DNA of 64,000 nucleotides from Proteromonas lacertae. Its lineage: Eukaryota. Shown piece by piece: positions 1 through 64,000 of this stretch. How positions within the stretch are numbered: position 1 is the stretch's first letter; each line of letters begins with the position of its first letter. The position numbers and the translations under genes are program-made. The notes under the pieces were generated by a model that did no database searches, was not told the DNA's origin, and worked only from the letters and a program-made list of their open reading frames with translations. The stretch is taken from positions 62,001 through 126,000 of the forward strand of contig NGBS01000017.1 of NCBI GenBank assembly GCA_002245135.1, in the 5' to 3' direction.

Positions 1-266
1 CTATACATTTTTCATTTGGATCCTAGATAGTTACAACAAAATCCATACAACTTTTACCATATTTTTATGAAAGAATAATTTTTGAAACACAAGCTTTGAT
101 TTGAATAACCTTGAAACGAATATAAAAACAAAAAATAGAAAAATATCCAATAAAATGCAACCTATTGATTTGTGTTGTGGTTTTAAACTTTTTAAACAAA
201 AATACACTTATTGAGATTTATACCCCTATAATATTAAATAATTAAAAACATTATTTTGTAATTATT

Positions 267-2870
267 CTAAGAATCATCATCACTACCTTCACTACCAGTA
301 TCATCTTCAGGAATACCAACATTAGCTTGTCTCAATATACTCTGGATATCATTATGAATCAAATTAATATGATCGACTGTTTGTTTCAATTCACCTTTCA
401 ATATCTCTTCTCTCTCTTCTAATTCATCAGGACCACTATCAATATCATCATCATCACCTTCATTCTGTTCCCAAGCTTCCGCTTCATCATCTTCATCATT
501 TGCTGTTTTAACTTCACTGTTTATTTCATTTTCATCAATATAATCATCTTCAAAATCATCATCATCACTTCCAGTTGCTGGTATAACAGGTGTACGGTTA
601 TTGCGAGGTGGTGTCCTTGGTGGAGGTGATGGTGAACTTGATTTTGGACGAAGTGGTGGAGATGGAGAAGGAGATTTTGAACTTCTTCGTCTATTGTTAT
701 TCTCATCATAATTACTATGAGGTAAATTAATAACACCTTTTACTTGTGGATTTTCCATTCCCATTTGTGCCATTATATTATCAGATCTGTATTGTTGTTG
801 TTTCTTCAATGCTGCTTCTTGGTTTATTCTAATATTTTCTAATCTAATCTTTTCCATTTCTGCTAATTTCTCTTGTTCTGGATCTAGACTCTTTGCACTT
901 TCACATCTTGCTGCTGCTCGTTGTTGTGCTGCTTGGTAATCTCTACTGTTCATTGGAGATGTTAATAATGCATTATTAGTTTCTTTGACTCTAAACACAT
1001 CACGAGTAACAGGAGGTAAATGGTTTGATCTTCGAGCTTGTGCATCAATAACGGGAGGTAAATCAACTGATGGTGGAGGTAAACCTGAACCCATATCTCG
1101 ATAATTACGGTATTTTTGATTCTTCATTTGTTCTTCCACCTCTTTTACTTTTAAATGATTCTGATATTGATCTCTTTCTTCTTCATAACTTGGAGCTCTT
1201 GGTGGATATGATAATCGTTTAGGTGGAATATTTGCAGCTGCAGCTGATGGTTGTTGTTGTTGTTGTTGTTGTTGTAATTGTGGTGGAGGTAAATCTCTCT
1301 TTTCTTCAGCTGCCATTTTATATTTCCTTTGGTTCTCTTCATCTCTCAATCTTTCTTCTTTCTCTCGTTGTACTCTTTTATCAGCATCTGCTCTTGCTTT
1401 TTCCTGTCTTGCTCTATATTCTTCATTTCTTCTTTCTCTTTCTTTTTCTAATTGTTCACGCTTTCTTTGAGCTTCTTTTTGTCTGTCATTATTCTTTTTT
1501 GCAATCTCTGCGATCTGATTCTGATGGTATTGGTTTCTTCTATCTTCAGCGACTTTCATTCTGTGAGGATTATTTCTATATCTATCACCACCTTCTCTTT
1601 GACGTTGTAATAAAGCAGCTTGTCTTTTGGCTCGTTCTTCTTTCTCTTTTCTCAATCTTTCTAACGCAGCTTGTATAATCATCTTCTTTTCTTCTTCTCT
1701 TGCTAATGCACGATTTTGATCTTGAGCCCATTTCTTTACTTCTTGCTGTTGAACTGGTGGTGGTGGTTTAACTATACCATTATTATCAGCTTGAGCTATT
1801 CTTTTTGATACTAAATCGTATAATCCTAACTTCTCAATTTGATTGGTTAATGTACCAACTTGTGCTATATCTACTCCTAATTTGTGAGTCATTGCAACAT
1901 TTTCACCATGAGCTTGAGCTACACCTACAATGGCTTGCTTAATGATCTTAGTACCATCTCCCATCTGATCACTACTTCTAGTAAATATATCCGCTATGAA
2001 TTCAGCTGTATGGTTTTGAATGAATGGCATTTGTAGTATTTGAGTTGTACTGGGTCTTTGTGTTGGATTAACCTTCAACATGAGTGCAACTAAATCTCTT
2101 AGTGCTTTACTATATTGAGTACTAATTGGTGAATATCTTCCTGACATTACCTTCTGTCCTAAAGCAGCCATTGAATTTGCGTCGAATGGATGTCTCAAAG
2201 TGACTAATTCATATAAAACACAACCCAATGCCCAAATATCGGATTTATAGTCATATCGATTATTCTTGTAGATTTCAGGTGACATATAATATGGTGTACC
2301 AATCGCTGTTTTAGCAAATGCACGGTCATTATTAAGAACCTTCGAAATACCTAAATCTCCCAAAACTAAACGTCCATTACCTAATAAGAAGATATTTTGC
2401 GCTTTTATATCTCTATGAAGTACATTTTTTTCGTGCATAAATTGTAAACCTAATAGAATTTGGACAAAGTAGTGTAATGCTGTACTTTCTTTTAATAATC
2501 GATTTCTTCTCTTGTTTCCATCAATTATTCCCTGTAAATCACCTCCATCACAATATGTCATGCAAATACATAGTTGAGAATGGTTGGCTGTGAAGAAATG
2601 TTCCTATTTTATTAAATTTGGAGTATTTATACTCTATAACTCACAATATTTGGATGAGTAAATTGCTGCAATAATTTTAACTCTGTTCTGATGGATTCTT
2701 TTTCAGATTCTGGTATACCTATCATGCCAATCATTTTCATAGCATAATATCTTTTCTCCTTCTTATGCTTTACTAAATATACCTATAAATACTATAAACA
2801 TCCTTTTATATACCTTACCAAAAGAACCTTTACCTAAAACTTTCACTTTTTCGTAATCTATTAAAGGCAT
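267..2870 (-). CDS. NIMA-related (NEK1/3/5-like) Ser/Thr kinase with coiled-coil, poly-Q and acidic tail
   Basis: ATG at 2870. GKGSFG loop, YAMK, two short GT-AG introns joining to the 764-aa ORF with LHRDIKAQNIFL, GDLGISK, GTPYYMSPE, SDIWALGC. Confidence 0.92.
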
Positions 2871-3099
2871 TGTTAGTTAAATCCAAATAAAATATAATGA
2901 CTTAATAACTGAGTATATAGTTTGAATTAAGTAGGTTTTAAAAAAGAAACAGACAGTGTGAAACGAATCAATATTTTGAAACAAAAAGTCATTTTTGAAA
3001 TGATTTTATTAAATAAAGGTATATATTGATATTATAACGCTTTTCTTTGCATATAAATCAAGGATGGTTCATTGTTGAACTCGTTTTTTATATATATGC

Positions 3100-4200
3100 T
3101 ATAGAAAAGGAATTTTCACTAACTTTATAAATACTAATATATTTGTTATTATTTATAGAGATTTAATAATTCTATATTCTTATATTTATAGGTTTTAATA
3201 TGTGATTCTCATGTTTGAAAGAGTTTTTGAAGTTTATTGAGAATATAAGAAGGTATATAACTCTATATAATCTATAATTTTTATCTACTATATGCATATA
3301 TGATTAGGCTACATTAAAATTGATAGTAACTGTTTGATTATGTGCAATAGTGTGAAATCTAATCGTTCATTCATAGATATTTTATAACATAAAACATTTT
3401 CTATGAATATTTTTATGATTTCAACAATATTTATTCTCTTAGATAAAATGTGAAGAAATTAAATTAAGATCAGAGTGATAGATATGAAGATTATACAATA
3501 AAAGGTATATATATATATATATATATCACAATAATATAAATATTTCTAATATAATTGCATACAAAGATCTGAGGTTGTTTTTAATTGATTAGATAATCTC
3601 TTTGTTGCTATGCTATATGAAACTGGAATAATCACTTTCTGCATAGATGTTTAAACACCATCTATGAAGCATTTCACCGTTCCAATATTATTATTAATAT
3701 TCTTAAAATACTTATATATTTCATATAGACTAAGATGTATTTGAGTTAAAAGTCATTCTTTTCATAAGGTATATATATATAATATTAAAAATACTATATA
3801 TAAATATCCAAAGCTATATTAGTGATGTTTTTATTATTAATAAAACAATACTCCAGACACTTTGGTATATTAAAACTACTTTTCATATCCGTGTTTTACG
3901 GATTAATTATTAAGAATAGTCCTTAAATCTCCCACTATATTTCTGTTTGTAATAATAGAGATATGATCACTTACTGTGTTCAGATTGGTGGGTAATGAGT
4001 CATAACTATTCTATATTCATTTATATATTTATATTATTTATATTTTAATAGATTTGAATAATAATGTATGTTTATATATAATCAGCGATGAAGATAAATT
4101 GGCTGTAAATAGAACATCAACATTTATATGAATAATATAAATGGAATGTTTTATTGTATTGTTGAATTAATGATGATATATGACTGAGTGCATCTTAGCT
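3100..4200 (+). pseudogene. Possible degenerate multi-exon gene relic
   Basis: Alternating intron-like (gtatat...tag) and exon-like segments, but stops in all the splice frames I tried. No family recognised. Confidence 0.25.
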
Positions 4201-4537
4201 GAAATATATAATTTATATATATTCATATTAATTAATATAGACTTTTTTTGTTTCTTTTATCAATATAATTTTTATTTTTGGAAAACATTTTGTATAACTA
4301 TGATATACATAGTATAAATTGAAACATTAAAGCTAATAACATCAATCACATAATTTTCACTAAAAAAACAGTCATAAGTGAACTACTATTTTTCAAATTC
4401 ATAAATTCATTCACATTTTAATATGATAAGAAATATACAGAATTAACTGAAAAATATAAAATATGTATAGTTTGATAAATGTTTACATAATTATTAACAA
4501 ATAAAAGAATAATAGAGTAAAACAAGTAATGATAAAA

Positions 4538-7500
4538 TTATATAACATTCCAGTATTCTTCCTTTTCTTCCTCTTCTATCCCATCCAACTCTACTATACC
4601 AATTGATGTAAATGTTTCTAAAAATGATTTTAATTCTGATTTGTCTATATTCTCTTTTATTGTTATTGATAAACTATCTAAATCTTCAAATACTTCTTTG
4701 TTTTCTTTCATTAATCTCAATTCTTCTTCATTCATTTCATTTCCTGATAAATTTATCTCTCTTAACGGTTTATAATCTTTTAATCTTTCTATTAACATCA
4801 TTAATCCTTTTTCACTCATTCCAATTTCTATATAGAATAGAATAGAGAATTAAACATACTTGAGATGTCTAATGATGATGAAGAATAAACAAATTTATCT
4901 AAATATTTACATATTATTTCCATTCCTTCATCTCCAATTGGATTATTGAATATGGAGATATATTTAACATTTTTTGAAATAGAATCAGTTAATTCTTTTA
5001 ACCCTTTAGAAGTGATTTTGTTGTTGGATAAATTTAGTTCCGAATAGTTTATCTGTTTTATTAATGAAATGTGAGAATCATTCAGATTTAAATCTATTTA
5101 ATAATAAACCAGATTATATACCAGAAAAATCATAACATTTATTGTCTTTTCTTTTCTTTTTAATACAATAATCCAAATAATATTCCAATTCTTCATTTGT
5201 CCATGATTTATTATTCATTTCTATAAATGGATATTCTTCTTTTTCTAATGACTTTGAACAAATTGATTTTAACCCATTCATTCTCATATTATTTTCATTT
5301 AGATTTAATATTTTACATCCTCTAATTGAATCTAATGCATTTGTTAATAATACTTCACTTTCATCATCTATTGAGGTATTACTCAAGTTTATTTCCTTTG
5401 TATGTATATCAATAAACACATTTAAATTATTTTCCAACAATTTTAATCCTTTATTACCAATTGGATTATCTATTTTATAAATATATAAATAACAATGAAT
5501 ATATACTGTGAATATGAATGGCATTGAATATAGCATTTTTATTAATATATTCTACTAAATATTCTATTCCATCTGAATCTATATTATTATCACTTATATC
5601 AAGTTCAATCTTTTGATGAATACTTTTTAAACCATCAACTAAATATTTCAATCCAATTGAAGATAATCCCATTTCTATTGAATATTAAATGATAGTATTT
5701 ATACTTGAACAATATATTCCTTCATCCAAATAATCTATCAATATACATAAATGTGGAAATAATATTTTCATTCCTTCATCTCCTATTTCATTTTCATATA
5801 ATTCAAGAGATTTAAGATTTGAAAATGAAGACAAATTGTCAATCAGTATTTCTATACTTTTATATGTTAGTTTATTATCTATATAATAATAAAAATATCA
5901 AATTATACAACTCAAATATAACTCTTCTATTTCTTTCAATTCATTTAATCTTAATGAAATGAATGTTTTGAAAATATCATCATCTATTTCTAAATCACTC
6001 AGAAATAATCTATTGTATAGGTTTATATATTTGAACAACTCAGGAATGTCTTTATCAATTAACAACTCTTTACAAGCATCACAACGTATATTTGGAAATT
6101 TAGATAATAAGGCTTTTAAACCAGATGAATGAATATTATTCCTTATAATATCTATTTTCTTAAGATTTGGATATTTATATAATTCTGATGATAATAATAT
6201 CATACATTCATCATCTAAATTCATTCCATAAAGATCCGATTCATTATCTTTGTTGATTAATAAATTCAAATATGGAAGTAACAATTTAAATCCTTTCACA
6301 CCAATTTCATTATCTATTTCATAAAATAACAATATGATTATAAATACATGAAAGATCTAAATGTTTCAATTTCATCAATGGAATTGATTTAACAAATGAT
6401 TCAATGCATTCAGAAGTAAGATTACATCCTAATAAATACAATTCTTGTAGATTTGATAATCCAGTCAAATATGATAAAAACAATGATTGATGAATAATTG
6501 GTATGTGAATAAAATCTATACAAATAATAATATATAGAAAAATACTAAATTTCAGCTTAGTTGGATTGATTATTCTCAATATTCTAAATAAATAATTCAT
6601 TCCTTCTTCACACAAACACATACAATATGATTCTATTTTCATCATTTCTTTATCTAAATAATTGCTTTCTATCTTAAATATCATCTCATCTAAATCATAT
6701 TCTCCACATTTACATTTATGATGTATTTGATATTTCAATCTATTTTCAATTGAATTATCTTCTTTAAATAATTTCATCATCAATAATATTGACAATATTC
6801 TTTCATTTGGTTGATTATTGTAGGATTCTATCAAATTATCTCTAATCACTTTTCTTTTTTCACTTTTATAATACAGCTCTAATGGATATGTTATTGGAAA
6901 TTTTATAATTACAATATCATTATTATATAACATCTCTTTTCTTTCTTCACATATCATCATATTATTTTCTTTATCTCTCCATATTTCACTCATTTTTATC
7001 ATTTCTTTCTTCAACTCTTTTAAACTCACTCTATCTTCATTCTTCACTTTCAACATTCTACATATCATTTCTTTCATTCTATCATCACATTCTACATCTA
7101 AAATATATTTACATCTCAGGATATTCTCTTTGGTTTTATTCATATTATCATCTTCTGAAAATGGTAATTTCTTAAACATCATTTCATATAATATACACCC
7201 AATTGACCAAATCACACTTTCTTCATCATATTCTAATCCATTCAACTCTTCTGGGCTTGTGAAGCATATATCATATATTCTCATATCTTCTTCTTTTCTT
7301 ATTTCATTCAAGAATAAATCACATAACTTTAAAACACCATTCTCTTCATATATCACATTACTACTCTTCAAATTATCAATCACTACATCATTTTCACTCA
7401 ATAACATTACATCACCACATATTGAACTTATTATATCACATATATCATTCACACATAAGCAGTTTTTAGGAATTATCTCTTCCAAGTCTCTACTGTAATA

Positions 7501-7809
7501 TTCTCTCTCATATATCATATATTCACCATAATCATTCATATCATACACTCTATATCGACAAATGAAGGAGGAACAATAATCTAACAACAAACAGTTATTC
7601 TCTAACAATTTTAATATTCGCTTCTCTTTCATTTCACATACATTAAACACTTTCAACTTTTGAATACCATTCTCATATTCTACAACTAAATCTATCTCAT
7701 TACCTCTTCTTTCTATTCTCTCTTTCTCCTAATTAAAATAAATCAATTCAAATACTTTCATATCACATGCTAATTTAGCATATAACACTTTATCTATCAA
7801 ATTCAACAT
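4538..7809 (-). CDS. Pseudokinase-LRR protein, copy 1 (apparently intact)
   Basis: ATG 7809. GT-AG introns 7729-7755, 6516-6545, 6314-6347, 5879-5908, 5675-5704, 5470-5506, 5094-5121, 4828-4859 join the ORFs in frame. Kinase fold with IDNLKSSN/CDLF/WSIGCILYEM, followed by RI-like LRRs (LDISDNNIDSDG, IFNNPIGDEG). Confidence 0.85.
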
Positions 7810-9035
7810 TTCAAAATATTTAGTCGTTTCATTTATGGAATTTTTTTATTTACATACACAGAAATCATTCTAACACTATATTTATACTTATTAACACCTA
7901 AGTACTATACAATCTTAATATATATCCATCATATTTTTAACCTGAAATGAAATGGCATTAATTTGTTAATAAAACACATAACACAAATATATTTATAATA
8001 ATAATTATTATTATTATCTATTACATAGTTTCTGAAGGACTAAAATGAGAGACGATTGAATCAACACTACTCACTGCTAAATTACACAAACCACCATGAA
8101 AACTCATAGAATTAATTGCACTAAAACTACGACTAAACATTCCACTATGAGAAGTATAAGAACATAATAATTCTTTTGTATCTACATTATAGATATTTAA
8201 TTGACCTGATTTACTACCTGTTGCTATTAATGGATATGTTGGATGAATATCACAAGCTGTTAGAATCTCATCATCATAGGCTTTGATTGTAGAAATACAC
8301 TTCATTGTACTTAAATCATAATAATTAATTTCACCTGTCATTGAAACATTCAAAAATTCTTTTTTATCTTCACATAAATTTACTCGAACTATCCAGTTAC
8401 AACTATCTTTTATCTCATTTCGTAATATATATTCATTGTTACTACATCGAATATCATACACTCTAACACCTCCACTATCATCTCCACTTATTACTATATT
8501 GTTACAAGCATCTAAACAACTTACTAATGATTTATTGTCATTATTTCCTTCGATTATTGAACTACACATTTCTTTCTCTAAATTCCAAACTCGAATATTG
8601 TTTTGACTTCCACTCACATATAAATTTGTATTGATTTTATCATATTTACAGATTAAACCAATTCCATTATAACTCTTTTGTAATGATAATAATGGTAAAC
8701 CAGTAAAACCACTTTTATATTCAGGAGAAATCAATTTACATTTTCTATCCATTGTTTTCCAGATTCGAATTATTCCATCAGCTGAACCAACTAATAACAG
8801 AGGATCTTGATGAATATTAATCCATAACATTGATGTGATTTTTATACCTTCTGGGACAAAGAGATGGAAATTTTGATAATGTTATTCGATTGTTGTAATT
8901 GATTATACTGATTCGATTATCATCTAAAGCAACCTATTTATATTCATAATAATAATGATAATAATATATACATATAACTCTGGAGTATAAGGAGCATATA
9001 ATAATGTTGTTGTTACACTTTAACATTCAATTGTT
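6826..9035. repeat. Inverted segmental duplication, left arm (pairs with 49290-51459)
   Basis: Reverse complement matches Raptor 3' exons, intergenic DNA and the pseudokinase exons at 49290-51459. Confidence 0.9.
8021..9035 (-). pseudogene. 5'-truncated duplicate of the Raptor C-terminal WD40 region (269-aa ORF still open, starts ATG 8830)
   Basis: Near-identical inverted copy of 49290-50297 (2 aa differences in the ORF-track proteins). Homology stops ~9035, with an in-frame TAA at ~9020-9022 and an extra base at ~8853 upstream of the ORF. Confidence 0.8.
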
Positions 9036-9326
9036 TATATTATATTGTAATAATATATCTCTCTAGCATAATCATAGTAATCAAAATTTCTTCAATTACA
9101 CTCTTTTCTACTCTCTCATTCATTTATACAGAATTTATAAATTCATATGCTTCAATATCAGAAGATTTCACTCCACAACATTTTTTCACTCAATTTGTAA
9201 CGAATATATTTTTATAAATGATATTTTAAAGTGATTTCTTCTCTTATCCTATCCATATATTTACTTAATTTAGTTTTAATTAATCAATTATTTTGATAAA
9301 TTTACAAATATTGTTATAACAGAAAG

Positions 9327-12300
9327 ATGTACCTTGATAGAACCAGATTAACCTCTTTGGATGTTTTCTTATCAATGAATTTATCAGAATCGTTAATGTC
9401 AGAAGAAATATCATTTTTGTAATAATTTGGATTATCTAATCTCCTTAATATGCTTATCCTGTGAAATATGTGAAGATAAAGCAGTTTGGTATAATAAAAT
9501 GTACCCATTATTTCAAATATAAGTGTATAATCTGTGAAACCAATAGTACGATATACATCTGTTTTGGAGATGAAGAAATTTCTTCATTATATCCAACAAG
9601 TAAATCTAAATTGAATGACAAAATAAAATCGAAAGTACCAACAAGTATAATAAAAGAATATTGATATAATAACTAGAATTATTAAACGAATCTAACAAAT
9701 TTGATATAAAATATGTAAAAGAAATAAATCAAGATAATAAACGAATAATATTCAGTGGATATTCTTATGGTGGAAGTATTGCTCAATTACAAACAATAAA
9801 ATATCTTACATCTTATAATAATAATAATAATGATAATAATGTTTACTGTATAACATTTGGTTTAATTGATTCTATAAATAAATCAAATGAATTGAAGAAA
9901 TATATAAAAGAATATAATAATAATAATAACATTGATATTGATTTAGTATTTGTAAACATAATGAATGAAAATGATCCATTATCTTTAATCAATAATATTT
10001 ACTATAAATGTATTATATATAAATATAATATTGTTATATTTTTATGTGTTATATATAATAGGGAAAAGTAATTTATTACATATAATGTCTTCTCCAAATT
10101 CATTTTTGCAATTAATTGATTATTATATGAATTTTGAGATAAATAAAATAGAAGAAGAAGATGATGAAGAAAAAGATAAAGATTTTAGCAGGATTGGATT
10201 AACCTATGTTGTATATTGATATTAATATATTGATATATAGTTTAATAATGATGGAACAGTAGAAAAATATAATGATATAAAAGAATATAGAGAATATATA
10301 AACGAAAAAGTATTGAAGTCAGATATATCTCATTATATATTGATTCAAAATCATTCTGTTAATATCTACTATTCAAATTTAATGAAATATGAAATGGATA
10401 ATACACTACCAACAAATGAACTAAATGCATACTCAATTTTTCATTTACCAATTAACACCCAATTGATAATGAATATAAAAGAAAAATATCTATCAAAATG
10501 TATAAATTATTTCATTTATAACCAATTGGATAACAAGAAAAACCAAATCATTTACATTCTAACCAAAAAATACTTATCATTCTTTCAAAATTCTACTTCT
10601 TCATTTTATATTGAAGCTGATAACACTATTCATAGTAATAAAGAAGCAGTTAATTTCTTTTATTCACAATTGTATCTACCGAACATATATATTGATAATC
10701 CTACTGTGAAAAGTGTTATAGAATTAGAATCAACATTAATTAAACCAATCAAAGATTATTTGAATAGTATAAATGGTGAAGATCATTCAAAGTTGATGAT
10801 ATATTACATTATAACTAAACCCCATTTAACATATGGTTATATAGAGAGAATAATTAATGATTATAATTTAAAAGATAAACCATTTATAGATTATATGGAT
10901 GAATATATACATTTTTCATATAAAGATAAGAGTTACATTCCTTCAACAAAAACTATGAATTCTTCATTACTTCGTCAATATTTATTTTGGATTGAAATAT
11001 TATTTGGATATGTTTTAAATGATAATAGTCTATTCAGCACACATTGAAATTGCTAGTGATAGAAAAATGCGAATATTTCTGTTATTAGTTTGCTATGGAT
11101 ATGAATTGAAATTGAATCACAGTGTTTCTCAATCTTTTTATGATAATGATTATAAATCTGCTCTTTTTCCATCTTCATTTATAGGTTTATCTTGTATTTA
11201 TACATATAATATATTATTTTATTATAGTAAGTGAATGTCTCAACAAATCAGATACAATGATAAAGGAAATAATAAAAATCATTAATCATTTGTTATACAA
11301 CAATACATCTTCTATTGATATTTACAATTTATATTCTAATATTCTCACTGCAATAAAAGAAAGTATAAAAGTTCTATTTAAAGGAGATAAATTCTTCTAT
11401 AAAAACATACAAAAGTATTTGAATATAAAATATGAGAATGAGAGTGATTTTTATGAATTTATAAGTTATAAACACTTAACTGAATTTCCATTATATTCAT
11501 CATTCTTAGTTAAGTAACAATAATAATAGTAATAATAAATTAGATTTGAATGTATTTAAATCCTTAACAGATGAACAAATCAGTGTATTTATGCTATGTA
11601 ATCATTTGTCATTGAATGGTATATATTTATTTCTTAATGATTATATGATTAATATTGATGATTTACATAAAGTATCTAAAGAAAATTTAGTATGGTACTG
11701 CGTATTTGTCATACCAAAACAACGAAAAAAATAAGTGAAAAAGGAAATGGATTATTACTACAATTTCCATTCAATATATTGAAAAGGTTAAATAGTGATG
11801 TAAATATTTCATATTTATTAAATGATGATGATTATATGATTCTAAGTGGAAGATTAACTGAATATTTTCAAAGATGTAACAATGATAATAATGATCAGAT
11901 ATTAGAAGAAATAGATCCAATTATAGTAAATAGTAATAATAAGAAGAGTAATTTGCATAGTTGTAATTGTAAATATAAAATTGATAGTATTGCAGAAGGA
12001 GTTATAAATTATATTTCTACATCACATGTTACTTATGAATATAAAGTATATTACAACAATGAAGAATGGTGTTTATATAAAAGATATAACAGTTTTTATG
12101 TATTACTCTTTATTTATTTATTTGAATAGTATTTTCATGAACAGTTGAAAAATGAAAATCCAACAATTGAACTTCCAGAATTACCTCACTGTAGTTTTAC
12201 TCGTTCATTTTCGGATGATTATATTAATGCAATGGGAACTGAATTGTTTAGATATATAACGTCACTTATAATAATGATAAATGAAAATGATAATAAAACT

Positions 12301-13253
12301 AAAGATAAACAGTTGTATAGAAATCCAATAGAATTATTTGATACAATAACTGTATTTTTACATGGTTGGAGTTTTTTGAATAATAAAATCAGATCAATAA
12401 ATGATTATTCTAATCAAATGGAGTTGATAACAGTTGATAGTAAAATTAATCCCAATATTTTTAATGAAATAATATATTTACAGGAAGAGAAATGTGTGTT
12501 ATGTGGAAAAGACATTAAGTCATTCTTCTTCATCTCTTAATTCTAATACTTCTTCTATATCTAATTCTGTAAATTATTGTTATTATACAAATTTGTATTA
12601 TTGTTTTGATTGTATAAGTAAAGAAAAGATGATAATTCCAAGTTATGTATTATGTAATTGGAATTTTGAAAGATGCACTGTGTGTTTACCTGTTTATGAG
12701 TATATAAAATCAATTTATAGTAAACCAATAATCAATATATCAATGATTGATCCACAAGTCTTATTTTCAGAACAATTAGATCCAATATTTAATGAATTGA
12801 AGAAATACAGAAGAAGTTTAGGATTATTATTTAGAGTTATTTCAACCTGTGATGAAGGCTTAGCAATGGCCAAAGAATTAAAAATTCCTGAACATCTGAA
12901 AGTGGAAGATGATAATTATTCTTTAGAAGATATAGAGAAAATATCAAATTCTAATAAATTGAAAAAAGATATGAAATATTATAAAAGAGAGATATTTCAT
13001 CATATAAAGAATTGTGATAATTGTAGAATGAAGATAAACATTTGTTCAATTTGTAAGAATAAAGAATCTATCATATTTGGATATGAAGATGATAATTATG
13101 CTAATAATAAGTGTGTGGAATGTAAAAGATGTAAAGACATATATCATAAAGAATGTTTTGATAAAAGTGAATGGAAATTGTGTTAATTGTGGTTATTGTA
13201 ATAGAAATATTAATGAAAATAGTGTTATTAAACATGAAATACATTATGATTAA
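9327..13253 (+). CDS. Class-3 lipase + PX domain + Rubicon-homology (PLEKHM/DEF8-type Zn) domain protein; several apparent single-base frameshifts
   Basis: FSGYSYGGS (9751-9777), NENDP and QNHSVNIY give a Ser-Asp-His triad. PX-like YEYKV...WCLYKRYNSF...LPELP. RH-like CxxC, YCYYTNLYYCFDC, IIPSYVLCNWNF, HIKNCDNC, CKRCKDIYHKEC. Confidence 0.7.
9408..9457 (+). other. Candidate U12-type intron (AT-AT 50 nt, or AT-AA to 9466)
   Basis: ATATCATTTT at 9408, TCCTTAAT at 9442-9449, phase-0 join to the ORF at 9458/9467. Confidence 0.6.
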
Positions 13254-13370
13254 GTTAAATGTGTTTTATTTATATATCTCTTTTTTGTAATTGTTGATTT
13301 ATAAAAAAAAAGAATTAATGAAACATTTGATTAAAATAATACAACACTCTAAAAATACATATAAAGATCA

Positions 13371-14225
13371 TTATTCTGGTGGAGTTGGAAACATTTGTGG
13401 AAACTTTTCTTGCATTTGTTCGGGATTTAATCTGCCACTCAACTGTTTCTTCAATTCAATTTTTCCAAGTTCTTTTGATAGATTTCTTCTATTCTCTTCA
13501 ATAGATGGAGCGATATTTTCTGGTGGTAGAAATCCTTTATCTTCAAGTTCATCACGACTATGACTTACAATCAGATAGAATTAAATAGAAACTATTTTAT
13601 ATATTTATTATATTTTAAAATGATATGATTACTTAAGCTTCTTGATAGACTGTCTCTCTTCATTTCTTTTTCTAGTTTCTTCATGTTTTCTTGGATAGCT
13701 GGACTTACTGTTGAATTGATTAAACCTTTTTGTTCAACTTCTTCAATACTTGGACGACTTCCTAAACTTCTTTTCAACTATATATCAGTATATGTTAAAA
13801 ACTATATACTGATGATCTTTTCATATTCATATCAAGTTCACAAGCTAGTTGACGTAAAGCTGGAGCAATCTGAGCTTCTATTTTTATTACATATTCTAAA
13901 TTTTTATACCTTTCACAATACCTTGTGCTTCTAATTCATCTATGCTTGATCTGTTCTTCAATTGATTTGACACCTATAATATTCTATCAATTAATCTTAT
14001 ACAGCTGCACTTTTTAAATTGGTCTCTAAAGCCTTAGCATTCGCTGCAATCGCTGGTGATACACTAGAATCTAAATATAAAACAACATAAAATACTTTGT
14101 ATAACTCCTGATCGTTGTAATGATTCAATTTCACTTCTATTACTAAGAGACTTCTCCAATTCTACTGATTTTTCTCTGATCTATATAAGCTTATAAAATA
14201 TAGCTTTAAATACCATCGTAGTCAT
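13371..14225 (-). CDS. Small RPEL-repeat (G-actin-binding-like) protein, 5 repeats
   Basis: The spliced product has repeats LSNRSEIESL, LKNRSSIDEL, LGSRPSIEEV, LSNRHSRDEL, LSGRLNPEQM with vSPaI...LE linkers. Five GT-AG introns plus one AT-AA intron. Confidence 0.8.
13565..13626 (-). other. AT-AA (U12-type) intron, 62 nt
   Basis: ATATCATTTT...TTCTATTTAAT...TGTAA. Removal creates C|GT (Arg) of the RPEL repeat. Confidence 0.72.
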
Positions 14226-14613
14226 ATGTTCTTAGAACTAACGACACAGTTACAAACTATTATGCAAATCGATTCTATTTATATAGTAATTTTCATAATA
14301 AATTTATTCAGAAAATCTATTCTTCTTCGTTTTTATAGCGAAAAAGAATTAATGTTAATAACATTAGATGAACATCATGACATATTTAAACGATTTTCGT
14401 ATGATACAAGTGATATAGAATTTATACATGTTTTTTGCGAAGTTATAGATATGTCATTCAGTATTCAATATATGCAAGTGAGATTTTTATTGACATAATA
14501 AAGTATAAAAGACTATATATGATGAAGAAAAACAAAAAAATATAAAACATCAAAACGAATATATTTTTGAATTTAAATTTCATTTTTTTTGTAACAGTAA
14601 ATATAAATATATA

Positions 14614-15493
14614 ATGTCTGAACTTCCAGCAAGAAAGAAATTATTGGAAAAGCAGCAACAGCAACAGCAAGATTATAGTCAGGAAGAAGAACCCATACAA
14701 AAAGATGCTTGGAAGAACTTTGATGAAAGTTCTGAAGCTGGGAGATTGTTAAGAAAATTATATGGATCAAGAACAAAACCGCAAATAAACTATCCAGCTG
14801 TAAAATTGTCATTTTAACTTAAATAAATTAGGTTAAAACAAAGAAAACTACTGAAAATCGACGTGCATTTGTAATAGGAGGAGGAAAACCAGATGAAGAT
14901 CCTCGTGAAAAGAGATTACTAGATGCTAAAGTAAACGTTCCAAAATTCTATCATAAAAGTGAATATAAATTTTACCCAATTGATTTTGTTCAAAGAAAAC
15001 GATTATTAGCAGACATAAAAAGAGAATGGAAAGAAATTGAAAGAGATAGAGATATATACAGACCACCAATGACAAAAGAAGTAGCTAGCAGTATATATAT
15101 ATCAGTAATTTAGTTAATTATTCAATAGAAGCTGAAATAGAAAGATTACAATTAGAGTATCAATTTAAAGGAGGAAAAGCCTTACCTGAGTGTATAGCCT
15201 ATCCAGCATTTGAAGGTGATTTACAGCAGAAATTCATGGAAATATCAGAAAGGAAGAAAGTATTAGCTAAACCTATAGGCGATCCTGACAAATTAACGAA
15301 AGAAGAATATAATATACTATTTGATGAAATAATGACGGAAATAGATGAACGACAGAAGTATTTAGTGCAAATGATGGATTTGGGCAATAGAAACCTTCAA
15401 GTTGAGAGAAGAATAAAATCTGAGATAGATGATAGAATAACTGATCTGGAAAGGTTGGATCAGATATTAGAATCTGTTGAAAGTAATGAATAG
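14614..15493 (+). CDS. UPF0193/EVG1-like conserved protein
   Basis: Two GT-AG introns join the ORFs. The C-terminus LFDEIMTEIDERQKYLVQMMDLG...IKSEIDDRITDLERLD resembles UPF0193. Confidence 0.6.
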
Positions 15494-15601
15494 ATAATTT
15501 AATCGTTTATTTAGTTTTTTTTATGTTTTTTTGAAAATTGGTGTATGAAAAGAATTACGTAATTGTTGAAGTAAATTACATCATTTTTTTTTATAAATTC
15601 A

Positions 15602-16680
15602 ATGTTTGTTATTATTCTTAGCTATTTGGTTGATTATTTATCTTGGAGTATTGTTCAGTATTGGGTATTTCATTTACAAGAAGTTTTTCCAGGTATAATT
15701 GCTTGATATAGAAAGTAATAGTCAAAATTTGATGTTAAAGGAAGATGGGCTATAATAACTGGTGGATCGGGTGGAATTGGAAGTGGTATTATATAATATA
15801 AACATTATTTATTCTAAAATTCTAATTCTACAAATAGTTGTTGCAAGAAAACTAGCAGAAAAGGGATGTAACATTATTTTATGGGATATTAATAAATCTG
15901 GACTGGATAGAATAAAAAGTGAGTTAGAATCAGTCTATAAGTCTATCAAGGTATTGACATATGTTGTTGATGTTTCGAAATCTGACAAAGTTCATAAATG
16001 CAGTGAAGAAATACAGAAAGAACTCAAAGAAGAATATGTGTCAATTCTATTCAACAATGCTGGAGTAGCTGCCAAGAAAACGATATTAGAAATGACAACA
16101 CAAGACATAGATAAAACAATAAGTGTAAATACAAATGCATATTTATACACAATCAAAGAATTCTTACCAAATATGATAAAACATAATGATGGATTTTTAA
16201 TACATACTTCTTCAGTTGCTGGTTTTACTCCAGCTCCACACTTAGTGTATTATTGTTATTGTTATTATTGAATAGTGAATATAACGCTAGTAAATATGCA
16301 GTGATGGGAATGCATGAAGGTTTGATGATGGAATTACCAACAATTGGAGGTGATAATATAAACTGTTGTATTATTTGTCCATTCTTTGTGAAAACTCCTT
16401 TATTTGTGAATGCTTATCAAGATAAAGGTGAGAATGCGATTATGAATATAATATCTCCAATATTAACTCCTGATTATGTTGCTGAACAAATTGTTAATGG
16501 AATTATTAATCGTGAGAGATATGTTGTTATTCCACAATATTTGTATTATCTTGTTCATACAGTAAAGCTATTACCATATCCAATATTTAGTTTCATAACA
16601 AAATTAGTTGTATATTTTATATTAATGCTATGTTATACATCATATAGGGATTGGATAAAGCTATGACAAGCTGTCATTGA
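15602..16680 (+). CDS. Membrane-anchored short-chain dehydrogenase/reductase (RDH10/17b-HSD11-like)
   Basis: TGGSGGIG, LWDIN, NNAG, SSVAG, YNASK, CPFFVKT. N-terminal TM helix needs removal of one base near 15615. Confidence 0.88.
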
Positions 16681-16911
16681 ATAATTAATAGTTTCATTGT
16701 ATCTGTATTGATTTTTTGTTATAAATTATGTATATTTTGCCATCCAATTTACCATATAGCAATTGTAATTGCATTATATACACTGTATGCTATAAAATAT
16801 GAAATTTTATGAAAAAGACGTTTTTTTAATTCAAAAAATAGACCGTTTCATAAAAAAACGTTTATTATAATCTGAAGTATATATCAGTCATATCATTATT
16901 TTATAGTTACC

Positions 16912-18579
16912 ATGTCATCAGCCAATTACAGCGCAAGCACTAGAATGGTAGCTTTACAAAAAAGAGAGCAATTGAAAGATGCTTTAGGTAAAAAGTATCA
17001 AATAAAGTTCGGTACTGTATATATTATTTGTATTTATTATTCTATAGAAATATGCTAATTTAATATTCTCTGAAGTATCAAAATTTCTTCAAAATAGCAG
17101 ATTAACTGAAGAAAACTTATTAGAATTAGAGAAAAACATTAAAATAAGAATAGATTCAGCAAGACATAACAGATTACAAGCATCAGTATATTTTTTTAGT
17201 CAATTATATAAATAATAGGCTAAATCATCATTAGCAACAGGTTCAGCAAATTCATCTCGTCCTATATCCAACGATTATCAACAGAAAACACAACAAAAAC
17301 AAACTGCTAAATTACCTTCAATCAATAGTTCAAGAAGATCATCAGTCCGATTCAACCAATCGTAGAAATAATAACTACAATAATTACAACGATGATGATG
17401 ATGATGATATAAGCTCCATAAATCCAAATCAAAAGATATCTGATTCAGATGTTTACAATCCTTTCTTAGATATCGAAAAGCCTTATTATCCTCAGTACAA
17501 GCCACAAACAGAAGACGATGAATGGGCACAAATTGCTCGATTAAAGAAGCAAATGTGGATAAAAGCCGAAGAAGAGAGAGAAAGAATTGAAGAACAAAAA
17601 AAGGTAGAAACATGTAAAACATTAGATTCTCAAGTATTAGAAAAAGATGAAATAAAAAGAAGAGAAATTGAAGCACATGAAAGATGGGTAAAACAAGAAA
17701 AAGAAAGAATGGCAAGAGAAGAAGAAGAGGAAAAGGAAAAACAAAGATTATTGAAATTAAAGGTGTTAGAAGAGAAAAAGATGAGAGAAGATCAAGTGAG
17801 ACAATCAAAAGAGAGAAGACTATTAGAAAGAGAAAAAGAAAAGAAGCAAGCTAAGATTATGGTAGCTAAACTACAACAACAAATAAAAGATGGAAGAAGA
17901 TGAAGAAATTCGTAAAAGAAGAGAAGAGAAAGAAAGACTTCGAACATTCTTATTAGAAAATGATAAATATAAATTAGAAAAGAAGAAAGAGCTTGAGCTT
18001 GAACGAGCCAAAGATCGTCAAGCTATAAAAGATGAAATTGCTTTAGGTGAAAGACAAGAAGCTGAAAGAAGAGAAGAAGAAAGATTGAGACAAGAAAAGA
18101 TCAACAGAAGAGTAGAAATGATGTTAGAAAGTGATCCAGTGAAAGAAGCAGCTGCTGCTGCTAAAAGAGATGAAGAAAGAATGAGAAAAATGGAAATACA
18201 GCATGAAATAGAAGAAGATGAAAAAGAGCGAAAAAGAAATGAAGATGCATGGAATAGAAATCAAAAACAAGCAAGATTACTACGAGAACAAATGGAAGAA
18301 AGAAAACAAATGAAAATTCAAGAAAAAGAGCAAGAAAGAATATATCAAATTAGATTTAAGAAGGAATTAGAAGATGCTTTAGCTCAAGAACAAGAGGAAA
18401 AGAGAAGAAAGAGAGAAACTAATAAAATTTGGGCAAAGAAATTGGAAGAACAAATGGCTGAGACAAGAGAAGATCCAAATGATATGAGTAATAGAGAAAG
18501 AGCATTGAATAGTAAATTATTAAAAGCAGCTCAAAGTGGTGGATTAGGTATGCCAATTGAAAAAGAATGGAATTTATAA
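16912..18579 (+). CDS. Trichohyalin-plectin-homology-like E/R/K coiled-coil protein (possibly cilia-associated)
   Basis: ATG 16912, two GT-AG introns, DDEWAQI motif, long charged coiled coil, MSNRERALNSKLL tail. Apparent +1 indels at ~17347 and ~17888. Confidence 0.6.
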
Positions 18580-18700
18580 GAGAGAGATTGTTATAATGAA
18601 AATATCCATCATCTTTTTTTTGTGTAATTTATTTAAAGAAAATAATATATTATTATATAATAGCAATATTTTGAATTGGTTGTTTGAAATTGTAATAATA

Positions 18701-21700
18701 CTATTTAATATTGAAGAATTCTTCTGATAATTCTTTCTTTTCTTCTTCTGGCATTCCATCTATTTTTATTATTCTAATTGATGAAAATGTTTCTAAAAAT
18801 GATCTTAATTCTGATTTATCTATGTTCTCTTTAATTGTTATTGATAACTCTTCTAAACAATCAAAAACATCTTCATTTTCTTCCATCAATCTCAATTCTC
18901 TTTCATCTAATTCATTTCCTTTCAAATCTATCTTTTTAAATGGATTATTATAATCTTTTAATCTTTCAATTAACATTTTCAATCCTCTGTCACTTATTTT
19001 AATACTTGATAAATTTAATGATACAGGGTTACTGTAAACATTAATTATAATAAATTTATCTAAATTACTACATATTATTTCTATCCCTTCATCTCCAATT
19101 GGATTATTAAATATGGAGATATATTTAACATTTTTTGAAATAGAATCAGTTAATTCTTTTAATCCTTTAGAAGTGATTTTGTTGTTGGATAAATTTAGTT
19201 CCGAATAGTTTATCTGTTTTATTAATGAAATATAAGAATCATTCAAATTTAAATCTATTTCATTATATAATAACATGATATACTTGAAAAATCATAATTG
19301 TTAAAAAGAAAATGTTTTTTCTTTTTTATACAATAATCTAAACAATATTCCAATTCTTCATTTGTCCAGGATGAATTTTTCATTTCTATAAATGGATATT
19401 CTTCTTTTTCTAATGACTTTGAACAAATTGATTTTAACACATTAAAACTTATATTATTTCCATTTAGATTTATTATGTTACATCCTCTAATTGAATCTAA
19501 TGCATTTGTTAATAATACTTCACTTTCATCATCTATTGATGTATTAATCAAGTTTATTTCCTTTGTATGTATATCAATAAACATGCGTAAATTATTTTCC
19601 AACAATTTTAATCCATTATTTCCAATTGGATTATCTATTAAACAAAAATAAAAATATTTATAATAAATAAATATATACTGTAAATCAATAATCTCTCAAT
19701 GTTATTATTCTTTTCCATATAATTCATCAAATATTCTATTCCAACTGAATCTATATTATTATCACTTATATCAAGCAATCTTATCTTTTTTATAATTCTC
19801 TTTAAACCATCAACTAAATATTTCAATCCAACTGACGTTAATCCCATTTCTATAGTATATAAAATAATGATAATACTTGAACATTCGATTGTATAGTCAT
19901 TATGATTATAGTACTTAATCATTAGCAAATGCAGAACATTAGAAAATAATTTCATTCCTTTATCTCCTATCAAATTTTCTTTAATATGAAGATATTGAAG
20001 ATTTGGAAATGAATATAAATTATTTATAAGTATTTCTATGCTTTTATGTGTAAGTCTGTTATCTAAATGTTAGAAAAATATCTAATTATACTTCTTAAAT
20101 CTAAACATTCAATCTTTCTCATTTCTCTGAATTCGTTTGATCTTAATGAAATGAATGATTTGAAAAAATCATCATCAATATCTAAATTATTGAGATGTAT
20201 TATATTATTCCAATCTTTTATGTATTTTATTAATACTGGAATATCTTTATCGATCAATAATTCTTTACATTCATTAAAAGTAAATTCTACTTTTGAAATA
20301 GGAAATTTGGAGAATAAAGCTTTTAATCCTTTTGAATGAATATTATTGTTATATTTTATATCTATTTTGGTTAGTTGACGGTACTTATATAACTCTTTTG
20401 ATAATAATATCATTGATTCGTCATTTAACCTTTTTCCACAAAACCTCAATTGTTTATTCTTATCAATTAATAAATGTATATATGGGAGTAATAATTTGAA
20501 GTATTTTGAATCAATATGTTTAGCTATATCAAAATAATATTCAATCATAATAATATTAAATACATTCAAGATTTACACATTTTAATTTCATGAATGGAAT
20601 TGATTTAACAAATGAGCTAACAAAATATGAAGTAACAGAGAGTTCTGATAAATCAACATCTTGCAAGTTGTTTAATTGGGAAAATAATGATCCAAATAAC
20701 GATTCACATTGGGGTTGAATATTAATTATATAAGAACCATGAACTATAAAAATAATATCGATTATAAATATACCAAATATGAGTTTTGTTGGATTGATTA
20801 ATTTCAATATTCTGAATAAATAATTCAATCCTTTTTCACAGAAACAAATATATTCTGAATTAATCTTGATTATATCATCTTTATCATCATAAATGCCAAA
20901 TATTATTGTATCTAAATAACATTCTCTTCTTTCTTTACATTTGTGATGAATTTGAAATTTCAATTTATCATGAATTGATTCATCTTTTTTGTATATTTTC
21001 ATCATCAATAATATTGATAGAATTCTTTCACTTGGTTTAGTATTGTAGGATTTTATAAAACCATCTCGAATTTCTTCCCATTTATCACTTTCAAGATAAT
21101 AAGCTGACGGATATAATATTGAAAATGTAACTATATTTTTATCACTGTTATGTAACATTTCTTTTCTTTCTTCACATATCATTACATTATCTTCCTCATC
21201 TTTTATCATTTCACTCATTTTTATCATTTCTTTCTTCAACTCTTTTAAACTCAATCTATCTTCATCTTTCACTTTTAACATTCTGTCAATTATTTCTTTC
21301 ATTTTCTCATCTTTGATTATATCTTTATTATATTCACATTTTAACATATTTATTATTGGATGCTTCTGTGATCCATTCACATAAAATGGTAATTCATGTG
21401 TCAGTAACTCATATAATATGCAACCAATTGACCAAACGCAACTATTTTTCATTTATATCACTTTCAATACACATCAATTGTCCAACATTCATAAAACATT
21501 ATATCATTGATACTCACATCCTTGTTTGTTAACTAATGTGTTTACGTATAAATCACATATCCTTAAATTATCATATATCCCATCATTACATTCATACACT
21601 ATATTAGAGCTCTTCAAATAACCAACCAATATATTAAATTCACTCAATATCATCAATACATTGCATATTGATGTTATTACTCTGCAAATATCATTTTTTG

Positions 21701-22278
21701 ATAATACTTTATTGTGAATCAACTCTTCTAAATCTATAAAGTAATAATCTCGTGATATTCTTATATATTCATTATTTCTATTCAATTGTAGTACTTTGGA
21801 AGGATAGACCCATGAAATACAATAATCTGATAATATTGAGTTATTCTCTAAGAACTCTGATACTGTATTTTCCTTTATACCCGAAATATTAATAATTTTC
21901 ACAATTTCATTACTATTTTGATGTTGTACTACCAAATCTATTTCACTATCATTTTTTATTTTTCTTTCTTTTATCTATTACGATAAAATTAACTACAATA
22001 CCGTATAAAATGGTAAAATTGATGACACTATATCTTTGTTGAAAGATTTTAAAAAACTGCTCATTTCTTCTCCATATTTAGTCTAAATATGTAAAATAGT
22101 AATATACTTCAGCAGTGTATGGTGATAATGAAGAAAATACTTCATCTATGAAAGATCCTTCATTATTATTTCTTTCATCTCCTTGCTTTACTCTACAAAA
22201 TAAGTAAAAAAGTACTTGAGTATTGCATGGTAATATTGAAGATAATACATAATCCACAAAATCATTTAAGAAATTCAT
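18701..22278 (-). CDS. Pseudokinase-LRR protein, copy 2
   Basis: VGYLKSSN/CDLY/WSIGCILYEL kinase fold. LRR exons homologous to copy 1, with near-identical patches (19081-19260 vs 4921-5100). Three +1 homopolymer indels at ~21446-21520. Confidence 0.78.
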
Positions 22279-22420
22279 CTTTCAAACTTGTTCGGGATTT
22301 CAGAATATTAATCCGTTTCATTTCAGTTATTCATTTTATTTCAATCAAAACAACAATTGCAATAATGATTTATATTAATTAATACTATTTCATCAATTTA
22401 CTGTATTAATATACCAAAAT

Positions 22421-25400
22421 TTATGAATGTGAAAAAGATGAAGAGTATGAAGATGAACGAGAAGATGACGAAGAAGAATATGAAGAAGAATATGAAGATG
22501 AAGAAGATCTAGATGATTTTTTACTATCACTTTTGGGTGGTGAGAATAATGACTTTTTCACTTCACTAACCTCAGGTGTTAAGAAAGATTCTGAGTTATT
22601 ATTATTATTTTCATCTTTCGCTTTCTCTTCATCTTTTTCACTTTCTTTTAATTGTATTTCATCTTTTTCTTTTTCTTCATTTTCATGAACAGACTGTATA
22701 ACTTTTAAAGGAGAAGTAGAAGAAGATGATAATTCAGAATCTGTTCTATTATGTTGAATTAGTCGTTTTATATGTGGAGGTAATGTTAGTTGTATTTCAT
22801 CTAATTCATTTTCATAATTATTATCCTCTCTATATTCTTCATTTTCTTCTTTGTTATTATTAATTGATGTTTCATTTTTCTTACTTTCTTCTTCTTCAAT
22901 ATTATTATTTTTATTAAAATTATTACTATTTCCAACAGCAAATGGAGGTGGTAATGGTGATTCTGTTGATGATGATTTATTCAATGATAATGTTCTATGT
23001 GAAGTTGCAATATCAGGTGATTTTTCAGATATAGAAGATGATAAATTCGGTATTGGATATTGTGACCAAACATTCTCTTGTTGTTGTTGTTGTTGGCTTT
23101 CCTTTTTAATCCTATCACGATTCAAACTTGATTTTCTCATTTCATAGATTGGCTTATCTCTTCTATTTATAGATGAAATTCTACTCTCTTGAGAAATCCT
23201 TCGTTTTCTAATAGCAGCATCAGCAACACTGTGGATTTGAGCTGGTACATAAACATTTGAATGAGTTTCAAGATCAATATCAGATAAGAATTCATGTATA
23301 CTTCTTGGAGGGCAAAATGATTGAATTGGTAAATTCATTTTTTCTATATCTTCATTAATGTTCTCTTTATCAATATAAATTGGTTGACTAATTATATTAC
23401 TATCTAATAATTGCTCTTTCATCAAATCATATGCTTCATTAGAAATCCCTTTAATACAATCAAAATCTGATCTTTGTAATGACAATATCTGTGATGCAAT
23501 TGTTGCTTGACAATCACTACAATGAATGCAAGAAATAGATATAGGAACAAGCATTGAAGCTTGACCTACAATATCACCTACTTTTAATAAATGATTTTCA
23601 CCTTTCATTGAATGAATTACTAATTCTCCATGTAATATGAAATACAATTCATTTATATCTTCACCTGTTCTCCATATATAATCATGAGCTCTTGCCTGAT
23701 AACATCGAAATAATGGCCAAATATAAGCCATAAACCCTGGAAATGCTTGTTCTAATTCACTTAATAGGTTAAATGTTGAAACTAATGGATCAGTTGAGAT
23801 TTCTAATACTTCTCTCTTTAACATATTTGGATAATTATGAAATATTTCATTTATATCAAATCCACTTTGCATAGTCAAAGTATAATCACTTATTTTACAC
23901 AATCTTTGAGTCATTTTATCTGGTAAATCATTATCACCAGCATATCCCGTGATAATTCTCAATTTATCTTTTCTCATTTCTTTACCAGGATTTACACTTT
24001 GAACAGAAGCCATAACACTTGATACTAAATAAGACATAACTGTTGTACCGACTATCAATAATACACAACTTACTAACATCTCAGCAATATTATCATGATT
24101 TGGAGTTATATCTCCATAACCAACTGTACCCATTAAAGTAAATGCAAAATAAACAGAAGTTAAATACTTATCACCTAAACTCTCTTTATATAATGGAATA
24201 CATTCTAATGTTTTAACATTATGAGTAATATTTTCTCTTAATACACAGTAATCATCAATCCATTTACCACCCTTTTTACTAGTGGAATAAGTCGATGTTC
24301 CATACCATATACAGGCAGTATAATGAGCAATAAAGAACATAATGAATAACTCTTTAATGATTTGTTGGATCATTGGATTAACTATCATATTCAAGGTAGA
24401 AAATAGATTGATTTTATCCAATTTCATTCTTTTATTAAATCTGAATAGTTTTATTACTTTTATCATTTTTACTGCTCTTATAGCTGGAATATCATTCCAT
24501 ATTGCATCAAATGGAAATGCAGCAATAAAATCAATCCAAAAATCAAATTTCAAATAATTAATAGCAATATCTTTCCTTTTATAATTTGGTTGATCCAATG
24601 TGGTTAATAAACCAGTATTAAATGATAATATAATATCAATATAGAAGATTATAGTTATAACATACATATCAAAATAATAAAAGAAATCTCTTTTTGTCTT
24701 TATATCATATCCTATCATAATAGGGACTTCAATTATTATATAAATGATTAAAAATCCAACAAAAATGTCCCACAAGATTATAGCTGGATGATATGGGTAT
24801 ATCACAAAGTTATGCTTGACAAAAGAATCCCATTTTGCTTCATTTAAGATATCTATATTACTGAAACGGCTCTATTTACAATAATATATAATAATATATA
24901 TACTCCAATAGAAGAATCTTCTTCTTTCTCATTTTCATTATCCATAAATACACATGTATTGTTACTTCTAACTATATTCTTTTGACTTATTCCTTCTTCT
25001 TTCATCTCATTGATAATATCATTTATCTTATCCATTATACTCATCTCAGTAAGAAACAAATTATCTTCAAAATAAGGATATTTTGTTACTAAGTCTAAAA
25101 TATCAGCACTTCGAGCAAATAACAATTCACTTTTACCTCCATCACAAAATACATTGTAAGAATAAACACTTTCATTTACATTTAATGAATCTCTACCAAA
25201 AAATTCACCACTTGGCATTTCACCCATTATGGTTGTAGTTATATTTGATTTATGAGCATCTATCTTATCAACTGGTAAACCATAATACAACTGACCATTT
25301 CTTAATACAAATATTTGATAGGCAATCTCACCTCGAATCATAATAAACTCGCCTTTGATTGCATAGAATGGAAATAATAAATGAACAAATTGACAAACGG

Positions 25401-26878
25401 CAGAATAGTTGTTATAACATTTAAAGATATTTACATCATTTATTACAGAATTATATGTTTTATAAACTAAAGCTACCTGATCTCGTGATGGAAATTTACT
25501 AAGGATTGAAGCTTCATCAAGTACTGATTTCTTATTTTCACTGTATTTTTCATGAGCTTCTAATCTTTTACGAAGATTTACTGGAATATGTCGATCCAAC
25601 TATAAACATTATAATAATATATATTATATACACAATAATTGGTTAAAACTTCTAAATTTTTTCTTCTTATTGTTTCAGTTATATGATAATCTTCTAATAA
25701 TAAAGAAACATGGCCAACAATATAACCTAATATTATTGCACCAATTATCATTGACAATGAAGCTACAATCTTTTCTGCTGTATTATAAGCACAAATATCT
25801 CCAAATCCAACGGTTGTCATACTATTTAATTATTATAAATATATAATATATATACGTTGTAAATGCCCAATATATAGATATTACATATTGTTTTACTTTA
25901 TCATTTAAATCTATATCGATTATATGAATCCAATCAATATCCTATACATTATAATAATCAACAAATAAATATAATAATAATAATAATAATATACATCATT
26001 CTTCATTGAGATTGTACTATACCATAAACACGCTATTAAATGACCACAGATAAATAATGATAAAATGAATGATATTAAAGCGATTGTAGAATCACAAATA
26101 CTCATGATTTCAGCTGTTGTTGTGAAATATTTTACAATTAAATGAAAAGATTTGGAATATCGAAATAATCGAAATATTTTCAATAATCTTAATAACTTTA
26201 TTGATATATGAACTTCAGCTATTTATTATTATTATGTTATATATAATATATACGAAATATTATATTCCATGGAACTGTAGCAATTACATCAAATAATAAC
26301 CAGGTTTGAATATAATGTCTACCGATTGATCGACCTTCATAGACTGTTCCTTTGTGATCTTCATAAGCTACTCGGAAATTGATTATTATATCTATCACAA
26401 ATAAACTAAATATAATCCAATCGATTATTTCAAACACAAAACTATTTGCTGAGTCAAATGCACATTCGAATGGAAGGATTATTAGACAGTATAATATACT
26501 AATTGTCATTATCGATTCCCACATCAACAGAAAAATAGAATTTGGATCAAAAATGAATTTGTGATATTTTTTCATGTATATTTGTAAAGAATCATCGGCA
26601 ACTTGAGTTTTTACATCCTGAGGAGTGGTCATACCTTCGATTTGAGATTCTTTTCGACGATGACCTCCTACACCTCCATTCAACGTCTTTCGAGGATGTC
26701 GAACTTTCTTCTGAAATCCATATATTGGAGTGACTCTCACACCATTATCTTTTAAACCTTCACCAGGCATTATAACTACACACAATAAATATTCATCATA
26801 TATACACTTAATTTTCATCGATCTACTTCTTGTACTAGTAGGCCGATTCTGTACAACAGCCGCTGCTGCAGAAAACAT
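22421..26878 (-). CDS. Tandem two-module cyclic-nucleotide-binding-domain K+ channel (KCNH/CNGK-like)
   Basis: GT-AG introns join the ORFs into two 6TM+CNBD modules. Pores TMTTVGFGD and GTVGYGD, S4 segments LLRLLKIFRLFR and AVKMIKVIKLFR, low-complexity Ser-rich tail. Confidence 0.88.
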
Positions 26879-27340
26879 ATTTATAATAGTGTAACTTTGA
26901 ACTTATGTTAGAAGTATTTCTATTTCAAATCGAAAATTCTAATTGTATATAGAATATTTGAATATGATGAAATAATTTTGTTAAAAGATGTAGTTTCTAA
27001 AAATGCAATTAATGTAGTAGATAACGATTTAGACTGATTTTTAATCTTTGTGTAGTGAGAGAAAAGACGTTAAAATATTAAATGAAAGTTTATATTTATG
27101 TATAAGATCACATATATTTTGATGTTTTGTTAATCGTAATAAATCATTTATAAAAAATTATATATAACACTTGATTCATCTGAAATAATATGCTCAAAAT
27201 AGCAATATTAAACTCAAATAAAATAACAATATTGTATTTACATTCTTATATCAACAATTAAATCACATTTTAAGTTTGGGGTTATTCAAAATTTTGATAA
27301 AAATCAAATTTCGTTATTTTTGTTATATATTTACATAAAG

Positions 27341-29464
27341 ATGATAATAAAAGTGAATAAAAGCATAAGAGAAGAGGGGTATATTTTGTATTTATTTTTA
27401 TGATAGATTATGTCGAAAATTGGTCGAAAGTGGTTTTGGTGATATAGAAGTGAAGATTGGAGATAATCGAATAATGTCAATCAAATCAATTTTAGTGAAT
27501 GGAAATGAAACTGTAAAGAAACTGTTATTAGATAGTGAGTTTGTTGGAGTTTTCGAGTTATATGAAGAAATCGAAGAAATTGGCTATTATGAGATGGAGA
27601 AATACTACAGTGGTGGTGAACTGATAATCTGTAAAGAGAGTGTATGTGAAGTGTTGATGTTTTGTTTATGTTATTGTGAAAAAGAGATAATAAATGATTG
27701 TTATGAATTTGTGAAGAATAATATGGATGAAGATGTATTAATGAAGTTAATTCATATCTGTAATGTATTTGGTGGATGTTTGAGAGAGATAGAAGACTTG
27801 AAAAATATGGAAATAGAAAAGCGAGGATATAAATATTTATATAAGAATGAATATTTGTTGAGATTAGAAATGAATAATTTGATAGAGATATTAAATATGA
27901 AAGATGTGATAATAGTGAATGAGTTATGGTTATTAAATCGATTATTAGAATGGTATAAATTCCAAAAGAATAAGAAAGATAATGAAGAGATAGAAGATGA
28001 TTTCAAGCAATTGATAGAAGAAGATATCGATTGTGAAAAGATAAAAGAGAAAGAGATGGAAAAAGAGAATAAAGAAATGTTGAAAGAAATGAAAATAGAA
28101 TTAAAGAAAAATGAATGTAAAAATCATATAGAATTATGTTTAATAAAAGATGAGATAATTCAAAATGTAATAATCAACAAATACAATGAAGATAAAGAAG
28201 AAGACTTTAATGAAGAAGAAAGAGGAATATTGGATAGAATGAAAGAAGAAGAATTGAATGATGAAATAATGTGTATATTAGAAATGAATAATATAAAAAT
28301 GACTGAAATAGTATTGATGATAATGAAATATAAAAATATGAAAATAGAAAGTATAAATACTAAAAATATATTTAAATAGAATATATCTCAAATATCAGAA
28401 AAGAGAAATCTATGTTAGATAGATTATGTATAGAATATAAAGATAATAAAAGAAATCGAACAATGAAATGTTTATGTTTATTTGTTGATGATGAAAAGAG
28501 TATTTCAATAATAGAAGAAATATGTGGAAAAGAGATTCTTTTTAGAATATTGAATGAAGATAATTATTTAAACTCCAAATCTAAAGAATTATTAATAGAA
28601 TATATAAAAGAGAATAAACTGAGTTTAGAAGAAGAAGAAGAAATGATAGAAATAATAAAAGATAAAGAATTATTGAAAGAAATAAAAACAAAAGAAATCA
28701 CATCATTTTCATATCCTCAATCAGAATATTCATTTGCTATTTATGAAGAAATATCAATAATTCCTTTATGTGATGGAAATCGATGTGAATTTTCAATAAA
28801 TCCTTCATTGCCAGATGGAATGATGATAGAAAAAGAGAGTGGAATAATTAATGGAAAAGTAGATAAAGTAATAGAAAAGAGAGAATATGAAATAAGTTGT
28901 AAGAATATTCGAAACGAAAAGAAAATCAAAATATCATTAGAATTTATTGATATAAAATTCACAGAATTAAACAAAAGTGATGGAATATCAATCTCAAACA
29001 ATGGAAAATTAATAACAAATATAAATGAAGATGGTTTTAATCATTGTTATTTAAATTTGAAAATGGAAAATGGAGTTTATCATATCAAATATAAATTTCA
29101 TCAAAATGGAAGTTATAATGATTGTATAATGTTAGGATTATCAACTAATAATACATATTCTGGTAATTATATTCATAATCAATCAACAACATGTAATTAT
29201 TATGCATTTGATGGCAAAAGTCAAGATATTAATAGATTTTGTCATATTGGAAGAGTTGTTAATAAAAATCCTCATTTCAATCAAGGAAGTGGTTCAATTA
29301 ATGAAGTGATTGTTAATATGAATAAAAGAGAATTTTGGATACGTCATAATAATTCATCTCCTGTTTTACTTGTTAAAGATTTACCTTCTCCATTATATCC
29401 ATATGCTGAGTTATATTATAATACAACTTCAATAGAATTATTATCAATTTCTTATCAAGTTTAA
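27341..29464 (+). CDS. BTB/BACK - putative Ig (He_PIG-like) - SPRY/B30.2 protein
   Basis: Introns 27379-27406 and 28351-28379 join the two ORFs in frame. BTB-like FGDIEVKIG..., BACK-like NELWLLNRLLEW, Ig-like FSINPSLPDGMMIEKESGIING, SPRY-like ISISNNGK...GVYHIK...IMLGL...LPSPLYPYAEL. Confidence 0.75.
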
Positions 29465-29760
29465 AATTTATAATTATCAATCACTATTCTTGTAATTTGA
29501 TTTTGTACTTACTTATGAGTAATACTATTATGTTATTTTCTTAATATGTTGTTTAGGATATAACAATATCAATATCATTATTGTCTTTCACATTATCACC
29601 TTTTTAATACATTACCTTTCACATTACCTTAAAATCAAATAGACTACTCAAATATACATTTCCTTATCAAATAATTATATTACTATTCATTCTTTATAAA
29701 AATTTACTTGAAAAATTAGAATCAAGCTTTTTAAATTGAATCAAGCCTACATAATATATA

Positions 29761-30826
29761 ATGAGTAATAAAGAAGAAACCACTACAATTTTAAATGAGA
29801 GTAACAATGCAAAATGTATATTTTTTAAGAAACGAAAGAAGGCAAATGATGGCAGTAACAAAAGAAAGAAGAATGAAGATGATGAAGAAGAAGCAGATAT
29901 ATCAATAGAGAAAATAGATTCAAAAAAACGAAGAGTATAAATGAAATATTTATGATGGTTAGATTAATACAATATCGACTGAATCAAAATTTCACCCTGA
30001 ACAAATAATAGAAGAGTATAAAATATGGAAATATATAAAATGGATAGTGATGAAATTGAATTTAAAAATCAAAATGCAATAGATTCAAATCGAAGTAAAG
30101 AATCAATAAAAGTAAGCAATGATTCAGTAGAAGAAAATAGAAGTGAAAAGTATATAAAGTCTATAATTTATAAAAATGAATAGTTCTGCATTATCCAAGT
30201 TCAACCAAATAAAGAAATTAAGTGAAAATACCACAAATGAAGAAGGTAAAAAACTATACAAAGGAGAAAAAGCATATCATCAATATATAAGTAAAAATGA
30301 AAATCAGATTCGAGCTAGTAAATACACAGGAACAATGGGTCCAGTAAACGCTCCAACGAATATTCGTGCAACAACTGTAATTGATTATGTTCAAGAATTA
30401 TGTCGTGATTATAAAGAAACTGGATATTGTACATTTGGTGATAGTTGTAAATTTATTCATGATCGAGGTGATTATAAAAGTGGTTGGGAATTAGATAAAG
30501 AATGGGAAGAGAAAGAAGAAAAGAAACGAAAAGCAATGTTAAGAGGTGAAGTTTATAACAGTGATGAAGAAGATAAAAAATATGAAATTGAAGATAGTTC
30601 TGATGAAGATGAGAATGATATTCCAAGTGTGTGTGGAATATGTGGTAAAGAATTAGTAAATGCTGTAATGACAAATTGTAAACATTATTTTTGTAGAAAT
30701 TGTGCATTGAAAAGATATAGTAAGAATAAAAGTTGTGGAGTTTGTGGTAAAGCTACTGATGGATCGTTTAATGTAGTTAAAGATATAATCGAATTAAGAA
30801 AACAAAGAATGAAAGATAATGAATAA
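29761..30826 (+). CDS. CWC24: Spliceosomal CCCH + RING protein Cwc24/RNF113
   Basis: GPVNAPTNIRAT..IDY..ELCRDYKETGYCTFGDSCKFIHDRGDYKSGWELD plus C-terminal RING. Three GT-AG introns upstream. Confidence 0.95.
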
Positions 30827-30956
30827 TTTTTAATAATATAATGTAGATTTAATCACAATTTCATATTTAGTTCTTATGCAAAGTGTAGAAGTTTCTGTTA
30901 TATTCATTGAATCCTCTTTCTTTTCCTTCTTTAGTTTATTTCTCAAGCTTTTTTCA

Positions 30957-33232
30957 CTAACTTGAGAATTTTCTAAGAATTTTCTTTATTATTTTCTTGT
31001 TAATTACATTTATACTATTATAAAACAATTTAAATAATCAAATAAGTAAGTTATAAACTAATTATTTAATTATTTCATACAAACAAACTATTCATTTTCT
31101 CTTCAATTTCTTTTATCTTCTCATTATCACATTTTACATTTTTATTCTTATTATTTACTGTATTTCTATTCAGTTTTCTAAAATTAAATATTTTGGAAAG
31201 AGAATCTTTTTTCATCTTTAATTCATTTCTTATCTCATTCCTTATTTCATTACCTATCTCCATCTTCAATCTTTTTATTTCTTCATCTTTCTCTTTCATC
31301 ATTATTTTCATATTATTCTCTTGATATTCATTCAATATATTAATATCTCGAATATGCTTATTTTCGATTGTTTCAATTCTTCTTTCATATTCAAACTTTA
31401 TTCTTTCTATATCACTTTCCATTAATAAATTCAAACTATCACTTAAAGTATTTATTTCATCATTATGCCTATTCTGAATTTCTTTCAATTCTTCTTTTAA
31501 TCTCTTCACTTTTTCTTGTAAATTGAATATCACTAAATTTCTACTATTTGACTCTAAAGAATTCCTTGATGTAAATGAAGGTGATAATAATCTTCGACTA
31601 GAAACAGATAGTGATGGTAATGTTGATATTGATCTACTTAATTGTGGAACACTTTGAATGCTTGAGTGTGATTTGGTCAATTGTGGAGGTGGTGTTGATG
31701 GAGGTGTTGATGCTTTTAATAATTGAATTTTTAGTTCATTTATTATACTTTTATATTTTTTACATTCTTTGCATTCTGTATTTAATAATGATGATGGTGT
31801 TGCTGCTGATAATTTGGTTTTTAATAACTTTTCATTCTCTTCTTTCAACTTTTCATTTTCATTCTTTTCTTTTTCTAATTCTTTCAATATTTCATCCATC
31901 TTCAATGCAAACTCAGTCTATATATATAAAGATATAAATTGTAATAATAAATACATTTATATTATTAGTAATATTGATAATCTCTTCTTCATAATTGTTT
32001 ATTTCATTTTCATGTGTTATTTCTATTTCTTCTTTTTCTTTTTCATGTTCTTCATTTATATCACTTAATTCTTTACTATGTTTTTCCTCTAATTCATAAA
32101 TCTTACTATTATATTCATCTATTTTTCTATTTAATTCTTTTTCTTTCAACATCTTTAAATTAGTCAATTCAATTTGATGTTCATGCTTCATTTCTTCTAT
32201 TTCACTTTTCATTGTTTTTATCTGATTCTCTAGAGATTGGATTTGAATATTTTTTGTATCAGTTGATTCAGTACTTAAACAAAATGATCCATTCAAAGAT
32301 ATCTAAATAATAATTATAATATATATATACTTCTTCTAACAAGTCTTTATCAATTACATCACTATCTCTTCTTATACTTTCATCTATTGTTTCATTTACA
32401 TCTTTGTTCATTTCATTTATCAAATCTTGATACTGTAACACATATGATTTATTCTCCATATTTTCAGTTATTAATTTATGATTCTCTACTTGTAAATTAG
32501 TTAATTCACTTTTGCATTTCTTTAAATCATCATGTAATTGTTTCATTTCACAATTGTATTTTATACAATTATTACATTGATATATATTATTATTATCACT
32601 ATAATTTTCAATAGAAGATTTATCAACTTCGAGTTGTACAGGAATAGATTGTAAAAGAATTATTTCACTTTTCAGTTTTTCATTTATTGATGATATTTCA
32701 TTATATTGATTTCTTATTACAGAAATTTCACTTTTCAATTCTTTAGTTTCATTTTCCAGAGTATCTCGATCACACAGTAGTTTATTGATTTTTTCATTGT
32801 AATTTGCCTATTATTGAAATTAAATTTGTCACAATATACTGTAATCTGAGTTATTGTTTGATTTACTCTATTAACATTCTCTTCTTGATCTCCTGCATAT
32901 AAACTCAATGAATTCATTTCATTTCTCATTCTAATATATGTATTTCGACAATTATAAAATATACTTCTGAACTTGTTTTCTATATTCATTACATGTAATA
33001 TTAAGTTCTTGATTTGTTTCTTGAAGAGTAGCTATGTCTGATCTGAGTTGATCTACTTCCTAAATGGTTTATAAATTACATTCTATACTTCTTTCAGTGC
33101 ACTATTCTCTTCTAGCAATAATGAACCCATATTTGCTGCTATTAACAAGTCATTTTGCAATTGATCATAATCGTCTAAAGAATCTATCAATAGAAACTTC
33201 ATACCATCCTGCGATTCCATACTTTCATCCAT
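30957..33232 (-). CDS. Long coiled-coil protein with CC1-box (AAxxG) motif, dynein-adaptor-like
   Basis: N-terminus DLLIAANMGSLLLEENSALKE followed by spliced coiled-coil ORFs. The 3' end is uncertain (30957 via an intron, or 31075). Confidence 0.6.
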
Positions 33233-33488
33233 TTTGTGTGTATTGTGTTTATTATATGTGTAAGTCAGTTACAAAATTGAAAAAATGTTTTATTGTTTAT
33301 CAATTCATATCCTCATATATAGCTAATAGACCACAATAAAACTATACAATTTACGAATGAGAAAAGGAAATACATCATTCAAAGCTAAGCAACACAGATT
33401 GACTCAAATAACCTGCAAAAGAGAATTTTATGAATAATAAAAACACAAAAAACAATGATATAGTAATTACCAATAATAGAATCACCAT

Positions 33489-36400
33489 TTAATTAAGTGT
33501 AATCGTCCAATCTTCAGTAATTAAGCAATCTGGCTTTCTAATAGTCAGTACATTCCTAGCAGAATCATATGTCTTAGTCAATTCTCTTTCACCATCTTTA
33601 TCAACAATTTTAATCACATCACTATCTTTGTAATTCAAAATCACTATTCTTTCAACCTTATTAATAGCTTTATAAACACCGTTATTATCAATAACTTTAG
33701 ATTCAATCACTCCATTATTAAAGCTAATTTCTCTAAAACAAAACATATTCTTCTTCTCATAATCAAAGGTGACAGTATCATCAATATATATTTTACCTTT
33801 AGCAATATTATTATTCTTATTAACAGCAATAATCAAAGTGTAAGGATCATTAATCATCTGTGTAGAAGATCTCCTAATTCTCATTTGTAATGGAATAATA
33901 GAACCACTTCTTTGATACACAGGAATCTTATCTAGTGGAACATCTACTCTGTTCATTCCTTTAGTATAGACATTATTATAATCATAAAAATCAAACCATT
34001 GCTCGTTGCTTTCAGGGAAATATACATCCGTTTCTCTAGCACCATCTTTCACTATTGGATGGACTAATATATTATCACCGACTAAGTATTCATCTTGAGT
34101 TGTATAACTCTTTAAATCTTGTGGATAATTCATCCATAATGACTTAATAACTGGTTCACCATGACGATTACTTTGTGCAAATAGCGTATACCAATATGGT
34201 AATATTTGATATCTTCTATTTACAGCAATTCTAGTCAAATTCAACGCTTCTTCTCCCATTAAATAAGGTTCTCTTCTTGGACTATCTAAATGAGCATGTG
34301 CTCTAAAGAATGGCATCCAACTACCTATCTGATATCCTCTTATAAATAACTCTACACTTGGTGAATGGAAGAAACCAGGAATATCAGAACCATAGAAACT
34401 TAATGATGATGTACTCATTGATAATAACTCATACATTGCATTCTCTAAGTGCTCGAATTGACAAGGTGTATCTCCATTCCAAACAGCACTTAATCTTTGA
34501 GAACCTGCATAGAATGATCTAGTTAATATAAATGGTCTTTGGTTCTTATCATTATCACGATCTATTAATCCTTTAATACATGATTTAGTATAATAAAATC
34601 CATTCACATTATGCCAATATCGATGTTCAACATTATCATAACCAACACAATCTTTAGGCATTGTTACTTCAGGACCATTAAATACTGATGGTTCATTCAT
34701 ATCATTCCATATATGAAGTGAAGGAGTAGTACCTTCATAATTATCATAACTAAATCGACTAGCCCAAAAATCACTAGCTTCAGGATTACGATGATCCATA
34801 TAATGACTAGTTCCAGGCCAACAATGCCCTTCATAGATACTACCACTGGAAGTACGAACTAAGAGATTCTTCTCTTTAGCTAATCGATCTACTTCATAAC
34901 TATCATCTTTACGAATATGTGGATCTACAATATTAACCATTCTATGACCTCTTTCCCATAATTTATCTAACATTTCTTTAGGATTTGGGAAGGCTTGACG
35001 ATTGTAAGTGAAATATCTTTTACCATCAGTATGTTCAATATCTAACCATATTACATCATAAGGAAAGTTATTATCTTCAAATGATTTATCAACTTGTAAA
35101 ACATCATCTTGACTATTATAATTCCATCGACTCTATAAATATATAAATAATTATTAATATATATATACTTGATGATATCCTAAACTGAATAATGGTGGTA
35201 AGATTGATCTACCAGTAATATCAGTATATTGTGTATAAATATCCTCCAATATAGTACCTGGGAATATAAACAAATCAATAACACCAGCCTCACTCATCCA
35301 ATAACTTTCACTTTTGCCATTTGGATCAGCTTCACCAATATCTATGAATGTCTCTGTTGGATTATGCCAAAATATTGCACTTGCGCCTTCTAAACCTGGT
35401 CCAATTAAGAATGGAATGTTTCCATATAATGCCATTGGTTCATTTAATTCAAATTCAAATACATCCAAATTATACATTCTATAAGGTTGATCATATCCAT
35501 TGTTGTTGTTACCCACGAAGGTTGGTTTTAAGATGTAATCTGTAGCGTGCTCTGGAATACCGTATAACTTTTGAGCAGAGAAGAATTCAATATCCATTCC
35601 AACACTCTATAAAGAATATATATAAAATCAAAAAATGATTAAAAAAGAATATAAAATGAAAATATAAGGTGATTTCAATATATATACTTGTGGTCCATGT
35701 TTCTTAGTATCAGTATGACCTCCCCAACTTTCTTCCCACATATCAACATCAGCATCACCATTATTAACATTAACATTATTATTATTATCATTATTTCTAT
35801 TAATTTTACCTACACTTCCATCTTCATAGATTGCTTCACCTGCTTCATTGTAATCTACAATCTTCTTACCATTGTTTGGATCGATATTCTCTTGATTTTG
35901 CTGTTGTTGGTCATTAGTGATGGTTGGACTGTCTTTTGTTCGTGTATATTCGAAATAGAATTTATTATTGTGATTTCCACCGACTCTTGGTTTGCCATCT
36001 ACATACACTGTAAATGAGAATGGAGCGACTGTTAAGCCAACAATTACTTTACCTCCTGCTGATAAGTAGACAGTGTTTTTGGTAATTTCTATTCCTGCAG
36101 CTTTAGCTTCTGATTCGGAGATGTTTTTGGCTTGAATTTCAGTTAATTGATCTTTTAATAATATTTCTTGATCTTCCCATCTTGCTTCTCCATTTAATGG
36201 ATCTTTTTCTAAAATTCTTGTTCTTAAAGCACCATTCTTTAAGAAATGAAGAGAAAAGAGTAATGGAACACATTTAGGTCCTTGAGGATGTAATTCTGCT
36301 TCAATGTATGTACCTTGTGGTTTTATTGTTTCACCATCAACAACATACTATAACATAGTAAAAATCAATAAATACGTAACATGGTGGTGCAATAGTTCTG

Positions 36401-36513
36401 TGACGTTTACAAAATCCAGTTTGATCGCATCTTCTAAACTTTCCGTGATCAACTGCAAAAGTGACGCTTAGGAATAAAGCAAGAACAATTGAAAATCCTT
36501 GTTTAAACATCAT
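33489..36513 (-). CDS. GANAB: Glucosidase II alpha subunit (GH31)
   Basis: Signal peptide + AVDHGKFRRCDQTGFCKR, YGIPEHA, YRMYNLDVFE, WLDIEHTDGK, WNDMNEPSVFNGPE, FFRAHAHLD. Confidence 0.95.
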
Positions 36514-36657
36514 TTCTTATCCTATACAATACAAATAATAACATTATTGAATATTTATAATAGATGAATCTATACTTTGAATGAAAGGAAGTTTCAAGAA
36601 AAAAATGATGGCTTGAATACTCAAACCAAGTTTTATTTTTTAAATCTATTTTTAAGA
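36514..36657. promoter_or_regulatory. 144-bp divergent promoter shared by glucosidase II alpha and ITPK1
   Basis: Head-to-head ATGs. Contains GGCTTGA-n4-TCAAACC (36610-36627). Confidence 0.55.
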
Positions 36658-37759
36658 ATGTTACGAATAGGATATCTTTTCTCAGACAAAAAATGTAAAA
36701 GTCTCAGTATGATATTTGCTTGTTTTATCATTTAGAAGTTCACAATTTCCCTGAAAACAATTATGGCATTGAATTCTTTAGAATAGATCCATTTAAACCT
36801 TTGAGTGAATATGGACACATGGATGCAATTGTTCATAAATGCAGGTATTGCCTTAGACTCTGATTTTTATAATAGTGACTTTCTTGTAGCAACTGAGGAT
36901 GATGAATATTCAAAAAAAGGATTGGAAATGTTAGAAGATATATACGCAAATCATCCAGAAATCCCAATAATAGATTCCTTTTCAAGTTATAAAAACATAC
37001 TAACAAGAGGTCAAATCATATCTCAACTGCAAAAAGCAATTTCAACACTTCCAAAAGATTTTCCAATAACTATAAAGTGTCCAGAATCAATCAGTATTGA
37101 AGAAGGTAAAGATATACAACAAGAAGTATCAAATTCAAGTATTATCTTCATTATGATATATATATTATATAAATTAATAGAATTAAAGTATCCATTTCTT
37201 CACAAACCATGGATTGGAACTGGTAAACCGATATATCATTTAATCACAATGGTATGTAATGAAACTGCTATAAAGGATTTATCTACACCCTGTCTATGTG
37301 AAGAATTCATTAATCATGATGGTATTCTCTATAAATTATATGCTTTGGGAAATGATGTATATTTATTTAAAATTATTATATATTATATATTATTTGTAAT
37401 AGGTTCAATTGTTTATTAGACCATCTTTACCCAATGTGATTAGTGAACATATTAAATTTGATCATTTCGTTCTAACCTCTGCGAAACAAATGCCAGAAAC
37501 ATATTGTGATGTAAAAGGCAAAGAGTGTGAAAAATGTAATCCAAAAGTTAATCCAAATCCACCAGCTATGGATATGTTAAATCAATTTATAAAACATGTA
37601 AGGAATGTATTGGATATGGATTTATTTGGCTTAGATATGATTTATAATAAAGAAAGTGATTGTTATTATATATTTGATATAAACCCATTTCCTTCTTTTA
37701 CTGAGTATGATGATTTTATGAAATCGTATTGTGACTATTTAAAAGATAAGATAAATTAA
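36658..37759 (+). CDS. ITPK1: Inositol-tetrakisphosphate 1-kinase (ATP-grasp)
   Basis: DAIVHK, YPFLHKP, EEFINHDGILYKLY, RPSLPN, LFGLDMI, FDINPFPSF. Four GT-AG introns. Confidence 0.88.
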
Positions 37760-38083
37760 TGAATTTATGAATATTTATTTATTGGTTAATTTATAATGAG
37801 TGTTTCATTATTTTTTCTGTATAAAGTGAGGGGGAAATGCTAAAGAAAGTCATTAGAATATACAGGATTTGTTAAATGAATTGGATAACAATAAATAATG
37901 TTTCTGTTAATGATTTTATTAATTATTTGTTTAACACTTTGATTATTTGTTTATATTAGTGAATTTACCTTGCTTATTGTCTATATTAAGCGATTTTTTT
38001 GTTTTTCTTATTTTTCAACTTGAAGAGGCTTGTTCATATTAAAATTACAAGCCAAATAAATTTCTCATTTTCATTTATCAATT

Positions 38084-39518
38084 ATGAATTGTATTCATTA
38101 TTGTAATGCTTTAAAATAGTTTTATCCAAACAAATGCTGATAGTTGTAGCTAGTGGAACAGTCGTAATTGGTTTAGGAACGTATTTTTTTAATTCTATTA
38201 CTAGCCTATTATATCGTAATTACAACAAATCAAGAAAGGAAAATTTTGGATTAAATCTATCTAAAGGAAGAAAGTATTTAAGGGAAGTATATTTTATAAA
38301 AATTACAGTTTAGGGGAATTATGAAGAAGCAATTCAGTATTTAAAGAATAGTCTAAAGTATGCATATAATGGTGAACAAAAATATTTTACCAATTATTTT
38401 GTTGGCAGTTGTTATGTAGAAATTGTATAACATTTACATCATTGAATGATTAATCATAGAAACAATATAATGAAGCAATTCTGTTCTTCAAATCTTCATT
38501 AAAATATACCTCAACTATACAACAGAAATATGAAATAAATGACAATATTGGAAGATGTTATGTTGAAATGGTATTGAATAATAATAATTCTTATATTTTA
38601 TAGAAAGAATATCAAAATGCAATTCCCTATTTCAAATGTTGTTTAGAATGTTCTGTGATCAATATACAAAAGTGTATAGATAATTACAATATAGGAATGT
38701 GTTATTTTGATATGGTATTATTGTTATTATTAATAATTTCTAGAAACAATACAATGAAGCAATTCCATTCTTTGAATCTTCTCTAGACTATTCTCCATTA
38801 AATAGAAGCAAAATATATTTATATATTGGACTATGTTACTCTGGAATTGTATAAATTTATATTATTATTTATAATAATAAGAATAAATGCAAAGAAGCGA
38901 TTTTATCCTTTAAAAAGTCTTTAGAATATTCATCAACAAAAGCTGAGAAATACAAAATATGTAATTATGCTGGTGTTAGTTTGACTATGATAGTAAGTCA
39001 TAAACAGTTATTATTTTATAGAATGAATATAAAGAAACAGCAAATTTTTATAAAATTGCTTTAGAAAATACATCAAAAGATTCAGAAAAATATAATGTAA
39101 ATTATCTTTTAGGTTTTTCATATTTTGGAGCAGTATAAAATACTTTTATTATCTTTATGAATAGAAAGAATATGAAGAAGCGATTCATTATTTTAATCAA
39201 TCAATTAATAATTCAGTGATTGAAAAGGGTAATACTGCATCATATTCATTTATTGCTGAATGTTATTTAAATTTAAACAACAAAGAGAAGTGTTTGGAAT
39301 ATTTGAATAAATCAAAAGAATATTCTAAAACAGATAATTCAAATTATTACTTATATAAAGTATTTGGAGAATATTATATAGAAAATGTATTTTTTTAATA
39401 CTGATTTAATTCAATAGAATGAAAATAAAAAGCTAGAGAAATGTTAGAAAAAGCTTTGCAATTAGTTCCTGGTGATGCAGACAAAGAAGAAATACAGAAT
39501 ATGATAGATAACATCTAA
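38084..39518 (+). CDS. N-terminally membrane-anchored TPR-repeat protein A (one repeat per exon)
   Basis: MNFLSKQMLIVVASGTVVIGLG TM segment. Phase-0 exons 38314-38424, 38460-38570, 38604-38714, 38744-38848, 38882-38992, 39022-39132, 39165-39386, each KxYxEAIxxFxxSLxY...IGxCY. The last exon needs one extra A at ~39430. Confidence 0.85.
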
Positions 39519-39650
39519 ATTTTATATACTAAATCCTTTATTTATTGATTATATGGTGTTTATTTCAATAATTTATGAATAGAGATTTGATATAGTTTGT
39601 TCAAAAAGAAATTTCAAGCCAAACTTATTAGAGATCTTTATTCATCGATT

Positions 39651-41373
39651 ATGCCTTGTATTGAATGTTATTATACTTTGTACTAGTACCAAGCAAAGAA
39701 ATAATGATAGCTGTAGCAGGTGGTGCAGTAGTTTTTTATTACAGTCTGTATTACTTTTTGTATAAGTAAATAGGGTTATGTACAGAAAATATAAATTCAA
39801 TTCAAGTTATAAAGCTGCTCATGGTTATTTTAGTAATGTATACTTTGTATTATGATGTGTAGGGAAAATTCAATGAAGCAATTCCGTTACTTAGATCTGC
39901 ATTACAGTATGCATCATCAAACGAAGATAAATACAATTCAAGTGTAGGACTTGGATTGTCTCTTTCCAATATCGTATTATTTATTTAAATAATTGTTAAT
40001 TATAAACTTATAGGGAAAATACGATGAAGGAATTATAGTCTTAAAATGTACATTAGAGTATGCAACAACAAACGATAAAAAATATGAAGTAAATACTATT
40101 ATTGCTAAACGTTTTATTGAAATGGTATATCTTTCTTTCTTTTCAATAATAATTATAATTTTTTATAGAGAAATTTCAATGAAGCAATAAAGTGGTTTAA
40201 ATTAGCCTTAGAATTTGCACAAACAAATAATAAGAAGCGTATGATAATGATAATATTAGTGTTTGCTATTTACAATTATCAAACTATAAAGAAGCTATAC
40301 CTTTCTTAAAATCAGCAGTAGAATACTGCTCAGCAGATGAAGATAAATATGAATCAATGAAAGACTTAACTTATTGTTATTTAAAAACTGTACAAATATT
40401 TCGAATTAAAATAATATAATTTATAATAATATATAACAAATAGAAACAATACAATGATGCTATGGAAGTATATCAATCTGTTTTGAAATATGCAACAACA
40501 AATGAAAAGAAATATCAACTAAATACAATGGTTGGTGAATGTTATTTTGAATTGGTATATTCTATAATAATAATAATAATAGAAAAAATGCAATGAAGCT
40601 GTTCTTTTATTTAAATCAAACTTAGATTATATCTCCACAAATAATGAAAGATTTCAAACAAATAAAAATATTGGAATGTGTTGTTGGGAATTAGTATAAT
40701 AATAATTATAATTATTGTTATTGTATTATATAGGGTAATTACAAAGAAGGTATAACATACTTGAAGACTGCAATAAAATATGCATCAACAAATAAAGACA
40801 AATTCATTATCAATCATGGTATTGCTAAAAGTTTAACTAGGATTGTATAAGATGAAATATTATATAATATTATTAGGGAGAACATAAAGAAGCAATTAGT
40901 TTCTATAAAGCTGTAATAGAAAGTGTACAATGTGAAGAAGAAAAGAAGGTTATGTATTTTGCTATAGGTTGTTTATATATGAAGATTGTATAAGTAAAAA
41001 TTATAATAATGAATAGAAAGAAAGTGATAAAGCTATTAACTATTTAAACAAATCATATAGTTCAGAAGAAGTTGAAAGAGGTAATACTTCTTGCTTTTCT
41101 TTAACTGCTGAATGTTATTTATACAAAGGTGATAAACAGAAATGTTTAGAATATTTGAATAAAGCAAAAGAAAATTCTAGAACTGATTTATCTAATTATT
41201 ATTTATATAAAATATTTGGAGAATACTACTTAGAGATTGTATAAATATTTAGTATTTATACTATGTTATAGAAAGATAAAGAGAAAGCTAGAGAAATGTT
41301 AGAAAAAGCCTTAGTCTATACATCCTATCCTCCATTTAAAGAAGAAATACAGAATATTTTTAATAGAATTTAA
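39651..41373 (+). CDS. N-terminally membrane-anchored TPR-repeat protein B (tandem paralog, absent from ORF track)
   Basis: MPLPSKEIMIAVAGGAVVFYYSLVMYRKYK. Exons 39863-39973, 40014-40124, 40169-40389 (221 nt, one base short), 40444-40554, 40583-40693, 40734-40844, 40877-40987, 41017-41238, 41272-41373. Confidence 0.85.
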
Positions 41374-41406
41374 GTTATTTAAATGAAAGAGAGTGTGGAG
41401 AATTTG

Positions 41407-44153
41407 CTGGGTTCGATAAAGGGCGTCCTTTTCGAATTTTGCCCTATTTTTGCCCCTTTTTTTTCAGCTGAAAAGAAGCCTGCCCCTTACTGCTCGGGCA
41501 TAGTAATATTACCATGTGTTATGCTGTAGTATATTTTTTCTGATTTTTTGTTATAACTTTTCCATATTATCATCTAGATATACTAACATATGTTAAAAAG
41601 GATATATTATTGTGTATTATAGCATAATAGTCATCTACTTTTCTTATGATTATATAATATCATATGTTTATGCATATATACTAATTATATAGAATATACA
41701 TACTGTATATCATATTCTGATATGCATATATATACATTATGTACATTTCAAGGTGATTGACGTCACTGAACATAAATGAAATTTATATAATAAATAATTT
41801 TGTATATTACACATATATCATATAGATAATTAAGAAGTATAGCTATAGAATGGGTATTTTCAGTTAATTGATAATCAATAGTACTTGTTATGATAATAAC
41901 ATAATATATTTCATAAACTAATAGAAAAACTATTTCAAAATTACTATTTAGTATATTTTGCATACTACTTAATGTATTTCAAGCAATTATTTGAATATTT
42001 AGAAAATGGTTTGAGAATTTCGAGCTATCATTTTGCATTTCAATTGTATATGGGTAAAACGAGAGATGCTGTGTATAGATACTTTAATGAAGATGTGGTG
42101 TTAAAGAAACCCCTTGAAAAATACAACAGAATTCAATGCAGAAGGTGCAAGGCAATGATTATTGCTCATTGCACTAATTTGAAACGTCATTACAAAAAGT
42201 ATAAATATATTTATTATATTTATTAAATTAGATGTAGTGAAAAGCTAATCCAATCAAAACTTACAGAATTGAGATATGATGAACGTGCAATAAACTTAAT
42301 GGTGACCAAATATCTTATAGAAAATAACTTAGCTTTCAGAACCATACAATCTAAATCCTTTAAAAATCTAATATATGCATTAAATCCAACTACAAAGTCA
42401 ATAACAATAAACAAAATAAAAGCATCAATGAACGAAGAAGCAGAAAGAATAGTAAAGGAAATTGTAGATAACAGTAAAATATGTATAATTGTGGACTCTT
42501 GGAAATCAGTAACCAATGAAAACGTTATTAATTTGGCAATAAAGAAAAGCAGTGATATTTCGTTTTTGGAATCCATTTATTTACATAAACGAGAAACATC
42601 AGAAAATATAGTGGAATTAATAATTCAAACATTAGTGAAGTATAAACTAGATATTAAAAACATTGTTGCTGTGAGTAGTGATAACAACTACACCATGAAA
42701 AAGATAAGTAGTATTTTAGAGAAAAAAATAAATAGACCTGTAGTAAAGTTTGGATGTTTAGCACACATCCTAAACTTAATCAGTAAAAAAGTATTCGAAA
42801 TAGAGAAATACAAAAAAGTGATAATCATGTGTAATGACATTATTCATAAGTTAAATAATAATCAAAAGATTAGAGAAATTATATATTCAATTATACAAAA
42901 AAATATCCAAATACGCAAGGGATGTGATACGAGATGGTCAAGCTATAGCGATGTATTTAGAAAAATATTACTCAATAAAGAAATTTTATTACAGATAAAA
43001 TTATTAAAGGAAGAAGATATACCAGAAATTAAAGAATGCTACAAGATTGCAAAATATATTTCCACAAATATACACTTATTATGCAAAGATTCATCTACAT
43101 TAAATGATGGTTTCAGAATATTGACCAAAATTAAAAGAAAGTTAATGAAAAGGTCATCAAGTGAAAAAGAACTTATTAAAGACATTATAAAAAAAGAGAC
43201 TAGACATGCAAACTACAGCATTTTAGCTCTATATGAATTTTTAGACATAAACAGTAAACATAAATTTTCAGACATGGAGAAGGATAATATAAAAAGATAT
43301 ATATTATCTAAATTCAGCCCTATTTTAAATCAGAAAGCATTAAATGAGATATATCATTTTGAAAGAAGAAAACCATACTCCAAAAAGTGCCCTTCAGATA
43401 TATTTTCGAAAAAGATATCAACTAATATATGGTACAATATGTATGGAGTTTTTTACCCAAATGTTAAGAAGCTATATGATATTCTTTCAACTATTCCTGT
43501 CACAAGCTCATTTATTGAACGTTCATTTAGTATTGAGGGAATAGTTCATAATCATATTAGAAATAAATTACAGCTTAATACTATAAATAATATTTTAAGA
43601 ATAAAATATGATTTATTAAAAGAAAAAAACAAAGAAAAAGATAGAAATGAAGATGATAATGATATTAGTGAAGAAGAATATAATTTAGATGTGCTGAATG
43701 AAATTGATAACAATATAGTATATGACACTTTAGATTATCAATGTTCTGGTGATGAAGATGAAAGTTCTGGTAGTTCTAGCGATGAAGGTTTAAGTGATGA
43801 AAATTCTAGTGATGAAGATAAAAGTTCTAGTGATGAAAATGAAAGTTCTAGTGATGAAGGTTTTAGTGATGAAGGATCTCAAAGCCCTTACTTTTAAGGC
43901 TATTATTATAATGAAATATTATTGTTTGTTATTGTTATAAGATAATAATACATAATTATGAAAAGAATAAATATTTTTATAGCGTTTAATATCCCTAAAA
44001 TCGCACAAAATATAAAAATTCAAATAAAATAATTGAAAAGGGCAAATTGTACCCTTTTCTATTTTTAGATAGTATAAAGGACGCCCCTTTCAATTTTTGC
44101 CCGGGACATGCCCTTGTCCCGCCACTGCCCTGTCCCTTTATTATTCAACCCAG
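41407..44153 (+). mobile_element. hAT-superfamily DNA transposon, full length (2747 bp)
   Basis: Imperfect TIRs CTGGGTTcgATA.../...TATtcAACCCAG. 8-bp TSD AGAATTTG at 41399-41406 and 44154-44161. Subterminal GCCC motifs and inverted GGGCGTCCTT (41421-41430)/AAGGACGCCC (44077-44086). Confidence 0.95.
42050..43897 (+). CDS. hAT transposase with BED finger
   Basis: ATG 42050. Intron 42199-42231 completes the BED finger CRRC...LKRHYKKC. Catalytic VDSW, SSDN, IERSFS plus CLAH and TRWSS. Acidic 18-nt-repeat tail. Confidence 0.93.
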
Positions 44154-44275
44154 AGAATTTGTTAAATATGATATAAATTTGAAAAAATTGTTAATAAGTT
44201 GTATACATTGTTTTATATATATTGAAGTTTTTATTTATTTCTTTACAAAACATACATAATAAATATAATTGTTAT

Positions 44276-45291
44276 TCAAACATTAAAATCATCTATTTCT
44301 AATTCATTATTATTATTATTGTCATTATATTTTATTATAAACTTGTTATCAACAACACCTCCTCTCTTATCACTCTCAATTATTATTCTATTCTCATTAG
44401 CCATCATCAAAACAGATAAAAACTTTCTACATATCTCATAACTATCACATTCTTCAACTAAATGATCAAAAGTCATTTCTTTCTTACTGCTATTCAAACT
44501 TTTCAACTCATTACAAATCATTTCACCGTAATTATGAATGTTAAACTCAGGATGTTTACTTTCTGCCTCTAATAACGGCTCTATTTTATTTTGCCATTCG
44601 TTTACCCTTCTTGCCAATTGTGTTTCTATTGCATAAGCTTCAGCTCCAGTCATAAATGCTTCTACATGTTTTCGACATAATTCTTCATAAGAAAATGAAT
44701 TATCAACTTCTTTAAACATATTTTCTATATTATTAACATTATTATTTTCTATTCCATCAAATGGATCAATATTTATATCAATATCATTGTCATCATCGTC
44801 ATTATTATTATTATCATTATTATTATCATTATTGTCATATATACTTATAATAGGATCTTCTGGTAATATATTTGTATTAATTATTGAATTTCGATTATTA
44901 TTATTGCTATATCTATTTCTCAATTTAATCATTTTTTCTTTTCTAATATTCTTTTGTTCAATATCATAGAGTATCTTAAATTCTTTATTATGAAATACAT
45001 TTTTAGAATTATTATCATTGATACTGTTTGGATGTTGTATTTTTACATTATAATTATCTTTTAAATGACTATATTCAGTATATGTTTTCATTATTTTAAT
45101 TGGCTTATTTTGATAATTATCATCACTAAAAGGATCTAGTAATTCATAATTATTAACCATTTTCTTTATTTTTTGTCTGTTATTATTATTATTATTATGT
45201 AGCTGTGGTGATAATAGTAAATTATCTGGTGGTGGCTCATTTATTTCATATTCTATTGTCATATCATTATCATCATTATCATCTATAAAAC

Positions 45292-45345
<54 letters not shown>

Positions 45346-46070
45346 CTATTTGTTCAGCATTCTGTATTTCTTGTACTTGCTGTATTTGTTGTATTTGAGG
45401 TTTTATTTCCGAACCTTGTAACAGTATTGCACCACTAGGACTCATCAAACATCTACTCAAGCTATATGATTTATTGTCATCTGATTTCTTTGCTGCACTG
45501 TTTAGTAATGGACTTGCAAATGAACTAAGATCTATTCTCTTTATATTCTATTTTGATTATATATGAAATACATTAATATACTGTATTACTGTACTGCTCC
45601 TCATATTTATGTAAATCTTCTTTAAGATTGATGTTTTTTCCTTCTTCTATTATATCATCGAGTGGTAAAAATTCTTCATCGTCTGATGGGAAGTTTATAT
45701 CTCTATCGTTACCATCTTTATCAACTGATGTTGCTATTTTCTTCTTTTGTTCTGATAAAAGATTGAGAGTTTCGTAAACTAATTGGTACAAGTATTCTAC
45801 TTTTTTACTGTATATACAAGTACTTCCCTATGATATCTAAATTGATTTTGTAATACTTGTATAAGAAGAGCCGCTTCTGCAAAATTGAGTGTAGTTTTGC
45901 CACTATCAAATGTAAATTCTATGCTTTCCAATGAGTCTAAATACTCCTCCAACTCAGAAGCAATATCTATGTTCCAATTCTGTGCTAAATCTCTATTCTA
46001 ATGAGAAAATTAAAATATACCTGATAGGGTTCAATAAAACGGCGAACTTTATCGTCGAATCTTCCTCCAT
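44276..46070 (-). CDS. NCAPH2: Condensin II kleisin subunit CAP-H2
   Basis: [49 protein letters not shown]-terminal [10 protein letters not shown]...[13 protein letters not shown]...[14 protein letters not shown]. Confidence 0.93.
45291..45345. repeat. (TTA)n microsatellite encoding poly-Asn in CAP-H2
   Basis: Uninterrupted trinucleotide run. Confidence 0.9.
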
Positions 46071-46149
46071 TGTCTAAAAATATTAAAAAATAGATTTGAA
46101 TTTTAAAAAAGGCTTGAGAATCAAACATAAAGAAAAAAGATAGAATTCC
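46071..46149. promoter_or_regulatory. 79-bp divergent promoter shared by CAP-H2 and Raptor
   Basis: Head-to-head ATGs at 46070 and 46150. Contains GGCTTGA-n3-TCAAAC. Confidence 0.6.
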
Positions 46150-49100
46150 ATGCCAAGACCAAGAAGAAATTCATTATTAACATGTTTGAAGTATAAAATA
46201 TTGTATTAATCGATTCTAGTGAGAAAGAAGGTGATAATGACTTTCCTGAAGATGATAAGAAGAAAAATTATTTTAAGCATAATAAGTTGTATTATTGTAT
46301 AGGACATGCTTTACTGGAAGATATTATACTCCAGAATTGAGAAGTAGATATCCAATAGATATAAAGTGGATGTCTAATGCTAGTCAAAGTATAACATCCG
46401 ATAAAGATAAAGTAAGAATAATAGTTATAAATATAACTTAATAGATATCTCTAAGAAAGTGTGGTATAGTTTTATGTTTGAATCTTGCTTCAAGACCATC
46501 CTATATAACCAATCCAGAAGAACAAGAAGAATGTTGGACAAGTATGTTATAATGTAATTATACTAATTTAGCAACAAAATCACTCTCAGTCAATAATGCC
46601 AAAGAATCAATTGCTAGAAAGGTAGAAGACCAATATTTAGGCTGTATGAACAAAACAGACAAAAAAAGTTCAGCTCGTGTCAGGGCTCAAGTAGATCCAA
46701 CCGAAGAAGATTTAAAAAACTTGTGCAATAACCTTATGAAGAATAAAACCAATTCATCATCTAGTTCAAAACGAAGTCATGTATTATTTCACTATAATGG
46801 TCATGGAGTACTTCCTCCCAACGATCAAGGTGAAATCTTTCTAGTTGATAAGAATAACCCTACATTATGCCGTCCATTCGCTGTGTCTAAATTGAAACAA
46901 TATTTAAATGGACCAACAATGTATGTACTAGACTGTAGTAGAAGTGAATTATTAGTATCTCACCTTTGTACAGAATCAACTCCACAGATATTACCGGGTA
47001 GCACATATGATACAATAATATTAGGTTCTTGTAGTAAAGATGACTATTTACCTAATATTGAAGGATTACCTTTAGATATCTTCACTTCATGTTTAACTAC
47101 CCCATTGAAGATGGCTATTCGATATTTTGAAATAAAAAATCCATTTCATTTAGCTTATCGTGAGAAAAACTTGTATGAGGAAATACCAGGAAACTTGGTA
47201 TATATTTATAGTAATTATATGTAATAATAATAATAGAATGATAGAGATACGACGTTAGGACATCTAAATAAGATCTTTGCTTCAATAACTGACGCAATTG
47301 CTTGGAATTCACTTCCAAGTGATTTATTCCAGCGATTATATCGACAAGATCCATTAGTAGCAAGTTTATTTCGTAATTATCTATTTGCTGAGAGAATCAT
47401 GAAATTACTAAATTGCACCCCAATTAGTGTGCCAAAATTACCGGCCACCAATAATAATCGATTATGGGAAGTATATATATATATATATTAATTATTATTA
47501 TTTTTATTATATAGAGTTGGGATTATTATTTAGAATGTGTATTATCCAATATAATATACAGTAAATCCATACCAAAACCATGTTGTAGTTTTTTCAGTGA
47601 TAATTTATTAGCGTTTCAAAATTGGTTAGAATTTTCGCATTTACGAAAAACTCCCCCCGAAGAATTACCTATTTTATTACAAGGGATTTTAGCTGGTACT
47701 GAAAATAGAAGTGAAATATTTAAAGTGTTGGCTCAATTTATAGATTTAGGACCTTGGGCTGCAAAACATATAGTTTCAGTTGGAATAATAACTTATGTAT
47801 ATATATTATGTTATATATATTTAAAATAGTTGATAAAAATCTTACAAAAATGTGATACAAACTCACTACGAAGATATATTACTTTCTTATTCGTTAAAAG
47901 TTTAGCATTTGAACGTAGTTGTCAAGAGATATATATTAATCATGATAAAGACTTTAGTACGTTAATATCATATCTAAAAAACCCACCAAGAGACAGTACA
48001 AGTCGTGAGAAATCATTAGTTGTGATATTATTTACATTACTATTTCATGAATTTCAATTAGGACAAGTATTTGGTTATAATTTGAAATTCCATGAAGCTA
48101 TTATTCATTTGGTATATATTATATTATATTTTTTGTTTAGTTTTCAGAAAATGATCCTTTCTTATTACGTTGGTTATGCTTATGTATAAGTGAATTCTGT
48201 TTGAATTTCCAATTAGTGAAAATCTATTTCTACAACACTATATCTGATCAATTATTCAAATTATTACATCATCCAAAACCAATCATTAGAGCAAGTGCGA
48301 TATTGGCATTAGGAAATATGCTTGGCTTGGGAACAAAAGAGAATCCACGATCTATTTTAATCCCAGATGATTCAACAATGGATTTTCAACAATTAATAAA
48401 GAAAGATTTAGAAAGTATGAAAATAATAATTGATAGTTGTGGTTATGATGGTTCATTATTAGTTCGAAGAGAAGTGTTAAGAACGTTAGTGAAATTTATA
48501 TATTGTCCATTACATACATATTATATATCCAAAATATTATATAGTAATAATAATAATAGTAATAATGAAATAATCAAACTGTCTGAAAGAAGTGAAGATG
48601 ATTGTAATAGTTATATGTATATCGCTTCAAAGTTCAATGAATTTAAGAATTGTATTTCTTGTTTTGAAATTCATTCGAGTTATATAAGTATTGATAAAGT
48701 TTTAAGAGATAAATATAATCTATCTCATCGTGAACCAAACAAAGCTTTACATAAAGATAATACATCTCTATCATTAGTTACAGCTACTGATAGATCTGTA
48801 AAAAAATCAATCAAACCAATCACCTCTGAAAGTCAGATATATAAACCATATATGAATTATAGTGATATAAATCGATTCAATCCATCATCTTACTCGATGA
48901 TGATGATTCCTCCACCTCCAATATTATCACAATTATCTCAACAACAATCACAACAATCACAATCTCAAATGAATAATAATAATCAATCATTGAATAAACA
49001 GAAATCTGAACCATTATTTGAAACAGAGAGAAAATCTGAATTATTACAAGCTTTGAATGATTTTAAAATTCCATCTACAATATTTGAAGTATATATATAG

Positions 49101-50297
49101 TTTATTATTATTATTGTTATTTTAGTGGAGTTTTAAACAAATATTAGATCCATTCTTCATAAAACAAACGAAATCTAAGAATGAAGAGCAAAATATAGAG
49201 AAAGTGGAATATGAAGATAAATTAATGAGATATCAACAATTATTCAATGCTATCCATCCAAAAGTATCTCCCAAATTATATGAACAATCAACAATCGAAT
49301 GTGAAAGTGTAACAACAACATTATTATATGCTCCTTATACTCCAGAGTTATATGTATATATTATTATTATTATGAATATAAATAGGTTGCTTTAGATGAT
49401 AATCGAATCAGTATAATCAATTACAACAATCGAATAACATTATCAAAATTTCCATCTCTTTGTCCCGAAGGTATAAAAATCACATCATTGTTATGGATTA
49501 ATATTCATCAAGATCCTCTGTTATTAGTTGGTTCAGCTGATGGAATAATTCGAATCTGGAAAACAATGGATAGAAAATGTAAATTGATTTCTCCTGAATT
49601 TAAAAGTGGTTTTACTGGTTTACCATTATTATCATTACAAAAGAGTTATAATGGAATTGGTTTAATATGTAAATATGATAAAATCAATACAAATTTATAT
49701 GTGAGTGGAAGTCAAAACAATATTCGAGTTTGGAATTTAGAGAAAGAAATGTGTAGTTCAATAATCGAAGGAAATAATGAAAATAAATCATTAGTAAGTT
49801 GTTTAGATGCTTGTAACAATATAGTAATAAGTGGAGATGATAGTGGAGGTGTTAGAGTGTATGATATTCGATGTAGTAACAATGAATATATATTACGAAA
49901 TGAGATAAAAGATAGTTGTAACTGGATAGTTCGAGTAAATTTATGTGAAGATAAAAAAGAATTTTTGAATGTTTCAATGACAGGTGAAATTAATTATTAT
50001 GATTTAAGTACAATGAAGTGTATTTCTACAATCAAAGCCTATGATGATGAGATTCTAACAGCTTGTGATATTCATCCAACATATCCATTAATAGCAACAG
50101 GTAGTAAATCAGGTCAATTAAATATCTATAATGTAGATACAAAAGAATTATTATGTTCTTATACTTCTCATAGTGGAATGTTTAGTCGTAGTTTTAGTGC
50201 AATTAATTCTATGAGTTTTCATGGTGGTTTGTGTAATTTAGCAGTGAGTAGTGTTGATTCAATCGTCTCTCATTTTAGTCCTTCAGAAACTATGTAA
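46150..50297 (+). CDS. RPTOR: Raptor/KOG1, TORC1 subunit
   Basis: RNC domain [60 protein letters not shown], then HEAT repeats and C-terminal WD40. All junctions reconstructed in frame. Confidence 0.95.
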
Positions 50298-51459
50298 TAG
50301 ATAATAATAATTATAAATATTATAAATATATTTGTGTTATGTGTTTTATTAACAAATTAATGCCATTTCATTTCAGGTTAAAAATATGATGGATATATAT
50401 TAAGATTGTATTGTATATATTAGTTAATAAGTATAAATATAGTGTTTAAATGATTTCTGTGTATGTAAATAAAAAAATTCCATAAATGAAACGACTAAAT
50501 ATTTTGAAATGTTGCATTTGATAGATAAAGTGTTATATGCTAAATTAGCATGTGATATGAAAGTATTTGAATTGATTTATTTTAATTAGGAGAAAGAGAG
50601 AATAGAGAGAAGTGTTAATGAGATAGATTTAGTTGTAGAATATGAGAATGGTATTCAAAAGTTGAAAGTGTTTAATGTATGTGAAATGAAAGAGAAGAGA
50701 ATATTAAAATTGTTAGAGAATAACTGTTTGTTGTTAGATTATTGTTCCTCCTTCATTTGTCGATATAGAATGTATGATATGAATGATTATGGTGAATATA
50801 TGATATATGAGAGAGAATATTACAGTAGAGACTTGAAAGAGATAATTCCTAAAAACTGCTTATGTGTGAATGATATATGTGATATAATAAGTTCAGTATG
50901 TGATGATGTAATGTTATTGAGTGAAAATGATGTAATGATTGGTAATTTGAAGAGTTCTAACATAATATATGAAGAAGATAGTGAAATAAAGATATGTGAT
51001 TTATTCTTGAATGAAATAAGAAAAGAAGAAGATATGAGAATATATGATATGAATTTCACAAGCCCAGAAGAGTTGAATGGATTAGAATATGATGAAGGAA
51101 GTGTGATTTGGTCAATTGGGTGTATATTTTATGAAATGATGTTTAAGAAATTACCATTTAATGAAGATGATAATATGAATAAAACCAAAGAGAATATCCT
51201 GAGATGTAAATATATTTTAGATGTAGAATGTTGAAAGTGAAGAATGAAGATAGAATGAGTTTAAAAGAGTTGAGAAAAGAAATAATGAAAATGAGTGAAA
51301 TATTGAGAGATAAAGGTGATAATATGATGATATGTGAAGAAAGAAAAGAGATGTTATATAATAATGATATTGTAATTATAAAATTTCCAATAACATATCC
51401 ATTAGAGCTGTATTATAAAAGTGAAAAAAGAAAAGTGATTAGAGATAAATTGATAGAAT
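49290..51459. repeat. Inverted segmental duplication, right arm (pairs with 6826-9035)
   Basis: Direct sequence comparison. Confidence 0.9.
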
Positions 51460-52823
51460 ATTATAATAAGCCAAATGAGAGAATACTTGCTATATTATTG
51501 ATTATGAAAATGTACAAAAATGGTTATTCAATTATAGAAAAAATGAAATTTCAAATTAATCACAAATGTAAAAGAGATAAAGAAAGAATACAGTTTAGAT
51601 TATATTATTTTTAAGAATATTCACAGTGATTGTGAAGATAAAGAAATAATTGTAATTAGTTCATACTGTAGATGTAAATGTGAAGTAGGTCTGAATTACT
51701 TGTTCAAAATATTGAAATTTATCGACCCAAGAAAACTGGCATATGGTATAATTGTAATGACTTTTTAGATAATATTGAAGATGAAGATGAAACATTATTT
51801 GGATTATGTGTTTCTGAATTATCAAATGTAGAAGAATTATATTTACATGGTAGTAATATTAATTGTGACTTCGTTGAATCATTAATCAGTTGCAATCGAT
51901 TCACAAAATTGAAGTATTTAGATATTGGATGTAACGAAGTCATCCAAAAGGGTTCAGATTATTACTTCCATATTTACATTTATTAATCAACAGAGATAAT
52001 GAATTGGATCTATTTGGAATGAATTTAGATGATCAATCAATGATATTATTATCAAAAGAGTTATACAAATATCCAAACCTTAAGAAAATAGATATTAGAT
52101 TCAACTGGAATATTCACTCAATTGGATTAAAAACCTTATTCTCCAAATTCCTTATTTCGCAAATCGAATTTGATTTTAATGGATGTAAAGATTTAATTTT
52201 GAATAAAAACATTCCTAACTTGTTTAAATTCCCTCCATATTATGTTTCAGATTTGATGAATTTAAAGATGTAACAGAATTAAATTTAAGAAGTATAATAT
52301 AGTTTTTTTATATTGTTTAGATAATAAACTAACATCTAAAAGTATAGAAATACTGATTAAGAATCTGTCTTCATTTTCAAATTTTAGAATACTTCATTTG
52401 AATGGAAATGAAATAGGAGATGAAGGAATGAAATTGTTAGCTCCATATTTGCATTTACTAAAATATCATGATATAATAAAGTGTTCAAGTATATTTATTA
52501 ATGATAATTTAAATGTAATAGAAATGGGATTATCTTCAATTGGATTAAAATATTTATTGGATGGTATAAAGAAAATAAGCGGAATAGACATGCTTGACAT
52601 AAGTGATAACAATATAGATTTCGAAGGAATAGAACATTTGAATAATTATATGAAAGAAAATGATAATATAAAAAAGCTAATCATGAATAGTAGTATATTT
52701 ATATTTAGTATTAAATTAATAGAAAAACCAGATGGTGATGTAGTGTTTAATGAAGAAGTAAGAGAAGAAAAGAAAGAGATTAAACAGGAATATAGAATAA
52801 AATCGTGTTGTACAATATTTTAG
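50509..52823 (+). pseudogene. Pseudokinase-LRR copy 3, frameshifted, shorter LRR region ending in CaaX-like CCTIF
   Basis: Kinase part nearly identical to copy 1 but with a 34-bp deletion at 51221-51231. Further frameshifts at ~51585, ~51940 and ~52250. Confidence 0.75.
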
Positions 52824-52868
52824 CTATTATTATTGTGTTGTATTGTATTTTGTGTATGATTTCTTATA

Positions 52869-53024
52869 TGGAAGATAATATTAAAAGTGGATAACAAGAT
52901 AAGAAAAGCGTTGAATGTTGAAGGAATAGAAGAAGAGAAGATATTCCAATTCTTCGAGAACAACTCTCTTTTATCAAATTGTTGTCCTATTATTTCAAGA
53001 CTTAGAAGAAATGATTCATCTTAA
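52869..53024 (+). pseudogene. Fragment of a fourth pseudokinase-LRR family member (N-lobe)
   Basis: Translates KIRKALNVEGIEEEKIFQFFENNSLLSNCCP, matching KLKVFNVCEMKEKRILKLLENNCLLLDYC (copy 1) and KIINISGIKENTVSEFLENNSILSDYC (copy 2). Confidence 0.65.
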
Positions 53025-53474
53025 TTCTTTATATTCTTTCAGCACATTATTCAATATTGGTATAAATATATAATCTATAGAGTAAAGTATTATAACAATG
53101 TGGTATTAGAAATGAATAATCTATATTGAAGAAAACAGTTTACTATTTCTAGAATGTTTTTATCAATCAATAGTTTTATTCATTATACGTTCTTTCACTA
53201 TATTGGTGTATCTTATTCATTCTACTCACTCACTATACAAAATTTAGTTGAAATTTGATTTGTAGCCTCAAAAAATAAGTAGTAAATATTACATTCTATA
53301 ATAAAATTAGTATAAATATCACTCTAATTCTTTATTGCAACTATTTATTGATTTTTATTGAAATACATAAATATACATGTATTAAGATGTATTAAATTAT
53401 TATTCTTTTAAATGAATGAAAATTGCTTCAAAGAACTCAAAACACTAAACAGTGATAAAATCAGTGTATGTATA

Positions 53475-56400
53475 ATGGAATGTCTTGATGAATATTGTGG
53501 AGAAGATGAAGAAAGTCGAAGTGAGAAAGAAATCGTATAAAAATAGTTTATAATTGATAATAGTGTAGTATATCAGCACGATGGAAGAACATATTTGAAA
53601 TATGCCATAGTGGTGCATACTGGTTATTTCCTTGTGCCAATTATGTGTGTATTTACTGTTTATCAAACAATTCGGTATATATTTAAGGATATTATTAATT
53701 AGTGCAACAAAATTAAGATATGTGATCCACCAGAGATAGTGTCAGGCTATTGTTTTTGTGGAAATACTCGAATATGTGTAGGTAGTAAGAATGGTGATAT
53801 ATATATAATTGACAAAGAAGGAGGAGATGATGATCTATATATAGAATGGAATATAAAATTATCGTTTCATTTTTATAATGGTAGTTTAACTCGATTGAAG
53901 ATTTCATTACCTGCTTATAGTGGTTCAAATAGTTCAGATGATATATCACAATCCTTAAAAACTGATTTGAGTTATTATTGTTTAACAGGCATAGCAAGTG
54001 ATAGTATATTTTTTCAAATTCCTTTATCTGCAATTGATCTGATGATATCCAAAGAAATATCATTTACTGAATTATTGAAAAATAATGTAATACAAAAGTA
54101 CAGTTTAACAAGTCTTACTTCAATATATGACTATGTATTTTGTCCTAATTTACCAAATCATTGTGGATACAATGGCTATACCGCTAATAACAGTTGTAAT
54201 GAATATATTTACCCTAAATCAGAATCTTCTAACTTATTAGTCTGTGGAAAATATCCAATTTTAACACTCTATCAACCTGGTTCAAAAAACAATAATTTCA
54301 ATCTTCGAACCATTATCGCCAATTTGGCTAATAAAATATCTAATACTGTTACTAATGTATATTTTCAATTAAAAAAGAGTTGGGGATTTGGATTTGGTGG
54401 TAATAGTGGAAATTCTAGTGGAAATTCGTCTAGTAACAGTAATCTCGTATCTCCTAATGCAGATGATAATATAGATTATACGTTATTACTTTCTTCAACA
54501 ACAATAGCTTCTGAATCCATTGTATCAGATCCAACAAGAATAATCGACACTTTAATCTGTGATCCAACACTAAGATATTGTGTAAGTAAAGATAATTTTG
54601 GTAGAGTCTTGCTAATAGATATAAATCGAAATGTAATATTACAAATATGGAAAGGTTATAGAGATGCTGATTTTGGTTGGTTTGAAGCACCAGAGATATG
54701 GGAAGGACAATGGGACAAATCTAAGGACGAGCCTACAAGCCTAGGAATTGGAGAATGGGGTATTTACTTAGTAATATATGCACCACGTAGGAATTCAATA
54801 GAAATATTTCGAATGAATCAGTGTAAAAGAGTGTATATCAAAATGTTGGATGAAAATGATAAATATTATATAAGGACAATTTCTAGTGAAGGTCCATTAT
54901 CGCATTTATTAAATATTCCAACAAAATGTTATTTAATAAAAGAAAATATCACTAATAATATGAATGAAATGAAATTGATTGAAATGAAATTACCACTTCA
55001 TTCATTGGATTTTATATATATGAAGAAATATTCAAAATCATTGGCAAAAGATAATTATTATATGAAAATATTATTAAAATTGCTAACAAACGATAAAATT
55101 GATGAGAAGTTGATAAATGAAGTGAAAAAAATAATAGAAATAAGTGATTTATCTCCACTGAAGTTAAAAGAAGAAGATATAGAATCAAATGATATTTTGA
55201 TATTAAAAATTGTATTTTTAATTCAGTCTTCCATATTATTGAAACATATTTTAAAGAAGATAGAGAAAGGAGGATTATATAATCTCTCTGAAAATTTAAT
55301 TAGAAATATCACAGATACTATTTATCAAAGAGTAAATATAGAAATAAACAGAATAACAACATCCGATGAGTATGAAGAAAATGAAAATGGTATTAAAGAT
55401 TTGCTTTTATCTTCATATGAAAGTGTGAGATGGAGTTTGAAATGTAAATTACATTTGTTGGATATATATGATAATATCAATAACAAATATTACAACGATA
55501 TAATAAAGAATGAAGATAATCTGAAAATAGAAGAAATATTTAATGAAGAGTATAAAGATGATAATAAGGTAATAGAAAGAATAATGAAATTGAAAGAAAT
55601 ATGTAATAATACAATAAAATTGAATAAGAATGATGATGGGGATTGGAAATTACAAGTTATGAAGCCAGTAATGTTTTTATGTTGTTTAGAAGCTTCCTCT
55701 TCCTCTGAATCACTCACAAAAGAAGAAAAAGAAGAAATAATTAAGTATGAATTTAGATCTAACAATATATCTGAATCTACTTCTATATTATTTGCATCTT
55801 ATTTGTTTCAATTGTTGTTATTTAATCCAGATAAAATTGAAGAAATATACATTATACAGAATGAATTGTATTTATCTAATGAAACAATGATTATTCTTTC
55901 ATATCTATGGATTAGTTCAATTCCATTTCAACAAATTATCAAATTTCCATTTTCAATATATAATAAATGGTTATCACTCTTTGAAAAAGATTTAAATACT
56001 AGTGCAACTTCACTAGATTCATTTATATATGATTCAATTGTTAGCTATGTTATGAAATCCAATAATCTGTTAAATACACTATTATATATTGATAATATTC
56101 AACAATATTGTAATAATAATATAAACAGCGATAAATGGGATAATTTATTATACAAAATCAACACTACAATTGGACTATCAATCATTCATGGAAGCAGATT
56201 TACCATCTCAGATATAACTCAAAACTCTATCTTTGATTTGATTAATCAATTGTTTTATCATTTTAATCATAAATATAATGTATTAGAAGAGACATTAATG
56301 AAATTGAAGAATGAAATGAAAGATGTAAATAATAATGATAATAGAGAAAATGTATATGGTGATATAAACATATCTGATGATGTTTTAAAAATAGAGTCGT

Positions 56401-57605
56401 TATTCAAAATATTACCGTTTCAATATTTAAATGTTGATTTGTTATGGTTTAATTTCATCAATAGTTTATTAAGGAATTATGATTATCAGAATAATATGAA
56501 TGAATTTGATGAAATATACAACTTAATATCTTATATCGATGATAAACAAATGAAAAGAACTGTACTTTATATGTTATGGAATGATTATTTATATCCAATA
56601 ATGAGATCTATTGTTGAAACAAAAGAAGAAAGTTCAAGTAATGCAACTACACCAACAAGTAATTATTTTTCCAACATGAATAATAGTGATAATATATTGA
56701 GATATAAAATGATAATTATTCAATACTCTATATCAACATTAACAGATATTAAAGCAACAATTGATGGTAAAGACACTGAAACAGAAGAAGAAAAAGAAGA
56801 AAAAGAAAAAGAAAAAGAGATTATTTTAACAGATCTATTTCCATCCAATAATTTCTTCAATCTTCACTTAGAAACTATCCAAAACTATATCAACAATTAT
56901 AGTAAGTCAAATATCTATTCAAATATAAGTATTGATATTCATTTGTTGTATTTCCGAATAATTCGATTACTTCTACCATCAGGTGACTTATTTCCTAATC
57001 AATGGATTGAATTGTTGGATATATTCAAATGTAAAGATATTCTATTAACACCTAATTCATTATTGAAGACAGTGTTTATAAAAGATGAGATTTATGAGAA
57101 TAATGTAAAGAATATAATAAGTTCTGAAGATGCAATAAACTTCTTAATTAAAATATTAGAAGTTCATTCAGATATTGCATATGATTTAGGATATTTGTTA
57201 AATATTGATGAAAATCAAATCAAAATAGAAACATGTCGAATTTACTATTTACATAACAATGACGATGAAGGTGAAAAAATATATAATGAAATTGATGATA
57301 AGAATAATATTAATCCTGCTTTATTCTATCTTATAAGACAAAGATTATCATTTTATATATATTTCTTAACAGAAACAAGAATGAGAGAATTAGAAATGAA
57401 AATTGATATGAAAATATTGAAATGGATTAGAAAAGCTATTCCAAAAGATTCATCCAAAATACCATCAGAACCATTACCATATACATTGAAAGATATTAGT
57501 AAACTAATCAATCTCATTATGACAAGTAGTAACAACAGTGAAAAAGTGAATTATGATGGAATTTCAATTGATGATTTAGATAAAGTATGTAGTTCATTAC
57601 TTTGA
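53475..57605 (+). CDS. RAB3GAP2: Rab3 GAP non-catalytic subunit
   Basis: DPTR...DNFGRVLLID...IWKGYRDADFGW...LVIYAPRRNSIEIF. Two upstream GT-AG introns link to ATG 53475. Confidence 0.88.
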
Positions 57606-57887
57606 TAATATTATTTGATTTATATATATATAATTGTTTGCTTATTTTGTTGTAATAGAATCAAAATCAGTAATTATTAGTTTAATAAACATTTTTAGGA
57701 GTTAAATCACAATATGGCAGAGTATTTTTATTATAATACATATAATCAATAAAGCTAAAGTGATTATGTGTTGAATAAAAATCGAAACACAATTAAATGT
57801 TTCACAGGCTTTTTCTTTTCTTTTTATTACAAGAACAGATTAACTACATGATGTATTATTATTATAAACAGCAATAAATACAACATA

Positions 57888-59542
57888 CTACATAAGAAAT
57901 TGAAATTTATTATTTTCTTTACTCATTCTCTCCAACACACTATTAATCCAGTCTTTATTCATTTCACATAAAATATTCTTCACTTTCATCATTTCATTTT
58001 TCATTTCATCATTCATACTGTCTTTCCCCATTACTATCATGATTATACCTTCCATTATTACACAAATATAACCATTTTCTACCACTTTATTATTCTTTAA
58101 TATTATCATTATTAATTCCCATAGTGCAATACAGATTTTATCATTAACATATCTACTTTTTTCAATTAACATAGGTATTAATTCTTTTATATATAATGAT
58201 GATATGCTTTTATATTCACTGAACAGAAATGATAAAGTATTTATATATAAAATTGATATATTTTCATTTTTAATCAGTCTAACATATTCTAATAATTCTT
58301 TTATTAAATCATTCTTTTCTTCTATTTATAACAATATAAATATATAATTATGTTTTTTTATACTTTCATCTAATAATGACGAGATATTCTCATAACATTT
58401 TAATGTTAATTCTAATATCTTATATTTCTCACTTACTATTGTGTGTTTTAGTAATTGTTGGATTATTTTTATATTCCATTTTATTTCACTTTTCGTACTT
58501 AAACATAAACACTTATATAATATATAAACACCTTCATATATCAAATTTTCTTCATTTTTTATATTGAACAACTTACTTAATAATGGAATAATTGAATTAA
58601 TAAAATCAATTTCGTAATTCAATATCTCAATATGATTCAATAAATATTTTATACAGAAAATACTAAATGGTTTTACATCATAATATTTGAAAAAAGACAT
58701 GTAATTGGATAATAATTGTTTGTTATATTTTTGTAATAATGAAGAAATATCTTTCAATTCAGTTGTCTATATATTTATATATTTATATATATATATATAA
58801 ATACATATAATTTTGGTAGTAAATTCTTTATATTCTCTCTTATTAAAGAATTACTCCATTTCACATTTGACCAATCATATAATGATATTAAACATAACAG
58901 TTCTACTTTTTCATTATTATTAATCCTTTCTTCTTCTTCTTCTCTCATATTAATTACATGCAATAAACATTTCCATAATATTTCATTTATTGATAATTTT
59001 ATATCATCAACTGCACTGTATTCTATATTCTATTCCAAATCATTACATTATATAAAAATAATATACTTTTAATTCATTAGATATGAATGATAAACATTCA
59101 CTTTTATCTTCTTTATTTATAACGGAATTACTGATAAAGATGGATAAGATAAGAATCGAATTGTATTTGTTCACTATAATTTCATTATTTCTTGCCTTTA
59201 TCACTTCAACTACTTTTAATATGGATAGTTTATGTGATAATTCTACTATAAAGTCATATATCTATTATAGCAAATAAATTCAAAACAATACGTATTGGTA
59301 ACTACTTTCATTCTTTCTATAACTGTGATTCGGGAGATCGACCAAACATAAACAATCAACCAACATTTTTACAACCTCATTAACAGCTTTATTACTAACA
59401 TCATTTGATATTCTCTAATCATAATTTAAATCACTAACTATACTTCTTTTACTCTGTCAATAATTGTTTTTATATTTTCATATAAATCATCATCATTCAT
59501 CTTATTTTTTTCTAATGAGCAAGCATTTTCACCTTCACACAT
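57888..59542 (-). CDS. Alpha-helical ARM/HEAT-like protein (possibly Tti2-like)
   Basis: Five GT-AG introns join the ORFs into one frame with a helical-repeat pattern. Family assignment is weak. Confidence 0.55.
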
Positions 59543-59705
59543 CGATAAATATTGAAATTTAAAAAGAATGTAAATTTGACCTAAATTACCATAGAATTAC
59601 AAAATGTAATAAAAAAGTATTATAAAAAAGTATAATGTAAGAATTTACATCAAAAATGAGAATAAACATCACAATCTACAACAAAGAAATTATAAATTTA
59701 TTAAT

Positions 59706-61112
59706 TTAATTACAATCAGAAATCAACGCTTTAGAAGAAGAATCTTCACTGCTTTCTCTTGTTAAATTCTGTCTTCTCCTCTTCCATTCAATAACAGCAA
59801 CAAAGAACAACACACTTGCAACACCAACACTACTAAACACCATTATGATGATAAAGGTGTAATTCTGAACTTTTTTATTATTTTCTTCATCTTTTGGAGG
59901 ACAGCTTATCTGACCAAAATCATTTATATCTTTTCTATAATTTTCTGATAATATTTCACCATTTACATCACGTATATAACTATAACAACTTTCATTTTTA
60001 TATAAAACTATTGCTCTCGTACCAACTACTTCACCATATCCAGAATATCCTGTTTTAGCTCCAAAACTTAGATTTATTCCATAATAATTTAAAGTGTAGT
60101 CATTTTGATGATTGTGACCTACATATACACCTAAAATATTGTTTCTAAATAAAATAAAATATAATATTTTATATACTGCTCAATCATCGCTGTTATTAAA
60201 CCAGTGTTTATTCTTGGACAACTTACTTCTTCTGTATGATTTCCACTTATATCAAATATCTAAATAAATAATTAAAATATTATTATTATTACGTTTGTTC
60301 CATAAAAAAATTCTGGTGGAGGAATATGTAAAAATGCAATTCCTTTAATTGTCTTATTATTGTTTAACTCATTCAATTCTTTACTTTTATTAACATACCA
60401 TTTTATTACATCAGGATGAACACATCCCCAAGTATTTGTTACGTTTAAACATTCATTATTCATTGAGTCAAAAAACCATAAAATCATTTCCATTTTTTCA
60501 TCTTTTTCATCATAGATTGGGATAAAATAGTAAAAAAAAAGAAATTATGGAAATTATAATGATAAATAAATATAAAATGATATATTTGTAGTTCCATGAA
60601 TACTATTTGGTCCTTTTTCAGTCATTGAATATGGATTAGTCTGATCTAACTCAATTATTTCATCTCTAGATAAATCATTCTACTTAAATAAATAAATAAT
60701 TATCTATAAATATACACCAACATCGTGATTTCCAAATATATAGGCATATGGCACTCCAACAGAAGTAACTGGTTGTGTATAGTTTTCCCAAGCAGTTTTA
60801 AAAAATCCTTCGTTTTTACTACGCTTTGTATAATCAGAAACCATGTCTCCTGTAAATACAACAAAATCTGGTTTCTCGAGCTTTAGATTTTGTAATTGAA
60901 GTCTGTTACATAATGCATCCATCTCATTATCTTCTCCATAATGAATATCAGTAATCTAAATGTATTATTATTCAAAAAATATACTTGAGTTATTTTAAAA
61001 GATCCATCATCTTTGAATTTTATATGTTGTGTGTATTTACAAGAAACATATACAATCAAAGTATATCTAAAATATATCTAAAATATTCAAATACATGAGA
61101 AAATAAAACATT
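59706..61112 (-). CDS. Calcineurin-like metallophosphoesterase (PAP29/Dcr2-like) with signal peptide and C-terminal TM
   Basis: DGSFKITQITDIHYGE, PDFVVFTGD, FGNHD, GTTNY, WFFDS, FLHIPPPE, VGHNHQND, TGYSGYG. Contains an AT-AC intron at 60530-60583. Confidence 0.9.
60530..60583 (-). other. AT-AC (U12-type) intron, 54 nt
   Basis: ATATCATTTT...TTTCCATAAT...TTTTAC. Removal deletes in-frame stops and gives GTTN|YFIPIY. Confidence 0.85.
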
Positions 61113-61412
61113 AAATATCAAACAGTTTGAGAAGTAATCAAGCCTATATGTATCTTTATGAGATAAGAAACTATTTAAAAAGAGTTATATCTTTTTATTG
61201 TGTATATTACAACAATGCGCTGAGCTACACCGAAATGTGAAGTAAAATTATAGACATTTGATATATCTGAATATTTTAATTGTAAGTATTTATTTATCAA
61301 CAGCAGATCATATTCAACCAATTTTATTCTAAATGCATCAACGATCATCTCAATAAATAGAATTTAAATGTTTATCTTCGAGCTTTGTTTGATTACATTT
61401 TTCTTTTTGGTT

Positions 61413-62076
61413 ATGTTTGCATATTTCAGCAGAAATTTAACCCCAATAGCTGTTTCTTCGGTAAGAACAGCTAGAATGTTTGCAGCTAATGCAAGTGTAT
61501 TACCAAGAGTATTCTTTGATATAAAAATAAACAATAAAGATGCTGGAAGAATGGTTTTTGAAGTATAAACCATCTATAAATAATCCTATTAGTTAAGATC
61601 TGATGTAGTACCAAAAACAGCTGAAAACTTCAGACAATTATGTACTGGCGAAGCAGGTATGGGAAAGCAAGGTGTTCCATTACATTATAAAGGTAGTAAA
61701 TTTCATAGAATAATTCCTGAATTCATGGTTCAAGTATTCTATCATGTATATTTGTTAATAGGGAGGTGATTTCACAAGAGGTGATGGTCGTGGTGGTGAA
61801 TCTATTTATGGTAGATCATTTCCAGATGAATCCTTTGCCTTGAAACATACTGGACCTGGTGATTTATCAATGGCTAATGCAGGTCCAAATACAAACGGAA
61901 GTCAATTCTTTATTACTACAATTCAAACAGCTTGGTTAGATGGACATCATGTTGTATTTGGAAAGCTAGTAGAAGGAATGAGTGTGTTAAAATTGATCGA
62001 AAGTCAAGGAAGTGAATCAGGAAAACCAAAATCTGAAGTAGTTATTTCTGATTGTGGGGAAATAAAGACAAATTAA
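61413..62076 (+). CDS. Cyclophilin with N-terminal mitochondrial-type presequence (CypD-like)
   Basis: [53 protein letters not shown]. Arg/Ser/Ala-rich, acid-free leader. Confidence 0.93.
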
Positions 62077-62180
62077 TCAATAATGTTGTTTTGATATGTT
62101 TTATTAGTGATTTACAACAATAATTTCAAAATCAATTATCAAACTTTTGCTTGACAATTTCTGTTTGATTTTGTTCCTTC

Positions 62181-64000
62181 ATGAACGAGGCTCCTAGGCG
62201 TCGTGGAAGACCACGAAAGAATCCAATTCCATGCGATAACCGTAAAGGCTCGTATTATGATATTTACAAGGCTCCTTCCTTTATGAGTCAGACATGGACT
62301 AAAGAAGAGGATAGAGTATAACAATTTAAATATAATAAATTAATTTATAGGAAATATTACAATATGCGGAAAAATCAAACAAGAATTGGTTTTCTGCACC
62401 TTCTTATTTTCATACTGTTGGTAAAAGAACTCCATTTGATTATTCAAGACGTTACAATTATTTAACACAAATAAAAAACCAATGGACACCCCTTGAAGAT
62501 GACAAATTAGTTCAATTAGTAAGTCAATTCGGAGATCACAACTGGCAAGCTGTTTCTAAATCATTGCCAGGTCATACAGCAAAGCAATGTTGTATAAGGT
62601 ATTCAGGATTATTAGCTTCGCAAGCAACAGAGCCATGGACAGAAGAAGAAGATCAAATTATATATAATCTATATAGTAACTATGGAACTCAATACGCTAA
62701 ATATATCTCAGAATTACCAGGACGAACTTTAGATGAAATAAAGGTGCATACAATGAATTTAATTCAACAATCTCCAAATGACACTATCAACACCAATAAT
62801 GATGAAGAAGAAATATTAGACGTATTATCAGAGACAAAATCATTACCACAAATATCCTCAACTAGTCCACATAAAACATTTTTGAAATTAGATGAAAAAC
62901 CAGAAGTTTATCAAAGAGCAGTAAAAGCAGTATCTTATTATAATAGTAAATATTTAGAAGATGAAAGGAAAAGAAATGAAAAATTAATCAATTTTGAATT
63001 AAATAATTATCATTTAAAAAAGATTGAAAAATTATTACAAGATAAAAATGGTAAATCTCAACAACAACTTCCTCAACAGCAGCAGCAACAACAACAACAA
63101 CAATCTCAGTATAATAATAATTACAATAATCTCAATGAAATCTCGCCAAGATATTATTATGGAAATGATTTCTTAGATAATAATGGTATTGGTGATGAGT
63201 TTCAAAATAATCCATATTTATTATCATCATCATCATATTCTCCACGTTTACCATTTACACAGCCAAGCCAACATAGTCATCATCCACACCAACAACAACA
63301 AACTCCAACTATGTCATCTACATCACCTTCATCTTCTTATTATATTAACAACAACAACAATAACAATGACAATATGATGAATATGATGATGATGGGTATG
63401 ATGAATGATGATAATATGATTATTTCACCTCGTCTATCTCCAAAGACATCTCCACGATTATTAAGATCAAGAACACCATCTCCACGACCTGTAGATCGAT
63501 ATATTGTTGATGATAATCCATTACTTTCATCAACAAATTATAATTCTTACAATAATAATAATAATAATAATAATGGTTATTACTATTATAACGGTGTATT
63601 ATATAATGATATTAGTCCAAGATATTCTCCTCGAGTTATATCTCCAAGATTACTAAGTGGTAGTGGTGGTAATACTAATCCAGGTGATATTTCTCCATCT
63701 TTAAATGATTTATTTAATAGCAATAACAATAATATAATTGATAATGCATTTGGATTATCAGATTTAAATACCAGTAATAACAATAGCAATATTTCTCCTA
63801 AATATAATAGTAATAATAATTATGAATATTTACCATCTCCTAATATATCACCAAGGTCAGCTACACTTGGTAATATAGAAACTCCTCTATCAGCTATATC
63901 GGAAGGATCATTGAAGAATTTTTGGCAAGAAATGGATGATAATGATTATAAACAACAACAGAAGCAGCAGCAGAACAACAACAACAGTTACCTCCACCAC
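62181..64000 (+). CDS. AT-hook + three-repeat Myb transcription factor (runs off window; missed by ORF track)
   Basis: RRGRPRK, WTKEED, WTPLEDDKL...WQAVSKSLPGHTAKQC, WTEEED. One GT-AG intron, followed by a long N/Q/SP-rich region. Confidence 0.85.

Follow-up and report, generated by a model that had tools for sequence, protein, structure and literature searches.

Because two small nuclear RNAs (snRNAs) must read it in turn, the minor 5′ splice site ranks with the most strongly conserved eukaryotic signals, and a lineage-wide change of the donor would require coordinated changes. Its U12 consensus, RTATCCTT, tolerates at most one C-to-T substitution, at +5 or +6 (PMC2846911). In human cells, CC5/6 of the donor pairs with GG6/7 of U11 and with GG14/15 of U6atac, and donor mutants can be rescued by compensatory snRNAs. 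Blastocystis ST1 has 346 minor introns among approximately 35,000 (about 1%; Gentekaki et al. 2017, PMC5608401; Larue & Roy 2023, PMC10639083), with U11, U12, U4atac and U6atac all present in ST1 and ST7; AT-AG, AT-AT and AT-AA ends are already documented in ST1. Physarum polycephalum has undergone a lineage-wide change of its minor-intron signal and combines AT-AG, AT-AA and AT-AT ends with a +6 variant (bioRxiv 10.1101/2020.10.12.336362). The A-type U12 introns of animals and plants share an AT start, an ATATC core, a T-rich stretch from +7 to +9 and a TCCTTAAY-like branch, and the non-canonical ends most often met in animals are AT-AA and AT-AT (PMC3584512, PMC11874965, PMC10639083).

Here we examine three inserts in a 64-kb stretch of Proteromonas lacertae DNA (the window), picked for its putative minor introns. 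They resemble those of ST1 in their A-type starts, in being longer than the ~30-nt major introns and in their mixed AN ends, and one of them lies at the position of the ST1 intron OAO17926_3. Among the ST1 rows examined, introns are mostly 37–44 nt long (50–62 nt here), the branch A lies approximately 6–8 nt from the end (9–18 nt here) and non-AC ends, in 27 of 69 rows, are mostly AG (24 of 27; AA or AT here). The new element, as read from the DNA, is a donor with A at +6. The RTATCCTT rule of animal and plant introns excludes such a donor, and ST1 has ATATCC or ATATCT, never ATATCA. In Physarum the +6 base is a wobble-compatible T and the snRNA change concerns U12 and the branch site, whereas the change here is a transversion at the donor. 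A minor donor with +6 A is undescribed in the literature titles and abstract openings searched, and the P. lacertae genome paper (Zahonova et al. 2023) may already mention it.

A common donor motif at three frame breaks

The decamer ATATCATTTT begins at 9408 on the plus strand and at 13626 and 60583 on the minus strand, and in each case the coding frame meets a stop soon after, as a sequence-only reading of this DNA had described.

9408..9457, plus strand: site 1, putative minor intron of the A type, opening with ATATCATTTT in phase 0, placed by the frame break
13565..13626, minus strand: site 2, putative minor intron with AT-AA ends, 62 nt long and in phase 1, placed by the RPEL register
60530..60583, minus strand: site 3, assigned as an AT-AC minor intron, 54 nt, phase 0, by profile score and orthologous position

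All three donors read ATATCATT and match RTATCCTT at seven of eight positions, the exception being the A at +6. None agrees with RTATCCTT even when one C-to-T at +5 or +6 is allowed and, because the +6 A departs from this consensus, we file the three sites by their sequence as a U12-type variant, outside canonical membership.

By itself the donor motif is not enriched in the window, where its 9-mer has 12 copies (9.69 ± 3.08 expected; at least 12 in 26 of 100 shuffles). What exceeds chance is its position at frame breaks, not its abundance. The 10-mer itself has five copies, of which three mark frame breaks, one lies antisense to a gene (21688, plus strand) and one is in frame within a hAT transposase (43351, plus strand). 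In simulations, any 10-mer was common to three of 10 random break points in approximately 1e-4 of trials, a chance that rises to 1e-3 for 20 breaks.

Other candidates in the window were set aside. The canonical donor ATATCCTT occurs at four sites that are antisense, intergenic or in frame, and the motif at 9224 on the minus strand adjoins a duplicated Raptor fragment and lies outside any intact gene. Among 17 sense-strand RTATCNTT sites checked, there was no ATATCC or ATATCT minor intron.

Site 3 coincides with a known Blastocystis minor intron

Site 3 interrupts a gene with four GT-AG introns and one minor intron.

59703..61049, minus strand: host gene 3, calcineurin-like metallophosphoesterase (Pfam PF00149, E=1.1e-8; 5′ start approximate)
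60544..60552, minus strand: branch-like motif TTCCATAAT of site 3 with its A at 60545, departing from the U12 consensus at one position

The encoded protein is 42–43% identical to its Blastocystis orthologues, with which all four aligned intron positions are common. The insert falls within the conserved G-x-x-N-Y motif, between its Asn and Tyr, and excision of the insert yields 248.0 bits against the family profile. Of 3,961 excisions that keep the frame, none scores higher, and two shifted registers that encode the identical protein tie with it; the sole GT-AG rival scores 208.3 bits (rank 1,229 of 3,961).

AT-AC introns of the same alignment column and phase are found in 5 of 43 metagenome loci (L002–L006), which represent two Blastocystis lineages with the donors ATATCC and ATATCT. 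The intron of L003/L006 differs by one base from OAO17926_3, a member of the RNA-seq-curated ST1 intron set that has T at +6 and occupies the same position as site 3. Such agreement in column and phase (with L002, L006 and OAO17926_3) was found for site 3 only, the one site of the three with orthologues. Site 3 is almost certainly a minor-type intron, an identity that these alignments leave nearly settled and, because the insert lies exactly where Blastocystis has a minor intron, the lineage likely runs a minor spliceosome. Since the orthologous intron carries C, T or A at +6 across three lineages, the position may be a loose one. The sequence-only proposal of a divergent minor spliceosome stands in part: the sites look like A-type U12 introns whose +6 base is a variant, and site 3 matches the position of OAO17926_3.

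Close relatives P0001, P0006 and P0152 are known as proteins, P0001 and P0006 at 74% identity. The site 3 exons had no match in a word-index protein search, and none of seven exon read-through open reading frames was present in the protein collection.

Candidate introns in a lipase and an RPEL gene

Site 1 lies near the start of a lipase-like gene.

9327..11050, plus strand: host gene 1, class 3 lipase-like (Pfam PF01764, E=1.1e-7, exon 9679–10020)
9442..9449, plus strand: branch motif TCCTTAAT of site 1, perfect U12 consensus, branch A at 9448

The 27 codons of exon 1 have a coding score of +14.6 log units, the insert contains two in-frame stops, and no ATG precedes the lipase domain in the downstream frame. 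A branch motif like that of site 1 is expected by chance with a frequency of approximately 4e-4 in 30 nt at local intron composition, and CCWTAA occurs in none of 107 core major introns. The 3′ end could be AT at 9457, for a length of 50 nt, or else AA at 9465/9466, for 58/59 nt. A word-index protein search with the lipase exons gave no match, leaving no homologue with which to compare the join, and exon 2 returned only leads below 0.9 from the ESM Atlas.

Site 2 lies in a gene recognized by its internal repeats and, weakly, by similarity to PDB entries for Phactr1 (E=0.015) and for the MAL/MRTF RPEL domains.

13368..14225, minus strand: host gene 2, five-repeat RPEL protein
13580..13590, minus strand: weak branch-like motif TTCTATTTAAT of site 2, A at 13581; alternative at 13571

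In the fourth RPEL repeat the insert splits the codon of the conserved Arg, and removing 62 nt restores Arg spacings of 44, 44, 43 and 44; in each of four GT-AG rivals tested, the fourth RPEL Arg is lost. A similarly degenerate branch occurs in the ST1 intron OAO17781_10. The exons had no match in the word-index search, hence no orthologue to compare.

The lengths read earlier held at all three sites (50 nt at site 1, where 58–59 nt also keeps the frame, 62 nt at site 2 and 54 nt at site 3), and the branch-like motifs reported with them are present, the branch A lying 9 (or 17–18), 16 and 15 nt before the end at sites 1, 2 and 3, respectively. Only site 1 matches TCCTTRAY perfectly, however; the motif of site 3 deviates at one position and that of site 2 is weak. 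As for the 3′ ends, the best-fitting registers, with boundaries inferred from DNA, give A-type termini (AT-AC/AT-AN) at two sites, with AC at site 3 and AA at site 2, but the end claimed for site 1 is not fixed. Taken as a set, all three sites are very probably introns.

Minor spliceosome and the proposed +6 recoding

In published domain counts, the P. lacertae and Blastocystis proteomes have RNPC3/RBM41, CCDC84 (CENATAC), U11-48K-like CHHC, 25K, PDCD7 and RBM48 domains; judging from these, the Blastocystis/Proteromonas group keeps its minor-spliceosome proteins. Rfam searches found no snRNA gene in the window (none at gathering score; four chance-level matches, none spliceosomal) and had no match on four Blastocystis loci.

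A +6 A is present in all three donors here and in none of the 339 ATATC-starting introns of a published Blastocystis table (ATATCC 336, ATATCT 3, ATATCA 0), and is likely to be the consensus of this lineage. The best explanation, which we favour at somewhat better than even, is that the three inserts are A-type U12 introns and that the lineage has kept a minor spliceosome to excise them, in which U11, U6atac or both are predicted to have a compensatory G-to-U opposite the +6 A. Taken alone, a compensatory base in an snRNA is, on the donor sequences, an even call. By extension from human genetics, U11-48K would read +1 to +3, U11 and then U6atac would pair across +5/+6, U12 would pair with the branch motif and the 3′ end would be an AN dinucleotide 9–18 nt beyond the branch A. 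The ancestral +6 C would have become A lineage-wide, and the snRNA box would have gained the complementary U; given that U, the U6atac box is predicted to read AAUGA instead of AAGGA. We suggest more tentatively, at rather less than even, that the minor 5′ splice site has been recoded throughout, with hundreds to thousands of A-type introns starting ATATCATTTT, with both U11 and U6atac carrying the U, and with the 3′ end set by branch distance with little base preference.

If so, these introns would provide a donor-side case of coevolution, extending to U11/U6atac the precedent of Physarum, whose U12/branch case is presented in that preprint as the first in which a core intron motif and an snRNA have coevolved. 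The recoded donor would be nature's counterpart to the suppressor-snRNA experiments of the laboratory, and RTATCC-based classifiers and GT-AG gene finders would overlook an entire class of introns.

Alternatively, the introns could be U12-type and the snRNAs unchanged, +6 being unpaired or tolerated, with recognition by the T run from +7 to +10 and protein contacts, and the A reflecting drift in an A+T-rich genome. The variation of the site 3 intron at +6 fits this account, as do the T at +7 to +10 in all three donors (ST1 is looser, with T at +7 in 284 of 336), the human structure, in which four U11 nucleotides alone are free to pair and branch recognition is proposed to drive assembly, and the CC-box U6atac of oomycetes, Acanthamoeba and Physarum, which pairs poorly with the donor, the oomycete variant doing so with canonical donors. 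Were it correct, splicing would be able to do without +6 pairing, a result relevant to the U6atac CC variant, for which an explanation is lacking. Yet ST1 has C at +6 in 336 of 339 introns and never A, drift would be expected towards T, the tolerated base, which occurs in none of the three donors, and an unconstrained +6 would give A three times with P ~0.07; as two of the three branch motifs are imperfect, branch pairing does not obviously compensate. We regard unchanged snRNAs as unlikely, though as the strongest of the alternatives.

Local major introns and gene prediction

Donor, length and acceptor of the three sites are unlike those of local major introns. Among 134 predicted major introns of the window, 111 start with GTAT and 117 end in TAG, and the core GTA..TAG set (n=107) has a median of 32 nt, with only five reaching 50 nt; C at +5 is present at all three sites versus none of these 107. 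None of the three sites has the make-up of a local major intron (GTAT, TAG, ~32 nt, no C at +5). These differences weigh against a takeover of the inserts, as former minor introns, by the major spliceosome or by a hybrid, as do the U12 branch motif kept at site 1 and the clade-wide retention of minor-specific proteins. Such a switch is improbable, even though the local GTAT shares +2 to +4 with the minor donor, lying unusually near RTATC, and mammals have U2-type AT-AC introns (PMC1557818).

The earlier assertion that GT-AG splicing does not yield the expected protein at these sites needs correcting, in that in-frame single-intron GT/GC-AG solutions exist (7, 13 and 1 at sites 1, 2 and 3), but those tested at sites 2 and 3 damage conserved motifs. 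It is equally improbable that site 3 alone is minor, with a private +6 change, and that GT-AG introns, lesions of pseudogenes or errors of assembly account for sites 1 and 2, near a motif common in the window: three apparent 1-nt frameshifts do occur elsewhere in it, an AG lies one base beyond the AA end of site 2 (a dropped G would give AT-AG) and GT-AG models keep the frame at both sites, but the 29-nt intron at site 2 (13592–13564) adds 11 residues to the RPEL motif, removes the Arg and pairs a rare GTTT donor (5 of 134) with a rare AAG acceptor (15 of 134), the two-intron model at site 1 works only with a 63-nt intron, an exon of 7 nt and a pair of AAG acceptors, and the coincidence of three breaks at one 10-mer retains the low chance given above.

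Two further claims, of unusually dense minor introns and of unusual, relaxed 3′ ends, were rejected as novel given the ST1 precedent: three in approximately 137 introns is compatible with the 1% of ST1 (P=0.16), and relaxed ends are already found in ST1, Physarum, animals and plants. A motif-blind gene finder, run at three penalties on all three sites, chose a non-canonical intron at every penalty for site 3, at the laxest only for site 1 and never for site 2, where a 35-nt GT-AG intron was favoured; about 2% of window introns would be mis-modelled by GT-AG gene finders in the way that this finder mis-modelled sites 1 and 2.

A shared donor at three frame breaks

The 10-mer ATATCATTTT starts at 9408 (+) in a lipase gene (site 1; PF01764 match), at 13626 (−) in an RPEL protein gene (site 2) and at 60583 (−) in a metallophosphoesterase gene (site 3; PF00149 match), and the reading frame shuts shortly after each. 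The feature is real and consists of probable U12-type introns whose donor departs from the known consensus; the case is firm at site 3, strong at site 2 and plausible at site 1. The sequence-only reading had proposed such introns with a shared C-to-A change at +6, and this common donor holds at all three sites. The motif by itself is not enriched in the window (12 copies of the 9-mer versus 9.69 expected); placement, not abundance, exceeds expectation, with three of five 10-mer copies at frame breaks. Any 10-mer common to three simulated break points arose in 0 of 20,000 trials with 5 breaks, and at frequencies of 1e-4 with 10 and 1e-3 with 20. The gene regions hold 17 sense-strand RTATCNTT sites, and none proved to be a minor intron carrying C or T at +6. 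A 44-nt GT-AG intron at 40125–40168 (+) contains ATATCTTT from its third base and resembles a minor donor passed over in favour of a GT upstream; this may be chance.

The reading had also held that GT-AG splicing fails at these sites. In-frame GT/GC-AG alternatives exist at every one (7, 13 and 1 at sites 1, 2 and 3), so each needed its own test, and the claim stands in so far as the rivals tested damage the protein at sites 2 and 3.

At site 3, we scored 3,961 frame-keeping excisions against a profile of 65 of 150 representative matches (those of 290–480 residues). Three 54-nt registers yielding an identical protein came top at 248.0 bits, and the sole GT-AG rival (102 nt) reached 208.3 bits, rank 1,229. 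A metagenome scan for this gene gave 43 loci. In five of them, which are Blastocystis orthologues, an AT-AC intron separates the Asn and Tyr that flank the site 3 intron; site 3 and these loci compare as follows:

60583–60530 (−), site 3 AT-AC register, 54 nt, one of the three top-scoring registers
L002, L004 and L005, AT-AC intron at the site 3 position, donor ATATCC, loci mutually at least 99.4% alike
L003 (2662–2700) and L006 (847–885), AT-AC intron at the site 3 position, donor ATATCT

A single base separates the L003/L006 intron from OAO17926_3 of the published Blastocystis subtype ST1 table, and L003 carries OAO17926_2 unchanged as its preceding intron (PMC5608401 supplement 32). Given this near-identity, the shared Asn/Tyr position and ST1 boundaries corrected by RNA-seq (PMC5608401), site 3 is, by sequence comparison, the orthologue of a curated ST1 minor intron. 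Just 3 of the 339 ATATC-start rows listed are ATATCT introns, and that orthologue is among them; the site 3 intron therefore deviates at +6 in two lineages. Neighbouring Blastocystis genes at L002 (−) 4385 and L003 (−) 2601 hold further canonical ATATCC AT-AC introns, the latter matching published OAO17925_3. Four proteins close to the site 3 product (P0001 and P0006, 74%; P0151; P0152) stop at the same intron position, and unannotated close relatives are therefore present in public sequencing runs.

At site 2 the product is an RPEL protein, which resembles Phactr1 and MAL weakly in a PDB comparison. Excision of a 62-nt AT-AA intron restores a conserved Arg in repeat four, with spacings of 44, 44, 43 and 44. 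This Arg is lost with each of four GT-AG rivals tested (nearest 29, 35 and 92 nt), the 29-nt one inserting 11 residues, and other in-frame rivals remove more of the RPEL motif. Counting against AT-AA are a motif-blind gene finder, which favoured the 35-nt GT-AG intron whatever the penalty, the weak branch motif and an AG one base beyond the AA end.

Site 1 is the weakest of the three. Its first exon has a coding score, and two in-frame stops fall within the insert. The GT-AG rivals call either for 113–161 nt and donors that are atypical, or for a 7-nt exon together with a 63-nt intron. A search for a homologue of the lipase gene found none. Branch motifs were claimed for all three introns; the one here is perfect, that of site 2 weak:

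9442–9449 (+), site 1 branch motif TCCTTAAT, perfect, chance about 4e-4
9457 (AT) or 9465 and 9466 (AA), candidate 3′ ends of site 1, not fixed

Comparison with known minor introns

Blastocystis ST1 has 346 minor introns of about 35,000, with all four snRNAs and seven proteins (PMC5608401). Three in about 137 introns fits that rate (P = 0.16), and the supposed unusual density falls away. Nor are relaxed 3′ ends new: a hand count among 69 ST1 rows gave AC 42, AG 24, AT 2 and AA 1, and animals and plants (PMC10639083 section 30), as well as Physarum (bioRxiv 10.1101/2020.10.12.336362), also have AT-AA and AT-AT ends. Two AA/AT ends in three are improbable under ST1 frequencies (P = 0.006), one of the two, at site 1, being unfixed.

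The novelty is the +6 A, because the working rule for minor donors tolerates solely C-to-T at +5 or +6 (PMC2846911), and the rows listed for subtypes ST1, ST4 and ST7 hold at least 336 ATATCC (all 336 listed being ST1), at least 3 ATATCT and no ATATCA (PMC5608401). We found no description of a +6 A minor donor in the literature searched, beyond which lie the P. lacertae genome paper and bioRxiv supplements. The available parts of PMC11347168 and PMC5953543 add nothing on such donors, those of the two Lind et al. texts hold no passage on minor introns, and Proteromonas is absent from the examined supplement of the pan-eukaryotic survey.

Recognition of the +6 A

In humans, positions +1 to +3 are read by U11-48K, with U11 base-pairing deeper in the intron (PMC3584512 section 8). 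The partners of donor CC5/6 in human cells are U11 GG6/7 and U6atac GG14/15, and mutated donors can be rescued there by suppressor snRNAs (PMC4980772). A G would oppose the +6 A unless an snRNA were altered, and a compensatory U is predicted there in U11 and/or U6atac. We lean towards minor introns with this predicted change because drift should yield T, yet A occurs at three of three sites (P about 0.07 if the base is free). T at +6 can wobble. The same argument weighs against the main rival, in which +6 A is accepted by unchanged snRNAs; this is possible though rather unlikely, and is favoured by C, T and A at +6 of the site 3 intron among lineages, by an oomycete U6atac box that pairs poorly with its own donors (PMC2396436 section 16) and by the few U11 bases free for pairing (bioRxiv 2023.12.22.573053). 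Removal by the major spliceosome would suit the local GTAT donors but is improbable, being at odds with the +5 C, lengths and ends of sites 1–3.

Published P. lacertae domain counts include the U11-48K and RNPC3 families suggested for searching (RNPC3/RBM41 4, U11-48K-like CHHC 4, 25K 2, PDCD7 2, CCDC84 1, RBM48 1), the first families also occurring across Blastocystis; the available part of that table has no row for ZCRB1, SNRNP35, SCNM1 or ARMC7 terms (PMC12129017 supplement 10). CENATAC has been linked to AT-AN introns (PMC11874965).

Major introns and neighbouring features

The window is intron-rich, with genome-encoded stop codons, and its G+C (25.7%) is closer to the value listed for P. 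lacertae (27.0%) than to those for tortoise Blastocystis (21.5–21.8%; PMC12129017 Table 1). A self-trained gene finder applied to 27 gene regions marked out by eye predicted 134 GT/GC-AG introns, 111 starting GTAT and 117 ending TAG. The core set (GTA start, TAG end, at most 60 nt; n = 107, 27 rows left out) has a median of 32 nt, no C at +5 and strikingly uniform donors across the window (+4 T in 102/107, +5 G in only 4). The usual major donor is GTRAG; given these non-GTRAG donors, U1/U6 of the lineage may be divergent too. In one gene, 4/4 intron positions that could be aligned coincide with those of Blastocystis orthologues (42–43% identity), putting the organism within or close to the Blastocystis/Proteromonas group. 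A UPF0193 gene is present, a term not in the available part of the PMC12129017 domain table, so the DNA may come from a different relative.

Other features comprise:

8050–9040 (−) and 49287–50270 (+), two copies of the 3′ WD40 part of the Raptor gene, 989 nt, 98.6% identical, inverted relative to each other and 40 kb apart, the fragment copy facing the lipase gene head to head
4538–7809 (−), 18701–22064 (−) and 50509–52823 (+), three paralogues, each combining leucine-rich repeats with an N-terminus that is kinase-like, identified by eye in gene models, two with apparent lesions
41400–44140, hAT-family element whose long transposase ORF matches PF05699 and PF04937, with a single GT-AG intron of host style (42199–42231) and imperfect inverted ends rich in G+C
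38134–41373 (+), two tandem TPR-like genes, 10–11 introns each, with an intron at a nearly constant place per repeat

A kinase-like paralogue adjoins both Raptor copies, so the duplicated block spans about 3.5 kb. Apparent 1-nt frameshifts at about 12520, 17355 and 17875, in otherwise open genes, are likely assembly indels.
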